Shown in pieces: positions 1 through 64,000 of a stretch of 64,000 nucleotides of DNA (positions within the stretch are counted from its first letter, which is position 1; the number at the start of each line of letters is the position of its first letter). The stretch lies in IMG/VR virus record IMGVR_UViG_3300010340_001122; one strand, given 5' to 3'. The translations under genes and the position numbers were made by a program. The stretch comes from a virus. Lineage: Duplodnaviria; Caudoviricetes. Below the pieces are notes generated by a model. That model had not been told where the DNA came from. It saw only the letters and a program-made list of their open reading frames with translations, and did no database searches.

Positions 1-225
1 CTAAGTGATGATGATATAAATTTAATTGGAGAAGAACCAGTCTTATCTAATATGATTGCAAATCAACAAATAACATTAATGGGTAATCAATTATATTATT
101 TTAATGATGAAAAAACTACACAAAATTTAAATAGATATTTTCCCGATAAAATTGTAAATACAATCGAAGAAGAAGAAAATGAGATAGGACACGTGAGTAA
201 TGAAACTAAAAATAATCGATTTTAA
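1..225 (+). CDS. 3' end of a hypothetical protein (truncated by window edge)
   Basis: Frame 1 is open from base 1 (LSDDDINLIGEEPV...KNNRF) to TAA at 223-225, which overlaps the next ATG (TAATG). Confidence 0.7.
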   Translation, partial: LSDDDINLIGEEPVLSNMIANQQITLMGNQLYYFNDEKTTQNLNRYFPDKIVNTIEEEENEIGHVSNETKNNRF

Positions 226-488
226 TGAATCATGTTGATGATTGGTCTTTATATAATCAAAAAAATAAACTAAAAGCAGAAGAATATGTTAATGATAACC
301 TTTTTAGATTAATACGTTTTTTTGAATTCGAGAATGGTGAAGGAGATGAAAAAAAACAAATTCTAATAGATTATTTTACAAAATATCCTGACCAAATATC
401 AAGCACTAATATACAAACAATTGGAAAACCTAATCAATTGTCTGTACCTAGCCTAAATAATATCGGAGGAGTTATTAAATATAAATAA
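225..488 (+). CDS. hypothetical protein
   Basis: 87 aa ORF coupled to the upstream stop by TAATG. Confidence 0.7.
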   Translation: MNHVDDWSLYNQKNKLKAEEYVNDNLFRLIRFFEFENGEGDEKKQILIDYFTKYPDQISSTNIQTIGKPNQLSVPSLNNIGGVIKYK

Positions 489-556
489 AAATAAATATAA
501 CGTCCAATGCTAAACAACATTAAAACTATTTATCATGGACGTTATATTTATTTTTA
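486..556. terminator. 21-bp perfect inverted repeat between convergent genes, probable bidirectional terminator
   Basis: TAAAAATAAATATAACGTCCA (486-506) / TGGACGTTATATTTATTTTTA (536-556). Confidence 0.6.
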
Positions 557-739
557 ATTAATGAATACTTCTATATCCTTCTCTATACCAGAAGGATTTA
601 CATAAACAAATTTACAACCATAATCATCATATTTTACTTCTTCAAAGTGCTTTGTGGCATCTTCAATGTTGGTAAAATTCTTCTTAGTGTCTAAATCAAC
701 ACCATATTCATTTCCATTTACAACGTAATAATGTTCCAT
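554..739 (-). CDS. small hypothetical protein, probably early
   Basis: 61 aa ORF; TATATTTG box upstream on the minus strand (779-786). Confidence 0.65.
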   Translation of the reverse strand: MEHYYVVNGNEYGVDLDTKKNFTNIEDATKHFEEVKYDDYGCKFVYVNPSGIEKDIEVFIN

Positions 740-777
740 TTTTTATTTGTATTAATGATTAAAAACTAAATATAACA

Positions 778-843
778 ACAAATATAAGAAATAAATCTTA
801 CTTTGTCAATTTTTTAATGAAAAGATTTATTTCTTATATTTGT
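778..843. promoter_or_regulatory. 22-bp perfect inverted repeat; each arm carries a Bacteroidota-type -7 box (TAnnTTTG)
   Basis: ACAAATATAAGAAATAAATCTT (778-799) / AAGATTTATTTCTTATATTTGT (822-843); TTG about 20 nt upstream of the leftward box. Confidence 0.6.
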
Positions 844-853
844 AACCGTGTGA

Positions 854-2077
854 TTAACTAAAGAAATCTCCTGCATCAAATGATTCACTATCTGGTGTTT
901 CCTCTACATCCTCAATTATATCATTGAACTCTTTCTCTACTTGTTCAATCTCATCTAATGATTTAAATCTGAAATAATCATTTACAATTGGTGCCATTTT
1001 CTCAAGAATTTCCATTGTAAATATCTCTTGTGTAAATAATTGCTTAGTTGTAACTGATTTATTTAAATGATTTATATACCACCTGTTACCACCTGGTGTA
1101 AATGTCATCTCTCCAGTTTTTTTATCAACTTCCATTTTACCTTGAGCAATTCCTATTTTTTCAAAATATTCTGGACGACAGAAAGCATCTAACCCTGTGT
1201 ATGGGTTCATACCGTGTGCAAATGAGATATCAAATCTAATTTTCTTTGGTTTAGCCATACGATTTTTCATAGTTTTGAATAAAACTGAAATTCCACTAGA
1301 ACCTAAATCCATCTCGTCCTCTTCACCGGTCTTTAATTTCGATTTTGACATCATTCCGATTACTGATGCTGAATACAATAGTCCATTACCACCTTTGAGT
1401 TTCTCAACACTAAACATGTCGAGTGTCATATAAGTATGGTTTGCTACAATCATTGGTATTTCTAAATATCCAAGGTCTGTATTAATACTTCTAAACATAG
1501 AACCTAATGCTTTCGCTTTTGTCATATCTTGTTTAATATTACCAGCAAGTAGATCTTCTTTTTCTTTATTAGATGCCATTTGACCTAATGAGTCTAATAC
1601 AATCATTAATTTAGGTAGTTCATAACCAGCTATTTTTTGCTCTTTTAAGTCATCTAATAGTTTAGTTAAAAGCATATTAACATCTTCAACTTTGTTAGAT
1701 GTGATTAATCTAAATTTATCCAGTGAATTATCAATTCCAAATTTAGGCAAATCTTCTAAATCAATTGCTTGTTCTGTATCAATATAAATAACAGAATATC
1801 CTGCTCTTTGTGCATGTTTGGCACATGAGTAACATAAAAAGGATTTTCCGGCACCTGATTCACCAGCAAAAGCTGTGATTCGATTTGTAGAAACTCCTCC
1901 TCCTAATAATTTACCTGATAAAGCAGCATCTAATAAATAAACACCAGTTGTAATAAAAACCTTTTCTACTATTTCTTTCCTTATTTGAACTGGGATAGTT
2001 TTTGCAATATTATCTAATATTGATCCAACTTTACTAAATTCAAACTTCTTAACTTCTTTTCCTGTTTGTTTTGCCAT
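854..2077 (-). CDS. uvsX: RecA/UvsX-like recombinase
   Basis: Walker A GESGAGKS, YIDTEQA, Walker B IVLDSLG, DMTKAK, NHTY, GG.GL.YSAS; acidic C-terminal tail. Confidence 0.93.
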   Translation of the reverse strand: MAKQTGKEVKKFEFSKVGSILDNIAKTIPVQIRKEIVEKVFITTGVYLLDAALSGKLLGGGVSTNRITAFAGESGAGKSFLCYSCAKHAQRAGYSVIYIDTEQAIDLEDLPKFGIDNSLDKFRLITSNKVEDVNMLLTKLLDDLKEQKIAGYELPKLMIVLDSLGQMASNKEKEDLLAGNIKQDMTKAKALGSMFRSINTDLGYLEIPMIVANHTYMTLDMFSVEKLKGGNGLLYSASVIGMMSKSKLKTGEEDEMDLGSSGISVLFKTMKNRMAKPKKIRFDISFAHGMNPYTGLDAFCRPEYFEKIGIAQGKMEVDKKTGEMTFTPGGNRWYINHLNKSVTTKQLFTQEIFTMEILEKMAPIVNDYFRFKSLDEIEQVEKEFNDIIEDVEETPDSESFDAGDFFS

Positions 2078-2188
2078 AAAATATAATTTTTATTATATAT
2101 ATATAAATTATATTCTCCTCTTTTATTATTTTATATAATCACCACATAAATCTATTAAGGGTGGGAATATAATTTTTATATATACTAA

Positions 2189-3244
2189 ATGACAAAAGAA
2201 GATTTTTTATTAAGAGCACGAGAATCACATGGATATAAATATAATTATCCTAATTTAAATGATAAAATATTATCTAATGATGATATTGATATTGAATATA
2301 ATGGTATCATATATAGACAAAAAGTAGTTAAACATATATTATTAGGAAGATGTCCTGAGAAAAATACACCAAGTAAAACAACTGAACAATTTATATCAGA
2401 GGCTAAATTAATATGGTTTGATAAATACGACTATTCTTTAGTAGAATATAAAGGAGCTTTGAAAAAAGTTAAAATAATCTATAAAGGAATTGTTTTTGAA
2501 CAAGTTGCTGTTTCACATTTAAATGGTCAATGTTGTGAAAAGAGTCTTAATCAAGAAAACTTTATTTTAAAATCTAAAGAAAAACATGGTAACCGATATG
2601 ATTATAGTTTAGTAAAATTTAAAAATGGTAATTTTCCAGTATTAATTGGATATAAAGGAATTTATTATCTACAAAAACCATATTATCATCTTTCTGGAAA
2701 TAGACCAGAAAACATAAAATTGGCTGTTAGAAAAACCAATAAACAATTTATTAATGAGTCAAATCAAGTACATGATTTTAAGTATAATTATGATAAACTA
2801 GATTATATTTCCAATCAAACCAAAATTATAATAACATGTCCAATACATGGTGATTTCAAACAAAGACCTCTTTCACATATCCAAGGAAATGGATGTCCAT
2901 TATGTAATGAATCAAAGGGTGAAAAAGAGATTGCTAAATTTTTAGATAAAAACAACATATTATATTATAGACAACATAAATTTCATGATTGTCGTAATGT
3001 ATTTGAATTACCATTTGATTTTTATCTACCTAAATATAGATTTGTAATAGAATTTGATGGAATTCAACATTATGAGCCTATTGAACACTTTGGAGGATTG
3101 AAAGCATATGAATCATTAAAAACCAATGATAAAATTAAAAATGATTATTGTGAGGATAATTATATTGATTTGATTCGTATTAGATATGATCAGATTGATA
3201 GGATATTTGATATTTTGAAAGAAAGTCTTAAAAATAAGATTTAG
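2189..3244 (+). CDS. putative free-standing homing endonuclease (KYDYS repeats plus C-terminal PD-(D/E)XK/Vsr-like domain)
   Basis: Four FI..(A/S)...H..KY(D/N)Y repeats; CPIHG..GCPLC; LPFDFYLP..IEFDGIQHY. Confidence 0.75.
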   Translation: MTKEDFLLRARESHGYKYNYPNLNDKILSNDDIDIEYNGIIYRQKVVKHILLGRCPEKNTPSKTTEQFISEAKLIWFDKYDYSLVEYKGALKKVKIIYKGIVFEQVAVSHLNGQCCEKSLNQENFILKSKEKHGNRYDYSLVKFKNGNFPVLIGYKGIYYLQKPYYHLSGNRPENIKLAVRKTNKQFINESNQVHDFKYNYDKLDYISNQTKIIITCPIHGDFKQRPLSHIQGNGCPLCNESKGEKEIAKFLDKNNILYYRQHKFHDCRNVFELPFDFYLPKYRFVIEFDGIQHYEPIEHFGGLKAYESLKTNDKIKNDYCEDNYIDLIRIRYDQIDRIFDILKESLKNKI

Positions 3245-3945
3245 TCCTTATATGTTATATGAATTTGAATTTGCCAAGCAGTTGGTATAAGTTCTGTGCT
3301 TTTAATATCTATTAGATCTATTTCCTGATTTAGGTGTGATTTAAGAGTTTCGATGCATTGATTAAACTTTATTTCAGAATCTTTATCTAAATAGATTTCC
3401 TCTTGGCCTTTTTTACCTATTTCGGGATTCCAGTGTTCGTTCATAATACTTATTTGTAAGCATTTAGTATGATCCACATTTGCGAGTTCTCCGACTTGAC
3501 CTTTGATATTATCCCAAATATATACTGACATCCATCCATGAAATTTAGGAATTTGTATTCCGGGATTAAAAAACATGGACATTGAGTAGTCACTTAAAAA
3601 ATCCTGGAATACTTCTTTACATATTTCTTCAATTTTGATATCTGTTTCGGTTTTAATATATGAATCAAAATCTCGACTTTCATTTAAATCATTTAATACT
3701 TTATTTAAATTTTCTAAATTGAATCCTTCAAGTGGAGTTCCACCATTTTTTAAATAATTAAAATATAAATCTTGATATTCATCATAAGTTACAATTCTTC
3801 CAAATATATCTGAGTAAATAACATCGGTTATTCCGATTTTTTTCATAGGTGCATTATCTTCTTCACCATAATTAGGACCCATGTGTCCTACTAATTCAGT
3901 TCCAGATATAGATTCTAAGAAGTTTAAATATTTTTTAATCTTCAT
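3241..3945 (-). CDS. hypothetical protein with N-terminal tag (MKIKKYLNFLES)
   Basis: 234 aa ORF; shared N-terminal motif; internal LNE-S. Confidence 0.7.
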   Translation of the reverse strand: MKIKKYLNFLESISGTELVGHMGPNYGEEDNAPMKKIGITDVIYSDIFGRIVTYDEYQDLYFNYLKNGGTPLEGFNLENLNKVLNDLNESRDFDSYIKTETDIKIEEICKEVFQDFLSDYSMSMFFNPGIQIPKFHGWMSVYIWDNIKGQVGELANVDHTKCLQISIMNEHWNPEIGKKGQEEIYLDKDSEIKFNQCIETLKSHLNQEIDLIDIKSTELIPTAWQIQIHITYKD

Positions 3946-4393
3946 TTCTTACTGGTATTTTTTCAAAAAACTCGTCTTCTATTTCTAATGAATAAGTATC
4001 TTTATTAAAATCATAAAATATATTATAAAGAAAATTATCTTTTAAATCAATTTTCTCACCATTTTTTAGTTCTAGAATACAAATTTCATTTTCATAGTCA
4101 TTATAAATAGAGTGTATTTGTATTCCTATTTTACCATTTCTATCAATTAAGTTACAAATAACTTTTTTTTCATTCTGAATAAGATCATTTAATCTCTCAA
4201 AAGTTGATTGTCTGGAAAGCATTGTATAGTCTTGAATATCACTATCACTAATATTGTTATATTTTCCTAAAAAATCTTCTTCTTTTGAGCTCAGTTTCGT
4301 ACTCTTAGAAATCTTATCTAAGATTTTATTTAACTCAATCTCTTTTAGAGATTCAGTTATTCTAAGGTATGATATGAACTTTTTGAACCCCAT
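3935..4393 (-). CDS. hypothetical protein with tag-like N-terminus and DUF6576-like segment
   Basis: MGFKKFISYLRITES; LNKILDKISK...LS.KEEDFL; start could be 4402. Confidence 0.65.
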   Translation of the reverse strand: MGFKKFISYLRITESLKEIELNKILDKISKSTKLSSKEEDFLGKYNNISDSDIQDYTMLSRQSTFERLNDLIQNEKKVICNLIDRNGKIGIQIHSIYNDYENEICILELKNGEKIDLKDNFLYNIFYDFNKDTYSLEIEDEFFEKIPVRNED

Positions 4394-4483
4394 AATCACC
4401 ATATCTAATTTTAATATTTTACAATATATATATTAAGAAATCAATCTATTATTTATATATACTTTGTAAATTAAAGTTATTTG

Positions 4484-7400
4484 ATGGATAAGGATTTAAT
4501 AGTCGGTCTTAGTAATTTATCTAAATCTTTAGATAAAATAGCAGATGCTCTTTCTAAAAAGAAAGATCCTAAAACCGCAACTGCTGCTGCATTACAGATG
4601 GGTCGATTTGATAAACAACTTCGACAAATTAGTAGTAGTATTACTAATGTTAAAAGAGATACTCAGAAGATATTAGATCAACAAGATACTATTCTTAAGA
4701 TTTTAAAAAGAAAAGAAAAAGACGTAAAATCTAAGGATATACAAGAAACCATTGTCAAGGTTAGTAAAGATAAGAATAATGAAAAAAATATTGATTCGAA
4801 GGATAAAGTAAAAGAAAAAGATTCTAATATATCTAACAAACCAAAAGAGGTAAAGGAAATTCCTAAGGAAACCACTATTGTTAAGGTTAGTAAGGATAAA
4901 AAAGTTGAAAAAGATTCTATTTCTGATAAACCAAAAGAGGTAAAGGAAATTCCTAAAGAAACCACTATTGTTAAGGTTAGTAAGGATAAAAAAGTTGAAA
5001 AAGATTCTAATATTTCTGATAAACCAAAAGAGGTAAATGAAATTCCTAAGGAAACCACCATTGTTAAGGTTAGTAAAGATAAGAAAATAGACTCTAATAA
5101 AGTAAATGAAGTACCCAAGGAAACCACTGTTGTTAAAGTTAGTAAAGATGTTTCAAATTCTGAAAAAAATACAAAAAAAAATCCGGGAATTTTTGGCGAT
5201 ATAGATACTAAAAAAATCAAAGATGGTATTTCAACTGTTTTGATTATTGCTAGTGCCTTAGCAGCTATTGGATTATCTTTGAAAATTATTGGTAAAGTTG
5301 ATTTCACTTCAGTTCTTGCACTAACATTAGCACTGCCTTTGATGGCATTTGCATTTGAAAGAATTTCACGTATAAATTTAGATAGAAAAAAAGTACCTGA
5401 TATGATATTAGCTTTGGTTGGATTTTCTACTGCTATTACTCTATCATCATATGTTCTTAGTTTAATTAAGCCTGTTGGACTATTTCAATCTATTACAGCT
5501 ATAATGATATCTGGGGCTTTTGCAATAATTGCTCCTAATTTCGGAAAACTATTAAATGGATTTAAAGATGTTAATTTTTTAACATTAGCTAAATCTGTTA
5601 TTTTTTTACCGATAATAATGGTTAGTTTATCAATGGCTATTATGTACTCATCGAAATTTTTAAGTAATGTTAAACCAATTGGATTATTCCAAGCTGTTTC
5701 TGCTATAATGATTTCTGGTGTTTTTGCAGTTATATCATATGGTATTGGTAAATTGTTATCAGGATTTAAAGGATTAAATCCAATAACTGCAATTGTAGCT
5801 TCAACGTTATTACCTATTGTATTAGTATCGATATCATTTGCGATAATGGCATCTTCAGCTTTATTATCGAGAGTTAAACCAATTGGATTATTCCAAGCGA
5901 TAACATCAATAATGATTGCTGGAGTTTTTTCTGTTATATCATATGGTATTGGTAAAATATTGGGTGGATTTAAGGGAATCAGTCCATTGACTGCTATAGC
6001 CGCTTCTGCTCTTATTCCTATTGTTTTTATTGCTCTCTCATTTGCAATAATGACATCTTCTAATTTCTTATCAAAAGTCACACCAATTGGATTATTCCAA
6101 GCGATATCATCAATATTAATTGCTGCAACATTTGTTGTTTTATCTTATGCAGTTGCTAAAATATTACCATCATTTAGAAAGGTTAATATGGCTGATGCTG
6201 TTAAGGCGTCGATTATAATGCCTCTATTATTTACTAGTATGTCAATTTCGATTATGTTATCGTCTTATGTTCTATCTAAAGTTAGACCAATTGGTGTATT
6301 TCAGTTTTTAAGTGCTATTGGTATATCTTTAGTTTTTGTTGCTTTTGCATATACAATGAAGTTAATAGTTAATGCTATTAAGAATATTAGTATAAAAGAT
6401 ACTATTTCAGCATTTGCTAAATTAACTATAATGGTTGTTGCAATTGCATTAACTGGTTCTATAATTAGTAAAATGCCTGATATAAACCTTTCTAAAACCT
6501 TAAAGGCTGTTGCATTTACCGGAGGATTATTCGTAATTGCTTTATTATTTAATGGTATTATTAAAGCAGTTGGTAATATTTCTGTTTCTAATATAGTAAA
6601 GGGTGGTGTTGTTATAGTTGCGATTGCTGCTGTCATAATGGTTTCTTCTTTACTTCTTTCAGTTGGTAAATATAAAAATTATCCAGGTCTTGCATGGGCA
6701 CTTGGTGTTGGTCTAAGTTTGGCAGCATTTGGTTTAGGTGCGGTTTTGTTAGGTACTCAAGTTTTAAATCCATTTTTCTATGATGGTCTTGGTGTTATTT
6801 TACTTGTAGCGGCTACTGTTGTTGCAACTTCTTATATACTGGGCTCAGGATCTTATGATAAGTATCCAAGTTTTAGTTGGGTTGGATCTACTATATTAAT
6901 TTTAGGATCTTTTGGATTGGTTGCTGTTGGATTGGGAGTTGTTTCACCTCTATTATTATTAGGATTACCAGCTATGTTAGGTGTTGCTGGTACTATTTAC
7001 TTAATTGATAAAATATTTAGTAGTGGCGGGTATAAAAAATACCCAACAAATGATTGGGTTAATCCAAGTATATCTCTTATAGGTAGATTTGCTGGAATGG
7101 CTATTCTTTATTCTTTTGCATTACCATTAATTATACTTGGAGGTTTGTCGATTTTAGCAGTTACTGGTACCATTTTATTAGTTGATAAGATTTTTGGTAA
7201 AGGAACATTTAAAAGCTATCCATCAACTAAGTGGATGAGTGGAGTTTCAAATACTTTAGAAATTTTTTCTAAACTGTTGAAAGATATTAGAAGAGATTTG
7301 GGATTTGGTGATCTTATTCTTGGAGCAATAAAGGTTTTAGGTGTTGTTTATACAATAAAACAGATGGATGATGTATTAAGTAAGGGAGATTTTAAAAAGT

Positions 7401-9523
7401 TTCCGAATAAATCTTGGAATGATGGAGTTGGATATAGTATTAGAACATTTATGGAACTTATGAAAGAGAAGAGTTTCTGGGATGTTATAGGTGAAAAAAT
7501 TGGTAGTTTTTTTGGAGGTGGGTTAGATGATATTGCTACTGGTATGGTCAAGATTGATACTATTTTATCAAAAGGTAAATTTGATAAATATCCTTCATCA
7601 GATTGGACAAAAAATGTTATCAATACAATACGTTCATTTAAGAATTTGATGGCTGAAACAGGTATGTTTGATAAAATAGGATCTGGAATTTCAGACTTTA
7701 TTAGTGGTGGTGATGAGGGTAGTCTTAGCTTAGTTGGTATAGCAGATCAAATACAACGAGTATCTTATACATTATCTATTGGTAATTATGAAAGATATCC
7801 TAGTGAATCATGGACAAAATCGATACAGAGTATTTTTATTAAATTCTTATCTTTAGGAAATATGGCTTCTAAATCAACATTTGGTATATCTAATATATTG
7901 AATTTAACAAAATCTATACTATTAATTGATCTTTTATTTAGTAAAGGTAAATTCAATAGATATCCAGATTCCAAATGGATAAAAAATTCATCAAATGCTA
8001 TATTAGAATATGGTAAGTTGATTATTCTATCCGATAAAATATTCCCATTGTCAAATTTAATGATGGGTTTAATTAAGGATAGATTAATAGTAGAGAATAT
8101 TCTTTGGCTTGATAAGAAGTTATCACTTGGTAAATATCAAAAATATCCAAATAATAAATGGTTAACTGAGACTAATAATTCTATTTTATATTATGGTAGA
8201 TTATTTATAAAATCTAATAAAGAATTTTCATTACCGAGCCTTTTGCTTGGTATAATGAAGGTTAATTTAATTGTTGATTCTATTATTTCTATTGATAAAA
8301 AAATAGAGACTGGTAAATATCAAAGATATCCAGATAAATCTTGGATTGATAAAACATTCAGTTCTATTTTAGAGTATGGTAAACTATCAATTAATGTTGA
8401 TAAAAAGTTTGGATTAATTTCTCTAATTTTAGGATTATCTAAGATTAGAAAAATTGCTGATACTATACAACAGGTTTCGTTATCATTATCAAGAGGAAAT
8501 TATACAAAATTTCCAAATAATCAGTGGTCTCTTGGAGTTCCGGGAGCGATTAAAGGATTTATGAGTTTTAATTTTGGAATATTATCTGGTATGTTATTAC
8601 CCGATAAAGTCGAGAAAAATGAATTAGGTAAAATTGTTGATTTAATGTTATTTGTTGATAAAAAATTTCAATCTGGAAATTGGCAAAAATTCCCATCAGT
8701 TCAATGGGTGAATGGAACGATACTTTCCTTACAGAAATTTAGAAGCATTATATCATTACTATCTTTTAGTTCTTTGGGAGATGGTGTTTTATCATCATTT
8801 GGTTCTAATAATCCAATAGTGACGGCTGTTTCGAATATTGAAAAACTTGCCGTCTCTTTTGAAAAATTATCAAAATCTATAAAAAGTTTTACAGATTCTA
8901 TTAAAAATATAGATGGTGATAAATTATCAGCTATACGTAGTTTATCTACTAATGTTATAATGATGTCTCTTATGGATCCGACACAGTTTGATGCTATGAT
9001 GGATAAATTGGAAAAAAGATCTGGTGTTTTTGCTGATTTAGTCAAAGATTTCGAATCAAAGAAAACAGAAGTTAATAAAACTAGTGGTAGTATTGGTGTT
9101 TCTTATAAAACATCTAAAAATACGGATAGTACCTCTAAAACAGAATCTCAAATACTATCTGAGAAACTAGATTTAATGAATTCTTTCCTAGCTGATATAA
9201 CATCAGTTGTTGGGTCAAGAGGAACACTTAAAAATTATCTTAATCGAATTAAAGATGATGTTTCCATAGGTGGACAAAATACACTTAGTCATAGATCTGA
9301 TAAAAGAGTAAAGAATATAATTAAAAAATATGGAGTGTCTGATAGTGGTATAAATATTTATTTATTTACATATCATTTTGATCCATGTACAATTTATCAG
9401 GGTATTATAGCTCAAGAACTTATTGGTACTAAATATGAAAAAGCTCTACATGTTGATAGTTCTGGACTATATTCTGTTGATTATTCTATAATAGATGTTG
9501 AATTTAAAAAAACAAACTTATAA
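4484..9523 (+). CDS. tape-measure-like hydrophobic repeat protein with C-terminal peptidase S74 (intramolecular chaperone) domain
   Basis: About 1680 aa; charged N-terminal repeats, five 68-aa hydrophobic repeats, about 12 Gx(Y/F)xx(Y/F)PxxxW repeats; SDKRVK...IYLFTY...QGIIAQEL...SVDYS at the C-terminus. Confidence 0.7.
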   Translation: MDKDLIVGLSNLSKSLDKIADALSKKKDPKTATAAALQMGRFDKQLRQISSSITNVKRDTQKILDQQDTILKILKRKEKDVKSKDIQETIVKVSKDKNNEKNIDSKDKVKEKDSNISNKPKEVKEIPKETTIVKVSKDKKVEKDSISDKPKEVKEIPKETTIVKVSKDKKVEKDSNISDKPKEVNEIPKETTIVKVSKDKKIDSNKVNEVPKETTVVKVSKDVSNSEKNTKKNPGIFGDIDTKKIKDGISTVLIIASALAAIGLSLKIIGKVDFTSVLALTLALPLMAFAFERISRINLDRKKVPDMILALVGFSTAITLSSYVLSLIKPVGLFQSITAIMISGAFAIIAPNFGKLLNGFKDVNFLTLAKSVIFLPIIMVSLSMAIMYSSKFLSNVKPIGLFQAVSAIMISGVFAVISYGIGKLLSGFKGLNPITAIVASTLLPIVLVSISFAIMASSALLSRVKPIGLFQAITSIMIAGVFSVISYGIGKILGGFKGISPLTAIAASALIPIVFIALSFAIMTSSNFLSKVTPIGLFQAISSILIAATFVVLSYAVAKILPSFRKVNMADAVKASIIMPLLFTSMSISIMLSSYVLSKVRPIGVFQFLSAIGISLVFVAFAYTMKLIVNAIKNISIKDTISAFAKLTIMVVAIALTGSIISKMPDINLSKTLKAVAFTGGLFVIALLFNGIIKAVGNISVSNIVKGGVVIVAIAAVIMVSSLLLSVGKYKNYPGLAWALGVGLSLAAFGLGAVLLGTQVLNPFFYDGLGVILLVAATVVATSYILGSGSYDKYPSFSWVGSTILILGSFGLVAVGLGVVSPLLLLGLPAMLGVAGTIYLIDKIFSSGGYKKYPTNDWVNPSISLIGRFAGMAILYSFALPLIILGGLSILAVTGTILLVDKIFGKGTFKSYPSTKWMSGVSNTLEIFSKLLKDIRRDLGFGDLILGAIKVLGVVYTIKQMDDVLSKGDFKKFPNKSWNDGVGYSIRTFMELMKEKSFWDVIGEKIGSFFGGGLDDIATGMVKIDTILSKGKFDKYPSSDWTKNVINTIRSFKNLMAETGMFDKIGSGISDFISGGDEGSLSLVGIADQIQRVSYTLSIGNYERYPSESWTKSIQSIFIKFLSLGNMASKSTFGISNILNLTKSILLIDLLFSKGKFNRYPDSKWIKNSSNAILEYGKLIILSDKIFPLSNLMMGLIKDRLIVENILWLDKKLSLGKYQKYPNNKWLTETNNSILYYGRLFIKSNKEFSLPSLLLGIMKVNLIVDSIISIDKKIETGKYQRYPDKSWIDKTFSSILEYGKLSINVDKKFGLISLILGLSKIRKIADTIQQVSLSLSRGNYTKFPNNQWSLGVPGAIKGFMSFNFGILSGMLLPDKVEKNELGKIVDLMLFVDKKFQSGNWQKFPSVQWVNGTILSLQKFRSIISLLSFSSLGDGVLSSFGSNNPIVTAVSNIEKLAVSFEKLSKSIKSFTDSIKNIDGDKLSAIRSLSTNVIMMSLMDPTQFDAMMDKLEKRSGVFADLVKDFESKKTEVNKTSGSIGVSYKTSKNTDSTSKTESQILSEKLDLMNSFLADITSVVGSRGTLKNYLNRIKDDVSIGGQNTLSHRSDKRVKNIIKKYGVSDSGINIYLFTYHFDPCTIYQGIIAQELIGTKYEKALHVDSSGLYSVDYSIIDVEFKKTNL
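4841..5150 (+). repeat. 90/93-bp coding tandem repeat (PKEVKEIPKETTIVKVSKDKKVEKDS(N)ISDK)
   Basis: Units start at 4841, 4931 and 5024, plus a degenerate fourth. Confidence 0.9.
5465..6400 (+). repeat. 204-bp (68 aa) coding repeat, 5 copies (KPIGLFQAI.SI.I)
   Basis: CCAATTGGATTATTCCAAGC-like anchors at 204-nt spacing. Confidence 0.85.
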
Positions 9524-9541
9524 TTTTACTATATAACCATT

Positions 9542-9973
9542 ATGGGATTTTTTAAAAAAATTAAACTATTTTCTTCATATAAGAAAATTATATGGTATAA
9601 TCGAGTTTCTCTTGAATCACAATTCAATATAAGAATTGATAGAGCATCTCGTATTTATACTGTGTTGAATATACCGGATGAATTATTTGGCGAACCATAT
9701 AATATTCGTAAAAGCGATATTGATTCAATATCTGAAGTTTATATAAAAGAGTATATTCAGAAATTATCAGAATATTTAAATTCAATAGGATTAAATGAAT
9801 TATATGATTTCTATGAGCCTATTAAAAAGGTTGATAAGTATTCATACTTAATAGTTTTAGGATTTAAGCCTTTAAACTCAGTTAAATATAATAAATTAAT
9901 TTGGATGAGGTTAATTCCAATTATTTCCATACTTTCTTTATTATCATTAATAATTTATATTTTATTTCTTTAA
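9542..9973 (+). CDS. hypothetical protein with C-terminal transmembrane helix
   Basis: 143 aa; hydrophobic C-terminus LIPIISILSLLSLIIYILFL. Confidence 0.75.
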   Translation: MGFFKKIKLFSSYKKIIWYNRVSLESQFNIRIDRASRIYTVLNIPDELFGEPYNIRKSDIDSISEVYIKEYIQKLSEYLNSIGLNELYDFYEPIKKVDKYSYLIVLGFKPLNSVKYNKLIWMRLIPIISILSLLSLIIYILFL

Positions 9974-10016
9974 ACAAAGAACTCAAATCTTTTTATAAAT
10001 AAAAACTATAAATAGT

Positions 10017-10445
10017 ATGAGTAAATTTTATGAATTGTCGCAAGACTCGGTTGACACTTTTTTCAAAGTTTTTAATAAAAAAACTTTCCCTTTAGCTATT
10101 AAATTCCAATTTGTTGGATGTGAAAAGCAAAAAAATCTAATAAAGATTTCTAAATTACCAGATCAGTATTCCTTCTTATTGGATAAGGAGTTATTAGTAC
10201 AAATTAATGATGATCTAATGTCTGTTTTTGAAGAAGAATCAATAACAATTCTAATTGAGCAGGAAATAGATAAGGTTGTTATAGATAGTCAATCAGGTAA
10301 AATCAAAATGATTAAACCAGATTTATCTACTTTTTCATCACTTATCACTAAATATGGTGTTGATAAAGTAGCAAAAGCTAATCAAATTGAAGAATTGTAT
10401 CATCAACAAACTAATGATAGTGACAAAGAGGAGTTTATAGTATAA
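10017..10445 (+). CDS. phage metallopeptidase-like protein lacking the zinc motif
   Basis: ILIEQEIDKV...IKMIKPDLSTFSSLITKYG resembles the LIDHEL.H...K.HDVEEF..VV.RYG pattern, but HExxH is absent. Confidence 0.5.
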   Translation: MSKFYELSQDSVDTFFKVFNKKTFPLAIKFQFVGCEKQKNLIKISKLPDQYSFLLDKELLVQINDDLMSVFEEESITILIEQEIDKVVIDSQSGKIKMIKPDLSTFSSLITKYGVDKVAKANQIEELYHQQTNDSDKEEFIV

Positions 10446-10485
10446 TTTGACATGTATTTAATACAAAATAAAATAAATAAATAAA

Positions 10486-11142
10486 ATGACACAGAAATTA
10501 GAAATTAATACAATTAAACCAGAAGTATCATTTTCTCATATTGATGAGAACTATAGAATTATAGATATTGCTGATGAAATTAAACTAGATAATAGTATTG
10601 ATAGTATCCGGAATTATATGTCTACTACAAATGGGTTTGGTAAAACAGAGGAACAAAAAGATTCAGATTATGCATATGCTCAATCTATTTGGAAGACTTT
10701 TCAAACTGACCTAAGAGAAATTAAACTAAATTTTTATCTTGATAGAAATCAATATAATTTATTAACAGATATTTTGCTAAAAAAATTAGAGTATGATGTA
10801 AATACTGTTTTTATTGCTATTGAACTAACTGAATTGTTGGGTGGTATGAACGGAACTAAGTTTACGGATGATAAAGAAATCAAATCTTTTAAGGCAAATG
10901 CTACTGAGATAACATATATTTATCATTTAATACAAAATTTTAAAGTTAAGGGATTAACCAAAGAGGCATATACATTCTCAAAAATATTGAGAAGAATTGG
11001 TGATATTTCTAAAATAATTAGCTATTATGACGCTAATGCTAAAAATTTAACTGATGAGATTTCAAAATGGGCTTTATCACTTGATGCAGTTATTGCTCCT
11101 CCAATTATGGATTTACCTAAAGTAGAAAAAACCGAAGTTTAA
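10486..11142 (+). CDS. hypothetical protein
   Basis: 218 aa ORF followed by a terminator. Confidence 0.75.
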   Translation: MTQKLEINTIKPEVSFSHIDENYRIIDIADEIKLDNSIDSIRNYMSTTNGFGKTEEQKDSDYAYAQSIWKTFQTDLREIKLNFYLDRNQYNLLTDILLKKLEYDVNTVFIAIELTELLGGMNGTKFTDDKEIKSFKANATEITYIYHLIQNFKVKGLTKEAYTFSKILRRIGDISKIISYYDANAKNLTDEISKWALSLDAVIAPPIMDLPKVEKTEV

Positions 11143-11144
11143 AT

Positions 11145-11170
11145 AAAACCCACTCAAATGAGTGGGTTTT
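11145..11170. terminator. bidirectional intrinsic terminator
   Basis: AAAACCCACTCA-AA-TGAGTGGGTTTT between convergent genes. Confidence 0.85.
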
Positions 11171-11992
11171 TTATTTATTTAAATATTGATATACATATTT
11201 TCTAAACCTATTTTGAACCTCAGGATCCATTTTACTATAAACATCTTGAATCCAGGAAGATTTACTACCAGTTTTTAATAAATATAATATTCTATCATTA
11301 CTCAATCCTCTTTTACGACATTGAGTAATAAAAGAATCAGCATAAGCCATAATTTCATCAGTAGAACTAAAATATTTTTTCATCTTCATTGGTGAATTTT
11401 CTAAATTACGAATTTGAATATTAGGTCTTTTTTCAGCTTGTTTTTTATGTATAGATTCGTGTCTTAATATTTCTTCTAATAAGTCTAATAAACCATTTTT
11501 AATAGGGCCCAAATCGGAATTTAATGTTTCTATAAATTTATCTTCAACCACACAAACATACATTTTATTAGTATGAACATTATGAGCTGCAAATCTTAAT
11601 CCTGGCATAATATGTGGCATATTTACTGGTACCAATTCAATTTCTTTATCTGTTTGTAGTTTAGATTTGAAGTAGTCAATATCTATAAATTCAACATCTA
11701 AACCATTAAACATATCTTTTAACTCATTCATTGTAATACTGTTCATACTTTTAATATTATTTATTATTTCAGTAAAATCATATGGTTCTATTACTGCCTC
11801 GTTAAATGATTTAAAGTTTAAAATATAATTAAAAGATTCTTTTACTTTATTAGGTAATTCTTTTACTGGTACATTTTTAGTCCATTCTTTATTAAATGCC
11901 CATTTCATATTTTTCGGAGCATTCTTTTTAGATTTATATTTATTTCTCATTGCCCAAATAAATTTGAATTGTTGTTTAGATTTTGCTGGCAT
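11171..11992 (-). CDS. putative zincin metallopeptidase with basic N-terminal domain and internal tag-like motif
   Basis: ILRHESIHKKQ (HExxH), downstream YFSSTDEIMAYA; internal YILNFKSFNEA. Confidence 0.65.
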   Translation of the reverse strand: MPAKSKQQFKFIWAMRNKYKSKKNAPKNMKWAFNKEWTKNVPVKELPNKVKESFNYILNFKSFNEAVIEPYDFTEIINNIKSMNSITMNELKDMFNGLDVEFIDIDYFKSKLQTDKEIELVPVNMPHIMPGLRFAAHNVHTNKMYVCVVEDKFIETLNSDLGPIKNGLLDLLEEILRHESIHKKQAEKRPNIQIRNLENSPMKMKKYFSSTDEIMAYADSFITQCRKRGLSNDRILYLLKTGSKSSWIQDVYSKMDPEVQNRFRKYVYQYLNK

Positions 11993-12008
11993 TTTAGGAA
12001 TTCTTTTT

Positions 12009-12020
12009 TAATATATATTA
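12009..12020. promoter_or_regulatory. palindromic late-promoter-like element serving a divergent gene pair
   Basis: TAATATATATTA is a perfect palindrome in the 31-bp gap between starts at 11992(-) and 12024(+). Confidence 0.6.
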
Positions 12021-12023
12021 AAT

Positions 12024-13124
12024 ATGAAGTATATTTTTAATTTCATTTCATTCAATGAAGAGATAAATCCGAAAGACATATTTTTTATTCAATCTAATTT
12101 TGATAAGTATTTTACAATAGCATACGAATTTGAAATAGAGACTGATGATTCTGAAAACTATCAACATGATTTTGATGAGATTGATGATGATGTATTAGAT
12201 GATACATTTAAAGATGTTAAAAAGGAATTGAACTTAACAAGAAGATCTGATACCAATTTTTTAAAAAATTTATTAGATTCAATTTTAGAGTTAGTTGATA
12301 TTGGAGAACTAGATGAGAAATCATTTAATTCGATATTTGATCTGTTAAATCCAATTGATGATATTCAAATTAAAATATCAGAACACACTAAGTCAATTTT
12401 ACTTAGTCAAATAACATCTAATGATTTCAACTATCTAAGTGAAATGGTTAGCCAACATCTAAAACCTTTTTTAGATAAATGGTCCGATGATATCGATCTT
12501 ATTGTTGATGTTACTTTGGATAGAGGTATAGAAATAAAACCAAAAACATATGTAGTAGGAATTTCAAAAGGAATGGAAATGATAGAAGATTTCTATTCAG
12601 CACTTGATTCACAATCATATTGGAAGTTTGCCCCTACTACCGGGTTACATATAAATATTGGAACAACTGAAAATGTAGAATGGAATCCACTCAAAGGATT
12701 ACTCATAATGGATGATTTTAGTTTTAATAAAGAAAGAGTTCCTTTAGTTTTTAAAGATATGACTTGGAGACAGAATAATAAATTTTGTGGATCTCTTTTA
12801 GAATCTATTTATAAAATGGACTTTAAAAAAAGATCTATTTTGAAAAATAAGTTCAATATAGATGATATTAAAAAAACTGAAATTGATATCAATTCTTTTC
12901 TAACAAACAAGGTTAAAGTTGATGGTTTGAAGAATTTTGGATTTAATATAACTAGAATTGAGCAAAATTATGTTGAGTTTAGATATGCTGGTGGTGATAT
13001 TTCTAAAGAAACCTTGAGTGATAAGCTAAAATATTTTAGCTTTCTTGTGTATTGTATGACTAATGTTGAATATAAACGTAAAGAATACTTGAAGAAGTTA
13101 TATAAATTTATAGATTCTTTATAG
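12024..13124 (+). CDS. putative amidoligase (COOH-NH2 ligase, Amidoligase_2-like) with N-terminal tag
   Basis: AYEFEIE, D.TL..GIEI, TTGLHINIG, YVEFRYAGG; N-terminus MKYIFNFISFNEE. Confidence 0.75.
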   Translation: MKYIFNFISFNEEINPKDIFFIQSNFDKYFTIAYEFEIETDDSENYQHDFDEIDDDVLDDTFKDVKKELNLTRRSDTNFLKNLLDSILELVDIGELDEKSFNSIFDLLNPIDDIQIKISEHTKSILLSQITSNDFNYLSEMVSQHLKPFLDKWSDDIDLIVDVTLDRGIEIKPKTYVVGISKGMEMIEDFYSALDSQSYWKFAPTTGLHINIGTTENVEWNPLKGLLIMDDFSFNKERVPLVFKDMTWRQNNKFCGSLLESIYKMDFKKRSILKNKFNIDDIKKTEIDINSFLTNKVKVDGLKNFGFNITRIEQNYVEFRYAGGDISKETLSDKLKYFSFLVYCMTNVEYKRKEYLKKLYKFIDSL

Positions 13125-13496
13125 CTTGGTCCAATTTAAATTTGGATAATTTTGAATTATTTTATCCCAAAATCCTCCACTAACATCTTGGTCTATAACT
13201 ATTTTAAAATTATTAGGTAGTGTTTCAAATATTTTAATTAACTCATCAATTAACCTTCTATCAGAAGTTTTATTTACTATTGATTTGATAGTTACACTAT
13301 TTTCATTGACTTCTAATAGTAATGCTTTTATTAGATTTTTCGAATCTATTCTAACTATTGGATTTCCAGATTTGTTAATTAGTGTTGATGCGTATATTTT
13401 ATTTGCTACTATTTTAACATATGGGAATATTTTTAATATCTGATTTTTCAATGATGATATTGTATCATATGAATTGTATTCTAGTATATTTTTCAT
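13119..13496 (-). CDS. hypothetical protein, possible GNAT-like fold
   Basis: VTIKSIVN...IVIDQDVSGGFWDKI; start overlaps the upstream stop (ATGA). Confidence 0.5.
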   Translation of the reverse strand: MKNILEYNSYDTISSLKNQILKIFPYVKIVANKIYASTLINKSGNPIVRIDSKNLIKALLLEVNENSVTIKSIVNKTSDRRLIDELIKIFETLPNNFKIVIDQDVSGGFWDKIIQNYPNLNWTKL

Positions 13497-14107
13497 TTTA
13501 TTGGACAATGGTTTGCTGACCAAATATATCTATGGTCTCTTTTAATATTTAAACCTATTTTTTCGGCTAATGTAAAAACATCATCTAAACATTCAGAATC
13601 AGAACCACCTACTATTGTAATTGTTTTGCCTTTTAGTTTATTAAGTATTTCATAAAGTTTTTTTGGACAATGAAACCAGACATGATTATTTCCAATATAT
13701 GTTATAACAGTTCCTTCTTTTGTTGGAAAAGTATCTCCTTTTTTAAGTTGTTTTTTATTTTCTAGATCTTTTACTTTATTATAAGTTTCTTTTGATAGAA
13801 TTTTCTTATAGAAGTCAGCATTTACATTATAATTATATCTCTTTTCTATTATATCTTTTTGATTAGGAAACTGATAAAAGTTATCATGTATTGGTATCTC
13901 TGGATCTTCATCATATAAGAAATCTTTATCCACATTTCCTAAAAAGTGATTATCCCATATTTGATATACAACATTAAAGTTATTACAATATTTTGTTAAC
14001 TTATTTATATACATCTCAGTAAAGAATTTTTTAAACGATTTCTGAACATCAACTACTATTAATATGTCTGAATGTTCATAATTCTCAAATGTCTTGATGA
14101 ATCTCAT
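13493..14107 (-). CDS. isochorismatase/cysteine hydrolase family protein with N-terminal tag
   Basis: ILIVVDVQKSF, IIEKRY, TIVGGSDSECL (Asp-Lys-Cys triad pattern); MRFIKTFENY. Confidence 0.7.
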   Translation of the reverse strand: MRFIKTFENYEHSDILIVVDVQKSFKKFFTEMYINKLTKYCNNFNVVYQIWDNHFLGNVDKDFLYDEDPEIPIHDNFYQFPNQKDIIEKRYNYNVNADFYKKILSKETYNKVKDLENKKQLKKGDTFPTKEGTVITYIGNNHVWFHCPKKLYEILNKLKGKTITIVGGSDSECLDDVFTLAEKIGLNIKRDHRYIWSANHCPIK

Positions 14108-14122
14108 ATACTATATATAAAT

Positions 14123-14159
14123 AAAAAAAACGAGATAGATTAACTATCTCGTTTTTTTT
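14123..14159 (-). terminator. intrinsic terminator
   Basis: A8-CGAGATAG-ATTAA-CTATCTCG-T8. Confidence 0.85.
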
Positions 14160-14171
14160 ATATTTTTTTTA

Positions 14172-14759
14172 TTACAGTGGTAACTCTTCAGTTCCTTCTT
14201 CTTCATCATTTTCCTCATCTTCACCAACTTCTTCAAAATCATCTTGAGCTTGTACTTGAGGTTGAGCTTGTGTTTGAACTTGTACTTGAGGTTGAGCTTG
14301 TACAGATTGATCTCCTTGTTCAGTTTGAGCTTGTGGTGCCATTTGTCCTTGAGCTTGTGGTGCCATTTGTCCTTGAGCTTGTGGTGCCATTTGTCCTTGA
14401 GCTTGTGGTGCCATTTGTCCTTGAGCTTGTGGAGTCGTTTGTCCTTGAGCTGCTTGTCCTTCACCTTGAGCTTGTGCGTCACCCATAAGAGCACCAGCTG
14501 GGATTTGATCTACATTTAAGAAATTAGTATTGATGTATTTAACAATTTCTTCTGCGATATCTACATCTCCAAAAAATTGGCGTAAATTCTTACCTGTGGT
14601 ATCTTTTACTTTTTTAACATAGGCGTTAACTAGAGATTGTGGAATATCTAAAAAAGCTCTTACTTTATAAAGATCATTAACCTGAAGAACAGCTTCTTTA
14701 ATAATCTCTTCTCTTTTTCTGTTAAATGTGTATTTTTCAAATTTTCTAAGATGTTTCAT
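14172..14759 (-). CDS. hypothetical protein with N-terminal tag, Gln/Ala-rich repeats and acidic tail
   Basis: MKHLRKFEKY; (QGQMAPQA)n; C-terminal EEVGEDEENDEEEG. Confidence 0.8.
   Translation of the reverse strand: MKHLRKFEKYTFNRKREEIIKEAVLQVNDLYKVRAFLDIPQSLVNAYVKKVKDTTGKNLRQFFGDVDIAEEIVKYINTNFLNVDQIPAGALMGDAQAQGEGQAAQGQTTPQAQGQMAPQAQGQMAPQAQGQMAPQAQGQMAPQAQTEQGDQSVQAQPQVQVQTQAQPQVQAQDDFEEVGEDEENDEEEGTEELPL
14325..14444 (-). repeat. 24-bp coding tandem repeat (4 perfect plus 1 variant)
   Basis: TTGAGCTTGTGGTGCCATTTGTCC at 14325, 14349, 14373 and 14397; variant at 14421. Confidence 0.95.
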
Positions 14760-14804
14760 CTTCTTTTTCTTAATTTTTTATAATGTATATATTAATGTTT
14801 AAAA

Positions 14805-15305
14805 TCAACTTTTTATAATTAATATAGTTGTTATAGTCGCTAATATAATATTTCCACTAATACTAATAAATTTTCTAAATTTCTGTCTGGAAATTTCTTT
14901 TTTAAGAGTTTTGATTTCCTCATCTTTTATAGATGATTGTTTATCAGATAATTTTTTATCGGATTCATAATTTTTTATCTGATTATTAAGATTAATTATT
15001 AACTTATCTTTTTCACCACTTTGATTAATTAATTCTTTATTCTTTATTTCTAATAAAGATATTTTTTGATCTAAAGCATTTACTACTTCTAGATAATAAA
15101 CATCTAAATTATCACAATCAATTCTCAATTGTTTAAATAGTTTTAATAGTTCAGCGTCATTATCTAATGATTGTGCTTGTTCAATTGATATTACAATTCC
15201 TAAGGTATCACCATTTTCTATTAGATATCTTGGCAGTTCTAAAGATTGAGAATTTGCAAATATACTAATCATAATTAAAATTGAAGAAAGTATTAACTTT
15301 TTCAT
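14805..15305 (-). CDS. exported coiled-coil protein with C-terminal membrane anchor (spanin-like?)
   Basis: Signal peptide MKKLILSSILIMISIFANS|Q, coiled coil, hydrophobic C-terminus. Confidence 0.6.
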   Translation of the reverse strand: MKKLILSSILIMISIFANSQSLELPRYLIENGDTLGIVISIEQAQSLDNDAELLKLFKQLRIDCDNLDVYYLEVVNALDQKISLLEIKNKELINQSGEKDKLIINLNNQIKNYESDKKLSDKQSSIKDEEIKTLKKEISRQKFRKFISISGNIILATITTILIIKS

Positions 15306-15306
15306 A

Positions 15307-15735
15307 TTATTTTGTTTTTTCTTTTATAGATTCTATAAGGTCTATTCCAGTTTTTTTTATTGGATTTTTCTCTATATTGTCTATTTTCTTTTTAGTTTTT
15401 TCAACTTCTTTTTTCTGTTTGTCAACATTTAACGTTAGATTTTTTATCTCAACATCTTTTTTATATATTAGATCTGATATTGAATCTATTTTATATTGAT
15501 ATTTTGATATGTTATTTATATAAGATATCGATTCTTTTTTAAGTTTTTCGTTTTGTTTAGATAATAAATCTCTTTCTTTTTGAATTTCTCTACTTTCTTT
15601 TTCAAGTTTCTTTATATCTTTTTTATATCCAGATGAACTCATTGAGAAGTTTATGAAGAAGAATAGTGCAATAACTGATACAACTATCAGTGCCCAGTCC
15701 TTTAATTTTAAATTTGTTAAAAATGAGTTTTTCAT
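15307..15735 (-). CDS. membrane-anchored coiled-coil protein (i-spanin-like?)
   Basis: N-terminal TM helix (WALIVVSVIALFFFINF) followed by Lys-rich coiled coil. Confidence 0.6.
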   Translation of the reverse strand: MKNSFLTNLKLKDWALIVVSVIALFFFINFSMSSSGYKKDIKKLEKESREIQKERDLLSKQNEKLKKESISYINNISKYQYKIDSISDLIYKKDVEIKNLTLNVDKQKKEVEKTKKKIDNIEKNPIKKTGIDLIESIKEKTK

Positions 15736-15743
15736 ATTGAAAA

Positions 15744-15780
15744 TTGAATTTTTTATGTATATTTGTTACTAATATATATT
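15744..15780 (+). promoter_or_regulatory. Bacteroidota-type promoter (TTG...TATATTTG) next to an ATATATA element
   Basis: TATATTTG at 15758-15765; AATATATATT at 15771-15780. Confidence 0.5.
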
Positions 15781-15800
15781 CAATAAAAATATCTTCATTT

Positions 15801-16337
15801 GTGAAAAAATTAGTATCTTTTGATTTTGATGGAACTTTATTCTTTACTCCCGATAAAGAGAACGGACAAGTTATATTTAAGAATGTAACTGGTATAGATT
15901 GGCCTTATGGTGGCTGGTGGGGCAGAAAAGAATCATTAGATTTGAGAATATTCCCTATTCCAATAAATCAATATGTTTATAATAGTTACCTTAAACATAG
16001 GGAAGATCCTGATACCTATGTTTTCTTGGCAACCGGTAGATTAGCTAGTAAGAAAGTTGATCTAACTAAAAATGTTATGCGGGTACTAGATCAATATGAC
16101 TTAACAATTGATAATGAAAAAGGATTTCATGAAATCCACTTGAACCCTGGTATGGATACTTTTGCTTTTAAAGCACGTCTATTCGAAAATTTAATTAAAC
16201 AACATAATCCTGATGAATTTATCATGTATGATGATAGACATGGACATTTAATAAATTTTGAAACATGGGCGCAAACTCAGAAGTGTAAAGTGACTATAAT
16301 TGATGTTGTAAACAAAAAACAAAAAACATATAATTAA
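15801..16337 (+). CDS. HAD-superfamily hydrolase (Swiss-Army-knife RNA-repair-like HAD)
   Basis: FDFDGTLF, LATGR, FK, MYDDR; GTG start at 15801. Confidence 0.8.
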   Translation: MKKLVSFDFDGTLFFTPDKENGQVIFKNVTGIDWPYGGWWGRKESLDLRIFPIPINQYVYNSYLKHREDPDTYVFLATGRLASKKVDLTKNVMRVLDQYDLTIDNEKGFHEIHLNPGMDTFAFKARLFENLIKQHNPDEFIMYDDRHGHLINFETWAQTQKCKVTIIDVVNKKQKTYN

Positions 16338-16341
16338 AAAT

Positions 16342-16623
16342 ATGACAACTATAACAAAGAAAAAAACTTCATCTAAAGTAGATGAAATATTATCACAACC
16401 TTTTAAACTTATACTTCATAATGATGATTATAACACATTTGAATGGGTTATAACCTGTCTTATGAAGGTGTGTGATCATGAATTTGAGCAGGCGAGCCAG
16501 TGCGCTCATATAGTACATTTTAAAGGTGAGTGTGATGTTAAGTATGGAGATTTTGAAAAAATTTCAGTTATGAAAGATAAATTATCATCAGCTGGTTTGT
16601 CAGTCACTATAGAATCGAATTAA
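16342..16623 (+). CDS. clpS: Clp protease adaptor ClpS
   Basis: LILHNDDYNTFEWVI..L..VC.H..EQA.QCA.IVH.KG.C.VK.G. Confidence 0.88.
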   Translation: MTTITKKKTSSKVDEILSQPFKLILHNDDYNTFEWVITCLMKVCDHEFEQASQCAHIVHFKGECDVKYGDFEKISVMKDKLSSAGLSVTIESN

Positions 16624-17405
16624 AATCTATTAGAAGATCTTATTATTTCTTTGATTTGAAGTAAATCTTCATTGGATATTTTATCTATTGAGTGTTTTAC
16701 TTCAAATCTTTTATTTTCAGTTACTTGATCTTCCACAATTGTGTCTTTTATCATTTTACTTATGTCTTTTATAGACAGATTATCTTTTTGAAGGATTCCT
16801 GGTATTTTAAAATTATTTGAATCCTCTTTAAATTTATCCCACTCTTCTTTGTAATTTGGAATATCTTCTACAAATTCATCTTTTTCTTCATCGGTGAAAT
16901 TATTTATTATAGAAACTATTCTCCAATCAAGCTTATTTCTATTCTTTCTAATGAAATCAATTGGTAGTTGGTTGGCACTTATTAATTTCCATAAATTGAA
17001 TTTCTCAATAACCCATTCATATTTGGAAATATCATCTATTTTTTCAGATGAACAAAGATATAAAATCATTCTTTCCCAATTTATATAATTTTCATATAAT
17101 TTAGTGAATTTATCAGATAGTCCTGCATAAGTCTTCATATTTAATCCATGAACATCTTCTAATTCAAAATAGTCAATATCAATTGCATCTTTTATGAATT
17201 TTTCAGAAAGTGTCATAACTTGTATGATAATATTTTTATCGAAATCCTTAATAACTCCCCATTTTAATATGAATGATTCAGGTATCTCATAACGTTGAAT
17301 AACACTTAAAAGACCATCTTCTGAAATCATATCCAATAAGTCTTGTTCAGTTAATTTTACAACTTCTTCAATTTCTTTTTTTTCTACTAATTCTATTTTT
17401 CTCAT
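16620..17405 (-). CDS. tryptophan-repeat family protein
   Basis: Repeats LSEKFIK, INWERM, LWKLISANQLPIDFIRKNRNKLDWRIVS. Confidence 0.55.
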   Translation of the reverse strand: MRKIELVEKKEIEEVVKLTEQDLLDMISEDGLLSVIQRYEIPESFILKWGVIKDFDKNIIIQVMTLSEKFIKDAIDIDYFELEDVHGLNMKTYAGLSDKFTKLYENYINWERMILYLCSSEKIDDISKYEWVIEKFNLWKLISANQLPIDFIRKNRNKLDWRIVSIINNFTDEEKDEFVEDIPNYKEEWDKFKEDSNNFKIPGILQKDNLSIKDISKMIKDTIVEDQVTENKRFEVKHSIDKISNEDLLQIKEIIRSSNRF

Positions 17406-17408
17406 AAT

Positions 17409-19517
17409 TTAATTATTATTTTTAAACGGATTATTCCAAGGATTGGATAATACATCATTTTTGTATCTATTTTGAAGCTTCTTTCTCCTTATATCTAAAA
17501 CTTGAGTGTAATCTACACCTTCTGTATATTCTATTCCGTCTAATGTTGCTCTTATATAGTTCAACATTTCAGAATCAGGTAAAGATTCTGAAAATTCCTC
17601 AACCATTTGTCTAAAATCATTTTTTTGAAATATTGCACACATATCTATTATACTCATAACTGTATCATCATGTGATGATCCATCCGCAGCATATCTTACA
17701 TTACCTGCGGCTGTTGTATGTTTTATAAATGTTGTCATTTCCGAAATATTTATATCATTTGTTATTATTATAGATCTTTCTTCCATTTTATCTTGATACT
17801 CTTTAACCAATAGGTTTTTATTTTCACCAACTTTAAGTCCTATTTTTTCATCAAGTGCATCTGCGCGATGTTTGAATCTAAAAAATATTGATGATCCATA
17901 ATCATTTCTACCATCAAATACATGAGGCATATGAGCTAGTAGTTCATTTCCATAAGTATTGATCTCTAAAACTATTTTAACATTGTCTGGGTTGAAATAT
18001 TCAAATGATATTAAATATAGAATTTCAGCTAGTTGTTGTACAGATACTAAATTACTTCTAAACATACCTACCTGTTCCAATTTGAAAAAATCAACAATTG
18101 ATTTATATTTATGTTTTTGGTGTTCTATTAATTCTTTTGTTTTAACATTTAATTTAAATATATTAATTATTGAATAATCCTGTCCTAATCCTTCTGATAC
18201 ATCCACAGATATTATTATTTTATAATCTTTTCTTTTTAGTGGTAAAAATATATCATCGTCTTGAATCCATTTCATATCTTGATACGAAAATTTCAATTTT
18301 TCAAGTTCATCAAGTTTTTCCCACTCATATATTTTTTTATTTTTAGTTAAATCATCGATGAGAGTTTCGGTTAATAAACTTCTTGAAGAATTTATAAATC
18401 TTAAATCATATTCCTGGTTAAATGCTTCTTCACCGCCAATATCCTTAATAGTTTCTTTTTTCCAAGTCGTTATTTCTGAAAACTCTAATAGTCTTATTCC
18501 ATTAAATGATTCGGATAAAATATCTTCTTCAGAACAGTCTATTGTATTTAGTGTTGTAATTACCCATTTTTTTAACTCATCATTATATGATAAGGTGTGT
18601 TCATTTTTTGGATATTTTTCAATTAAATAATCGAGTAATTCATTTTTGTTTATTTTATTTTCTTCTACTTTTTTTGGATTTAGTCTAATATAAGTAGAGA
18701 ATCTTTTAGGAACTTGCCACCAATATACTCTTTTTGCGACATATGATGATTTTTCTCCCTCTGGTTTTTCAGCATCTGTTAATAATTTGTGAAAAAGGTT
18801 AAACCCATCAGGAGTTGATGTTATGATTATTTTTGAATTATCTATATTAGATACTGTCGGAAATACTGATTTGTAGAATTTATCAGCTATATTTCCTGGT
18901 AGATATGCAAACTCATCTAAGTATAAAAAATCAGCAGCCTGCCCAATAGATGCAGTTTTAGTTGTTGCGAATCCTTTTATTCTACTTTTATTTTCAAAAA
19001 CCATAAATTTTTGATTCCAGTTTATAATTCCCTGTTGTAAAAAGAAAGGCAGTTTTTGATATATTTCCCTTATTTTATCTAACACCTCAATTGCTGTATC
19101 TAATTTATTTGCTGTTACTAATACATTTTTATTATTATTAAATAAAACATAATGTAGCATCATAATTGATGAGCAGATGGTTTTACCTATTTGACGACTT
19201 GCCATCAATATATTAAATCTATTATTAAAGAAATTATCTAGTATTTCATTTTGATAGTCTCTAAGTGGTATTATAATTGGTTGTCCTTCTTCGCCTTTGA
19301 TATAACAATAGGTTCTTGCGAAATAATGAATATCTAAAGCACATTTTATATATTCTTCTTGTTCATCATTTGACATCTTAAATGTTAGACCAGCAGTTCT
19401 TAGACCCACTACTTTTTCAAAAAATGGATTTTCTAGTCTATTTAAAACAAAACCATTGTTTATTTTTTCAGTAGCTTCTTCTACCATTTTTGTTGTCCAA
19501 ATTATTTGTCTTGACAT
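17409..19517 (-). CDS. gp17: terminase large subunit
   Basis: LRDYQ, SRQIGKT, LYLDEFA, IITSTPDG, FNQEY, VDVSEGLGQDYS, LEINTYG, SHDDTVMS. Confidence 0.95.
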   Translation of the reverse strand: MSRQIIWTTKMVEEATEKINNGFVLNRLENPFFEKVVGLRTAGLTFKMSNDEQEEYIKCALDIHYFARTYCYIKGEEGQPIIIPLRDYQNEILDNFFNNRFNILMASRQIGKTICSSIMMLHYVLFNNNKNVLVTANKLDTAIEVLDKIREIYQKLPFFLQQGIINWNQKFMVFENKSRIKGFATTKTASIGQAADFLYLDEFAYLPGNIADKFYKSVFPTVSNIDNSKIIITSTPDGFNLFHKLLTDAEKPEGEKSSYVAKRVYWWQVPKRFSTYIRLNPKKVEENKINKNELLDYLIEKYPKNEHTLSYNDELKKWVITTLNTIDCSEEDILSESFNGIRLLEFSEITTWKKETIKDIGGEEAFNQEYDLRFINSSRSLLTETLIDDLTKNKKIYEWEKLDELEKLKFSYQDMKWIQDDDIFLPLKRKDYKIIISVDVSEGLGQDYSIINIFKLNVKTKELIEHQKHKYKSIVDFFKLEQVGMFRSNLVSVQQLAEILYLISFEYFNPDNVKIVLEINTYGNELLAHMPHVFDGRNDYGSSIFFRFKHRADALDEKIGLKVGENKNLLVKEYQDKMEERSIIITNDINISEMTTFIKHTTAAGNVRYAADGSSHDDTVMSIIDMCAIFQKNDFRQMVEEFSESLPDSEMLNYIRATLDGIEYTEGVDYTQVLDIRRKKLQNRYKNDVLSNPWNNPFKNNN

Positions 19518-19576
19518 ATCTTAAAAAATTTTTAAAAAATCCACAAAGGAATATTTTTAGTATATATAGTAATATT

Positions 19577-20185
19577 ATGGGTACAATGTCAAAAAGTGAA
19601 AAAGAACACACTAGAATAAATGATGAATTTGATATGATTCAAGAAGAAAATATAGATTTTGATATAGCTGGGCATTTAGCTACTATTGATGATCTTCCTG
19701 ATTTGGGTCAAATTGAATTATATGATTATGATTCAGACTTAACTGTTGCATCTCAAAAAGGAATGGATGTAATTGAATCTCTTGTTGATCTATATTTGGG
19801 AGAATTTGGTGATTTAAAGAGTCATCCTTATATAAAAAATAAACTCAGAGAAGATGCTATGGTATATGCTGAAACTTTATTTTTATCTAAAATGACTAGA
19901 AAAAACTTTTTAACTCAGATGAGACAAGTTGATAATGGTGATAATTCTGCAAGAATGCATGAAGTTATAAATCAAACAATACGAGAAGTTAGAGAAAATT
20001 CTAAGTTCTCATCTTCACAGAGGACAGAATTAGAGGAATATTATAAAAAATTTAGAGAAGATTTAGGTGAAGTTGCCGCAGCTATGAAACTATCAAATCC
20101 TGATAAAGAAGAGGATGGTCAAATTGTTGATAATAAGAAGTTAAATGATATGATAAGTGAGGCAATGAAAAAGAAAAAATCTTAA
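19577..20185 (+). CDS. gp16: putative terminase small subunit
   Basis: NSARMHEVINQTIREVRENSK resembles the T4-type PR(A/M)YEV helix; divergent from TerL. Confidence 0.55.
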   Translation: MGTMSKSEKEHTRINDEFDMIQEENIDFDIAGHLATIDDLPDLGQIELYDYDSDLTVASQKGMDVIESLVDLYLGEFGDLKSHPYIKNKLREDAMVYAETLFLSKMTRKNFLTQMRQVDNGDNSARMHEVINQTIREVRENSKFSSSQRTELEEYYKKFREDLGEVAAAMKLSNPDKEEDGQIVDNKKLNDMISEAMKKKKS

Positions 20186-21027
20186 AATTTAAAATTTTCA
20201 AAACTCTTAATTAAATTAGAATATTGTAATTGTATATTATATTCTTTAAATCTATTAGCTTTGTTATGTGTAAATTCTTTTATTATTAATAAATTTTCAT
20301 CATTTTTAATTTTATCCTTTACTATTGTTTTTACTTCTTTTTCAGTTTTAGTAAGTAGTTTTTCTAAAATACTGTTTATATCTTTACACATCTGTATTGA
20401 CTTCATATTATCATCATAAAAAGTTATTTGATTGTAGTTTTCAATTTCTACATTTGATAATTTATCACCATCAGTTTTTAAACCTAGTAAATGTTGTAGA
20501 ACTAATTTAGATTTTAAATAAGAGATTTCATCATCGTCTTTATTGTAGAAGGTCTCTGAGATGAAATAATATTTTTTAATTTTTAATCCTATTTCTTCTA
20601 GTTTTTCTTCTAGTTTAGAAATTTGCTTTTCAAAATTAGCTTTTGTGTTTTTAGAACATATTATATAAATATCATCATTTGTATTAATAACCGGTCTAAA
20701 TAGAGAGATGTCTATATCAAATTTTATATTTTCAATTATTTCAGGATTTAAAAATTCCTGCATCGATATTCCTAAATTTGAAATATCTACTTTAGATTTT
20801 TTAGCTTTAACTTTTAATTTATTCATAAATTCATTAGATATCCAAAATATTTTACCATTAAATGATATTTTATTTCCTTGAGATTTATAAATTCCAGATT
20901 TGAATAGGTTGAATTCAGATATGTCCATTTTAATTATTGGAATATTTGGATTTAATTTATCTACAATCCAGGGTTTTGATTCTATTTTTAAAATTATGTC
21001 TAGTTCAATAAAGTGAGCATTCATCAT
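20182..21027 (-). CDS. degenerate HAD-like protein with tag-like C-terminus
   Basis: HFIELDIIL, IICSKN, ITFYDDNMKSI; ends NLIKSFENFKF. Confidence 0.55.
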   Translation of the reverse strand: MMNAHFIELDIILKIESKPWIVDKLNPNIPIIKMDISEFNLFKSGIYKSQGNKISFNGKIFWISNEFMNKLKVKAKKSKVDISNLGISMQEFLNPEIIENIKFDIDISLFRPVINTNDDIYIICSKNTKANFEKQISKLEEKLEEIGLKIKKYYFISETFYNKDDDEISYLKSKLVLQHLLGLKTDGDKLSNVEIENYNQITFYDDNMKSIQMCKDINSILEKLLTKTEKEVKTIVKDKIKNDENLLIIKEFTHNKANRFKEYNIQLQYSNLIKSFENFKF

Positions 21028-21039
21028 AAACTATATATT

Positions 21040-21072
21040 AAAAAACCCATTTGATAAATCAAATGGGTTTTT
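21040..21072 (-). terminator. intrinsic terminator
   Basis: AAAAACCCATTTGAT-AA-ATCAAATGGGTTTTT. Confidence 0.85.
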
Positions 21073-21074
21073 CA

Positions 21075-21524
21075 TTATGCTATTTCGTTTTCTAATGCAA
21101 ATTCATATAAAATTGGAAGATTTAAATATTTTAAAAAACCATTTCTAACATCCTTCATAGTTTTAGAATTTTTTAAAATTGATATTACCTTCATTCCAAA
21201 TTCTTCTTGATATAATAAAGAACAATCGATCCAAGTTTTTTTATAATTATTCATAATTTTCCATTCAGTTTCACCACCAGATAGCCAGTATAGTGATTTT
21301 TCTGGTGTTATATTATAATAGTCTAAATTTTGTATTTCTAAATCCCAGAATTTGCTATCTGATTTACTTTTATATTTCATTATGATAGCAACTGCTTCAG
21401 CTAGATCTGTTGTTATATGATTTCCTATTTCAAAATAATAATGTTCACCTTCTTTATCAATTTTTATGAAATTATCTGACCATACGTCAAAGTTTCTCAT
21501 CAAAGCCACTTTTTTCTTTTTCAT
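21075..21524 (-). CDS. hypothetical protein
   Basis: 149 aa ORF. Confidence 0.7.
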   Translation of the reverse strand: MKKKKVALMRNFDVWSDNFIKIDKEGEHYYFEIGNHITTDLAEAVAIIMKYKSKSDSKFWDLEIQNLDYYNITPEKSLYWLSGGETEWKIMNNYKKTWIDCSLLYQEEFGMKVISILKNSKTMKDVRNGFLKYLNLPILYEFALENEIA

Positions 21525-21555
21525 GAATGAAAAATTATTTTTTATATCAATTTGA

Positions 21556-21837
21556 TTATTTTATACCACTATTCCATTTTCCTTTAAAATTTCCTTTTTC
21601 AAAAATACCATTTTCCCAATTACCATAAAAATTTCCTTCTTTGAAAATTCCATATTTCCAATTACCGGTATAGAAGTCACCAGAGTGCCAAATGAGAGTA
21701 TTTTTTTTAATCTCTATTTTAGCATTCTCGATCTCTGAATCTAGTAACCAATAAAATTTCTGCGATTTTAAAATGACATCTATCTCTTTTTGATTCTTTA
21801 TAGACTTACCATTTATTAATAATTCCTGATATCTCAT
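21556..21837 (-). CDS. hypothetical protein with G-x-(F/W) short repeats
   Basis: WHSGDFYTGNWKYGIFKEGNFYGNWENGIFEKGNFKGKW. Confidence 0.7.
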   Translation of the reverse strand: MRYQELLINGKSIKNQKEIDVILKSQKFYWLLDSEIENAKIEIKKNTLIWHSGDFYTGNWKYGIFKEGNFYGNWENGIFEKGNFKGKWNSGIK

Positions 21838-21915
21838 ATTGTTAATTTAAACTTGAGGTATATATTCAGGTCGGAATATTACTAAATATACTAAGTGGAT
21901 TTTTTCAGTAAAAAT

Positions 21916-21944
21916 AAAAAAACCTAACATTATGTTAGGTTTTT
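21916..21944 (-). terminator. intrinsic terminator
   Basis: A7-CCTAACAT-T-ATGTTAGG-T5. Confidence 0.8.
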
Positions 21945-21951
21945 ATTTAGA

Positions 21952-22329
21952 TTATTTATTCAAATTGTCAAGAAATTCTTTTTCTTTTTTAGAAAGTGAG
22001 TCAATTCCTTTTTCAGAAATTTTTTCTAGAATAACATCAACATCCAAAGACATTTTTGTATCTGTTTTGAATGATAATGATGACATATTTTTTAGAAAAT
22101 CTTTGAAATTATCTTGAAATATTATTTCTTTTTTTGAAGATTCATGCACATAAGCAACAGCCTCAAAAGTATTCTTATCGAAGAATATTTTTGTATATCC
22201 AGATTCTTTGTGTTCAAAGAGTTTATTGGCGTCTATATTTTCTATGCCGTTATCATCAAGAAGTCTTTGAAAGTCTTCAACCGATTTGAATCTATTCAAG
22301 TGAATTGATATTACGTTTTCGAATTTCAT
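21952..22329 (-). CDS. hypothetical protein with C-terminal DUF6576-like motif
   Basis: VDVILEKISEKGIDSLSKKEKEFLD; TATATTTG box upstream (22350-22357, minus strand). Confidence 0.7.
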   Translation of the reverse strand: MKFENVISIHLNRFKSVEDFQRLLDDNGIENIDANKLFEHKESGYTKIFFDKNTFEAVAYVHESSKKEIIFQDNFKDFLKNMSSLSFKTDTKMSLDVDVILEKISEKGIDSLSKKEKEFLDNLNK

Positions 22330-22397
22330 GTGTTTCTGTGTTTGTTTTACAAATATACAAATTATATTTTATATATACTAAAAAAGATTATTTTTTT

Positions 22398-24962
22398 ATG
22401 AAGAAACTATTAACTAGAGACTCATATCTAAAGGAAATTAATAATAAGTATTATAGTAAATTCACAGGAGTTCCTGTGAATGAAGTTTTTGCTAATGATA
22501 TTCCTTGGGGTGATACTCACATTGGCAGAATGATAAACTCTATAGCCAGAAAGGCAAAAATTGTTTTTAATAAGAGAAGAATCAGTGGGTTAATAAATGG
22601 ATTAAAATCTTTATTCGATGAGATGTTGGTTGTTGGTAAGGTTGATATGACAAATATCGATGAGATGTTTTTAAAAATATCTATATACCTTGGATTACTA
22701 GAAGAACAAGTTAAGGATGAGAATGAAGAAATTGATATAATAATAGGAACGACTTCGGATTTAATACAATTTGTAACGGATTATAAATTTGATGAGAAGG
22801 AGATAATGTTAAAAACTTTAAATGACTTTTTAGACTTTCTAAAGGAATTAAAAGATGGAAAAGTTGATAAGTCAGAGGTTGTTGAAGAACCTACTGTTGA
22901 TATTTATGGTAGTTCATTGAACCTTTTACAATCAGTAGTCCAATTACATAATCTTATTGCATCAAAACAAAAGACACAGACACCAATTGAGAAGAAACCT
23001 AATAAGACCAATATACAAGTTGGTAAGGAGTATTTATATGGTGATAAAGTCGTTAAAGTTGTGGACTTAGAACATCCAAGAAAAGCAGGTAATGATAAAA
23101 AATGGTTAACTGGTGATGATTCTCGAAATAAAGAAGAAGATATAAAACCGAATGTATTTGTTATATGGAGAGACCCTCAAACAAAAACATATAAACCAAA
23201 CGCAGCAAGTCAAGCAGTTGATCCATCAAAACTTAAACCAATTAGTGGTGATGTTAATGTTAGTAAGAAACCAGTTGCGGTGAATGCTAGTAGACAATAT
23301 GATATGACTGATACTTTTATTAATGAGAGTACCGAGTCTGATAATATATGGAATAAAATTGTTAAATCATATAATACAGTTGGATTGTCAAAGATGATTC
23401 CAAGAATAAAAGAACTTATTGAAAAATCAAAAGATGAGAACTCCAATGAGAAAAAATATGTTTCTATTATAGGAAAACAAGTTATTATGAATAAGTCTAC
23501 TGTTGGTAAAGAAATTCCCTACGATCAACTTATCAAAGAAGAAGTAGATCCTATACCTACTAGTTATAACGATATACCTAAGGCAATATCATTGATAAGT
23601 AGGTATATTTTACCAGTTAGAGATCATAAAGACGCCTTAAAGGATAAAGTTGAAGAAATAAAAGTTATTTCTTCATTTATAGATGGCTTTAGTGAATTAG
23701 AGAATCTTTTGAAAAAATCAAATAGTAGTGAAGACATTAAAAAAGAATCTTTAGTTGGATATTCTAAGTTTTTAATTTTATTAGAAAACTCTAAATATCA
23801 TAGTCAGATATTGGAAAAATTTAATGAGTTATTTACGGATGAGATTAAGAAGACTTTCCAAATATCTGAAGAGATGAGAGGTAAATTGGAAAATATGAAA
23901 GAATATCCTGAAGGACAACTTGTATTTACATCTAGTGATCCAATCATTGAAATAGTTAGACTATTTAATAGAGCTTGGAGAATACATACACCTGGTGTTA
24001 TTCCTTCTGGAAGAACTGGTGGTAGAGTTTCCAATTCTGTATTTAGAGAATATGAAGATCTAGGAAGTGGAAGTGGTACACCTGATTCACCGGGCAGCGG
24101 TCCTTATAGAAATATTGAACTTTATGATTCTTGGTTTGAATCAGTTCAAGATATTTTAAGTGATACTAAATACAGACCTATTTTTAGTGAAAGTGCTGTT
24201 TTTAGATTTGTTAATGAGGAGACCGGACAAGAAGGTGATTCGATTAAGAAGGGTGGAAAAATACTTTTAAAATTTATAAATGAATTATTATCTGATAGTA
24301 AAATGTATAAGTCAGGTGCTATTAATAAGTTTATAGTTGAATATTTCCAATTAGATCCTTCAAAAATTGAAGGAGTTAATACAACATATGCTGGATTTGA
24401 AAATGATTCTAAAAATAATAATAGCACTTCTTCTACAATAAAAACTACGGAAGTTGAATATAGAAGTATGGATAGAATTAAAGAATTAAATAAATATTCT
24501 GATGATTTAGGTAAATTATTCTCTGATATCTCAAATAATGGACCTTATAAGAACTTAGCTTTCAGAATTGAAGTAGATACAAAAATATATTTTTGTGTTT
24601 ATAACTCTACTGAAAATGGATATCCAATTTTTACATTTAGTTCAGGTAATTACGCTTATGATTTGACTAAAATTAGTGGTATTTCAAAAGTTAGTGCTCC
24701 TTTAAATGTCTATTTAGCATCATTGGAGAAAAACAGCAGCTTCAAAGTGGGATCTACATCTAAGGTTAAATATGTTGAAATATCTAAAAATACAGTTTCT
24801 GATGGTGATGAGATCACATCAGATTTTAAAATTTCTAAAATTGAAATTCTTTGTGAGAAAAGTTCTCAAGATCTTTATTTAGAATTGGAAAAATATCTAC
24901 CTAATTTGAAGAGTAATATTAGTAGAAATCTACCTAAATCAAAGATACTTTTAAAAAAATAA
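22398..24962 (+). CDS. large hypothetical protein, probably virion-associated and processed
   Basis: ATATATA upstream; several hydrophobic-x-E sites (VNE, INE, IKE, LLE); Gly/Pro-rich core IPSGRTGGRVS. Confidence 0.7.
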   Translation: MKKLLTRDSYLKEINNKYYSKFTGVPVNEVFANDIPWGDTHIGRMINSIARKAKIVFNKRRISGLINGLKSLFDEMLVVGKVDMTNIDEMFLKISIYLGLLEEQVKDENEEIDIIIGTTSDLIQFVTDYKFDEKEIMLKTLNDFLDFLKELKDGKVDKSEVVEEPTVDIYGSSLNLLQSVVQLHNLIASKQKTQTPIEKKPNKTNIQVGKEYLYGDKVVKVVDLEHPRKAGNDKKWLTGDDSRNKEEDIKPNVFVIWRDPQTKTYKPNAASQAVDPSKLKPISGDVNVSKKPVAVNASRQYDMTDTFINESTESDNIWNKIVKSYNTVGLSKMIPRIKELIEKSKDENSNEKKYVSIIGKQVIMNKSTVGKEIPYDQLIKEEVDPIPTSYNDIPKAISLISRYILPVRDHKDALKDKVEEIKVISSFIDGFSELENLLKKSNSSEDIKKESLVGYSKFLILLENSKYHSQILEKFNELFTDEIKKTFQISEEMRGKLENMKEYPEGQLVFTSSDPIIEIVRLFNRAWRIHTPGVIPSGRTGGRVSNSVFREYEDLGSGSGTPDSPGSGPYRNIELYDSWFESVQDILSDTKYRPIFSESAVFRFVNEETGQEGDSIKKGGKILLKFINELLSDSKMYKSGAINKFIVEYFQLDPSKIEGVNTTYAGFENDSKNNNSTSSTIKTTEVEYRSMDRIKELNKYSDDLGKLFSDISNNGPYKNLAFRIEVDTKIYFCVYNSTENGYPIFTFSSGNYAYDLTKISGISKVSAPLNVYLASLEKNSSFKVGSTSKVKYVEISKNTVSDGDEITSDFKISKIEILCEKSSQDLYLELEKYLPNLKSNISRNLPKSKILLKK

Positions 24963-24971
24963 TTTAAATAA

Positions 24972-25358
24972 ATGAATCATATTAAAACATTTGAAGGATT
25001 TTTCACAAATAAAAGTAAAAGGAGTATTTTAAGTAATTTGTTTAGTAAAGAAGATGATGAGTTTGCTCAAAAAATTTTAAATTCTTTAGAATCAAATAGA
25101 ATTGGTGATATATCCAGATATGGTGATTATAAAAGATCAGTTAAATTACAATCTAATGGAAATACATATCTAGTTACCGTTCAGAAAAGTTCAAAAAGTG
25201 ATTATGTCTTAATAATAAATAATAAACATTTTATAGATCGAAATACTGGTAAATCAACTGTTTCGAAGAAAATTATTAAAAATATTTGGGAATTTTTGGA
25301 TAAAGAACATGATAAAAAATCTTTTAATAAGGAAGATATGAAGAAAGATTTTGAATAA
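24972..25358 (+). CDS. hypothetical protein with N-terminal tag
   Basis: MNHIKTFEGF. Confidence 0.75.
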   Translation: MNHIKTFEGFFTNKSKRSILSNLFSKEDDEFAQKILNSLESNRIGDISRYGDYKRSVKLQSNGNTYLVTVQKSSKSDYVLIINNKHFIDRNTGKSTVSKKIIKNIWEFLDKEHDKKSFNKEDMKKDFE

Positions 25359-25360
25359 GT

Positions 25361-25383
25361 AAACCCGTTTTAACGGGTTTTTT
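25361..25383 (+). terminator. intrinsic terminator
   Basis: AAACCCGTT-TT-AACGGGTTTTTT. Confidence 0.85.
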
Positions 25384-25407
25384 AATTATATAATTAATAT
25401 ATAGACT

Positions 25408-26028
25408 ATGAAATATTTGAAAAAGTATATTCTTTTTTTAGAGGATATTGAAAATATAGTAACAGATGATATTAGTGCATTACCATCAGATCCAGAATTA
25501 GACTCAAAGACTGATAAAACAAAATCTGAGTCTTTATCAGACTCACAAGCACTTTTAAGAGAATTTCAAGATAAAAAGAGTAAAATAGAGAGTATTTTTA
25601 AGGATCCAAAAATAACTGATGATGTTTCACTTGATAATGCCTTATTAAATGGTGTTTATAATAGTAAAAGGGAAGTTAAAGATAGAAATAAATGGATTAA
25701 AGAGTTTGAATCAATTCTTCGAGCAGAAAGAAGAAAGAATGCTCTTCAATCAGCTATAGGTAGTGATGAGGATCAAGTTAAAAAAACTAACGATGATATA
25801 AATCGATTAAATAATGAGATATTAAATGCTTCTGACAAAAGAAAAGATCAGATTGTTTCATCTCTAGAAATGAATAAAAAAAGACTTAAAGAAATTAAAG
25901 ATAATATTCTTTTGAATAAGAAACTACTTTCAGAAGATATAACTAATTGGAATAAAAATCTTGAGAATTTTAAAAAGTCTATTAAAATTGAGGAAGAAAG
26001 AATAAAGAATTTACTGTCTAAAGTATAG
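25408..26028 (+). CDS. coiled-coil hypothetical protein with N-terminal tag
   Basis: MKYLKKYILFLED; ATATATA-GACT-ATG. Confidence 0.75.
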   Translation: MKYLKKYILFLEDIENIVTDDISALPSDPELDSKTDKTKSESLSDSQALLREFQDKKSKIESIFKDPKITDDVSLDNALLNGVYNSKREVKDRNKWIKEFESILRAERRKNALQSAIGSDEDQVKKTNDDINRLNNEILNASDKRKDQIVSSLEMNKKRLKEIKDNILLNKKLLSEDITNWNKNLENFKKSIKIEEERIKNLLSKV

Positions 26029-26094
26029 AAATAGAAAAAAAATGGTTTTTCCTTTTAATATATAAAACATAAAATAAAAAATAATTAAAAAAAT

Positions 26095-29000
26095 ATGGCA
26101 ATTCAAATCGGTAAATACAAAAGACCAGGAATCTTCATAGAAGAAATTGACAAATCGATTATCACCAGCCCAACCGTGGAAGGTTTTGCTAATTTAGTTA
26201 TTGGATTCTCTAAAAAGGGTCCAGTAAACTCAGCAGTTTTGTTAAAAACTGTTGGTGATCTAGAAAGAATCTTCGGTTCTGTTGATAGACAATTAGAGAG
26301 AAAAGGTTCTTTTTTCCATAGAACTATTTCAAAAATGTTAGAATCAGCTCCTGTTTATGCAGTTAACCTATTGTTAACTGATGATACACTTGACCAAATT
26401 GAGTATCAATCTGTTTCAGCAACCCCAATACATAATAATGATATTGAGAGAACAGCAGCTTATAGAAAGTTTTTTGATACAACTGGATTTTGGAAGAGAG
26501 ATACTGAGTCTTTTATAGACACTACAAAACCTAACTCTGGATATGAAAACAGAGTATTAAATTTTACAAATCTTTCAGATAGATTTATTACAGTTTTTTG
26601 TGTTAAATCTTCTGTAACAGGATTTGAAAGACCATTACTTGAATGGTATGGTTCAATTGAAAAACTTCCACCTTATTTATATTCTACCGATTTGGCATCT
26701 GACTACTTAGTAGATGTTATTGTTGTTGGTGGTGATTGGTCTAATTATCAAGAATTATCTGTCGATCCAAGATGGACAGCATATTTCTCAGCAGAAGGTT
26801 TGAAAAAGAATCAAATTAGAAATTTTGCTAATGATAGAAATATTACTCTATTGGGTTATTATGAAGGTCTTTCTTTGGTTCCATATTTTAGAGATTTGAA
26901 TGGTAGAAATATATTTATTGAAACAATTATTAACAGAGACACAGATAAAACTGGATTGTTTTGTGCATTTAACAATGATTTATTTGAAACAGACTATCCA
27001 AAGGGACTTGTCGATTTAATTGGTAACTCATTAGTTGGAGATGATTTATTAAGTAATCCTCCATCAGTTGATGAAACTTACTACAAATCATTGGATGCTA
27101 ATGATGGTAAAGTTGATGGTGAATTATCAATCGATTTCTTATCATATAAGGAACAGATAACTGAGACTTTAACGTTTGCTAATAGAGTATTGGATAGACC
27201 AGGTAATGTTATCGCTTTATTTGATGGATTAGGTAGTGGTACTTCATCGTTGTATCAGAATATATATACACACTCTTATAATGATTCATCATCTGTTTTA
27301 GGTGGTGTTGTAACAGGACCTAATGATGATACAAATTTACAATATGTTAAATATCCTAATAGAACATATTGGTTCGCTGAGGGATATGTTAATGACCTTG
27401 TATATTCAAGTTTTGATACAAGTGGTACTTCAAGTTGGACAGCAACATATACTGTAGATACTACATCGGATAATGGTTATGCTATTATTGGTGGAAACTA
27501 TATTCCTTTATCAGGAACATATTCTATCCAATTAAAAGCCAGCTCTTTTCCAACTATTACATCTACTCAATCATTTAATTGGGCTTTTGTACTAGATTCG
27601 ACAGGTAATATTTCTGCTAAAATATCCACAGCTACTTCTTCTAAAGCTACAGTTGCTTCTACTGATATTGTTTTACAATATGGTACAGCAGATTTAAATA
27701 ATGGTATGTTTGTACCATCTAGTGAAGTTGGATCATCTGTTACTATTGATAGTACAACTGGTGGTGGACCATCTTCATATATTCCAATGGAATTAGGAGT
27801 TGATTATATTATATCAACAGCATCAACACCTCAACAACCATTAAATGATGGAGATTTTAAAGTTGAGTTTTTAAATACTAATTCTACACCAGATGTTAAA
27901 AACTATGAACAATATAGAAGATTTAAAATGTTTAACTCGTTATTAACTTATATTGATACAAGTTCTACATATAGAGGTCTTATGTTGTTGGGTCCAGGTG
28001 GACAAGGAAATGCTAATTATGAGACTACAAAAAAGAGCCTATCTGGAGTAACTTTTAGTAATATTAAGACTGGAACAACTGTTAACAAATCATTTGTTGT
28101 TAAAACTGGATTAACATATGCTGATATTCAAGATATTGTTGAGGCTGGTGAGCTTGTATTTTATAAACTAGATGATGAGTTTTTAATTGACTATGCTGGT
28201 TTTGAGACTAAAAACACATTACCAGTGTTGGATGGTACTACTGCATCTTTTGGTGTGGTTGGTAAATATTCAACATTCTACACACAATATGATCAAGGAT
28301 TAATAGGTGCTGGAGATATTTTCTTCCAAAATGAACTTTGGGATGGAGTACAGGTTAATTTTATACCTGGTTTAGGAATAACTGCTTCTTTAGAGGGTTA
28401 TAATTATGTTCTATTCAGAGTTGAAGAGGGTAATACTTATACATCTCAAAATAAAGCATATTTTAATCAATTGAATAATAATATTGGAGATGATATTGTT
28501 CAAGGATACCAATTTTTGATAGGTGGTGTTCTTAATAGTGGAGCATTCACATTGAAGTATGATCAGGGATTAACTGTTGAAAACGGACTGTCTTTACCTG
28601 GTGATGCTGGTGGTGATGCGACACTCGCTTCAGGAAGAGCTTATTTAATAGCTACATATAGTAATACAACTATCGATTCAATTGATACTGCGTCTTATAG
28701 CTATTATGCATATGAAGTTTCTGAGACTGTTTCTGATGAAACTTTAAATATTAGTAAATTATATGGGTATAATAATGAATTCTCAGGAGCTGGTATTTAT
28801 CTATCTCCTTACCAAAAGGATAATGGAGATTTAGTGGTTAATTTTACAAATTTTGGATTAGCTACACAATCAGTAATGAGTTCTTTAAATCCTACTGCTA
28901 ATAGTGCATTAGCAACTAATGGAATTATCTATGTTAAGTCATCGAAGAGTAACTTTAAACAATCTCTTGAGGTGGAATATCCAACAGGATGGTCTGCTGT

Positions 29001-30303
29001 TCCTAATAAGGTTCTTGTTAAGAGAGATAGATATTCTGAGGTCAAAGTTGGAGATTTCTTAGAAGCAGCATACGATCCTACATTATTAAAATCTGATCAA
29101 ATGCCTAAGAAACTTACTAGAATTCAAACTAAAAAACTTTGGTCTGTTAATTCTGACTATGTTGAACTATCTTGTGATTCATCAGTTAAATTGAGATCAT
29201 TTAATGGTGATTATCAAACAAACAGATACACTAAAATAGATGATTATGTTAAAACATATAAAGCAATTTCTCTAAAAGGATTTAGAATTAGAGAAGCATC
29301 TATACCAGATGGTACAGAGTCTAAACAATCATCGATACTTGATGTAGTTGCTAAAGGAACTCCTTTGTTCAAAGCACTTACAAATAAAGAAGCTTTTGAT
29401 TTTAGATATCTAATCGACTCATTTGGTCTAGGTTTAACACCTGACTCTAAACAACAATTAGTTGATGTTTGTGGGGATCGCCTTGATGCTTTTGGTATCT
29501 TGAATATGCCATCGTTGAAATCGTTTAAGAATTCAGTTTCTCCAACATTCAAAGATGGTAATGGAACACTACAAGTAGAGTATATTGCTAAAGGTGGTGA
29601 TCCAGAAAGTAATCCAGATTTCCTTTACTCATTCGGTAAAGGCGCCGGTGTAACTTCTGTTGGTTATTTCTTACCTTATATAACAGTTGACGATTTTGGT
29701 AGACCAGTTGATGTACCACCATCAGCATATGTAGGATTGACATTTATGAGAAAACATAATAGCACAACTACAAGTATTGTTCCTTGGACAATTGCAGCGG
29801 GTGTTAATAATGGTAGAATTACTGGTATACAAGACCTTGAGCAAATATTCACTCCTTCTGATCTTGAATATCTAAATCAGGCTCAAATGAATCCATTAAC
29901 TTTCAAGAGAAATAGAGGATTCGTAATTGAAACTGAAAATACAGCTCAAGTACTTTATAAATCAGCACTTTCTTACATACACGTAAGAGAAGTATTGATT
30001 GAACTTGAAAGAGAGTTATCTAGAATGTTGTTAGACTTCCAATGGAAATTCAATACAGCAGAAATTAGATCACAAATCAAGTTACAAGCTGACGTTATTT
30101 GTGAGAAATATGTGGCTCAAAACGGTCTTTACAATTACTTCAATAAGATCGATGAGGAGAATAATACTCCAGAGATTATTGATAATCAAATTGGTGTTCT
30201 TGACACATATGTTGAACCAATCAAGGGTATGGGTATAATTGTGAATAATATCACAATACTTAGAACTGGAGCTATCTCAGCAGGTGGATTCATCAACTCT
30301 TAA
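26095..30303 (+). CDS. gp18: tail sheath protein with large central insertion
   Basis: RPGIFIEEID...GFSKKGP; C-terminal VPPS, PW..AAG..NG, NPL, SALSYIHVR, FN..EIR, DEENNTPEIIDN, YVEP. Confidence 0.92.
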   Translation: MAIQIGKYKRPGIFIEEIDKSIITSPTVEGFANLVIGFSKKGPVNSAVLLKTVGDLERIFGSVDRQLERKGSFFHRTISKMLESAPVYAVNLLLTDDTLDQIEYQSVSATPIHNNDIERTAAYRKFFDTTGFWKRDTESFIDTTKPNSGYENRVLNFTNLSDRFITVFCVKSSVTGFERPLLEWYGSIEKLPPYLYSTDLASDYLVDVIVVGGDWSNYQELSVDPRWTAYFSAEGLKKNQIRNFANDRNITLLGYYEGLSLVPYFRDLNGRNIFIETIINRDTDKTGLFCAFNNDLFETDYPKGLVDLIGNSLVGDDLLSNPPSVDETYYKSLDANDGKVDGELSIDFLSYKEQITETLTFANRVLDRPGNVIALFDGLGSGTSSLYQNIYTHSYNDSSSVLGGVVTGPNDDTNLQYVKYPNRTYWFAEGYVNDLVYSSFDTSGTSSWTATYTVDTTSDNGYAIIGGNYIPLSGTYSIQLKASSFPTITSTQSFNWAFVLDSTGNISAKISTATSSKATVASTDIVLQYGTADLNNGMFVPSSEVGSSVTIDSTTGGGPSSYIPMELGVDYIISTASTPQQPLNDGDFKVEFLNTNSTPDVKNYEQYRRFKMFNSLLTYIDTSSTYRGLMLLGPGGQGNANYETTKKSLSGVTFSNIKTGTTVNKSFVVKTGLTYADIQDIVEAGELVFYKLDDEFLIDYAGFETKNTLPVLDGTTASFGVVGKYSTFYTQYDQGLIGAGDIFFQNELWDGVQVNFIPGLGITASLEGYNYVLFRVEEGNTYTSQNKAYFNQLNNNIGDDIVQGYQFLIGGVLNSGAFTLKYDQGLTVENGLSLPGDAGGDATLASGRAYLIATYSNTTIDSIDTASYSYYAYEVSETVSDETLNISKLYGYNNEFSGAGIYLSPYQKDNGDLVVNFTNFGLATQSVMSSLNPTANSALATNGIIYVKSSKSNFKQSLEVEYPTGWSAVPNKVLVKRDRYSEVKVGDFLEAAYDPTLLKSDQMPKKLTRIQTKKLWSVNSDYVELSCDSSVKLRSFNGDYQTNRYTKIDDYVKTYKAISLKGFRIREASIPDGTESKQSSILDVVAKGTPLFKALTNKEAFDFRYLIDSFGLGLTPDSKQQLVDVCGDRLDAFGILNMPSLKSFKNSVSPTFKDGNGTLQVEYIAKGGDPESNPDFLYSFGKGAGVTSVGYFLPYITVDDFGRPVDVPPSAYVGLTFMRKHNSTTTSIVPWTIAAGVNNGRITGIQDLEQIFTPSDLEYLNQAQMNPLTFKRNRGFVIETENTAQVLYKSALSYIHVREVLIELERELSRMLLDFQWKFNTAEIRSQIKLQADVICEKYVAQNGLYNYFNKIDEENNTPEIIDNQIGVLDTYVEPIKGMGIIVNNITILRTGAISAGGFINS

Positions 30304-30321
30304 TGATAAGCAATAATAAAG

Positions 30322-30352
30322 AAAACTCCAATAGAAATATTGGGGTTTTTTT
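30322..30352 (+). terminator. intrinsic terminator
   Basis: AAAACTCCAATA-GAAA-TATTGGGGTTTTTT. Confidence 0.85.
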
Positions 30353-30402
30353 ATTAAACAAAGATAGGTGTATTTAATATATATGTAAAAAGGTATGTTA
30401 TT

Positions 30403-32118
30403 ATGGATTTAGATATATTTAGAAAAAACGATCCTTCTGGTAAATTAAATAAGGAATCTTACCTTTTCAAAAATCATACTGAAGAGTATAATTATATTAT
30501 TGATTATTGTAGGAAAAATGAAATATTTGATATTTCTTTCAAGGAAAAAGTTTATCTGTGTCTAAATAATATATCTAAAGTGCCTATCTGTAAAAATCCA
30601 AATTGCAATAAAAAAGTAAATTTTATAAATTCGACTTTGGGTTTCAGAGAATATTGTTCTAATAAATGTATATCATCTGATCCAGATATCAAAAAAATTA
30701 AAGAGATGAAATCTTTAGAAAAGTTTGGAACAAAAACTCCAGCTGAATCGAAATTAATAAAAGACAAAATAATTCAAACTAACCAATTAAAATATGGAGG
30801 TAATTCCCCTATGTCTTCGGAAAAGATTCAAGAAAAATCAAAAGAAACATTAATAGAGAATTGGGGAGTTGATAATCCTGCTAAATCAAGTAAAATTTTA
30901 GATAGAAGAATTGAGTCTTTCAAAAAAAGCAATTATAAAGAATCATATAGAAAAACTTCTATTGAAAAATATGGTGTTGATCATCCGTGGATGAATGAGG
31001 AAGTTCATAAAAAAACGATAGATTTCTTCTATAAGAGTTATAAGGAAAGAATTGAAAGTAAGATAAATCATGACCAATTTTTTTTTAAAGGATTTAAAAA
31101 AGATCTTTCAACCAATTTACAATTTCATTGCAATGAGTGTGGTGAAGATTTTGATATTTTAACCTGGCAATTTTATTACAGAAACAATTCAGGTAGAAGT
31201 ATCTGTACAAATTGTTTTCCAATTTCAGAAAATGCTTCTATTTCGCAATTAGAAGTTTTAAGATTTATTGAATCAAATTATAATGGTGAAATCATTTCAG
31301 ATTGTAAAGGTATTATAAACCCTTATGAAATAGATATTTATTTACCTGAACTTAAATTAGGATTTGAGTTTAATGGTGTTTGGTGGCATTCCGAGAAATT
31401 TAAAGGTGATAGTTATCATCAGAAAAAACATAAATTTGCGGAAGATAATAATATAAATTTATTTTCGATTTGGGAAGATGATTGGAATAGTAAAAGAGAA
31501 ATCTGTCAATCATTTATACTTAATAAACTAGGTAAAACTCAAAATAAAATCTGGGCTAGAAAATGCCAAATCGAAAATGTTTCTTATAATGATTCAAGAG
31601 ATTTTTTAATAAAAAATCACCTTCAGGGAGATTGTAAATCTTCGATTAGAATTGGTTTATATTTCAATAATGATTTAGTAAGTCTAATGACATTTTCTAA
31701 ATTAAGATTACCATTACAAAGACTAAAATCAAATCGTAAAGAAAATTACTATGAATTGACTAGATTTTGTAATAAAATAAATACTAATGTTGTTGGAGGA
31801 GCATCAAAAATATTGAAATATTTTATTCAAAATCATTCACCTATATCAATAGAAACTTATTCTGATAATTCAATTTCAAATGGTGGTCTTTATCAAACTT
31901 TAGAATTTACTTATCAACATACTTCAAAACCAGGATATTGGTATGTGATAGATGGTATAAGAAGTCATAGATTTAATTGGAGAAAACAAAAACTCCTTAA
32001 ACTTGGATATGATGCAAATAAAACAGAAGAAGAGATTATGTCTGAGCTTGGATATTATCGTGTTTATAATGCTGGTAATAAAAAATGGATTTTACAATTT
32101 CTTATTACCACCATGTAA
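30403..32118 (+). CDS. putative homing endonuclease (Zn ribbons, KYG repeats, PD-(D/E)XK domain, YEL.RFC C-terminal domain)
   Basis: CKNPNC..YCS..C; KYGVD repeats; YEIDIYLP..GFEFNGVWWH; IWEDDW; YELTRFC..VVGGASK. Confidence 0.75.
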   Translation: MDLDIFRKNDPSGKLNKESYLFKNHTEEYNYIIDYCRKNEIFDISFKEKVYLCLNNISKVPICKNPNCNKKVNFINSTLGFREYCSNKCISSDPDIKKIKEMKSLEKFGTKTPAESKLIKDKIIQTNQLKYGGNSPMSSEKIQEKSKETLIENWGVDNPAKSSKILDRRIESFKKSNYKESYRKTSIEKYGVDHPWMNEEVHKKTIDFFYKSYKERIESKINHDQFFFKGFKKDLSTNLQFHCNECGEDFDILTWQFYYRNNSGRSICTNCFPISENASISQLEVLRFIESNYNGEIISDCKGIINPYEIDIYLPELKLGFEFNGVWWHSEKFKGDSYHQKKHKFAEDNNINLFSIWEDDWNSKREICQSFILNKLGKTQNKIWARKCQIENVSYNDSRDFLIKNHLQGDCKSSIRIGLYFNNDLVSLMTFSKLRLPLQRLKSNRKENYYELTRFCNKINTNVVGGASKILKYFIQNHSPISIETYSDNSISNGGLYQTLEFTYQHTSKPGYWYVIDGIRSHRFNWRKQKLLKLGYDANKTEEEIMSELGYYRVYNAGNKKWILQFLITTM

Positions 32119-32390
32119 AATACTCACCATTTGTATCCTCAAGTATAATTGTATTTGAATTACAATTATCTTTATTATTGAATAAAATACCTTTTTTAGT
32201 GTCTAAAAACTTAAATGTGTCCATATATGGATATTCGTCAAACTTCCAATGGTCTAACTTTATTTTTAGATCATGTTTAACTTCACTTTTCCATAAGTTC
32301 TTAAATCCTTTTCCAACACACTAAAGATTGATACCATTTAAGTTTTTTGTTTCCAAAAGTCTCTACTATAATAGTCTCTGATAATATCAT
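32105..32390 (-). pseudogene. chimeric remnant: endonuclease-like 5' stub joined out of frame to the 3' part of another gene
   Basis: ATG at 32390 gives MILSETIIVETFGNKKLKWYQSL then an early stop; another frame reads CVGKG...YPYMDTFKFL...LEDTNGEYFTWW to TAA at 32105 with no start at its 5' end. Confidence 0.6.
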
Positions 32391-32441
32391 ATACTTATAT
32401 ATTGTATTCTTTAATCCTTCTAACGTCTTTAAGATATTTTA

Positions 32442-32690
32442 CTATTTGAATTTATTTACCATACTATTCATATTATTCATGTAAGAACTTGGATTAAAGT
32501 TAGGCATCGATTTTTGTTGTGAATCTTCTTCTTGCTTTCTTTGCTTTTCTTCATCTTCATTTAGTTCATTAACTATTTTAATATTTTCTTCTAACATCCA
32601 AAATGGCCATTCATCAATACAAAATTCATTTATATGATAATGTTTTTGTAAAAGAAGCTTATTCTTTAATAAAGGCTTCAAAGGCATCAT
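32442..32690 (-). CDS. gp51: baseplate hub assembly protein, gp51-like
   Basis: LLLQKHYHINEFCIDEWPFWMLEENIKIVNELNEDE; overlaps the 3' end of the gp26-like gene. Confidence 0.6.
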   Translation of the reverse strand: MMPLKPLLKNKLLLQKHYHINEFCIDEWPFWMLEENIKIVNELNEDEEKQRKQEEDSQQKSMPNFNPSSYMNNMNSMVNKFK

Positions 32691-33600
32691 GAACAACGAA
32701 AATACTTGACGCTCCGTTGGGAAATTGCATATCTGCACGTACCTCCTGACCGTTTATGTTCTTATATAATTCTTTGATACCAAATGTCATTTTACCGACA
32801 GCAGCATTTAAAAATTGAAATGAAATATCATCAAGATCTTCAAATTCTTTTAATTTTGCCTTAATTCCTTCATATGTTATAGATGATCTTCCATCAAGCA
32901 TAAAAGGTATAATTTTCAAAAATGCTAAGTTTGGAGTTCTGCTTTCATTATTTTCTTTAATAATATAATCAGTAAATGATTTTTGAATTCCAATATTTGG
33001 AGGAGTTAATTCAAATTCTTTATTATTAACTGTTTTGAAATTATAACAATTTTTTGATTTACTAAAGTATTTTTCGATTTTAGGATCAACTTCATGAAAT
33101 TTAAAGTTTTCTCGTTTAAGTTCAATTTGAACTTCATCAGAACCCGATTGAACAGTTACTGCTAAAGAACTTCCAGATTGGAATGTTAATTCTCTGATCA
33201 TAAAGATTAGATAAAGTCTATCTTGATCCTTAACATCTAAATAACTAGCTATATTTCCATTAGGATATTTTACACGTACACATGCTTGTAACATATCATT
33301 CATTTTTTCAACAATATCATAAAAATTATTATCATCTACCATTGAATATGCCTGGATTTCTTTAACTTGAGCAGGTCTTATCATTAGTAATGTACCAGTT
33401 GGGTAAAATTTACCACATGGTAAATCATTAACATCAAAATTAAAATATTGTAAATCAGTTGTTCTTGTTGAATCAATGGGTTGTTGTGTTGATATTTGAT
33501 TAATCATACTTTGAGCAGGATTAAAGTTAGACTTATTTCCTTTATCTTCTAAATGTTTTTTTAAAAAGTCTTCTTCCGACATTTCTTTATCATTTGACAT
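32659..33600 (-). CDS. gp26: baseplate hub/assembly chaperone, gp26-like
   Basis: LPCGKFYP..LMIRPAQVKE, D..DRLYLIFMIRELT; next to the gp51-like and tube genes. Confidence 0.6.
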   Translation of the reverse strand: MSNDKEMSEEDFLKKHLEDKGNKSNFNPAQSMINQISTQQPIDSTRTTDLQYFNFDVNDLPCGKFYPTGTLLMIRPAQVKEIQAYSMVDDNNFYDIVEKMNDMLQACVRVKYPNGNIASYLDVKDQDRLYLIFMIRELTFQSGSSLAVTVQSGSDEVQIELKRENFKFHEVDPKIEKYFSKSKNCYNFKTVNNKEFELTPPNIGIQKSFTDYIIKENNESRTPNLAFLKIIPFMLDGRSSITYEGIKAKLKEFEDLDDISFQFLNAAVGKMTFGIKELYKNINGQEVRADMQFPNGASSIFVVHDAFEAFIKE

Positions 33601-33797
33601 ATTTTGTGTTATTTTTTAGGTATATATAGTTATAGTTTAACTACCCATTATTGTTTTTTTAAAATATTGATAAATGGTAAAAAGTTGTTTTTATTTATCA
33701 ATATATATATAGAAAATAATTGTAATACAGGTATTAATAAATTAAATATATAATTTATAATTGCTTAGACAATTAAATAAAAAATAAAAAAAAGACT

Positions 33798-34424
33798 ATG
33801 CCTCTTCCACATTTTACTCAATTGCAGATGACTGGATCACCAGGTGGTCCTGGTACACAACCACAAGAACCAGTATATTTGAATCTATTTGAGATTACAT
33901 TTGTTCTTCCAACAATATTACAAGCTCAGGGTAGAGATCCCGTGTTGTTATTACAACAAGCATTGAGTGTTGATTTGAACTTAACAAATAAAACAATTGC
34001 AACATCTCAACAAAGATGGAAATATACAACTAGAGCTTTCCTAAATGCTGGTCCTGCTGAAACTCACGTAGATGACTTAGGTATCACATTTAATGTAAAC
34101 GTTAATAATAACGGTTCGATGGAGAGTTGGGCAGCTTTGAAAGCTTGGTATGATTTAGTTTGGAATTCACAAAACGGTTATTTACACTATAAAGCTGATA
34201 TTATTGGTACTATTATTGTTAATCAACATGATAAAAAAGGATTGGTTCTTAGAAGAGTTACTTTTCAGAATGCTCAGATTAAAAATTTAACAAGTCCATC
34301 ATTAACATATGAAGGGCAAGGTATTTTACAAAACATTACAGCTAATTTTGTTGCTGATTATTGGATTGATGAATATATTGATAATAATTTCACTATTTCA
34401 CCACCTTTTGTTTCAGGATATTAA
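33798..34424 (+). CDS. gp19: tail tube protein
   Basis: EPVYLNLFEITF, L.AWYDLV.N..G....KAD..GTIIV.Q.DKKG..LR. Confidence 0.8.
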   Translation: MPLPHFTQLQMTGSPGGPGTQPQEPVYLNLFEITFVLPTILQAQGRDPVLLLQQALSVDLNLTNKTIATSQQRWKYTTRAFLNAGPAETHVDDLGITFNVNVNNNGSMESWAALKAWYDLVWNSQNGYLHYKADIIGTIIVNQHDKKGLVLRRVTFQNAQIKNLTSPSLTYEGQGILQNITANFVADYWIDEYIDNNFTISPPFVSGY

Positions 34425-34440
34425 TTTTTTAAATTTCAAC

Positions 34441-34472
34441 AAAAAACCGATAGATTTCTATCGGTTTTTTTT
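34441..34472 (+). terminator. intrinsic terminator
   Basis: AAAAAACCGATAGA-TT-TCTATCGGTTTTTTT. Confidence 0.85.
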
Positions 34473-34523
34473 GTTGAACATATCCTCAGATTTTTCATAT
34501 AAATTGAAAATATAATTATATGA

Positions 34524-35633
34524 ATGAAAGTATTTATTACAACAGATTGGCATTTTGGGGTTTATGTTAATAATTTAGATAAATGGTTAAATATGATGGA
34601 AGATTATTTTTATAATTTTTTCATACCTTATTTAAAAGAAAATGTAAAAGATGGTGATATATTAGTACATTGTGGTGATCTTTATGATAACCGAACTTCG
34701 ATACCTATTATAGCCTCATATAAAGCTGAAAAAATATTAACCGAGATATCTAAAATATTACCAGTACATCTAATTGTTGGTAATCATGATTTATGGAATA
34801 AAGGGTCTAATGATATTAATTCAGTTCGTCTATTCAACTTTGTTGAAAATATTAATGTTTATACAGAAACATCAATAATTGAGGTCTTTGGTAGTAAGTT
34901 GGTATTAATGCCTTGGGTTGAGAAAAGATTAGATATGATTAAAGAACTTCAATCTAATTCAGGCGATTATTTATTCTGTCATAGTGATTTAAATGGATGT
35001 AGAATGCATTTAAATTCAGTTGCGCATAGAAATGCTGATAAGATAGATGTTGATGAATTTAATCGATTTAAACATGTATTTTCTGGACATATACATATTC
35101 GACAGACTAATAAAAACTTTACATTTGTGGGTTCCCCATATCAAATGGATAGAAATGATATGGGAGATCAAAAAGGAATATCTGTTTTAGATTTAGTTAG
35201 TGGTAAAATTCATTTTGAGCCTAACACACATTCTCCAATTTTTAGAAAGTTTCAAGTTGTTAATGAAGATGATATTGAAATGATAGAATCTTTAAAAGAC
35301 ACTAAGGATTATATTGATTTATCTATATCAAATAATTTATTAATCAATAATCGTAAATTAAGAAGAAAATTGGAAACAATATTAGAAACAGGTAATTTCG
35401 CTTCTGTTGAATATCTTGATGATATAGTTAAAACTGAAAAAGAAAAGAAAGAAAAAGAATTAACAGAAGAAGAATTGCAGATTTCAATTCAATTAGAATA
35501 TGAGGTGTTTATTAAAGGATATATTCAGAATCAAAATTATGTAAATGATTCTTTCAAAGAAGGTATTTTAGGAGAATTTGGTGAAGTTATTCGTATTTAT
35601 AATGAAAATTATAAAGTTAAAAGTGAATCTTAG
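34524..35633 (+). CDS. gp47: Mre11/SbcD-like recombination nuclease subunit
   Basis: TDWHFG, GDLYDNR, GNHD, FSGHIH, GSPYQ. Confidence 0.9.
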   Translation: MKVFITTDWHFGVYVNNLDKWLNMMEDYFYNFFIPYLKENVKDGDILVHCGDLYDNRTSIPIIASYKAEKILTEISKILPVHLIVGNHDLWNKGSNDINSVRLFNFVENINVYTETSIIEVFGSKLVLMPWVEKRLDMIKELQSNSGDYLFCHSDLNGCRMHLNSVAHRNADKIDVDEFNRFKHVFSGHIHIRQTNKNFTFVGSPYQMDRNDMGDQKGISVLDLVSGKIHFEPNTHSPIFRKFQVVNEDDIEMIESLKDTKDYIDLSISNNLLINNRKLRRKLETILETGNFASVEYLDDIVKTEKEKKEKELTEEELQISIQLEYEVFIKGYIQNQNYVNDSFKEGILGEFGEVIRIYNENYKVKSES

Positions 35634-36496
35634 ATAAGATCCACTTTTAAGTATTTTGAGTTAACCTCAATTTGTACAATACAATCAGGTATTATATCTA
35701 AGATACGATCTTGAGCTTCTTTTAAAAATACCATAGATTGAAACATTTTATCTGTTAAGTGAAATTTTGCAGAATCAAATTTCACCGTTTCTGTTCTACC
35801 ATAACTTTTACCATATGGTATTCTAACATCTATTCTTTGATCAATTACATCCAATCCATCTAAATAGAAAATATAAGAATTATTTTCTTTGGAAGATTCA
35901 ACATGATCTGAAATATCAATCAGTTCTAAAAAACAATCATTAATAGACTCCCATTTTTCGGAAATTTCAATACTTCGATAATACATCTCCTTTATCTTCT
36001 CACTTTCAAGAATTGAACTATATATTTGAGTTATTAAATTATTAGTTTCTGTTAAAATAATAAGATAATTTTGAGCGATAATAGTTAGATCGAGATAATG
36101 TGTTTCTGTCTCTTCATTTTTTGATATGGTAAAATAACAAGGGTGAATATTATAAAAAATGACCTTAGTTTCATAAGGTATGTTGTAGTAGTTGTATTCT
36201 TGATCATCGCCTATAATATATTTCCAATTTTTATATTGTTCTTCCGAAATAAGAGATCTTAGATGACAAGTATTATCTTTATTAATAATTATATTGTCAA
36301 ATTTTGCTGGAAAATATTTAGATGAGTGTGTTGATATTGGTATGTCAACTATAAATTTATATGAGGTATCAGATAACTTTTCAAATGAGTTGTGTGGTAT
36401 AATAGGAAACCATACCGGTTCAACTTTATCATCTTTTTGAGGAATAGTGGATTTTATAGGTTTGTTTTTAAACAAACCTCTAATAATAGAGAGCAT
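35630..36496 (-). CDS. hypothetical protein
   Basis: 288 aa ORF. Confidence 0.7.
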   Translation of the reverse strand: MLSIIRGLFKNKPIKSTIPQKDDKVEPVWFPIIPHNSFEKLSDTSYKFIVDIPISTHSSKYFPAKFDNIIINKDNTCHLRSLISEEQYKNWKYIIGDDQEYNYYNIPYETKVIFYNIHPCYFTISKNEETETHYLDLTIIAQNYLIILTETNNLITQIYSSILESEKIKEMYYRSIEISEKWESINDCFLELIDISDHVESSKENNSYIFYLDGLDVIDQRIDVRIPYGKSYGRTETVKFDSAKFHLTDKMFQSMVFLKEAQDRILDIIPDCIVQIEVNSKYLKVDLI

Positions 36497-36581
36497 AATT
36501 TTATATTTAAAAGTAAATATACTAAAAATAATAAGTATATTTACAAAAAATTATAATCGTTTTCTTTTTAATATATAATCA

Positions 36582-37433
36582 ATGAAACATCTTAAAAGAT
36601 TTGAGGAATTGGACCTCCTCGATCTTGATAAATATAGAAATTTTTTAAAAAAGTATCAAAAGACTGGATACATATCTACTTCCTCTGTTAAGAAATTAAA
36701 AGAATGGGGGTTAGATATTAGAGATTTTTCTCATGTTGAGAATCAAGTTATAAATTGTTTAGATTTTTTTAGAGTTGGTGATAGAGATTTATTTTCAGAT
36801 TATTTTATAGAAATAAAGGATAAATACCCTGATATATCATATTATTTATATTATTCTTTAAATGTAGAACCTTTAGGATCTACACATTGGTCTACATATA
36901 GTGGAACATTGGATAAATTTAATTTTATTGTTTCGGTGGATGAAAAAAATCTACCATCAATGAGGGGACCAAATATTGATAATAATATTAATATTATTGA
37001 TAAAGTAATATCCGGAATTGAAGATAGTCGTAAAAAAATCTATCAAAAGGGTAAAGATATGTTAAGTGGTAATGTTGTCAATAAAACAGCATTTGACACT
37101 TTTTTTGCAAAAAGTTATTTAAAATCAGGATCTTCAAATCAAATAGAGAATTGTAAAATATTACCAGTTATATCTATTAAAATATTTTTAAACACATATG
37201 ATGATGATGCTTGGGTTAATCATCAAGATGATTATGGAAATTATTATAAATTTATTAAAGAGAAACGAAAAGAGGCGGCTAATGATATTAAACTAAATTT
37301 AGATACAATTTTTAAATCATATTTTTATTCAATAGGTTATCCTAATATTAATTATAAAATAGAAAGGCCATGGGTCGGACACTATGATGATGGCGATATT
37401 GTTGATTTTAACATTAATTGTGAATTAAATTAA
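36582..37433 (+). CDS. hypothetical protein with N-terminal tag
   Basis: MKHLKRFEE; ATATATA-ATCA-ATG. Confidence 0.75.
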   Translation: MKHLKRFEELDLLDLDKYRNFLKKYQKTGYISTSSVKKLKEWGLDIRDFSHVENQVINCLDFFRVGDRDLFSDYFIEIKDKYPDISYYLYYSLNVEPLGSTHWSTYSGTLDKFNFIVSVDEKNLPSMRGPNIDNNINIIDKVISGIEDSRKKIYQKGKDMLSGNVVNKTAFDTFFAKSYLKSGSSNQIENCKILPVISIKIFLNTYDDDAWVNHQDDYGNYYKFIKEKRKEAANDIKLNLDTIFKSYFYSIGYPNINYKIERPWVGHYDDGDIVDFNINCELN

Positions 37434-37885
37434 TAAAATATATAATTACTTTTATTATCTATTCTTTTAACAACTAAATATAGACCGGGTACTTGACTAT
37501 ATTTAGTCGGATCTGTAAAAATATCAGAATTTATATCAGATTGATTTTTTTTATTTATAATATATCCGCTAACTCCATCCATATCACTATCAGTCAAAAA
37601 ATAAAGATTAGCTATGAATTCTTCGGAACTTAGGTGAGAATTGATATTCTCTAATTCATTTAGAAAGTCAAGTATAGAATCTTTATTAAGAGAAACCGCA
37701 AAAACTACCTTTATTTTTTCACTATCATTCCCTTTTACTATATGTTCTATTGATGTTGGAATAACTTCAATAAAATTTAAATCATTTAGTGTCGTTACTA
37801 TATCATCTATCATTTGAACTGTACTGGATGTATTATCATTTTTCTTTTTAAATAAATTTAAGAATCCTTCATATTTTTTAATCAT
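37430..37885 (-). CDS. hypothetical protein with N-terminal tag
   Basis: MIKKYEGFLNLF. Confidence 0.7.
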   Translation of the reverse strand: MIKKYEGFLNLFKKKNDNTSSTVQMIDDIVTTLNDLNFIEVIPTSIEHIVKGNDSEKIKVVFAVSLNKDSILDFLNELENINSHLSSEEFIANLYFLTDSDMDGVSGYIINKKNQSDINSDIFTDPTKYSQVPGLYLVVKRIDNKSNYIFY

Positions 37886-38154
37886 AACTTTTGTAATTTT
37901 ATTTTTAAATCACCGCTTCCTTTTATTAATCTATGATATATACCTTTAGGTATAAAAACTTTACCTTCAATTTTTATTGGTAGTTCATTGTCTAATTGAA
38001 ATTTCCAATTAGTTTCTTCAATAGATTCTATTATTCTATCCTCTCTATCACGGTGCCACATAAGAGATTCATCACCTATATCACTTTTAAAAATTCTTAT
38101 AGATTCATTTGAGTTTTTAATCTCCTCATTAAATGGTAGTGTCATATTTTCCAT
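37882..38154 (-). CDS. small cupin-like phage protein
   Basis: LMWHRDREDR..WKFQLDNELP..VFIPKGIYHRLIKG. Confidence 0.65.
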   Translation of the reverse strand: MENMTLPFNEEIKNSNESIRIFKSDIGDESLMWHRDREDRIIESIEETNWKFQLDNELPIKIEGKVFIPKGIYHRLIKGSGDLKIKLQKL

Positions 38155-38573
38155 AAAAATATTGATATTGTTCCTAAGTTAGATGTCATATAATTAATAC
38201 AATATTCTCTAATATTATTTAAATTAACACTATATACACTGACTCCTTTTTCGATAGTCATGCTATTTTTCCAACCTTGTGATTCCGTGTATTTAATACA
38301 ATCTTCAATTATTTTAATTATTTCTTGTATTTGCTTATAATCCGGTCTTATTCTAAGACATAAATAATCATTAAATCCTTTTTCAACTCCTGTATTTCTA
38401 TACCAATTCTCACCATATATCATATAAATGGTTTTACCAGTTATTTCATAGTCAGATCCTAAATCTACAATATCTAAAAGTCTATCTTCTAAATCTTCTT
38501 TGATATTATTTTCATTCTCGGTTAGATCTATTTTATAGTTTTCGAATAATTTATATGATATAATATTTTTCAT
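38142..38573 (-). CDS. hypothetical protein with N-terminal tag
   Basis: MKNIISYKLFENY. Confidence 0.7.
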   Translation of the reverse strand: MKNIISYKLFENYKIDLTENENNIKEDLEDRLLDIVDLGSDYEITGKTIYMIYGENWYRNTGVEKGFNDYLCLRIRPDYKQIQEIIKIIEDCIKYTESQGWKNSMTIEKGVSVYSVNLNNIREYCINYMTSNLGTISIFLWKI

Positions 38574-38929
38574 AACGTAAATATTAGATGTATATCTCTT
38601 TCTATTCCTTTGGAGTCTACTGTAATATCTTCAAAGTCAAATTCAATTTTAATATCTGGATATTCTTCTTTGACTCTATTAATACAAGACTTCAAATTAT
38701 TTGAGAAGTTGTATACCTCTTTTATATTTTCCTCGTAATAATCAAACATTGATGTCTTTTTTAAAATTGGTTCTTTTATGAAGATCTCATAATAGTCTTC
38801 TATTTCATCCACATCACCATCTCGATTAAATCCTTCAGCTCCCTCGTCTAAAAACTCTGAGAATATAAATTTTAAATATTGAATATCTAAACCTTGCGAA
38901 TTAGATTCATTAAATTTTTTAATTTTCAT
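38570..38929 (-). CDS. hypothetical protein with N-terminal tag, paralog A
   Basis: MKIKKFNES; near-identical to 39443-39817. Confidence 0.8.
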   Translation of the reverse strand: MKIKKFNESNSQGLDIQYLKFIFSEFLDEGAEGFNRDGDVDEIEDYYEIFIKEPILKKTSMFDYYEENIKEVYNFSNNLKSCINRVKEEYPDIKIEFDFEDITVDSKGIERDIHLIFTL

Positions 38930-39399
38930 GATATGATTATTTTATAATTTTCTTTAAATCTATCGATTTTACTTAACCAATTTTGTTTAAAATCACATTC
39001 TTTTACAAATTTTTGTATTCTTGGTTCTATATAAGTTAGTAAATTTCTTATCTGATTAACCAAAGCTGATGTCATTTTTGGATTTTTATATATTGAATTA
39101 ACATCTTTAGTTAATTCAGCATAATTCATTCCATTTATTAATGGTTGTCTTAGTCTTTGAGACATTAATATTAATTCTTTAGTTGCATTTTCATCAATTC
39201 CCATTTTAGTAACTTGTGATAGATTCAAAGTTATAAATATTCCAAAATCATATAGAAATTCATTCATAAATTTTTTATCAACAGATTCAACTGTATTTTT
39301 ACACAATTTGGTATAATCCAATTTACTTGTGATTTTATAATTTTTATGCATATAGGGAACATAATCATTAATTTCTTCAAAAAATTTTAAATATCTCAT
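38926..39399 (-). CDS. hypothetical protein with N-terminal tag
   Basis: MRYLKFFEE. Confidence 0.7.
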   Translation of the reverse strand: MRYLKFFEEINDYVPYMHKNYKITSKLDYTKLCKNTVESVDKKFMNEFLYDFGIFITLNLSQVTKMGIDENATKELILMSQRLRQPLINGMNYAELTKDVNSIYKNPKMTSALVNQIRNLLTYIEPRIQKFVKECDFKQNWLSKIDRFKENYKIIIS

Positions 39400-39442
39400 A
39401 ATAGTTTTATCATATTTTATATTATTTTTTAATTTTCATTTT

Positions 39443-39817
39443 TTAGATATGATTACTCAGTGTAAATATTAAATGTATATTTCTTTCTATCATTCCTTGT
39501 CGATCTATTTGAACATCTTCAAAGTCAAATTCAATTTTAATATCTGGATATTCTTCTTTGACTCTATTAATACAAGACTTCAAATTATTTGAGAAGTTGT
39601 ATACCTCTTTTATATTTTCCTCGTAATAATCAAACATTGAAGTATTTTTTAAGACAGGTTCTTTTATAAATATCTCATAATAGTCCTCTATTTCGTCCGT
39701 ATCTCCATCGCGATTAAATCCTTCGGCACCCTCATCTAAAAATTCCGAGAATATGAATTTAAAGTATTGAATATCTAACTCGTTAGAATTTGACTCGTTA
39801 AATTTTTTTATTTTCAT
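39443..39817 (-). CDS. hypothetical protein with N-terminal tag, paralog B
   Basis: MKIKKFNES; duplicate of 38570-38929 at 888-bp offset. Confidence 0.8.
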   Translation of the reverse strand: MKIKKFNESNSNELDIQYFKFIFSEFLDEGAEGFNRDGDTDEIEDYYEIFIKEPVLKNTSMFDYYEENIKEVYNFSNNLKSCINRVKEEYPDIKIEFDFEDVQIDRQGMIERNIHLIFTLSNHI

Positions 39818-39827
39818 AATTTATATA

Positions 39828-40604
39828 TTAATTGTAGAATGGTAATAAAATTTGATGATATCCTTCGTGATTATATGATGGTAATAATATTGCACAATCA
39901 AAATAGGATCCTAATCTTTTCATAAAATCAGTATTTTTTGTAAGTTTTCTTTTCATCCATGGCTTTTCAAAACTTGGAATCTTTATTATAACCGAATTAG
40001 ATTCATATGAGGCGATGGATGTTGTATTAATAATTTTAGAAGCTTTTGACATATACTCTTCATCTAAATCTTCGAAATCTGCTTGTAGTGCATCTAAAAT
40101 AAAATCTTTGTCCGTTTCGTTAAATTTTATTTTATTTGGTATTTCCCAAATAGTTCCTGTAATCATTTTTTTAACTTCTTGTCCTACATATATGTAGGAT
40201 AAATGAATATATTCTTGAGTATATAATTTGAAACGATTTTCTTTTTTATAAACATCTGTATAGTTTAAATAGTCATAATTAAATATAAATTTTTCAAGTT
40301 CTTTTCTATATCGATAACTATTTCGGCCTTCTAAAAAATAATTAGACCAATTAACATATTCGTTGCATATAAAGGTTATATCACCATCTTTTGATGAGTA
40401 TTCCAGTTCATCGATAAATTCGAATATTTCTTTCATCTTTAAAAATGTACCATAAGAAAACTCTAGATTGATACCACTTCTCGTTAATTTATTAGAATCT
40501 TTGAGAAGTGTGTATAAGTAATTAGAATAATATTTTAATTTATCAATTATTTCTGATTTAGATTGAACTCCTTCAAATATTTTATATGGTTTTAAATGTT
40601 TCAC
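39828..40604 (-). CDS. hypothetical protein with N-terminal tag (GTG start)
   Basis: MKHLKPYKIFEG; ATATATA-AATA-GTG. Confidence 0.75.
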   Translation of the reverse strand: MKHLKPYKIFEGVQSKSEIIDKLKYYSNYLYTLLKDSNKLTRSGINLEFSYGTFLKMKEIFEFIDELEYSSKDGDITFICNEYVNWSNYFLEGRNSYRYRKELEKFIFNYDYLNYTDVYKKENRFKLYTQEYIHLSYIYVGQEVKKMITGTIWEIPNKIKFNETDKDFILDALQADFEDLDEEYMSKASKIINTTSIASYESNSVIIKIPSFEKPWMKRKLTKNTDFMKRLGSYFDCAILLPSYNHEGYHQILLPFYN

Positions 40605-40607
40605 TAT

Positions 40608-41945
40608 TTATATATAAAAATAATCTGGATAATTATCTGACTTTAATCTATATCTCATTATTTGTCTATCTATACCAGAACCTTCAACCGCCTTTGAAAT
40701 CGATTCATATTCCTTACCTAAAATTGACACACTTTTTGTTTTTGGTAATCCAGTTTCTTTTAATTCAACTTCTTTATTTAAATAAAACCACTCCGGGTAG
40801 GATTTTGAGTTTAATCTCCAATTAATATAATCATTTGATTTATTTAAATATTTTGCAGCTTCCGTAATAGATTCATATATAATACCACCTATTGATATTC
40901 TTTCTTTTTTTGATAAATATGGATCAATATTTTCATATTTTTTACACTTTTTATTTAATTCTTCATCTTGAAAAAGATAATTTTTGAAATGTGATGATTT
41001 TAGTCTTGAACGAATTAAAGACCTATCAATATTTAGTTTTTTTACTGCATCAGATATTGATTCATATTTAATATCGTCAATTATTATTTTTAATTTTGTT
41101 GCTTGTTCGAATTTTTTTCTATTCTTTTTTAGACTAATTTTAATCTCTAATTTTAACTTATCACCAATATGTTCATAATATTCTTTTCTATTTTTGAAAT
41201 ATTTATTTGGTATAAATTTTAAGTAAGAAGTCAGTCCTTCTATATTTTTATTTTCTATGTGGGTTTCTATCTTATTAAATTCTTCATCTTCTCTAATTTT
41301 TAACTTTCCAAAAATGAACCTCAATTCGTGACCAAAAAAATCATAAAATCCATTTGCATTTTTTAGAAAATTATGTGAAGATCTCTTTTTAATTATTTTT
41401 AACTCGTCTATGAATTCATATATTTTACCGATATCAATTTGGTCCTTTATAAATTGGCATCTTTTTTTAAGATTTTCATTATAATCTTTCCATTTTTGTT
41501 CATTTTTAATTATTGCTTTTGATGATAAGATACTTTTATGTATATGTGGTTTTAATTTATTTTTATAATCCTTTGCTTTTTCCTCACCGAAAGCTTCCTC
41601 ATATGTCTTTCCTTTTTTTGGATTATTTTTTGATATTTTTTCTTTTATTATTTCTAAATCTGGATGATTGGATAGTGTATCACCGCCATCCCCACCCGGC
41701 GATATATTATATCCAATTTTTTTATCTATCGAATTATAGAATGATATCCAATAAATCTCTTTTTTGGATAACTCATTATAGTCATCAGTTGTGTCTATAA
41801 TTTCTTTAATGAAGTTTTCACTACCATATTTTTTTAAGGCTCGCTTAATTAGTAATCCTGATCCAAAATATTTAGGATCAGATGTTGTGTCTTTTCCTAT
41901 ATAAATTTTATTGTTTATTAGGTTGGTAACTTTATAAATTTGCAT
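40608..41945 (-). CDS. GIY-YIG (Seg-like) homing endonuclease with three C-terminal NUMOD1-like repeats
   Basis: QIYKVTNLINNKIYIGK..YFGSG..GYNISPGGDGG; three I.I....YESI..A......R.RL.S..YP repeats. Confidence 0.88.
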   Translation of the reverse strand: MQIYKVTNLINNKIYIGKDTTSDPKYFGSGLLIKRALKKYGSENFIKEIIDTTDDYNELSKKEIYWISFYNSIDKKIGYNISPGGDGGDTLSNHPDLEIIKEKISKNNPKKGKTYEEAFGEEKAKDYKNKLKPHIHKSILSSKAIIKNEQKWKDYNENLKKRCQFIKDQIDIGKIYEFIDELKIIKKRSSHNFLKNANGFYDFFGHELRFIFGKLKIREDEEFNKIETHIENKNIEGLTSYLKFIPNKYFKNRKEYYEHIGDKLKLEIKISLKKNRKKFEQATKLKIIIDDIKYESISDAVKKLNIDRSLIRSRLKSSHFKNYLFQDEELNKKCKKYENIDPYLSKKERISIGGIIYESITEAAKYLNKSNDYINWRLNSKSYPEWFYLNKEVELKETGLPKTKSVSILGKEYESISKAVEGSGIDRQIMRYRLKSDNYPDYFYI

Positions 41946-41997
41946 AATGATAATTTTTATTTACCATTATATATTAAATATTTTACCTTCCTTTAGA

Positions 41998-42578
41998 TTA
42001 CCAAAAACCTGGATAGGTGCGTCCGCCCCAAAGATGTCCGTACCGATTTGCACGACACGACCAAATCCAGGAGTTGTTTTATCTTTTTTCAAATGACATT
42101 GATGACGAGATGCAAATGATTTTCTAGCTTTTGGATCAGATACTTTAGCGCTTAATCCACCAGAAACATCTCCAAAATTGACTACTTTGACATTTCCAGT
42201 TTTTGGATTCTTTACAAATACTTTATATTTCTTAGGACCTGAACTCCTTGTTGGATGATTTAATTCAACTTCTCTTCCTTTATATTCGGCTTCATTGAGT
42301 TCATACATAATTTCCAATGGTAGATCTAGTGGGACCAATTCACCTTCAAACATTTCAAATTTACCTATATCTGAAGTTTCAAAGAGTTCTTTATCATGTC
42401 CTGATAGTTCAACCAATCCTTTATCATATAGTTTTCTAGATTCTTTTAAAAGATTAAAATATGATTCTGATCCATACCTGAATATATTTTCAGTTATGGA
42501 CATATCATTATTTATATGATATTGAAGATGTTCAGAAATAACCTCTTCTTCTACATTGAATCTTTTAATATATTTCAT
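41998..42578 (-). CDS. conserved phage protein with N-terminal tag; frame broken near 42064
   Basis: MKYIKRFN...LNE-AEYKG...KARKSFASRHQC..KDKTTPG continues in the -1 frame as WSCRANRYGHLWGGRTYPGFW with TAA at 41998-42000. Confidence 0.7.
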
Positions 42579-42662
42579 AATATTTTAAATTTTTATTATA
42601 TATTAATTCTTCATCAAGAATTAAAGTTTTTATATATATTCAAAATAGTATTTGATTAGTAG

Positions 42663-45600
42663 ATGCAGAACTTATTATTCTTCGATAAAGAAGGAAATCC
42701 TTTAAATTTTTATTATAATGAAACATCCGAAAGATATGAGGGTGATATTTTATTTCCAGAAAATTCGAGTGATACATTTAAAACACAGGCTTTATATTTA
42801 TTTGAGAAAATACCTACATTTGAATATGAAGATCAATCTAATTTAAGTCTGAGAAGATTTCAACTATTTAATGAATATGGTTTTCATTTTTATCAGGGTG
42901 TCGCTACTCAATCAATAACTAAAATAGAACCCGTAAATCAAGAACAAGATTATTTTTCAAAATGGATTTATGGTAAAAACATAGAGGCTAAATATAAATT
43001 AGGAACATTTATTAGATTTAATAGTCCGGTATTTGAATTTACAGATATTAATAGAATCTATTCAGTTGTTAGTTCTAAAAAGGGTGCTATATTAATAGTT
43101 TCTTCAATGAACAATGCCTTATTTGAGAGCACATACAATGGATATTATGGACTTACATCGAGTTATGAGAATATCACTATAACTGGAGTTGATATTATAG
43201 GTATTTATAACTATATAACTCCACAACTTAAAGACACATTATCATTATGGAATGAACCAACTTTTTATGATAGATTATATCAATATAGAAAGCTCAATTT
43301 AGTAAATACTCAAAAGAATGATAATTATCAAAAAAGTGGTAGATATGATGATGCTGAAGTTGTAACAATTAAAAATCCTAATATAGTAGATATAGTGCAT
43401 TTTGAGTATGATTTAGCATCTATACCTATCGATTCGACTTTAATAATTGAAGTTATAACTAGAACAGATTTACCAAGAGTATATAGGGGACCAATAATTT
43501 TTGATTCAACTTCTAAAATACTAGAATTTTCAGATCCAATACCCGATATATTAAAACCTGGTATAGAATTTAAAGTTCCAAATTCAACTTTAAATTCAGA
43601 TTTTTTTAAAGTTAGTGGTATTAAAACATTTGCTGGTAATGTTAATCTAACTTACTATGCTACCGGTAGTCAAGTTATTTGGGATAACCAAATATATCAG
43701 TGTATTCAGTCTTATACTTGGTCAGGTGCATCCGAAAGCTCAGCTGTCTCACCTACGGGAGATACATCATCCACATTATACTGGTCGGTACCAACATATT
43801 TACCTATTGAGCCTTCTTCTTCATCCGGAACAATAATAAGTGAATCGCTAGTTGCGGGTGAGATTTATTTAACAAGTGATCATATTTATTTTACACAATC
43901 ATATACACAATCATCTGAGATAACTTTAGCATTTGCAGCTGAAAGATTTAAATCAGAACTTAAATTATTTAATATTGATTTATATTATGCTGATTATAAA
44001 TTAAAATCTGATTTAATTTATCCAACTAACTATGCTAGAGTTAATTATTACTATAATGAAGTAGGACCATCATATAGTATTGGTGGTGTTAAATATGTAT
44101 ATGAGAAATGTATAGAAACTTATGAGAGATTGGTTAAAGAATTTAATTATGATTATTCAAGTAATTTTGAATATAACATAGTTTTTACTGATATTGATGA
44201 GTTTGGTATTATTATTAAAATTAATAAAATGGTTTATGGCGAGAGAGTTGCTTGGATATACTCTTCTGGCGTAGTGGATATGCAAAGAACTATAGATAGA
44301 ACCTTGAGGAATTGGCTTACTAGACACTTTTTAACTTTAAATACTCTTGGTATAATGCCTACGTTATTAACAGTTGGATATTCATCAGTATATTATAATT
44401 CTATAAGCTTAAGTACAGATTTTCCTAATGTTCCTATTGAATTTAGTGTTCAAGTCGGAACAACTGCTGATTTTTATATTGAACATACTGTTGTATCATT
44501 TTATGATATGGGTAAATTTTTATCAATTAGTGTTAATGGTAGAGTTTATGAGGAGTTATTTGATACTGATATACAAACAACACTCGCAAATTGGACCGAA
44601 AGTTGGGCTGAAACTATAAACGATTTTGGTATTTATGTTACTAATTCAGCTAGTGCTCTTAAATTTAATGTTAAGAAACAAATGCAAAGAGTTAATTTAC
44701 AAATTAATGTCGGAAAATCGTCCCTTCCAGGAATTGAAACTTATAGAATTATAAAGAAATATAGTGGTAACCATGGGGCTTTAATAACTTCTAATGAAAT
44801 AATATTAGGAACTGCTAGTGGTCAGTCACTAGAAGAAGTTGGATTTGCTACCGGACAAATAATTGGTATTAATAAGACATATTATACATTGCAAAATATT
44901 GAATATAATTCTCTTTATTTAAATCCAGATATTATTAATTTAAGTTATGAAGGTCCTTTTTGGGGATTAACAGATTCTTTGTGTAATAGCTCAGCATTTA
45001 CAACCGTTGCTTTTACAATAGGTTTTGGACAAACTGGTTGTCCGCCAGCATGGGTTCCCAACCTTTTGCAAGGTATGTATGATAAAGAACAATTTGATCC
45101 AGCTTTTAGTATAGAGTATATTTGGTCAAATACTTACATACCTTATCAATATGATGGAATTAGTGGGATGGTGGATATAATTTATATACAACCTACAAAT
45201 TATATTTATGTTTTAGGTGATAAAATAAGAGTTTATGATTCTATTTATGGATTAAATATTTCAGATATCAATATACCTGGTCTGACAAATAGTATAGGAC
45301 TTTGTTTCAATAATATAACAAATTATGTATATGCTCTTTCTAGAAATACACTTTATAAAATTGACCCTTATATAAATTTATTAATAGCATCATATTCATT
45401 TGTATCAAATGCTTATGATATAAAATTAAATAATAATAATGGAGATATTTATGTTTCTTTTGAAAATGCAACATTTGTTAATATTTATGATACAAGTGAT
45501 TCAATTACAACAGTAAGTACATCTACTTATTTCAGTTATAATATGGCGTTTAATGATTTTGAGGGAGATATGTATGTTGGTACTAATGGTGGGGTTTATA

Positions 45601-48600
45601 GAATTGATGGAACTTCAAGAAGTGTTAATACAAACTACGCTATATTATCATTTAGTCACTCTTTAGCATACGATCCAGAAAATGAGTCTATTTATGTTTT
45701 TGAGAATGGATCAAATTTGAAAAAAATTGATAATAATTCAATAATTGATATTCCTTCAGTTTCTACTGGTAATTTTGATTCATTATTATTTAATAATTTT
45801 AATAGTTCAATGAATTCCTCAACAGATTTAATATTTTCATCTTTATTTGTTGATGATGATAGTTTATATTATACATCATCTACTTCTGACTATGGTAATA
45901 TTACTTTAAATCAATTTGATGGTGATATGTATATTGGTGCAAATTCACAAATATTGACAATTGATACCACAACTGGACAACAAAAGCATTCTGAACCATT
46001 TTCCGGAGGCCGATTGACAAAATTAGTTTATAATCCAGATCGAAAGAGTATTTGGGCTATACAACCTGATACTGAACAAGTTGTTGAGGTTCAAGTTTAT
46101 CTAAGTAGCTCTTTTCAAGTTGAAACACTTGCCGTAACATCTTCAACTGATAATTTTTACGGAACTTTGAATCCATCGTATAATAATCGAGATTATCTTT
46201 GGTTGAATGTTAGAGAATATATAAGAAGACCTCGTGAGAATTTCAATGGTGGTCCAACAGTTAGCTTATATTGGAAATGGTTTTCTGATAATGTTCCACA
46301 ATTTTTTATGTATGATTTTAGTGGAGATCAATTAAAAACAAGCGGTGTTTTATCATATACTGGTCCAAAGCCTTTAGATACGGTTGTTCTTAATAGAAAA
46401 TCAAATAGAGATATTACTAAGGTTTCATATCCAGAATATCAACAGACTATTTTTGACTATATTGAGAACGATTTGGAGTTTATTGATGATAATACTGATG
46501 TTAGTGTTGTTCCTGAACCTATTCAATTATTTTTAGGATATAATTCATCTGATGAAGGTGCTCTTAGAAGTATTCTTCAACTTTATAAAAAAGAAGAAGT
46601 TGATTTTACAATTACAACCACCTCTATTAATAATGATATTATAACATTTGAAAATATAGTGGATGATTTTACAGGTGATAGATATGGTAAAATATCATTA
46701 AATAATGATTCAACCAGTTTGTTTACTTCTGATATTGAAGGTAATTTTAGAGGTTTGAAAGTTGGTCAACATCTTGCTATTTTTGTTAAGGATGTGACAA
46801 ATAATAAAAAGCAATATATTTCAAATAATAATGGTTATTTATTAAAAATAAGAAATGTTTTTAGCAGGGAAATCCTAGTGGATTATTTCAAAGAAGTTGA
46901 TTCTTTAGAATTTGAAACAACTATAATTAATGATTTTCCAAAGGTTAATCTTGATACATATTTATCATGTAGATTTAAAATATGGAATAGGGAATTAGGT
47001 AGATTTAATATTTTTGGCCAAACAGAAATAGAAGATGTTAGATATCATACTGAGTTAAATAACGTAGGTAAATTAATTTCATCTGATGATGTTTATATTT
47101 TTAAAGAATATGATATAAAAGAAGAAGGAATTGATTGGAATTATCTAAATTCTAAAAGAAAAGAAATGTTAATGATGAGAAATCTAATATATCCTTATAT
47201 TGGTAGTTATAAATCAATAATTAATGCTATAAACTATTTTGGATATAATGATTTAGAATTAAATGAATATTATAGAAATGTTGAAATAGAATCTGAAAAT
47301 TATTATAAATTATTTAAAGTAGAAATACCAGATATATTTGACAATACGACTGAAGGATGGAAGGATAATGATTTTATTAAACATACTTTTCCTAATCCTA
47401 AATTTGAGGATACAAATTTATTTAATTTAACATTTAGAATTACTGATAAAGAAGGTAATAATATTTTATATTATACTTTAGAAGAGGTTCAGAAGAAATT
47501 ACAGGGACTTAAATATTGGTTGCAGAAAAATATAATACCAATTACCCATAAAATTCTTGATATAACTGGTAGAGCTGATTTTGTCGGTGGGACTACAATA
47601 GTCCATCAATCATTTGATGCTCAAATATTTAATGTTAGACAAGATTTTACACCTATTATTTTCGATTTAAATGAGGCTTATTTGCTTCCAGTTAATAGTG
47701 GATCTAGTGTTTATAATTGTGTTTTAGATTTCTATATAAGTGGATCACCAACATCGAGTTTATTACCAGATTATTATACAATTGATATAAGAACGTATGA
47801 AATTTATAGAGAATGGTATGCATTTAGAAATTATCAAGTGGGTGAGAGAGTTGTTTATTACGATAAATTATATGAATCGGTTATTATTAATAATAAAACT
47901 AATAATCCAAGAAAATTTGAAAATGCTAAAACATGGATTTATGGATCAATTTATAGAATTGGTGATATTATTAAATATAATAAGTTAATATATGTTTGGA
48001 CTGAACAAGGTGGTGCGACTGCATCAATTGTATCTCCAATTTTAGATGAGGGAGTTGGTTATAATTGGTTGGATGTAACAGAATGGAAAGAAATTGATTT
48101 AACTCCTGTTGATAAGATATCTGAATATAGACATATAGATAATTTGAATCCATTTAACTTCACTATAGACTCTAATATAACACCATATTTGGTTATTGAG
48201 GTTACTTCTGACAATGGATATGGTATGATTTATAGAGATAGAAAGAACTTTGAAATAAAAGGCATATTGGATATTCAAGAAATTGAATCATTTAGTAATT
48301 TAACAACAAAACAATATCGAGATGCTACTCTTCCTATTGTTTATGCTGATGTTTCTAAAGTTATTGAATTAACAATGATATCATATCCATTTACAAGTGG
48401 TTTCTTTGACCTATATGGTAATTATACAGATAGACCTTATTTAGACAATTCTAATAATATAATTTATCCACATATTCAACATGGATATCCATATGTTATT
48501 GGAAACAGTTCTAGTTCAACTGCTAATAGCTTTAGAATTGAATTAGGTGATGACTTCTCTTATATTCAAAATCCTTATGTTATATCTAGTATAGGATCTG

Positions 48601-49292
48601 CATATGTTATTGGAAATGAATTAAATTGGTCGGGTAATTTGCCAGCAAATGGAACAGTTTCTGTTGAAATTCGTGGAGATGTTGCGATCGGTGGTAAATC
48701 ATATTGGAGAGATAGTGTTAATACTGCAAATAACCAAGGTTTAGTTAGTAACAATTATAATATTTCAGCTAAATTATCTTCTGGATTAAATTATGGATTA
48801 ACGTTCTCAACTTCTGGAACTTTGAATACACAGTATTATACTATCTATAGTAGAACAAGTAATAATTTCTTACAATTTGCATCTTATACTCAATCATTTT
48901 CAAATTGGGGTATTTATGGATCTACCCCGCAGGAATTCAAATGGTCAACATTTTCACAACATGGTTTCAATATAATTGAAAGTTCTGATGACTATACTTT
49001 TGATAATAATTTCCAAACAGTTGTTGATGGATTTAATTCAGCAATTGGGTCTTTTGGGTATGTATATTATCAAAATAGAACTACTTTAACAAATTGGGGA
49101 CCACATATTATGGTTGCTACATATTATAATGATTTAACAACTTCATCGGATCAATCTTATGTTCTTAGATATAGAGTTAGTGATGGTTTATTAGTTGAAA
49201 CAGATACATTCTCAATAGATTCATCTGGGTTAACACTTGGAACTAATTCAACCTCTGGTGGTATAACTATAACACAGTCTTACTATCCATAA
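42663..49292 (+). CDS. very large virion structural protein, probably baseplate wedge with beta-propeller region
   Basis: 2209 aa; YncE/NHL-like repeats (FNNITNYVYAL, YDPENESIYV, YNPDRKSIWAI); IYPYIGSYKSIINAINYFGY; converges on the gp25-like gene. Confidence 0.65.
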   Translation: MQNLLFFDKEGNPLNFYYNETSERYEGDILFPENSSDTFKTQALYLFEKIPTFEYEDQSNLSLRRFQLFNEYGFHFYQGVATQSITKIEPVNQEQDYFSKWIYGKNIEAKYKLGTFIRFNSPVFEFTDINRIYSVVSSKKGAILIVSSMNNALFESTYNGYYGLTSSYENITITGVDIIGIYNYITPQLKDTLSLWNEPTFYDRLYQYRKLNLVNTQKNDNYQKSGRYDDAEVVTIKNPNIVDIVHFEYDLASIPIDSTLIIEVITRTDLPRVYRGPIIFDSTSKILEFSDPIPDILKPGIEFKVPNSTLNSDFFKVSGIKTFAGNVNLTYYATGSQVIWDNQIYQCIQSYTWSGASESSAVSPTGDTSSTLYWSVPTYLPIEPSSSSGTIISESLVAGEIYLTSDHIYFTQSYTQSSEITLAFAAERFKSELKLFNIDLYYADYKLKSDLIYPTNYARVNYYYNEVGPSYSIGGVKYVYEKCIETYERLVKEFNYDYSSNFEYNIVFTDIDEFGIIIKINKMVYGERVAWIYSSGVVDMQRTIDRTLRNWLTRHFLTLNTLGIMPTLLTVGYSSVYYNSISLSTDFPNVPIEFSVQVGTTADFYIEHTVVSFYDMGKFLSISVNGRVYEELFDTDIQTTLANWTESWAETINDFGIYVTNSASALKFNVKKQMQRVNLQINVGKSSLPGIETYRIIKKYSGNHGALITSNEIILGTASGQSLEEVGFATGQIIGINKTYYTLQNIEYNSLYLNPDIINLSYEGPFWGLTDSLCNSSAFTTVAFTIGFGQTGCPPAWVPNLLQGMYDKEQFDPAFSIEYIWSNTYIPYQYDGISGMVDIIYIQPTNYIYVLGDKIRVYDSIYGLNISDINIPGLTNSIGLCFNNITNYVYALSRNTLYKIDPYINLLIASYSFVSNAYDIKLNNNNGDIYVSFENATFVNIYDTSDSITTVSTSTYFSYNMAFNDFEGDMYVGTNGGVYRIDGTSRSVNTNYAILSFSHSLAYDPENESIYVFENGSNLKKIDNNSIIDIPSVSTGNFDSLLFNNFNSSMNSSTDLIFSSLFVDDDSLYYTSSTSDYGNITLNQFDGDMYIGANSQILTIDTTTGQQKHSEPFSGGRLTKLVYNPDRKSIWAIQPDTEQVVEVQVYLSSSFQVETLAVTSSTDNFYGTLNPSYNNRDYLWLNVREYIRRPRENFNGGPTVSLYWKWFSDNVPQFFMYDFSGDQLKTSGVLSYTGPKPLDTVVLNRKSNRDITKVSYPEYQQTIFDYIENDLEFIDDNTDVSVVPEPIQLFLGYNSSDEGALRSILQLYKKEEVDFTITTTSINNDIITFENIVDDFTGDRYGKISLNNDSTSLFTSDIEGNFRGLKVGQHLAIFVKDVTNNKKQYISNNNGYLLKIRNVFSREILVDYFKEVDSLEFETTIINDFPKVNLDTYLSCRFKIWNRELGRFNIFGQTEIEDVRYHTELNNVGKLISSDDVYIFKEYDIKEEGIDWNYLNSKRKEMLMMRNLIYPYIGSYKSIINAINYFGYNDLELNEYYRNVEIESENYYKLFKVEIPDIFDNTTEGWKDNDFIKHTFPNPKFEDTNLFNLTFRITDKEGNNILYYTLEEVQKKLQGLKYWLQKNIIPITHKILDITGRADFVGGTTIVHQSFDAQIFNVRQDFTPIIFDLNEAYLLPVNSGSSVYNCVLDFYISGSPTSSLLPDYYTIDIRTYEIYREWYAFRNYQVGERVVYYDKLYESVIINNKTNNPRKFENAKTWIYGSIYRIGDIIKYNKLIYVWTEQGGATASIVSPILDEGVGYNWLDVTEWKEIDLTPVDKISEYRHIDNLNPFNFTIDSNITPYLVIEVTSDNGYGMIYRDRKNFEIKGILDIQEIESFSNLTTKQYRDATLPIVYADVSKVIELTMISYPFTSGFFDLYGNYTDRPYLDNSNNIIYPHIQHGYPYVIGNSSSSTANSFRIELGDDFSYIQNPYVISSIGSAYVIGNELNWSGNLPANGTVSVEIRGDVAIGGKSYWRDSVNTANNQGLVSNNYNISAKLSSGLNYGLTFSTSGTLNTQYYTIYSRTSNNFLQFASYTQSFSNWGIYGSTPQEFKWSTFSQHGFNIIESSDDYTFDNNFQTVVDGFNSAIGSFGYVYYQNRTTLTNWGPHIMVATYYNDLTTSSDQSYVLRYRVSDGLLVETDTFSIDSSGLTLGTNSTSGGITITQSYYP

Positions 49293-49294
49293 TA

Positions 49295-49672
49295 CTATGA
49301 TATAATAGCATAAACTTCATAATCTGCTAGTTGAAAATCTATTTGTAATACATCTTGATAATTCTCAGGATCTTGGAAAAAAGATGCTTGTAATTGAAAG
49401 TTAGTTGTTGATAATTCGGGTATATACTTTCTAATTTGTTGAAGTATAATTTTTTTAACTCCTTCTGATGATACTTTTGTTTGAAATAATAACTTAGGCA
49501 AATCGCATCCAAAATCTGGATCACCTAAAAGTTCTCCTTTATTTGTGAATAAAAGCATTTCGTATTTTTGAATAATTACTCTTATTACATCATCCTCAAC
49601 AATTTTATTGATAATAAATCTAGGATGTCCTTTATAACCAATATAATGATCTTTGAAATCAAACTCTGCCAT
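49295..49672 (-). CDS. gp25: baseplate wedge protein, gp25-like
   Basis: LLFTNKGELLGDPDFGCDL..LLF, I.KYIPE. Confidence 0.8.
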   Translation of the reverse strand: MAEFDFKDHYIGYKGHPRFIINKIVEDDVIRVIIQKYEMLLFTNKGELLGDPDFGCDLPKLLFQTKVSSEGVKKIILQQIRKYIPELSTTNFQLQASFFQDPENYQDVLQIDFQLADYEVYAIIS

Positions 49673-49691
49673 ATTGGTATATATTTAAAAA

Positions 49692-50663
49692 TTACTTTTC
49701 AATTAGAATATCTCTAAACTTACCAATTATTGTCATTCCTAAAATAATTGGATCTGTATTTGTTTCGAGTTTGGATGAATATGCTGATAATATATAATTT
49801 AATTCAAATAATTTATCAATATTTTCTCTTTTCTCTTGAATTGACCAGTCTACAAAATTTTTACCTAATAATCTAATGATAATATCTATTTTATCAGGTC
49901 CAAAATTCGACATTAGAAAATGATATATTTTTTCATAGTCTTGGCTCTTATCATATAATATATTATATAAATCTAATTTTAATTTATTAGATACATTAGA
50001 TTGTATTGAATATAATTCACCAGTATCTTTAAAATTTTGTAATTCAACAAACATTCCTCTAAAGTCTGGAAATTTTTTATTGATAATATTTACTAAATCA
50101 TCTTTTGAAATATTTATTTCCTCTTTTGGTGATACAACATTTGTAATTTTTTTATAAAATTCTTGTTTTAGTAATTTTTCTTCTTGTGAATTTTGACAAT
50201 CAAAATCTATAGAAGTAAATCTTGACTTTATACCATCTGAAATTTTATTAATATGGTTTGTTGTTAGTATAAATCGAACATTTTTATGATATGTTTCAAT
50301 AAATGCTTTTAATGCATCTTGATATTGTGAAGAAACTCTTTCAAATTCATCTAAAAAAATATATTTTATAGGATCTTCTGTTTCTAGTATAGGTTGAGTT
50401 TTGCAAAATTTTTCAACTTCACTTCTTAGCACATCTATTGATGTATATAATGAACTATTTATTTCTAAAAAAGCTTTATCCTTTGAGTATCTACCAATTA
50501 ATATTCTCGCTAGTGATGTTTTGCCTGTCCCATAATGTCCATAGAAAATATAGTTTTTATTTATACCATTTTCAAAATATGATTTTATTCTTGGTAATAA
50601 TATTATATCATCTATATTTTTTGGTCTATATTTTTCCCAGAGTAGTGAATTTTTAATTGACAT
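49692..50663 (-). CDS. gp44: sliding clamp loader AAA+ subunit
   Basis: LWEKYRPK.IDDIIL, GHYGTGKTS, FLDEFE, IKSRF, FPDFR. Confidence 0.9.
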   Translation of the reverse strand: MSIKNSLLWEKYRPKNIDDIILLPRIKSYFENGINKNYIFYGHYGTGKTSLARILIGRYSKDKAFLEINSSLYTSIDVLRSEVEKFCKTQPILETEDPIKYIFLDEFERVSSQYQDALKAFIETYHKNVRFILTTNHINKISDGIKSRFTSIDFDCQNSQEEKLLKQEFYKKITNVVSPKEEINISKDDLVNIINKKFPDFRGMFVELQNFKDTGELYSIQSNVSNKLKLDLYNILYDKSQDYEKIYHFLMSNFGPDKIDIIIRLLGKNFVDWSIQEKRENIDKLFELNYILSAYSSKLETNTDPIILGMTIIGKFRDILIEK

Positions 50664-50693
50664 TGAAAACAAATTATTTTTATATATACTCTC

Positions 50694-51731
50694 ATGATAG
50701 GACAAAAGTTTAATTTTGATGAAGTTTTCTTTAGAGATTTAACAATATGTGTATTGGACACATTAGAGGGTAGATTAAATTGGATAAACCATTTTACAAG
50801 TGGTGATTTAAATGTACAAGTTCCTATTTATTATTCATTAACTGGTGATGAAAGATTTTTATTAGATTCATTTCAAGATGATATAGTTTCTGAAAATAGA
50901 CATGTTGAATTAAATACAGATCAGATACCTAGAGGACATTTAACCTTTAATAATTTTACTATAAGGAGTGATGAGTTTAGAAATCCTAATGTTTGGCTTA
51001 GATCTGTTGTTGAAGACAACATTGAAGTTAAAAAACTTCTTAGACAGGTTCGGGCAATTCCGATAACTGTCACATATGATTTAGTAATTTTATTAAAAAG
51101 TGAAATTGATGTTTTTAAATGTGCTCAAGAAATAATGAATACACTTTGGTTATATAGATTTATGTATTTTGAACATAATTATATGAATATTGATGCTGTT
51201 CTTACTATGCCTGATACTGATACTATCGAGATAATAAGAGAAAAAAATTTAAAAAGTGATAATACTGTTAAATTAACATTGTCACTTGAAGTTCAAACGT
51301 ATTATCCAGCATTTACTAGTAATAAAGATTGTAAAATTGAAACAATTGGAACATCAGTTTGTTCAGTCGGTCAAATTAATACAAATGTTGTTAAAGTTGG
51401 TCCTGTTTTTTCAAAAAGTTGTATAGGGTCAAATAAAAAAACATCATCAATATCTGAAATTGGAGTTGGGAACCAATTAATTGGTAATGGTATTCCGAAT
51501 GGGGTTTATGTTACTTCAATAAATGTCGTGGATTCAGAAGTAACAATTAGTAAAAATATTGAGTGTAACATTATTAATAATACCATTTCTTTTTTACAAA
51601 ATCCAGGTGATGTTGTTTATCCATATAGAACTAGATGGTTTAATAACTTACAACCAATTTCTATGAGAAATGCTTCAAGTAGTAATCCTAATTCTGGATC
51701 TTCAAATTTAGATGATAATTCAGTTTTATAA
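50694..51731 (+). CDS. gp15: tail sheath terminator/completion protein, gp15-like, with C-terminal extra domain
   Basis: VQVPIYYS..ERFL, IPRG, RAIPITVTYDL.I, EI..T, L.LEVQTYYP. Confidence 0.65.
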   Translation: MIGQKFNFDEVFFRDLTICVLDTLEGRLNWINHFTSGDLNVQVPIYYSLTGDERFLLDSFQDDIVSENRHVELNTDQIPRGHLTFNNFTIRSDEFRNPNVWLRSVVEDNIEVKKLLRQVRAIPITVTYDLVILLKSEIDVFKCAQEIMNTLWLYRFMYFEHNYMNIDAVLTMPDTDTIEIIREKNLKSDNTVKLTLSLEVQTYYPAFTSNKDCKIETIGTSVCSVGQINTNVVKVGPVFSKSCIGSNKKTSSISEIGVGNQLIGNGIPNGVYVTSINVVDSEVTISKNIECNIINNTISFLQNPGDVVYPYRTRWFNNLQPISMRNASSSNPNSGSSNLDDNSVL

Positions 51732-51803
51732 AAATTGAAAATGAAAAAAATAGACTTTTTAATTGTAATATATAGTTTATATAAAAAAATAAATACAAAA
51801 AGT

Positions 51804-53087
51804 ATGAAGAATCTTAAACTTGAGTTGTTTAACTTCAAAAAGTCATTGTCTTTTGAACAATCGGACGTTGAATATGTAATTGAGGGACATTTAAATTCCA
51901 CAAATGAATTATCAGAAAAACAAGTCATTCTTTCTTTGAATGAGAGACTTAAACCTTTTACCTATGATAAACAAGTTAAGTCTTTTTTGGAAAGTCTTAA
52001 CGATGATATGAGAAATTATGAATTATTATATGAGTTAAAAAGTTTATATAATATTTTAAATTCTAAAAATCAAGGTGAACTTTATCGTCAACCAATTAAT
52101 GTTTTATTACAAACTATTAATTTAGAAACTGATCAAGATAGAATGTCTAAAATTCTTAATGAATTGGCTATATATGATTGGGTTCCAGAAATTAGATTAT
52201 TTGTTCATAATTTATCTAAGTCACCTGAACAAAAAACCAATTTATTAAGTGGTGGAAAAGGTGAATCAGTTTATACTATTGTTGAGCAAGTTGAAGATGG
52301 TCATTTGGCTTTTGTTAATGATTCTTGGTTCATTTTATCAGAAAATTCAATTGAAAAGACTTTATTGGAAAATAATATTAAAGATGAAGAAAGATTACGT
52401 TCTTTAAGAACTTTACAAACTGCTATGCAATTTTGCACTATTAATGAAAGTAGAATTGATTTTAGAATTTCAGAATATTTGACTGTTGGTTTATCAGTTT
52501 CGTCAAAAGGTGGTATTTTTATTAATGAAGATGAATTAAATGATGAAACAACTTTAGAAAGTTTGTTTTCTTCACCAGTTGTTCCTATTGTTAATAAGAA
52601 TTTTTATCCTTTACTGGTTGAGGTTTCTAAAAATATTGATTCTTTTGTAGAACTTGATGTTGTTAAAAGAGTTAGTAACTTAATTAATCCTACATTAGAA
52701 GTTTTTGCATTTAATTATAAGAATAATACTTTTATTTATCGTTGTGATGAAAGATATGGTAATTCATTTTTTAAATATGAATCGGCTTTAGAATTAGTTA
52801 ATGAGGTAAGAAATGAATTAAATTATGATTTAACATATTTTTTTGAAAATAAACTTTCAAAAGAATTAGTTACTAAGAGAAAATTAGAAGATAAAGAAAG
52901 AGAAATCACTCTAAAATTAGAAGATGTTCAATTTAATATTAATAAAGTTGAAAGCTCAGTAAAAATGATTGGTAATACAGAAGTTTTAAAAGAAGCATTA
53001 AGTAATTTAAAGAAAAGAGAAACTAATCTTAGTTTTGAATTACAAGCAATTAAAGAATTACAATATAAAGAAAGAATTAGAGGTTAA
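51804..53087 (+). CDS. hypothetical protein, probably virion-associated, with coiled-coil C-terminus
   Basis: ATATATA upstream; several LNE/LLE/INE sites. Confidence 0.7.
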   Translation: MKNLKLELFNFKKSLSFEQSDVEYVIEGHLNSTNELSEKQVILSLNERLKPFTYDKQVKSFLESLNDDMRNYELLYELKSLYNILNSKNQGELYRQPINVLLQTINLETDQDRMSKILNELAIYDWVPEIRLFVHNLSKSPEQKTNLLSGGKGESVYTIVEQVEDGHLAFVNDSWFILSENSIEKTLLENNIKDEERLRSLRTLQTAMQFCTINESRIDFRISEYLTVGLSVSSKGGIFINEDELNDETTLESLFSSPVVPIVNKNFYPLLVEVSKNIDSFVELDVVKRVSNLINPTLEVFAFNYKNNTFIYRCDERYGNSFFKYESALELVNEVRNELNYDLTYFFENKLSKELVTKRKLEDKEREITLKLEDVQFNINKVESSVKMIGNTEVLKEALSNLKKRETNLSFELQAIKELQYKERIRG

Positions 53088-53110
53088 TATTTTTCATAAT
53101 AAAAATAAAA

Positions 53111-53153
53111 ATAAAAATGAAAAAAGACGAATTAATTCGTCTTTTTTCATTTT
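53111..53153 (+). terminator. long inverted repeat/terminator
   Basis: AAAATGAAAAAAGACGAATT/AATTCGTCTTTTTTCATTTT. Confidence 0.75.
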
Positions 53154-53210
53154 ATACATATAATAAATATAGCATTAAAGGGCTTAGTGTCCTAAAAAAT
53201 AAATGCTAGA

Positions 53211-53576
53211 ATGTATCTTAATAATAAAGATTTGTATGTTGAAATGATTGTATCAAAAGCTCAAGGTCGATTGACTATAAAAGCTGAAAAAATGTTAGAA
53301 CTATTGGCTAAAGAAACCATTAAAAAAATGAGATATTGGTCAAATGATGATAAGAATGATTGTTACCAATCTGGTATTTTAGATATGTTCCAGAATTGGT
53401 ATAATTTTAATGAAGAAAAATCAGTAAATGCTTTTGCTTATTTCACAGAAGTCTTTAAAAGAGGAATTGCCAAAGGATTTAATGAACTATATAAAAAAAA
53501 GGGAGATAATGATAATTTGATAAAAGTTATTTCCATTGAAGGATCAAATGATGGTCAAGGATTACACAGTTTATAA
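53211..53576 (+). CDS. gp55: late transcription sigma factor, gp55-like
   Basis: YLNNKDL, WYNFNEEKSVNAFAYFTEV matches the gp55 pattern YVNNK..NFDPEKS.NPFAYFTQI. Confidence 0.8.
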   Translation: MYLNNKDLYVEMIVSKAQGRLTIKAEKMLELLAKETIKKMRYWSNDDKNDCYQSGILDMFQNWYNFNEEKSVNAFAYFTEVFKRGIAKGFNELYKKKGDNDNLIKVISIEGSNDGQGLHSL

Positions 53577-53592
53577 TTATTTAAAATAAAGT

Positions 53593-54660
53593 ATGGAAAA
53601 TAAAATAGCTTTAATAACCGGAATTACTGGACAAGATGGTGCTTATTTAGCAGAATTTTTATTAAATAAAAATTATGTTGTACATGGTATTAAAAGAAGA
53701 AGTTCGTCATTCAATACAGCAAGAATTGATAGTTTATATGAATCAACCAGAGATACCCAAAATTTTCACCTACATTATGGTGATCTAACAGATTCTACTA
53801 ATTTAATTAGAATAATACAAGAGGTTAAACCGGATGAGATTTATAATCTTGCGGCTCAATCTCATGTTAAAGTTTCATTTGAAACTCCTGAGTATACAGC
53901 AAATTCTGATGGAATCGGGACACTTAGAATATTAGAAGCAATACGTATATTAGGATTAGAAAAAAAGACTAAATTCTATCAAGCATCTACTTCCGAAATG
54001 TTTGGGAAGGTTCAAGAAGTTCCTCAAAAAGAAACGACTCCTTTTTATCCAAGGAGCCCTTATGGTGTTGCTAAATTATATTCACATTGGATTACTGTTA
54101 ATTATCGAGAAGCTTATGGTATTTTCGCATGTAGTGGTATTTTATTTAATCATGAATCTCCTTTAAGAGGAGAAACATTTGTTACAAGAAAAATAACCCA
54201 AGCAGTTTGTAAAATTAAATTAGGACAACAAGATAAACTTTTCTTAGGAAATCTTTCATCGGAAAGAGATTGGGGACATTCAAAAGATTATGTTGAAGGT
54301 ATGTGGCTTATGATGCAACATGACAAACCAGAAGATTTCGTTCTATCTACTGGTAAGAAAATATCTGTTAGAGATTTTACTACAATGGCTTTTAAGGTAT
54401 TAGATATAGATATAATTTGGAAAGGATCAGGTATTGATGAGAAAGGTATAGATTCTAAAACTGGTAATATTTTGGTTGAAGTTGATGAGAAGTATTTTAG
54501 ACCAACAGAAGTCGATTTATTAATAGGAGATTCTACTAAAGCTAAAACATTATTAGGATGGGTCCCTAAGTGTAGTGTAGATGAGTTGTGTAGAGAGATG
54601 GTTTATTCAGATTTTGAAGAAATTTCAACAAAAAACTTGGCGAGTAGTAAAAGATTCTAA
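53593..54660 (+). CDS. gmd: GDP-mannose 4,6-dehydratase
   Basis: [59 protein letters not shown]. Confidence 0.97.
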
Positions 54661-54706
54661 TCCATTAAACTTTTTGATGGAATATTATAATATAAATAAA
54701 AATAAT

Positions 54707-55012
54707 ATGAATAAATGTATTTTCCAGTTTTGGGAAGAATCTGAGAGAGGATGGGGAATCCGTCCAGATGGATGTTCAATTCATTTAAATAAAGAAGAGT
54801 TAAATGCTTATATACAAAATATCTATAAAAATAGATTAGATGAAGTTCCTGATGAATACGATAGAATAGTTGGTTTACCAGTAGAATGTTTTATATCGGA
54901 TCAATTGTATGATAAGCTAAATCAATCTGGATATTTAAGATTATTTGAGTTTGAGAAAAATAATTTAATCTTAATGGAGGAGATTTTTTTTAAACCAAAT
55001 GAAGTTTTTTAG
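54707..55012 (+). CDS. hypothetical protein
   Basis: QFWEESERGWGIRPDGCSIH; start could be 54677. Confidence 0.7.
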   Translation: MNKCIFQFWEESERGWGIRPDGCSIHLNKEELNAYIQNIYKNRLDEVPDEYDRIVGLPVECFISDQLYDKLNQSGYLRLFEFEKNNLILMEEIFFKPNEVF

Positions 55013-55313
55013 TCTACTATTTATTTTATCTACAATATACTATCTATTTAATCGTAAACATTTACTATTAAAAATTGATAATAGAACTTATAGATCAAAA
55101 TCTAAAGTATTTTTTGATATAATTTACTACTTTACTGATATTTTATACCTAATTTGGATAGTAATAATGATGTTTTATAATATTAAAATGTCTTTATTAT
55201 TAATATTATTAATTATTTTTAGATGGATTTTTTTAAATCCTTTTAAAAATAAACAAGACATGACTTATATTGTTTTAAAATTAATGATTTTATTTTCTAT
55301 TATTATAGGTTAA
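54999..55313 (+). CDS. small integral membrane protein
   Basis: Three or four hydrophobic segments. Confidence 0.65.
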   Translation: MKFFSLLFILSTIYYLFNRKHLLLKIDNRTYRSKSKVFFDIIYYFTDILYLIWIVIMMFYNIKMSLLLILLIIFRWIFLNPFKNKQDMTYIVLKLMILFSIIIG

Positions 55314-55836
55314 ATCTTTTTAGATGATCTTCTGTTATAACAATAAACTCCCATCCTTTTTTATCACAAAATTTAATCATGGTGTTCCATTTATCTCTAT
55401 TTTTCTGAGCCATTTTTAAATCATACTCAAAGTTTTTTAATTTTTTTACAGTTGCTGATGATTTTGGAATTTCTAATTTTTTTTCTTGTAGTGCGATTAC
55501 CATTTCGAATTCTTTTTTAGGTTTTACCTCAGCAACCACTTTTTTGACCATTCCGTCATTTAATTTCATTTCGTAGTAGAAGTCTGGATAATAACTATGG
55601 CTTTTAACTTTTATATCACCATTATCAAAATGAGTCATTTGATACGGTATTGTTATACATTCAGCACCCCATTTAGAAACTTTTTCACTATTATCTAACC
55701 AAGTCATTATTTTTAATTCCCAGGAGCTTCTATAATAAACTCCTCCTTGTGAGTTTAATTTTAGAACTTTATCTTTATTTTTGGGGATGAAATTACCTTG
55801 ATGATAATTTTTATTTTTAGGCACACTGTTTAACAT
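55303..55836 (-). CDS. gp4: head completion nuclease (TnsA-like)
   Basis: YRSSWE, W.AE...IPY, YYPDF, EVKP, KW...C.K.GWEF.VITE. Confidence 0.88.
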   Translation of the reverse strand: MLNSVPKNKNYHQGNFIPKNKDKVLKLNSQGGVYYRSSWELKIMTWLDNSEKVSKWGAECITIPYQMTHFDNGDIKVKSHSYYPDFYYEMKLNDGMVKKVVAEVKPKKEFEMVIALQEKKLEIPKSSATVKKLKNFEYDLKMAQKNRDKWNTMIKFCDKKGWEFIVITEDHLKRFNL

Positions 55837-55853
55837 ATTAATATATATCTTAT

Positions 55854-56549
55854 ATGGGTGCTTTGCAAGAAAGAATAGAATTAAATAAAAAAGTTTTTGG
55901 AACAGATATAGTAGATTTCTATAAGAATAATACTTTATTTATGTATGATAAATATTCAAAAACTGATGAAATGTGTGATGCTATTTCAATTTCTGAAATA
56001 TCTGTTGGTAATTTTTACTTTTTTCACTATCACGATCCATCTAATTGGATGAAATATTCTCCAATTTTTTGTGTAGATTATAGAAAAGTTAAGGATATGA
56101 TAATTATTTTAGGATTAAATTTTAATTTTATACCTCTAGAAATTAGAGGGACTATTTTTGATAAGTTTATATCTGAACAAGATTTTGAAAATAATTCATC
56201 ATTAGAAGTTGATTTCACTGGAGTTTATACTGAGTTATTAAAATATGGATTCGAATATGCTATAGTTGAATATAATGCTATACAAATTAGCTTAGTGCAT
56301 AAAATAAATTTAGAACTACTACCTAGATTTTTATATTCATCTCATCCGAAAAATAAATATGATCCGAAAAAATTAATGGAGATTTGGACTACTAAGTTGA
56401 AAACAAGAGAAAAACGTCATCAAGAAATGACATTATCTATTCTTAGTGAATTTTATGATGTTACCTCAGAAATATCTAATAAATATGATGCCTTAATTGG
56501 ACACATACAGAGATTGCAAGATAGTTTTAATAAATTTAAAAATAAATAA
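55854..56549 (+). CDS. gp2: DNA end protector-like protein
   Basis: GNFYFFHY.D....YSPIF.V....LGLNFNFIP..IR. Confidence 0.6.
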   Translation: MGALQERIELNKKVFGTDIVDFYKNNTLFMYDKYSKTDEMCDAISISEISVGNFYFFHYHDPSNWMKYSPIFCVDYRKVKDMIIILGLNFNFIPLEIRGTIFDKFISEQDFENNSSLEVDFTGVYTELLKYGFEYAIVEYNAIQISLVHKINLELLPRFLYSSHPKNKYDPKKLMEIWTTKLKTREKRHQEMTLSILSEFYDVTSEISNKYDALIGHIQRLQDSFNKFKNK

Positions 56550-56579
56550 TAATATATAAATAAAATTTATTCTGTAAGT

Positions 56580-56927
56580 ATGAAGCATTTAAAAAAATTT
56601 GAGGATCTTGAATATAAAGATTTATTGGCACAACAATCTAAACTAAGAGATGAGATGGAAAAATCTCGATTAGAAGAAGAGAAAAGAAGAAGAAGTGAAC
56701 TCTCTGGTAATCACTTATCTAAATTATCATCGGATATTGAAAAAAATAAACAATTAAATAAAAATCAGGAAGAACGTCAAGAATTAACACATTTAGTTGT
56801 TCAGTCCTTGATATACTCTGAGCAAAATAAAGATGGATTTGATAATTTTAAAAATGATTTAAAACAATTATTAAATAATTATTCTTTAGATAAACTTCCT
56901 AGAAGTGGGTCTTCAATTTATAGGTAA
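56580..56927 (+). CDS. hypothetical protein with N-terminal tag
   Basis: MKHLKKFED. Confidence 0.75.
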   Translation: MKHLKKFEDLEYKDLLAQQSKLRDEMEKSRLEEEKRRRSELSGNHLSKLSSDIEKNKQLNKNQEERQELTHLVVQSLIYSEQNKDGFDNFKNDLKQLLNNYSLDKLPRSGSSIYR

Positions 56928-56978
56928 TTTTGAGGGAAATGGTCTATTTAATATATACCTAAAAATTTTTAAAATTTA

Positions 56979-58703
56979 ATGGCATCAACCTATAATCCTT
57001 TAAATCAAACTAGTAATGTTCAATCAATGAATAGTGCTGTTGAAAATAGAGGTCTTTTTAGCAGAATACTTAGAAATTTATCTTCATGGGGTATGAATTA
57101 TGATGATATGATCATGAGAAACCAAGTCGGAGTTGGTATTAATGAAGATCCATATTCACAACAGGGCAATTCTATGTATGATTTCTTTTCAAGAAGAGCA
57201 GTAGCATCTGTTTTAAATAGAAAATCAATACCTTATTTAGATAGATCCTATGCAGATAAGAGAAGAATATTGAGAGAATATTCTATAAAAGATGAAATTA
57301 GAGATTTTGTTTCTAGCGTTTGTGATGAAGCGGTTATTTATTCTGATAAAGATTTTTGTAAACCTAAAAATATATCTACTGATTATTCACAAGATATTAG
57401 AGATAAATACCAAGAATATTTTGAAACAATTTATAATAGATATGGATTTTCAGATTCAGTTTCAGCTTGGAATTTAATGAAAGATTTCCTTATCGATGGG
57501 TATGTTGCTATGGAAATTGTCTGGGATGATAAAAAGAAAAATATTATACATTTTAATAGATTAAGACCCGAGACACTTCTTCCAGCTTTTGAACCTTCTA
57601 TTGGACATCTTTGGATTCAATATCCAGAAGATCCTCAACTTAGAAGAATATTTCTAGATTCACAATTAATATTCATTTCATATTCAACTCAAAATGATTA
57701 TTCCGAGACTTCTTATGTTGAAGGATTGATTAAGCCTTATAATCAAATGAAGATTATAGAACAGACGAAAATTATGTTCAATATTATAAATGCAACAGTT
57801 TATCAGAAATTTACAATTCCGGTAAAGGGTCTTTCAAGACAAAAGGCAGAAGAACAAATAGGACAATTAATAAATGATTATTCGGAAGAAGTTGAGTGGG
57901 ATGATTCATTAGGTACTTTACAAATAAATGGTACTAAACACTTACCATATAATAAACAAATCTGGTTTCCAGAAGGTGATGCTGGTACTCCTAATATGGA
58001 GTTGATATCACCACAAGGACATAATTTAAATGAAGATGATATTTTAAAATGGTTTTATAATATTTTAAAAAGAGCTTCTAAAATTCCTGTTCAAAGATTT
58101 GAAGGTGATAATGGCGGTGGTAATGTTTTTACAGATGCTGCTGAGATGACTAGAGATGAAGCTAAATTTTCTAATTTTATTAATAGATTGAGAGCTAATT
58201 TTAAAGAACTAATAGTTAAACCACTTAAATTACAAATGTTGGTTGAGTTTCCAGAACTTAAAGATGATGAGATTGCATTAAATCAAATTGATATTGATTT
58301 TATATCAAATCAATTATTTGAGGAGTGGAAAAAACTTGGAAATATGTCTAAAAAAATTGAAATTCTTGGATCATATACTGGAATACAAAAAGCTGATGGT
58401 ACTCCATATTTTCATATTGAATATTTGATAGATAATGTTTTAAAACTAACAGCAGAGGAGAAAGAAGAAAATAAAAGATATTGGATTAATGATTCTGCTG
58501 GTGGTGGATCTTCTGAGGCTACTCCGGGAGATGGTATCTCAGATGCTGGTGCGGGTGGTGCTGGAGGAGATTTTGGAGGTGGTGCTGAAATGGGTGCTCA
58601 ATCTACTACTGAATCCCCAACTCCTGAAACTCCAGCTCCTGATGCAGGTGGATCAGATTCTTCGCCAGACACTGGTGGTGAAAGTTCAGAATTTGAATTC
58701 TAA
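56979..58703 (+). CDS. gp20: portal protein
   Basis: VCDEAV, IDG, IKPYNQMKIIE, KAEE, ASKIP..RF, MTRDEAKF..FI.RLR..F. Confidence 0.92.
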   Translation: MASTYNPLNQTSNVQSMNSAVENRGLFSRILRNLSSWGMNYDDMIMRNQVGVGINEDPYSQQGNSMYDFFSRRAVASVLNRKSIPYLDRSYADKRRILREYSIKDEIRDFVSSVCDEAVIYSDKDFCKPKNISTDYSQDIRDKYQEYFETIYNRYGFSDSVSAWNLMKDFLIDGYVAMEIVWDDKKKNIIHFNRLRPETLLPAFEPSIGHLWIQYPEDPQLRRIFLDSQLIFISYSTQNDYSETSYVEGLIKPYNQMKIIEQTKIMFNIINATVYQKFTIPVKGLSRQKAEEQIGQLINDYSEEVEWDDSLGTLQINGTKHLPYNKQIWFPEGDAGTPNMELISPQGHNLNEDDILKWFYNILKRASKIPVQRFEGDNGGGNVFTDAAEMTRDEAKFSNFINRLRANFKELIVKPLKLQMLVEFPELKDDEIALNQIDIDFISNQLFEEWKKLGNMSKKIEILGSYTGIQKADGTPYFHIEYLIDNVLKLTAEEKEENKRYWINDSAGGGSSEATPGDGISDAGAGGAGGDFGGGAEMGAQSTTESPTPETPAPDAGGSDSSPDTGGESSEFEF

Positions 58704-59140
58704 GCGGATAGTTTAGACTTACTACAAGCTTGAAATCCATTTATTTCATAATAATTATAAGAATGTAATATTACTACTCTAAAATCTATTGTATGACCAA
58801 TTTCTAATAAATTTAATAGTATTTTACCATTTGGTGTTTCTAATATATTTATATCTAAATTGATCTTAATTACATTAAGATCTTTATCAACTACAAATGA
58901 CATTGAGTTAATAGAAAATGTTGAATCTTTTAATCTGAATGAATATTCATCTGAGGATACCGTATCTAATCCACATATTAATGGTGGATTCATATTAGTA
59001 ATATCGAATTGTGATTTATTACCTAATAGAGAATTTATTTTTATTTCTCTATAAAAAGATTTATAATCTCTATATTTTTCTAAAATGTTTTTAAAACATT
59101 CAAGATTGTGAAAATTTTCTAATTTAACATCAACTATCAT
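58700..59140 (-). CDS. hypothetical protein
   Basis: 146 aa ORF coupled to the upstream gene's stop. Confidence 0.65.
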   Translation of the reverse strand: MIVDVKLENFHNLECFKNILEKYRDYKSFYREIKINSLLGNKSQFDITNMNPPLICGLDTVSSDEYSFRLKDSTFSINSMSFVVDKDLNVIKINLDINILETPNGKILLNLLEIGHTIDFRVVILHSYNYYEINGFQACSKSKLSA

Positions 59141-59494
59141 ATACTTTTTTCTTTTCAGAAATAGTTTGTTTCATTTTTTTAAAAATTTTCTTATTTTGAA
59201 TTGGATATTCACATCCATAATTCTTTTGTAATGTTTCTTTTCTTTTAGATTCTGAGCATTTTCTACAATAATATATGCCCCAGTTATTGCCATATTTTAT
59301 ATAGTTTTTATAGATTACATCTTTTTTAATACCACATCCATCACATTCACATTGTATTTTATGATGAGATCCTTTTGATAATAGTTCAGTTGGGATTATT
59401 AATTCATCACCAATAGAAATGTCATATCCTAAATTTTCAAAATATGAAAATTGGATTCAATTATTTTAATTTTAATTTCTCTAGTAAGAATCAT
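59130..59494 (-). pseudogene. frameshifted Zn-ribbon protein (endonuclease-associated N-terminal module with no nuclease domain)
   Basis: MILTREIKIKIIESNF then, in the -1 frame, SYFENLGYD..GSHHKIQCECDGCG..YYCRKC..KNYGCEYP..VYDS to TGA at 59130. Confidence 0.7.
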
Positions 59495-59646
59495 AAAAAA
59501 CCGTTAATTTTTATTTATATATCTAAATTTTCATGTCTCTGTGACGTTTTAATATCATTGAGTTTTATTTATTCTGTAAAAAATCCACCTTTAATTTTTT
59601 TAGGTTTTTTTAAGTTGATATATAACTAAAATAAAAGGTAAATTTC

Positions 59647-61800
59647 ATGAAATCAGTTCTTATTGTTGAAAATTCAACTAATTCTTTGAGTGTATCAGAG
59701 AGTTCAATTAATAGGGATCAGCATATCTTAGGTGGTGTATTCACAGAGTTTGATGTTAAAAATCGTAACGAAAGAGTATATACAGCCGACAGATTTCTTC
59801 CTTGTTTACAAGAAATGAATGAGCGAATACAAAACATGGGCGTAGTCTATGGTGAGTTCGACCATCCGGATGTTTTCGATACTTCGTTATCGAGAGCGTC
59901 ACATATAATCACAAAAGCAAGTTACATTAAAGAAAGTAATAGAGTCGAAGGTGAAATTAAATTACTTAGTACACATTGGGGTAAAGAGGCAAAGTCATTG
60001 GTAAATGATGGTTGTCCAATTTTCGTTTCGTCACGTGCTGCTGGTATTACAGAATCTGACGGTACAGTAACATTGAAGAAATTATTTACATATGATATTG
60101 TAGCAGATCCGGGTTTTGCATCTGCAAGGATGAGTGTAAAAGTTCTTAATGAGTCATTAGGCTATAAAGACCCAAAATCTAACTTTAGGATATATGAAAT
60201 GTCCGATGAGTCAAAAATAAATGATTTATTCAATATGAACAATAATAATCTGGTGACAAAAACACAATTAACAGAATATTCTAAATATCTTGTTAATGAG
60301 TTGGCTTCTACAAAAAAAGAAGTTCGTAATGCAATTACCAAAGGTAATCTTAATCCAAAAAAATTGGAGCAATTGTTAGAATATTACGAAAATTTAAATG
60401 AGACAAATTCTCAAATAGTTAAATATTTAGATTATTTAGCTGAAAAAGTTCAAGTAATGGTAAATGAAAACACTTCACTTAAAACTACTGCTGAAAAACT
60501 TATTAAACATAATGACTATTTAGCTGAAAATCTTGAAAAGGCAATTAACTATACTGAATATGTTGCTGAAAATCTTGATAAAAACATTGAGTATTCAGAA
60601 TATTTAGCTGAAAATCTTGATAAAAACATTTCTTATTCAGAATATATCGCTGAAAATCTTGATAAAAACATTTCTTATTCAGAATATTTAGCTGAAAATC
60701 TTGACAAGAATATTGCATATTCAGAATATATTGCTGAAAATCTTGACAAGAATATTGCATATTCAGAATATATCGCTGAAAATCTTGACAAAAATATTTC
60801 ATATTCAGAATATTTGGCAGAACACCTTGATAATTCAATTGCATATTCAGAATATTTAGCTGAACATGTTGAGGGAAATATCGCATATTCAGAATATATC
60901 GCTGAAAATCTTGACGATAACATCGCATATTCAGAATATGTTGCTGAAAACTTAGATAAATCAATTTCTTATCAAGGATTGATTGTTGAAAAGTTAAATG
61001 GTGGTAGATTATTTGAATCTACTGGCGAAGAAGGTGAAATGCTTCCAACATTAAAATCTGCTGGATTCGATTCTTATGAAGAAGAGGAAGAATCAGAAGA
61101 AGAAGAGGAAGAAAACTGGAATGATTCATCTGAAGCACCTGCTGCTGATGAAACTCCAAAATTAGAATCATATGATGAAGAAGAATCTTCTGAAGATGAG
61201 TCTAGTGAAGAGTCTGACGACGACACTTATAGTGATGAGTCTAATGACGATGAATATTCTCCTGAATATGAGGGAAAATCAGACACAGAATTATCTAAAT
61301 CTATTGATAAATTGATCGAAGAAGCTAAAAAACGTAAAGCTGTTGAAACATCCGATCTACACTTTTTAAAATTCTTAAACAAATCTCAGGTTGATAGTTT
61401 CTATTCATTAACAAATGAAGAACAAGAAACTGTTACACTTTACATAAGCGAAAAAAGTTTCTTATCACAACAAGACGTGTTAAGATTAGTATCTGAGGCT
61501 TTGAGTTCAAAGAATGAATCTCTTGAAGAAAGAGTAATCAGATTGATGCCTGAAAACATCAAGCCAATCTGGAACCAATTAAATGAGAATGCTAGAAAAT
61601 CTATCTTATCACAAGCTAGACTTTATCCATCAGAAGTTCTTACAACAGAATCACAAGTTGATCACTTCTGGATGACTAGAAATCTCAAGAAAAATGAATC
61701 AGTTACTAAGAAATTAGTATCACATGAAAGCTTAATCCAAGAAGATAAAATATCTGAAAAGGAATTAACAGCAATCATGGAAAGATTCAAAAATCTATAA
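59647..61800 (+). CDS. gp21: prohead protease fused to scaffold/core domain
   Basis: KNRNERVY, GEFDHP, ASH, VSSRAAG, TYDIVADPGF..A; then YLDYLAE, 14-aa repeats and an acidic linker. Confidence 0.9.
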   Translation: MKSVLIVENSTNSLSVSESSINRDQHILGGVFTEFDVKNRNERVYTADRFLPCLQEMNERIQNMGVVYGEFDHPDVFDTSLSRASHIITKASYIKESNRVEGEIKLLSTHWGKEAKSLVNDGCPIFVSSRAAGITESDGTVTLKKLFTYDIVADPGFASARMSVKVLNESLGYKDPKSNFRIYEMSDESKINDLFNMNNNNLVTKTQLTEYSKYLVNELASTKKEVRNAITKGNLNPKKLEQLLEYYENLNETNSQIVKYLDYLAEKVQVMVNENTSLKTTAEKLIKHNDYLAENLEKAINYTEYVAENLDKNIEYSEYLAENLDKNISYSEYIAENLDKNISYSEYLAENLDKNIAYSEYIAENLDKNIAYSEYIAENLDKNISYSEYLAEHLDNSIAYSEYLAEHVEGNIAYSEYIAENLDDNIAYSEYVAENLDKSISYQGLIVEKLNGGRLFESTGEEGEMLPTLKSAGFDSYEEEEESEEEEEENWNDSSEAPAADETPKLESYDEEESSEDESSEESDDDTYSDESNDDEYSPEYEGKSDTELSKSIDKLIEEAKKRKAVETSDLHFLKFLNKSQVDSFYSLTNEEQETVTLYISEKSFLSQQDVLRLVSEALSSKNESLEERVIRLMPENIKPIWNQLNENARKSILSQARLYPSEVLTTESQVDHFWMTRNLKKNESVTKKLVSHESLIQEDKISEKELTAIMERFKNL
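60508..60972 (+). repeat. 42-bp coding repeat, about 11 copies (YSEY(L/I/V)AENLDKNI(S/A))
   Basis: TATTCAGAATAT...GCTGAAAATCTTGA at 42-nt periodicity. Confidence 0.95.
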
Positions 61801-61834
61801 TCTACAAAGTAGATAAAAAAACTAAAACTAAAAT

Positions 61835-63559
61835 ATGTCAAACATTAGAATAGACAAAATAAAAGCGGTTAAGAAGTGGTCTCCAGTATTGGAAAACATG
61901 GGTGTCGCTGGTGATAGAGTAGAATGGATGTCAGAATATGCTGAGTTTCACTCAATCAACGAAAACGCTTACGCTAACGCAACTACAGCTGGTATGGGTG
62001 CTGTTTTAAATCCAGTTATTGGTGCAAATACACCAGCTGGTACTTTAAATGGTAGCTCATGGGGCGGAACAATTGGTTCAGGTGACTTAGGTCAGAATCT
62101 TCTTCCAGTTGCTATGAAAATCGCAGCTCAAACAATCGGTCTTGACCTTGTTGCTGTTAAACCTACTCCAGGTCCAAAAATTGATTTACTTTATATTGAT
62201 TTCCAATATGATGACGTAAATACAACTGATGCTAACGCAAGACCACAAGTATTTAAAATTACTGGTGCTACTAACTTATCAACAGCTGTTGGAACAGTAT
62301 CAACTTATGCTACTACAACATCAGGATTCACACTTACATCTGGTGGCCTTAGAGGTGGTAGAGTATTCGCTACTATCGCTACATCATCTTCTATTTCAGG
62401 AGCTCCTGCTGCTGGTGCATTTTATACATCAGAACCAACTAATAAGAATGGTATTGTTGAATTTTTAGGTTTCTCACGTGTTGATGGATACCCTATGTTC
62501 AAAGCTTACAGACAAGTAAATGCTTTTGGATCAGGCGGATATGCATCTTTGAGTACACTTTCATACGAAGCTCAATTAAATACATTTAATGCAACTGCAT
62601 CTATGACTAGTCAAATTACAAACATTGGTACTCAAGTACTTACTGGAACTGTAACTATTGACTTAGTATCTGCACTTGAAGATCACCTTCCAGGTTTCTC
62701 TGCAAATTGGGCATCTTCAACTTCATCAGGTGATTATCCAATGAGTCGTCAAGCTGATGATAATAGCTATTCAGGTATTATCGGACCTAAGGTTTCTTCT
62801 AAAACAGTTGCTGTAGGTACTATTGAAGTATCAACTGCACTTAGAAGAACAGAAATTGAAGATATTAAAGCTAATACAGGTATGGATATCGTTCAAAAGA
62901 TGGAATCTATCCTTGTTAATGAATTGTCTCAAACAATTTCAAGACAAATTGTTGATAAAATCTTTTCATTGGGAACATTGAATAGAAGCACATCACCAGT
63001 TAATACTGGATTAGGTGTAACTACTGTTGGTACAACAGCATCAACAATATTCGACTTAAACACTGCTTATGTATCATCTGTTGGTGGAGAAACTACTCAC
63101 GCTGTTCAACGTAAGTTGATCACTAAGATGGTTCATGCCTCTAACTTCATTGCAACTGAAGGTCGTGTTGGTCCAGCACAATTCGCTGTAACTAATGGAG
63201 GTCTTGCTGCATCTCTTATGGATATTGCAGGATACACAATCAATCCATTTAAATCAAAAATTACTGGTCAAGGTCAACTATATCCAGTTGGTCAAATTGG
63301 TGATATTTCTATCTATGTTGATCCTTATATGAAATATAATGATAACAGAATTGTAATTGGTAGAAAGAACAACCCTGATCAACCAGGTCTTATCTTCATT
63401 CCTTACTTGATGGCTCAGTCTATCAGTGTAATTTCTGAAGCGACTTTTGCTCCAAGAATGTTGTTACGTTCAAGATACGCAATTGCAGATGTTGGATTCT
63501 TCCCAGAGAAACAATATATGACAATTGTTGTTACTGATACAGCTCAATATTTAAACTAA
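61835..63559 (+). CDS. gp23: major capsid protein
   Basis: KWSPVLE, DLVAVKP..GP, ILVNELSQTISR, IYVDPY, GRK.....GLIFIPY, F.PRMLLRSRYA. Confidence 0.93.
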   Translation: MSNIRIDKIKAVKKWSPVLENMGVAGDRVEWMSEYAEFHSINENAYANATTAGMGAVLNPVIGANTPAGTLNGSSWGGTIGSGDLGQNLLPVAMKIAAQTIGLDLVAVKPTPGPKIDLLYIDFQYDDVNTTDANARPQVFKITGATNLSTAVGTVSTYATTTSGFTLTSGGLRGGRVFATIATSSSISGAPAAGAFYTSEPTNKNGIVEFLGFSRVDGYPMFKAYRQVNAFGSGGYASLSTLSYEAQLNTFNATASMTSQITNIGTQVLTGTVTIDLVSALEDHLPGFSANWASSTSSGDYPMSRQADDNSYSGIIGPKVSSKTVAVGTIEVSTALRRTEIEDIKANTGMDIVQKMESILVNELSQTISRQIVDKIFSLGTLNRSTSPVNTGLGVTTVGTTASTIFDLNTAYVSSVGGETTHAVQRKLITKMVHASNFIATEGRVGPAQFAVTNGGLAASLMDIAGYTINPFKSKITGQGQLYPVGQIGDISIYVDPYMKYNDNRIVIGRKNNPDQPGLIFIPYLMAQSISVISEATFAPRMLLRSRYAIADVGFFPEKQYMTIVVTDTAQYLN

Positions 63560-63579
63560 TTAATAAAGTTTATAAAACA

Positions 63580-63605
63580 AAAAACCCTCCTATGGAGGGT
63601 TTTTT
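63580..63605. terminator. bidirectional intrinsic terminator
   Basis: AAAAACCCTCC-TAT-GGAGGGTTTTTT. Confidence 0.9.
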
Positions 63606-63610
63606 GTTTT

Positions 63611-64000
63611 TTATCTTTTCCATATAAATTTAGAATTACCAGCTCCGTATATTCTGTAAATTTTCAATTCTTTTAATATTTGATGTTCTGATTTATTTTT
63701 ATCATAACCCATTTTAATTAAATTACTTTTATTATAATTGTGGCGACTTAATCTTTTATTTCCTTTTATATACCAATATGATATTTTGGATTCTGAATGA
63801 TAATTCATTCCAATTTTTTCATAAAATTTACCAGCCCATTCATTTGCACTGAAACTATAGATATATTCAACATCTTTATAAGTTTTAATAAAGTAATTAA
63901 ATAATTTACTACCAGCTCCAATAACATTACTATTTAATTTATTGCAAAATCTATATAACTCATATGTTATTTTATCATTTTTACTTGACATATTTCCCCT
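63611..64000 (-). CDS. 3' end of an endonuclease-like gene paralogous to 30403-32118 (probably truncated by window edge)
   Basis: YELYRFCNKLNSNVIGAGSK...YWY...R...K..L.K.GYD.NK.E..I..EL..YR.Y.AG; frame is open to base 64000. Confidence 0.75.
   Translation of the reverse strand, partial: RGNMSSKNDKITYELYRFCNKLNSNVIGAGSKLFNYFIKTYKDVEYIYSFSANEWAGKFYEKIGMNYHSESKISYWYIKGNKRLSRHNYNKSNLIKMGYDKNKSEHQILKELKIYRIYGAGNSKFIWKR

Follow-up and report, generated by a model that had tools for sequence, protein, structure and literature searches.

A probable gp55-type late promoter box at two preferred distances from start codons, with predicted leaderless messages, in a giant phage lineage

Leaderless expression is known in phages from lambda cI transcribed from PRM, and leaderless middle and late mRNAs of the Thermus phage phiYS40 were reportedly found by Sevostyanova et al. 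in 2007. To our knowledge, nothing is known of the transcription organisation of the largest known phages (about 540-735 kb, with hosts predicted to be Bacteroidota or Prevotella), and our literature search found no prior description of megaphage leaderless expression, of an ATATATA late promoter, or of Lak phage promoters. The late promoters of T4, which depend on gp55, gp33, and the gp45 sliding clamp, carry TATAAATA at -13 to -6 with A at -13 as a common variant (PMC2988020), and T4 late mRNAs have leaders with Shine-Dalgarno sites. In Deinococcus-Thermus, leaderless expression relies on a "-10 region adjacent to ORF" (PMC12340547), where the -10 element sits a fixed few bases from the start codon, +1 is the A of AUG, and expression is sensitive to the distance between the two. 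Bacteroidota primary-sigma promoters combine TTTG at -33 with TAnnTTTG at -12 to -5, in which T-12, A-11, T-8, T-7, T-6, and G-5 are near-invariant; this -7 element ends at -5 and lies 4-5 nt from mapped start sites (PMC6847099).

Here, we scrutinized an ATATATA element in a 64,000-nucleotide fragment (the window) of an uncultured giant phage with a predicted Bacteroidota host, in which 69 genes were scanned for the box. Genome-wide counts were taken from LR745206, the closest complete relative (635 kb, 942 ORFs). A second lineage was compared through LR756501 (390 kb taken in), and the Lak megaphages of Prevotella, members of the same Mahaphage clade, through 100 kb of Lak-A1. Dinucleotide shuffles of the window served as the null for raw counts and 1000 dinucleotide shuffles of the upstream regions as the AT-matched null for placement.

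The raw count of ATATATA in the window was not enriched (74 copies versus 66.6 +/- 11.9 expected), but its placement was. Within 60 nt upstream of starts, no 7-mer is commoner than ATATATA, which occurs there in 31 of 69 genes compared with 20 for the runner-up, and 42% of all copies fall within the 2.9% of sequence space that these regions represent. Shuffling gave 5.2 +/- 2.0 genes (maximum 13 in 1000). The observed number agrees with the original prediction, which had counted about 30 such genes, and the enrichment over an AT-matched background that it proposed to check is present. Two distances dominated: 4-6 nt (12 genes versus 0.36 expected, maximum 4 in 1000 shuffles) and 18-26 nt (16 genes versus 1.1, maximum 8), and no window gene had ATATATA 7-15 nt before its start. 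These nulls rule out chance or AT-richness as the cause of the placement. An ORF-calling artefact was also rejected; the TA of the box followed by A or G often forms an in-frame stop, yet this cannot place an ATG at a constant distance. The short-spaced sites in the window were the following.

2178-2184, plus strand: box 4 nt before ATG 2189 of an HNH homing endonuclease gene; LR745206 orthologue with a 4-nt spacer of other bases
12011-12018, both strands: palindromic core 6 nt before ATG 12024 (plus) and 19 nt before ATG 11992 (minus)
14112-14118, minus strand: box 4 nt before ATG 14107; hairpin and T-run directly upstream
21032-21038, minus strand: box 4 nt before ATG 21027; hairpin and T-run directly upstream
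25397-25403, plus strand: box 4 nt before ATG 25408; hairpin and T-run upstream
32396-32402, minus strand: box 5 nt before ATG 32390; 29-aa ORF, doubtful gene
36571-36577, plus strand: box 4 nt before ATG 36582
39822-39828, minus strand: box 4 nt before ATG 39817
40609-40615, minus strand: box 4 nt before GTG 40604
49678-49684, minus strand: box 5 nt before ATG 49672 of a baseplate wedge-like protein gene
50681-50688, both strands: common core 5 nt before ATG 50694 (plus) and 17 nt before the corrected start 50663 (minus)
55841-55848, both strands: common core 5 nt before ATG 55836 (minus, head closure protein) and 6 nt before ATG 55854 (plus)

Eleven of the twelve 4-6 nt sites named in the original prediction were as described, while the one at 32390 has the box but precedes only the 29-aa ORF and is therefore doubtful as a gene. 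The minus-strand site at 55836 was absent from that earlier list; the gap between this gene and its divergent neighbor at 55854 is 17 bp. A terminator lies directly upstream of 12% of short-spaced sites compared with 4.6% of box-less genes, an enrichment too modest to make an adjoining terminator a general feature. The orthologue of the gene at 14107 has a 5-nt spacer and a different hairpin upstream. Three more box sites were recovered after correcting mis-called TTG starts (19586, 50663, and 51804). The leadered sites were as follows.

2094-2105, minus strand: AT run with box 16-20 nt before ATG 2077 of a UvsX-like recombinase gene; orthologue spacer 22
4427-4433, minus strand: box 22-24 nt before ATG 4402; orthologue spacer 21
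4455-4461, plus strand: box 19 nt before TTG 4481 (22 nt before ATG 4484) of a 1680-aa virion protein gene
14786-14792, minus strand: box 26 nt before ATG 14759
19561-19568, both strands: common core 17 nt before the corrected start 19586 (plus) and 43 nt before ATG 19517 (minus, large terminase)
21859-21865, minus strand: box 21 nt before ATG 21837
26058-26064, plus strand: box 30 nt before ATG 26095 of the tail sheath gene (1402 aa); orthologue spacer 28
30377-30383, plus strand: box 19 nt before ATG 30403
33621-33627, minus strand: box 20 nt before ATG 33600
41968-41974, minus strand: box 22 nt before ATG 41945 of an endonuclease gene with I-TevI-type DNA-binding domains
42597-42603, minus strand: box 18 nt before ATG 42578
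42632-42638, plus strand: box 24 nt before ATG 42663 of a gene for a 2209-aa protein
51768-51774, plus strand: box 29 nt before the corrected start ATG 51804
56552-56558, plus strand: box 21 nt before ATG 56580
56951-56957, plus strand: box 21 nt before ATG 56979 of a T4-type portal gene; orthologue spacer 19
59618-59624, plus strand: box 22 nt before ATG 59647 of a prohead protease/scaffold gene

The capsid gene at 61835, downstream of the protease gene at 59647, has no box of its own.

The element reads (A/T)ATATATA, usually preceded by TT, and is one base from TATAAATA of T4. No -35 partner was found, with no position upstream of the TT flank reaching 0.5 bit in the aligned sites. TATAAATA itself was not enriched before starts in LR745206 (22/295 copies), hence (A/T)ATATATA is a variant box. 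Like its T4 counterpart, in which A at the first position is tolerated, it is an 8-bp all-A/T box at -10 without a -35 element and lies upstream of virion and homing endonuclease genes on both strands; unlike T4, where the fifth base is A, it has T there. Box carriers in the window include the portal, sheath, protease, head closure, baseplate wedge, and homing endonuclease genes, and genes without it include those for the gp55 homologue, GDP-mannose dehydratase, and SbcD. In LR745206, a box within 35 nt precedes 6/6 of the capsid, portal, sheath, terminase, protease, and UvsX genes, compared with 1/10 of the replication, nucleotide-metabolism, and regulatory genes (p=9e-4), an association with virion genes that is read from the annotated minority of box-bearing genes. 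A point against the late-promoter reading is that boxes occur throughout the LR745206 genome, at 214 genes, and are not restricted to a late block.

The same two distances recurred in the relatives. In LR745206, spacers of 4, 5, and 6 nt were found at 58, 29, and 6 genes, respectively, followed by a hump at 16-32 nt, with spacers of 10-15 nt at 4 in total among 247 box-bearing genes. BLAST clustering split the 93 short-spaced genes into 87 unrelated groups, so paralogue duplication did not swell the 4-5 nt peak. Of 133 copies of TTAATATATA in this genome, 100 have a same-strand start 3-7 or 16-35 nt downstream, whereas only 20 occupy those distances in reverse orientation, demonstrating that the box is strand-specific. 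Counting 5 nt on from the box, leadered sites have an A in 87/106 cases in LR745206 and 15/18 in the window, at the very offset that the A of the ATG takes where the spacer is 4 nt. A T immediately precedes the ATG in 44/58 genes of the 4-nt class and 19/29 of the 5-nt class (LR745206). LR756501 uses only 5 nt as its short spacing (26 sites, 0 at 4; Fisher p=1e-10 versus LR745206), which matches the 5 intervening bases of T4, and there the conserved A is found at +6/+7 (92% and 90%), a one-base shift paired with its short spacing. For one orthologous gene followed through 53 distinct relatives, the box was always present, at 4-6 nt in 32 and 18-22 nt in 21, with none at 7-17 nt. In these 53 loci, the gap between orthologues of the 55836/55854 divergent pair clustered at 16-19, 30-33, or 43-48 bp. 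The N-termini of orthologues align from residue 1.

Taken from sequence comparison, the conserved A, its one-base shift between lineages, and the two-state spacing in 53 relatives make a transcript start on the A of the ATG most likely. The expectation that transcription starts on or next to the initiation codon thus gains support from the conserved A, its shift, and the empty 7-17 nt gap, yet it would hold for only ~40-45% of box-bearing genes, those with short spacing; the remainder have inferred leaders of ~12-25 nt. Because the box is 4-6 nt away, ~40% of box-bearing genes are predicted to be expressed from messages that start at the start codon, in contrast to the leadered late mRNAs of T4.

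A candidate reader of the box is encoded in the window.

53211-53576, plus strand: gp55-family late sigma-like factor, 121 aa; PHROG 234, with profile and structure matches

This ORF, already proposed as a gp55 homologue, matched PHROG 234 "late sigma transcription factor" (E=1.3e-7), and a profile of 41 homologues matched residues 9-131 of the 185 of T4 gp55 (7d7c_F, E=3.8e-9). Its AF2 model (pLDDT 87.5) had 7d7c_F as the top Foldseek match (TM 0.77, rmsd 1.7 A), which together secure the assignment; a PDB sequence search with the single 121-aa protein gave no match, unlike the profile search. The homologue is conserved in all relatives, Lak phages included (40% identity). Its gene has no box in its own upstream region. 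Unlike T4 gp55, it lacks the C-terminal third (~50 residues). No gp45 was found: gp45 Pfam models did not match LR745206, although the controls for these models gave little or no signal either; a DnaN C-terminal domain was likewise not detected in that genome. With the C-terminal third missing and no gp45 found, coupling to a sliding clamp is unsupported. A phage-encoded RNA polymerase was rejected as the reader, since no Rpb2-type domain was found in LR745206; the T7-type model also came back empty, although its control was silent. With a box one base from TATAAATA, no -35 partner, a position upstream of virion genes, and an encoded gp55 homologue, the original prediction of a gp55-type late promoter box is supported.

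Lak-A1 also has a -10-only late-type box together with host-type TAnnTTTG promoters. Its box, (A/T)ATAAATA, is that of T4 and differs from (A/T)ATATATA of the window; over the 100 kb sampled, its distance to starts is 12-45 nt (mostly 22-33), and short-spaced sites are absent. Reading Lak-A1 genes requires TAG as sense. The cultured Tenacibaculum phage pT24 and Chryseobacterium phage MA9V-1, each with a gp55 homologue, showed neither the box nor short spacing in 50 kb each and hence offer no easy experimental stand-in.

From the motif, its orientation, two-state spacing, and conservation, the gp55 homology, and the virion-gene association, all of them direct observations, we infer that the gp55 homologue reads the box, where exactly transcription starts, and that short-spaced messages are translated leaderless. 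In this scheme, (A/T)ATATATA is probably a gp55-read late promoter with its start ~5 nt downstream, making short-spaced genes leaderless. The box would act as a -10-only element read by host core RNA polymerase with the phage gp55-like factor (53211-53576). The first transcribed base would be a purine, set 5 nt beyond the box with 4 bases in between, or sometimes 6 nt beyond it. A strict T4 start, 6 nt after the box, would fall on the U of AUG in the 4-nt class, and the start in the window's lineage is therefore placed one base closer to the box than in T4. A box 4-6 nt from the ATG would put the mRNA 5' end on the start codon or no more than 1-2 nt from it, whereas a box 17-30 nt away would give an A-rich leader of ~12-25 nt lacking a Shine-Dalgarno sequence, the usual situation in Bacteroidota; spacings yielding leaders of about 2-11 nt would be selected against. 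Because its core is nearly palindromic, a single copy could serve two divergent genes. As in Deinococcus-Thermus, the -10 element would stand a fixed few bases from the start codon with +1 at the A of AUG. Unlike there, the box is of gp55 type rather than a sigma-A -10 hexamer, one orthologous gene appears, from box position, to switch between leaderless and leadered states among relatives, and the host phylum has few leaderless mRNAs (3.7-13%; PMC7366714, PMC9723704, PMC6847099), so that efficient translation of such phage messages is an assumption.

The box may instead be a promoter with another reader, either a phage ECF-like sigma or the host primary sigma, perhaps phage-modified, which we consider unlikely. 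LR745206 does encode a 217-aa ECF-like sigma with regions 2 and 4, and the gp55 homologue is shorter than that of T4; a sigma with region 4, however, would be expected to have a conserved -35-like partner. The geometry of the box is also that of Bacteroidota primary-sigma promoters, ending at -5 with 4-5 nt to the start, and host-type TAnnTTTG promoters in LR745206 (TATATTTG) show the same two spacings, so short spacing is not specific to the gp55 box. Yet with 3' ends aligned, position -12 of the box is mostly A and positions -7 and -5 are A, departing from the near-invariant T-12, T-7, and G-5 of the sigma-A consensus TAnnTTTG (PMC6847099). True TAHHTTTG sites occur separately from the box, and just 7 LR745206 genes have both motifs versus 214 with the box only and 68 with TAnnTTTG only. 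A spatial separation of the two promoter types was not seen, both being interspersed. Proximity to the gp55-read element of T4 and clade-wide conservation of the gp55 homologue, including in Lak phages with their (A/T)ATAAATA box, further favor gp55.

It is improbable that short-spaced mRNAs are not leaderless, with transcription starting 6-7 nt downstream, inside or past an ATG that is incidental, and translation depending on read-through or a downstream start. The T4 +1, six bases after the box (PMC2988020), would indeed be the U of AUG for 4-nt spacers, and Bacteroidota hosts make few leaderless mRNAs (PMC7366714, PMC9723704), but incidental placement cannot account for an ATG that follows the box by exactly 4-5 nt in 87 unrelated genes. 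The residue-1 alignment of orthologous N-termini, the conserved A of leadered sites that shifts with the short spacing between lineages, and the avoidance of 7-17 nt spacers in the 53 loci all argue for the codon as the start, and divergent gaps of 16-19 bp leave no room for another promoter outside coding sequence. Very improbable is a box acting in RNA, as an endoribonuclease site trimming long transcripts or an A/U-rich translation enhancer replacing Shine-Dalgarno. Primary and processed 5' ends look alike in sequence, and Bacteroidota, which lack Shine-Dalgarno pairing, rely on A/U-rich sequence ahead of the start (PMC6847099). However, an enhancer would not take two discrete positions 15 nt apart, and a single palindromic core serving divergent genes 16-19 bp apart would need gap-crossing transcripts both ways from inside opposing genes. 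The likeness to T4 late promoters, the gp55 homologue, and terminator-like hairpins directly upstream of some boxes also speak against it.

For these phages, the gp55-type reading would provide a promoter grammar that predicts, to the base, where transcription starts for hundreds of genes, assigning genes to a likely late class, correcting mis-called starts, and giving a simple rule for annotating these megaphage genomes and reading metatranscriptomes. There are 25 strand switches among 63 window genes, and it is plausible that a compact expression unit accounts for this shuffled late layout. The two-state spacing suggests heavy leaderless translation in a phylum where it is rare, and the same gene, predicted to flip between leaderless and leadered states, would offer a natural experiment. 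It is possible, though somewhat doubtful, that this megaphage lineage relies on leaderless initiation across its whole genome and not just at one kind of promoter. In that case, ~1 in 9 LR745206 genes would be leaderless (93 late-type and about 21 host-type units of 942 ORFs), phage translation genes such as bS21, present in LR745206, may bias ribosomes towards such messages, and a self-contained promoter and start unit of ~15 bp would let genes insert, invert, and swap freely, which could drive mosaic gene order.

The window has a GC content of ~27%, and ATATATA as such was not over-represented in it (74 copies versus 66.6 expected). Within 60 nt upstream of starts, however, it was the most frequent 7-mer, preceding 31 of 69 window genes versus 5.2 ± 2.0 when these upstream regions were dinucleotide-shuffled, in keeping with the original prediction of about 30 genes. 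Box ends lay 4 to 6 nt from the start codon in 12 copies (0.36 expected in the shuffles), bearing out the predicted enrichment over an AT-matched background, and 18 to 26 nt away in 16 (1.1 expected), with zero copies at 7 to 15 nt. The extended consensus was T-T-(A/T)-ATATATA. Eleven of the twelve short-spaced sites originally listed were exact; the site at 32390 opens merely a 29-aa ORF, and 55836 had been overlooked. The box at 32396-32402 is directed into a stretch of ~540 bp (32119-32658) holding no ORF longer than 45 aa except one of 98 aa, which runs over the neighboring gene's end in another frame; the stretch may represent a broken gene, a set of small genes, or an RNA. TTG starts from longest-ORF calls were doubtful at 19490, 49692-50705 (-), and 51735, where orthologue alignments and box positions indicate that the true starts are probably ATG 19586, 50663, and 51804. 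Two homing endonuclease genes carry their own late-type box, namely an HNH gene (2189-3244; 4 nt) and an I-TevI-type gene (40608-41945; 22 nt).

The nearest public relatives of the window are the uncultured phages LR745206, LR756502, LR756504, and LR756501/3 (635 to 735 kb), followed by Prevotella Lak phages; the window and these relatives form the "Mahaphage" clade, whose predicted hosts are Bacteroidota (PMC7162821). Across the entire LR745206 genome, 247 of 942 ORFs had a box within 80 nt upstream, and spacers between box and start codon were sharply two-peaked, with 58 at 4 nt, 29 at 5 nt, 6 at 6 nt, 15 at 7 to 9 nt, 4 at 10 to 15 nt, and a second, broad hump at 16 to 32 nt (mode 21). Among 133 copies of TTAATATATA, 100 sat 3 to 7 or 16 to 35 nt 5' of a same-strand start, versus 20 in reverse orientation. 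The 93 short-spaced genes fell into 87 unrelated clusters, which rules out gene duplication as the source of this class. Orthologue pairs between the window and LR745206 retained the box while flanks, spacer bases, and even upstream hairpins diverged. Many box-bearing genes open with an MK(Y/H)(L/I)K-type peptide (window examples 25408, 36582, 40604, and 51804), probably the "tag" mentioned in the original prediction; in LR745206, M[KR][YHFWIL][LIVF][KR] was N-terminal in 33 of 192 box-bearing genes versus 39 of 750 others.

Orthologues of the head-closure gene (55303-55836) had a box in all 53 distinct IMG/VR loci, spaced 4 to 6 nt in 32 and 18 to 22 nt in 21, with none at 7 to 17 nt. The divergent neighbor behaved likewise, and the gap between the two genes, centered on a single palindromic core common to both, clustered in these loci at 16-19, 30-33, or 43-48 bp. 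Host-type sites were also found in the window.

55837-55853, 17-bp gap between two divergent virion genes: shared palindromic box
Upstream of 554-739, minus strand: clear TAnnTTTG site
Upstream of 21952-22329, minus strand: clear TAnnTTTG site

Four independent sequence lines would place the transcription start of short-spaced units on the A of the ATG, in line with the original proposal of a start on or next to the initiation codon: a conserved A, its shift between lineages, host promoter geometry, and the 53 orthologous loci. In leadered units, A occupied the fifth position past the box at 87 of 106 LR745206 sites and 15 of 18 window sites, the same offset as the A of the ATG in the 4-nt class. 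T preceded the ATG in 44 of 58 and 19 of 29 short-spaced sites, giving a pyrimidine(-1)/purine(+1) context. In the 390 kb of LR756501 sampled, 26 genes had a 5-nt short spacer and no gene a 4-nt one, and the conserved A of 77 leadered units lay at +6/+7 (92% and 90%) versus 71% at +5; hence, both features shift jointly between lineages. The box also shares its element-to-start geometry with mapped Flavobacterium johnsoniae promoters, whose -7 element spans -12 to -5, 4 to 5 nt from the start (PMC6847099). A start set by strict T4 geometry is contradicted, as the AUG of the main short-spaced class would be lost and the conserved A disagrees. Avoidance of leaders of ~2 to 11 nt would follow if a message must either begin with its AUG or carry enough leader for initiation of the usual kind.

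The ORF at 53211-53576 (+) was confirmed as a gp55 homologue. It matches PHROG 234 ("late sigma"), a profile from 41 diverse homologues matches T4 gp55 of the late-promoter open complex 7d7c (E=3.8e-9), and its confident AF2 model (pLDDT 87.5) best matches 7d7c_F (TM 0.77), then sigma region-2 domains; unlike T4 gp55, it lacks the C-terminal third. The T4 late promoter, TATAAATA at -13 to -6, carries A at -13 in 9 of 50 sites and has no -35 element (PMC2988020). A single base separates it from the box, which lacks an upstream partner as well. The window encodes T4-type portal, prohead protease/scaffold, gp23-type capsid, large terminase, tail sheath, head-closure, and baseplate wedge proteins. 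All six LR745206 genes for capsid, portal, sheath, terminase, protease, and UvsX had a box 19 to 31 nt upstream, while none lay within 35 nt of both DNA polymerase parts, RNR, DnaB-like helicase, AAA protein, gp55, bS21, SbcD, or clamp-loader-like AAA genes (6/6 versus 1/10 others within 35 nt, P = 9e-4; the ECF-like sigma, whose start is uncertain, was excluded). LR745206 thus carries genes for ribosomal protein bS21, the ECF-like sigma, and a family-B DNA polymerase split into two parts ~100 kb apart (296645-296839, 329989-330642, 130568-131992, and 232803-234344).

No Rpb2-type polymerase was found in LR745206, nor was gp45 in a search of it with weak controls. Another sigma, such as its ECF-like one with regions 2 and 4, might read the box instead of the gp55 homologue, but this is unlikely given that the box has no -35 partner and mismatches TAnnTTTG. 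An RNA-processing or translation-enhancer signal is hard to reconcile with two discrete positions or with a single core serving two divergent genes 16 to 19 bp apart. We favor a gp55-type promoter, inferring the functions of the box, the gp55 homologue, and the leaderless messages from sequence.

The short-spaced class comprises ~40 to 45% of box-bearing units rather than the majority, and it is not confined to boxes of the gp55 type. For host-type TAHHTTTG promoters in LR745206, the distance to the ATG was 4 nt at 14 sites and 5 nt at 7, followed by a gap and then by sites at 12 nt or more; TATATTTG(T) occurred upstream of box-less genes, with a T-rich/TTTG region ~20 bp farther upstream. The class is lineage-specific: the window has it, as do LR745206, LR756504, and LR756501, but it was not found in sampled parts of LR756500 and the Prevotella Lak megaphage Lak-A1, nor in 50 kb each of the cultured phages pT24 and MA9V-1. 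Lak-A1 has a box of (A/T)ATAAATA, mostly 22 to 33 nt upstream, beside the host-type TGTATCTTTG, which recurs upstream of many small genes; reading TAG as sense raises its coding density from ~0.6 to ~0.83.

Leaders are short or absent in merely 3.7 to 13% of cases in host Bacteroidota (PMC7366714, PMC9723704, and PMC6847099), making the phage share unusually high. The 25 strand switches among 63 window genes are compatible with compact self-contained units, without proving that such units cause the mosaic order. Phages with leaderless mRNAs have been described before, as have "-10 next to the ORF" designs (PMC12340547 and references therein) and gp55 promoters. What would be new, with no prior description found in the searchable literature, is the joint occurrence of a box one base off the T4 motif, a two-state layout that is conserved in a megaphage lineage, and a predicted host phylum in which leaderless mRNAs are scarce.

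Follow-up and report, generated by a model that had tools for sequence, protein, structure and literature searches.

The internal proteins of phage T4 are small, basic and DNA-associated, and the T4 prohead protease cuts at (L/I)-x-E. The capsid-targeting sequence (CTS) of these proteins, IPI-III and Alt, was reportedly the subject of work by Mullaney and Black in 1996, and the N-terminus of ipII and ipIII reads MKTYQEFIAE. Reviews of the CTS and of IPI-III and Alt (PMC3012670; PMC9026906) describe the internal proteins as accessory and hypervariable (PMC3012670), and assign CTS residues 4 and 7 to targeting and residues 8 and 10 to processing, as mapped in IPIII (PMC9026906). In the phiKZ-like giant phages SPN3US and 201phi2-1, ejection or inner-body proteins carry long N-terminal propeptides (PMC5694885; PMC10052503). 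These phages offer a parallel to the tag described here in being giant, in having many head-internal proteins that are cut after Glu by a T4-related prohead protease, and in that the propeptides are thought to direct proteins into the prohead; however, the propeptides are 80-130 residues long, are common only to paralogs and end in S/A/G-x-E, whereas here a single short tag is found on unrelated proteins. Encapsulin cargo-loading peptides are short unstructured terminal peptides that send diverse cargo enzymes into an HK97-fold shell; unlike the tag, they are usually C-terminal and bind the shell directly, without protease or injection.

The stretch analysed here (the window, 64,000 nucleotides of IMG/VR record IMGVR_UViG_3300010340_001122) is a piece of an AT-rich megaphage (27% G+C; Lys, Ile, Asn, Phe and Tyr abundant) and carries a T4-type head module. 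When 10 kb of the window were searched by megablast, no phage record matched, and genome-wide counts were made in the related 635-kb phage LR745206.1 (891 ORFs), standing in for the window's own genome. No description of the tag was found in literature on the tag itself, on the CTS outside T4 or on Mahaphage biology.

As in T4, a peptide of about ten residues at the extreme N-terminus is common to accessory proteins that are hypervariable and otherwise unrelated; it opens with Met-Lys and has a hydrophobic residue at position 4, an aromatic residue at position 7 and a closing Glu, one of its forms is nearly MKTYQEFIAE, and the head is likewise of the gp20/gp21/gp22/gp23 type. Unlike the T4 CTS, the consensus here is MK[YH]LKxF(N)E with three forms side by side, about 100 genes per genome are tagged as against 3-5, the canonical (L/I)-x-E is absent in many cases, and the tag is strictly coupled to one promoter class. 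The tagged proteins are also acidic, whereas the T4 internal proteins are basic.

A common N-terminus on unrelated proteins

The preliminary description listed about 18 dissimilar ORFs that share an N-terminal motif. All the listed starts and N-termini are present in the window, 15 as clear cases, the remaining three (4393, 13496 and 22398) being weak only. The ORFs are given below with the promoter element that precedes them or their unit.

3241..3945, minus strand: ORF of 234 aa with T4-like long-form tag, MKIKKYLNFLES; unit headed by TAATATATA at 4427-4435
3935..4402, minus strand: weak case, MGFKKFISYL from 4393
12024..13124, plus strand: variant-tag ORF of 366 aa, MKYIFNFISFNEE; TAATATATA at 12009-12017
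13119..13496, minus strand: weak case, MKNILEYNSYD
13493..14107, minus strand: tagged ORF of 204 aa, MRFIKTFENYE; TTATATATA at 14112-14120
14172..14759, minus strand: tagged ORF of 195 aa, MKHLRKFEKY; TAATATATA at 14786-14794
22398..24962, plus strand: weak case of 854 aa, MKKLLTRDSYLKE
24972..25358, plus strand: tagged ORF of 128 aa, MNHIKTFEGF; unit headed by TTATATATA at 22369-22377
25408..26028, plus strand: tagged ORF of 206 aa, long form MKYLKKYILFLED; TAATATATA at 25395-25403
36582..37433, plus strand: tagged ORF of 283 aa, MKHLKRFEEL; TAATATATA at 36569-36577
37430..39817, minus strand: operon of small tagged ORFs headed by TAATATATA at 39822-39830; in order, 39817 MKIKKFNES, 39399 MRYLKFFEE, 38929 MKIKKFNES, 38573 MKNIISYKLFEN, 38154 untagged, 37885 MIKKYEGF
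39828..40604, minus strand: tagged ORF of 258 aa with GTG start codon (at 40604), long form MKHLKPYKIFEG; TTATATATA at 40609-40617
41967..42578, minus strand: tagged ORF of 203 aa, MKYIKRFNVEEE, phrog_7595 of unknown function; TAATATATA at 42597-42605
56580..56927, plus strand: tagged ORF of 115 aa, MKHLKKFEDLEY, in a variable slot directly upstream of the portal gene; ATAATATATA at 56549-56558

The motif is concentrated at gene starts in the window and in LR745206.1 alike. In the window, the strict pattern M-[KRN]-x-[LI]-[KR]-x-[FY]-[EN] matches 7 of 62 gene starts as against 5 of 19,619 internal positions, and a position-weight matrix score >=3 is reached at 9 of 62 gene starts and at none of the 1,219 ATGs elsewhere, whatever their frame; LR745206.1 has matches at 92 of 891 gene starts versus 22 of 12,885 other ATGs, with ~0.3 expected from internal positions. 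At the DNA level, a pattern gave 30 matches in LR745206.1 and its reversed control gave 0. Position 3, which lies outside the selection pattern, holds Y, H, F or W in every one of the 51 seed tags, while the L/I at position 4 and the F/Y at position 7 of all 51 are fixed by the seed pattern. When the three forms are pooled, ~114 of the 891 ORFs of LR745206.1 are tagged, and the tagged share in the window's phage and its relatives is about one gene in eight (roughly 10-13%), the peptide being 9-11 residues long.

Selection targets the amino acids of the tag and not its codons. Synonymous codon usage at the tag positions is that of the whole genome, and the Leu, Phe and Glu codons of the tag differ among orthologs, so that the constraint must act on the peptide; neither AT-rich bias nor a DNA or RNA element therefore explains the motif. 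Bias towards AT-rich 5' codons, which the preliminary description had named as a finding that would undo its claim, is ruled out by codon usage together with the controls at ATGs and internal positions. Other origins were considered and rejected. A nucleotide-level element is ruled out by the genome-like synonymous usage; a mobile, non-coding regulatory cassette of T4-type phages (promoter plus stem-loop) would conserve DNA, and synonymous sites here vary as they do genome-wide; and paralogy fails because the bodies are unrelated. In fact, once stripped of their first 15 residues, no two tagged proteins of the window are similar by BLASTP other than the paralogs 38929 and 39817 (90% identity), in line with the dissimilarity that had been claimed.

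The short form of the tag is MK[YH][LI]Kx[FY](N)E, the second MK[YH]LKxYK[IL]FE, and the third MxKK[YF]xx[FY][IL]xE, which is near the MKTYQEFIAE of T4; in examples of the third (MKIRKYIEFITE, MRLKKYLEFIKE) the stretch Y-x-E-F-I-x-E matches T4. The three forms are interchangeable, and they swap within one orthologous family adjoining the capsid gene, whose members begin with either MKYLKYFES|KKVKFPD or MIKNYQLFLES|KKDKF.

The tag is also modular. One family of 158 aa corresponds to another of 148 aa with exactly MKHLRKFEEL added (hhalign probability 100); the tagged, 158-aa members follow TAATATATA and the untagged, 148-aa members follow TAnnTTTG, such that loss of the ten-residue tag coincides with a switch to a host-type promoter, a coincidence that amounts to one evolutionary event and, beyond that, 3-4 small families. 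Mean column identity is 0.69 in the tag versus 0.52 in the body, and the tag is invariant across bodies that are ~45% identical. Orthologs of 13493..14107 are tagged and 58-69% identical, with homologs found only in uncultured megaphages, and the LR745206.1 ortholog of 14172..14759 (67% identity) and a distant homolog of 36582..37433 (30%) in the same phage carry the tag too. Among relatives of the portal-slot ORF 56580..56927, columns M1, H3, F7, E8 and Y12 are invariant and body identity goes down to 31-38%. The ortholog of 3241..3945 begins with MIKKFYQFINE; the positional homolog of 12024..13124 in LR745206.1 (39% identity) is without the first 8 residues, and a search for a homolog of 24972..25358 in that phage found none.

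Two AF2 models place the tag beyond the fold, as a disordered appendage with no structure of its own. In the model of 13493..14107, tag residues 1-10 have pLDDT <50 and the fold begins at residue 15; a weak Foldseek match (probability 0.9, E 0.027) suggests that this body is possibly nicotinamidase/isochorismatase-like. A fold search with the portal-slot family model returned nothing.

Promoter class and nature of the tagged proteins

Two promoter classes can be distinguished. The late-type (phage-type) element T[AT]ATATATA precedes the portal, capsid, sheath and terminase genes, and its class also includes UvsX, methylases and helicases; from this gene content we infer late timing. The host-type class (TAnnTTTG) contains ligase, RNase H, dCMP deaminase, an aminoacyl-tRNA synthetase and ClpP. 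Tagged genes group with the head genes in the late-type class: at unit level in LR745206.1, 78 tagged genes are late-type, 3 host-type and 25 neither, versus 147, 159 and 429 untagged genes, respectively (odds ratio 28 for late-type versus host-type, p 8e-18). Among genes of that phage that bear either of the two short forms and have their own upstream region, 34 are late-type-only and 0 host-type-only. The link to an ATATATA element that had been noted for most tagged genes or their operons extends to every tagged gene of the window, all of which lie in units headed by the late-type element, but it is not exclusive, as untagged late genes have the element too. The element frequently ends 4-5 nt ahead of the ATG, ~60% of tagged genes lie inside operons without a promoter of their own, and the distance from element to ATG is bimodally distributed, which argues that element and tag are not one fixed cassette.

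The tagged proteins are acidic (median pI 4.8, with 83% below pI 6) and soluble, TM-like segments being found in 3% of them versus 10% in the comparison set. Their genes are accessory, fast-evolving, mostly small and nearly all of unknown family; they form arrays in variable regions, and conserved tagged genes also occur inside the head module. The suggestion that enzymes are among the tagged proteins is barely supported, since Pfam and PHROG searches with the tagged proteins of the window gave no enzyme match and a Pfam domain is found in only 4 of 92 tagged proteins of LR745206.1 and in none from the window, 96% of the former being without a known domain.

The head module and the T4 analogy

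The head module and the gp55-like gene upstream of it, all untagged where so marked, comprise the following genes.

53211..53576, plus strand: late sigma factor, gp55-like, 121 aa, untagged (match to P-HM1 gp55, E 9e-5)
56979..58703, plus strand: portal, T4-like (gp20), untagged (Pfam Portal_T4, E 2e-56); TAATATATA upstream
59647..61800, plus strand: prohead protease-scaffold fusion with a gp21-like N-terminal domain of ~170 aa
61835..63559, plus strand: major capsid protein, gp23-like, untagged (Pfam Gp23, E 3e-27)

The gp55-like protein is 88% identical in LR745206.1 and gave no match in a Pfam search; TerL was found by Pfam alongside Portal_T4 and Gp23. The capsid protein has a conserved propeptide, which includes KWSPVLENMG, and an S-I-N-E|N site, which we take to be at the position of T4 gp23 cleavage. 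In the fusion protein, the protease domain is followed by ~12 tandem repeats of YSEY[LIV]AENLDKNI, each with an [LIV]-A-E site, then by an acidic region and a conserved C-terminal domain. Its GEFDHP and SSRAAG motifs are invariant in 28 relatives; an ortholog has a weak Peptidase_S77 match (E 1e-4, under the Pfam cut-off), and a PDB sequence search with the protein gave no match. Judged by similarity, a scaffold core, a gp21-type protease and a gp23-type shell appear to be encoded together, the protease assignment being weak, and the fusion protein is a candidate both for reader and for processor of the tag.

Hydrophobic-x-Glu with the Glu at residues 6-14 is found in 78% of tagged versus 27% of untagged proteins, and in 60% S or N comes directly after the tag Glu, a pattern also seen at the sites in capsid and scaffold. 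A strict [LIV]-x-E near the tag is present in 36% of tagged proteins. The long and T4-like forms fit the site, with [IL]-F-E and [IL]-x-E; of the short-form endings, F-N-E and F-E-E place F at P3, and FES, FEK and FEG are without a hydrophobic P3. The analogy with the T4 CTS that the preliminary description had drawn stands up better than expected, although it is supported in part: the T4-type head, positions 4 and 7, the closing Glu, the near-T4 third form and the head promoter class agree with it, whereas the acidity of the proteins and the frequent departure of the short form from canonical (L/I)-x-E do not.

What the tag may address

There is about an even chance that the tag is a greatly expanded T4-type capsid-targeting system. 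Under such a system, a tagged protein would be made late from the T[AT]ATATATA class, alongside the head proteins; the unstructured tag of 9-11 residues (basic at 2, hydrophobic at 4, aromatic at 7, closing Glu) would dock on the assembling scaffold core built by the protease-scaffold fusion protein; the gp23-like shell would enclose the protein; the gp21-like protease would in many cases remove the tag after Glu; and the mature protein would leave the head with the DNA and enter the next host. Docking, packaging, cleavage and injection are steps that we infer, and most clients would then likely be host-takeover or counter-defence factors. Since the tag is T4-like and carried near-exclusively by genes that are switched on with the head genes, accessory proteins may be injected by these phages in very large variety. 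Were the tag to act as a signal for loading into the head, the protein arsenal of the largest known phages would exceed that of any virion so far described by an order of magnitude in diversity, the role of hundreds of orphan genes in huge phages would be partly explained, candidate injected counter-defence proteins could be picked out of metagenomes by a simple sequence rule, and a second natural set of packaging tags would be available for engineered protein delivery. More tentatively, and with rather less than an even chance of being right, it can be proposed that the clade loads more than 100 accessory proteins per genome into the capsid via a CTS-like tag, and shifts proteins between a late, tagged and injected mode and an early, host-type mode by swapping tag and late promoter for a host-type promoter.

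An address label read outside the capsid is a weaker contender, to which we would give about half the probability of capsid targeting. The reader would be another late-phase factor, such as an unfoldase/protease recognising an N-terminal degron (for removal or maturation), a chaperone or a localisation factor. An N-terminal peptide that is modular, unstructured and selected at the amino-acid level is equally what such a reader would use; the clients are acidic, and to our knowledge ~114 cargo species per genome is far above any known virion. LR745206.1 moreover encodes ClpP, and N-termini of the type Met-basic-hydrophobic-hydrophobic resemble one class of ClpX recognition signals. However, ClpP belongs to the host-type promoter class, a candidate gene for the reader was not found, and the positional match to the T4 CTS with its T4-like third form, the closing Glu and the S or N after it, which recall the capsid and scaffold sites, and the conserved tagged genes inside the head module are all left unexplained. 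Should the reader nevertheless differ, a peptide label that marks one gene in eight, is strictly coupled to a single promoter class and abounds in environmental viral contigs would still be an undescribed layer of organisation of phage proteomes.

It is improbable that the tag is no address label but the passenger of a mobile cassette of late promoter and gene start that seeds or captures genes by recombination, and that it is kept because it helps late mRNAs, which are frequently leaderless, to be expressed, by effects on initiation or of the nascent peptide. Tag and T[AT]ATATATA do travel together, often with only those 4-5 nt between element and ATG, and the arrays in variable regions and the dearth of known domains among tagged proteins would suit capture. 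Against this, the codon evidence places the constraint on the peptide, the spacing is bimodal, the majority of tagged genes sit in operons without a promoter of their own, the portal, capsid and sheath genes share the promoter without the tag, and the tag has remained unchanged while the body diverged far. An origin of the similar N-termini by chance, from AT-rich composition or through hidden paralogy can be dismissed as next to impossible: 27% G+C makes Lys, Ile, Asn, Phe and Tyr common, and MK starts are frequent among untagged genes too, but the ~60- to 440-fold enrichment at gene starts relative to internal positions and other ATGs, the 0-1 matches of reversed-pattern controls overall and the BLASTP-unrelated bodies refute it.

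Relatives of the head scaffold are encoded on 528 environmental viral contigs. Five motif-rich IMG/VR fragments were searched for capsid and portal without a match, a result that is uninformative because these fragments are 29-84% complete. In a search of cultured phages, the short-form pattern in its strict form was absent from pT24, HTVC008M, T4, P-HM1 and Lak-B5, an absence that counts against the capsid-targeting reading. In pT24, a few N-termini with T4 spacing are present (MRDIRDYIKE and similar).

The shared N-terminal tag and the phage that encodes it

The window has a G+C content of 26-32% and encodes a clamp-loader ATPase, a gp47-like phosphoesterase, a GDP-mannose dehydratase and an I-TevI-like homing endonuclease, in addition to the following genes:

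854-2077, UvsX
17409-19517, large terminase, T4-type
26095-30303, tail sheath, very long
56979-58703, T4-like portal
59647-61800, candidate protease-scaffold (the N-terminal domain of its ortholog is a weak Peptidase_S77 match)
61835-63559, gp23-like major capsid protein

The capsid protein is 66-70% identical to those of the uncultured phages LR745206.1 (635 kb) and LR756502.1 (642 kb) and ~50% identical to those of two phages of 636 and 735 kb; because of these matches to phages of 635-735 kb, the window is, on the evidence of its capsid protein, a fragment of one of the megaphages known as Mahaphages. The window shows no Shine-Dalgarno sequences, promoters of host type (TAnnTTTG) are present, and one LR745206.1 gene of the host-type promoter class (alignment A2 of that class) carries a T9SS C-terminal sorting domain (Por_Secre_tail), features that together point to a Bacteroidota host. 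LR745206.1 also encodes ClpP, and a phage-encoded ClpP together with a T9SS-domain gene likewise fits such a host.

Proteins with otherwise unrelated bodies begin with a common tag of 9-11 residues, and all of the N-termini listed in the preliminary description are present in the window. The dissimilarity of the bodies, noted there, is borne out by the lack of BLASTP similarity among the tagged window proteins after a 15-residue trim, the pair 38929/39817 excepted. The strict pattern M-[KRN]-x-[LI]-[KR]-x-[FY]-[EN] is found at 7 of 62 window gene starts versus 5 of 19,619 internal positions, and a weight matrix built from strict-pattern cases detects 9 of 62 gene starts versus 0 of 1,219 other ATGs in the window, and 92 of 891 versus 22 of 12,885 in LR745206.1, a relative from whose whole genome, rather than the window's own, the genome-wide counts are taken (gene calls are the longest ATG-initiated ORFs). 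Tag position 3, which was unconstrained in the selection, is Tyr, His, Phe or Trp in 51 of 51 seeds. Because every tag position is encoded with the same synonymous codon frequencies as the rest of the genome, and synonymous sites within the tag vary between orthologs, selection is, judging by these codons, acting on the tag peptide. Chance, composition bias and paralogy are excluded as origins of the tag by the enrichment at gene starts relative to the controls, the codon usage and the BLASTP-unrelated bodies. A literature search found no published description of the tag.

Forms of the tag and properties of the tagged proteins

Within LR745206.1, a short form (MK[YH][LI][KR]x[FY](N)E) and a long form (MK[YH]LKxYK[IL]FE[SN]) are found on 92 ORFs and a T4-like form (M-x-(x)-K-K-[YF]-x-x-[FY]-[IL]-x-E, exemplified by MRLKKYLEFIKE and MKIRKYIEFITE) on ~22, which together amount to roughly 13% of ORFs. 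The forms are equivalent, because one orthologous family adjoining the capsid gene bears either of two, MKYLKYFES|KKVKFPD or MIKNYQLFLES|KKDKF, before the same body. The form varies by lineage, with the 735-kb phage having only the T4-like form and a 462-kb phage using MKYIKEYE; the strict short form was not found in Lak phage, Tenacibaculum phage pT24, pelagiphage HTVC008M, T4 or cyanophage P-HM1. Among IMG/VR sequences, many AT-rich contigs carry the short form, frequently in arrays of 5-11 small genes within ~10 kb, and relatives of the head scaffold protein are encoded on 528 contigs. Just downstream of the capsid gene lies a 'peptidase' of 452-513 aa (phrog_4191, E 1e-61 to 1e-68; 14516-16006 and 14450-15808 on related contigs L244 and L182, respectively), whose T4-like tag (MKLFKFGQFFES) is present in certain lineages and missing from others.

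The tagged proteins are small (median 163 aa), acidic (median pI 4.8 versus 5.5 for untagged proteins) and hydrophilic, with few membrane-like segments, and their genes cluster (28 adjacent pairs observed versus 9.4 expected). A Pfam domain is present in only 4 of 92 (two NUDIX, one M15 peptidase, one DUF); an identical scan of two untagged control sets assigned 71 proteins to 29 families and 84 proteins to 49 families, respectively. Eight of the 15 clear tagged window genes have no homolog in LR745206.1; most untagged window genes have orthologs there at 50-88% identity. Within families, conservation is higher for the tag (0.69) than for the body (0.52). In two AlphaFold2 models the tag is unstructured, has low confidence and is not part of the fold; it comprises residues 1-10 in the protein of 13493-14107 and residues 1-8 in the family at the variable site directly upstream of the portal gene (mean pLDDT of the latter model, 89.7).

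Coupling of the tag to promoter class

The element T[AT]ATATATA is found before portal, sheath, terminase, UvsX and large structural-type genes, and the preliminary observation that ATATATA elements accompany most tagged genes or their operons can be extended to all tagged window genes, which lie in units headed by T[AT]ATATATA. The distance from the end of the element to the ATG downstream is 4-5 nt or 20-26 nt (window and LR745206.1), and because of the closer spacing many late mRNAs are suggested to be leaderless or nearly so. Portal and capsid genes fall in the phage-type class, those for DNA ligase, RNase H, dCMP deaminase, an aminoacyl-tRNA synthetase and ClpP fall in the host-type class, and window 53211-53576 encodes a gp55-like late sigma factor; from this we infer, as regards timing, that T[AT]ATATATA would be a late promoter analogous to TATAAATA of T4.

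Promoter classes, assigned by motif alone, of LR745206.1 genes.
Genes having their own upstream region
Tagged (short and long forms): phage-type only 34; both 1; neither 3; host-type only 0
Untagged: phage-type only 93; both 6; neither 227; host-type only 71
Unit level (each gene classed by the element that heads its transcription unit)
Tagged: late-type 78; host-type 3; neither 25
Untagged: late-type 147; host-type 159; neither 429

At the unit level, the association between tag and promoter class has an odds ratio of 28 (p 8e-18), and this link is a new finding. The I-TevI-like endonuclease gene (40608-41945) ends one base before the GTG start of tagged ORF 39828-40604, and a TTATATATA element lies within the end of the endonuclease gene.

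A natural experiment is provided by the portal slot, the hypervariable site between homologs of window 55854-56549 and the portal gene, which in 80 related contigs (L167-L246) is occupied by tagged proteins of 104-158 aa, by any of several small untagged proteins or by a protein of 345 aa, or is empty. One family at this site exists in two versions, of 158 aa (starting MKHLRKFEEL-DYSTY) and 148 aa (starting M-N-YSTY), which align as homologs from end to end (hhalign probability 100), so that the tag is exactly what separates them. The element upstream is TAATATATA in every tagged member and TAnnTTTG in every untagged one. On the tree, the untagged proteins group in a single clade (support 97/91), and the pairing thus reflects one event rather than 15 independent ones; tag loss is paired with promoter class in three or four small families as well. 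The tag is invariant over tagged slot bodies that are only ~45% identical.

Comparison with the T4 capsid targeting sequence

In T4, the capsid targeting sequence (MKTYQEFIAE in ipII and ipIII) is the sole feature common to diverse internal proteins and loads them into the scaffolding core (PMC3012670), with residues 4 and 7 governing targeting and residues 8 and 10 processing by gp21 (PMC9026906). Like this sequence, the megaphage tag is hydrophobic or aromatic at positions 4 and 7 and closes with Glu. Among tagged proteins, 78% have a hydrophobic-x-Glu site whose Glu falls at residues 6-14, versus 27% of untagged proteins, and the residue following the Glu is Ser or Asn in 60%. After its N-terminal domain, ORF 59647-61800 contains ~12 tandem 14-residue repeats (YSEY[LIV]AENLDKNI[AS]), each with an [LIV]-A-E site, then an acidic stretch of low complexity and a C-terminal domain that is conserved, and appears to be a prohead protease fused to a scaffold protein. 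The capsid protein retains a T4-like propeptide and contains S-I-N-E|N, presumably at the position of T4 gp23 cleavage.

The best-supported reading, which we regard as about evenly balanced between right and wrong, is that the tag is a greatly expanded T4-like head-loading signal, as the preliminary description had proposed. Counted against it are the number and acidity of the clients, the imperfect cleavage motif of the short form and the weak protease assignment. Recognition of the tag by a different late-phase reader appears unlikely, and that the tag is part of an expression-linked promoter-start cassette seems more improbable still.

For the head-loading idea, the cultured Tenacibaculum jumbo phage pT24 offers a culturable system. 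As a baseline, a generic pattern resembling the capsid targeting sequence matches 3 of the 229 T4 ORFs, 11 of the 281 of pT24 and 113 of the 891 of LR745206.1. One 54-aa T4 ORF (AF158101.6, 18966-19130, minus strand) has such a start, MKTFKEFIKE, and several hypothetical proteins of pT24, BPT24_126, _130, _196 and _207 among them, start with M[KR]xIxxY[IV]xE, which has the spacing of the T4 sequence (for example LC168164.1 89992-90780, 92740-92994, 173362-173994 and 179862-180485).
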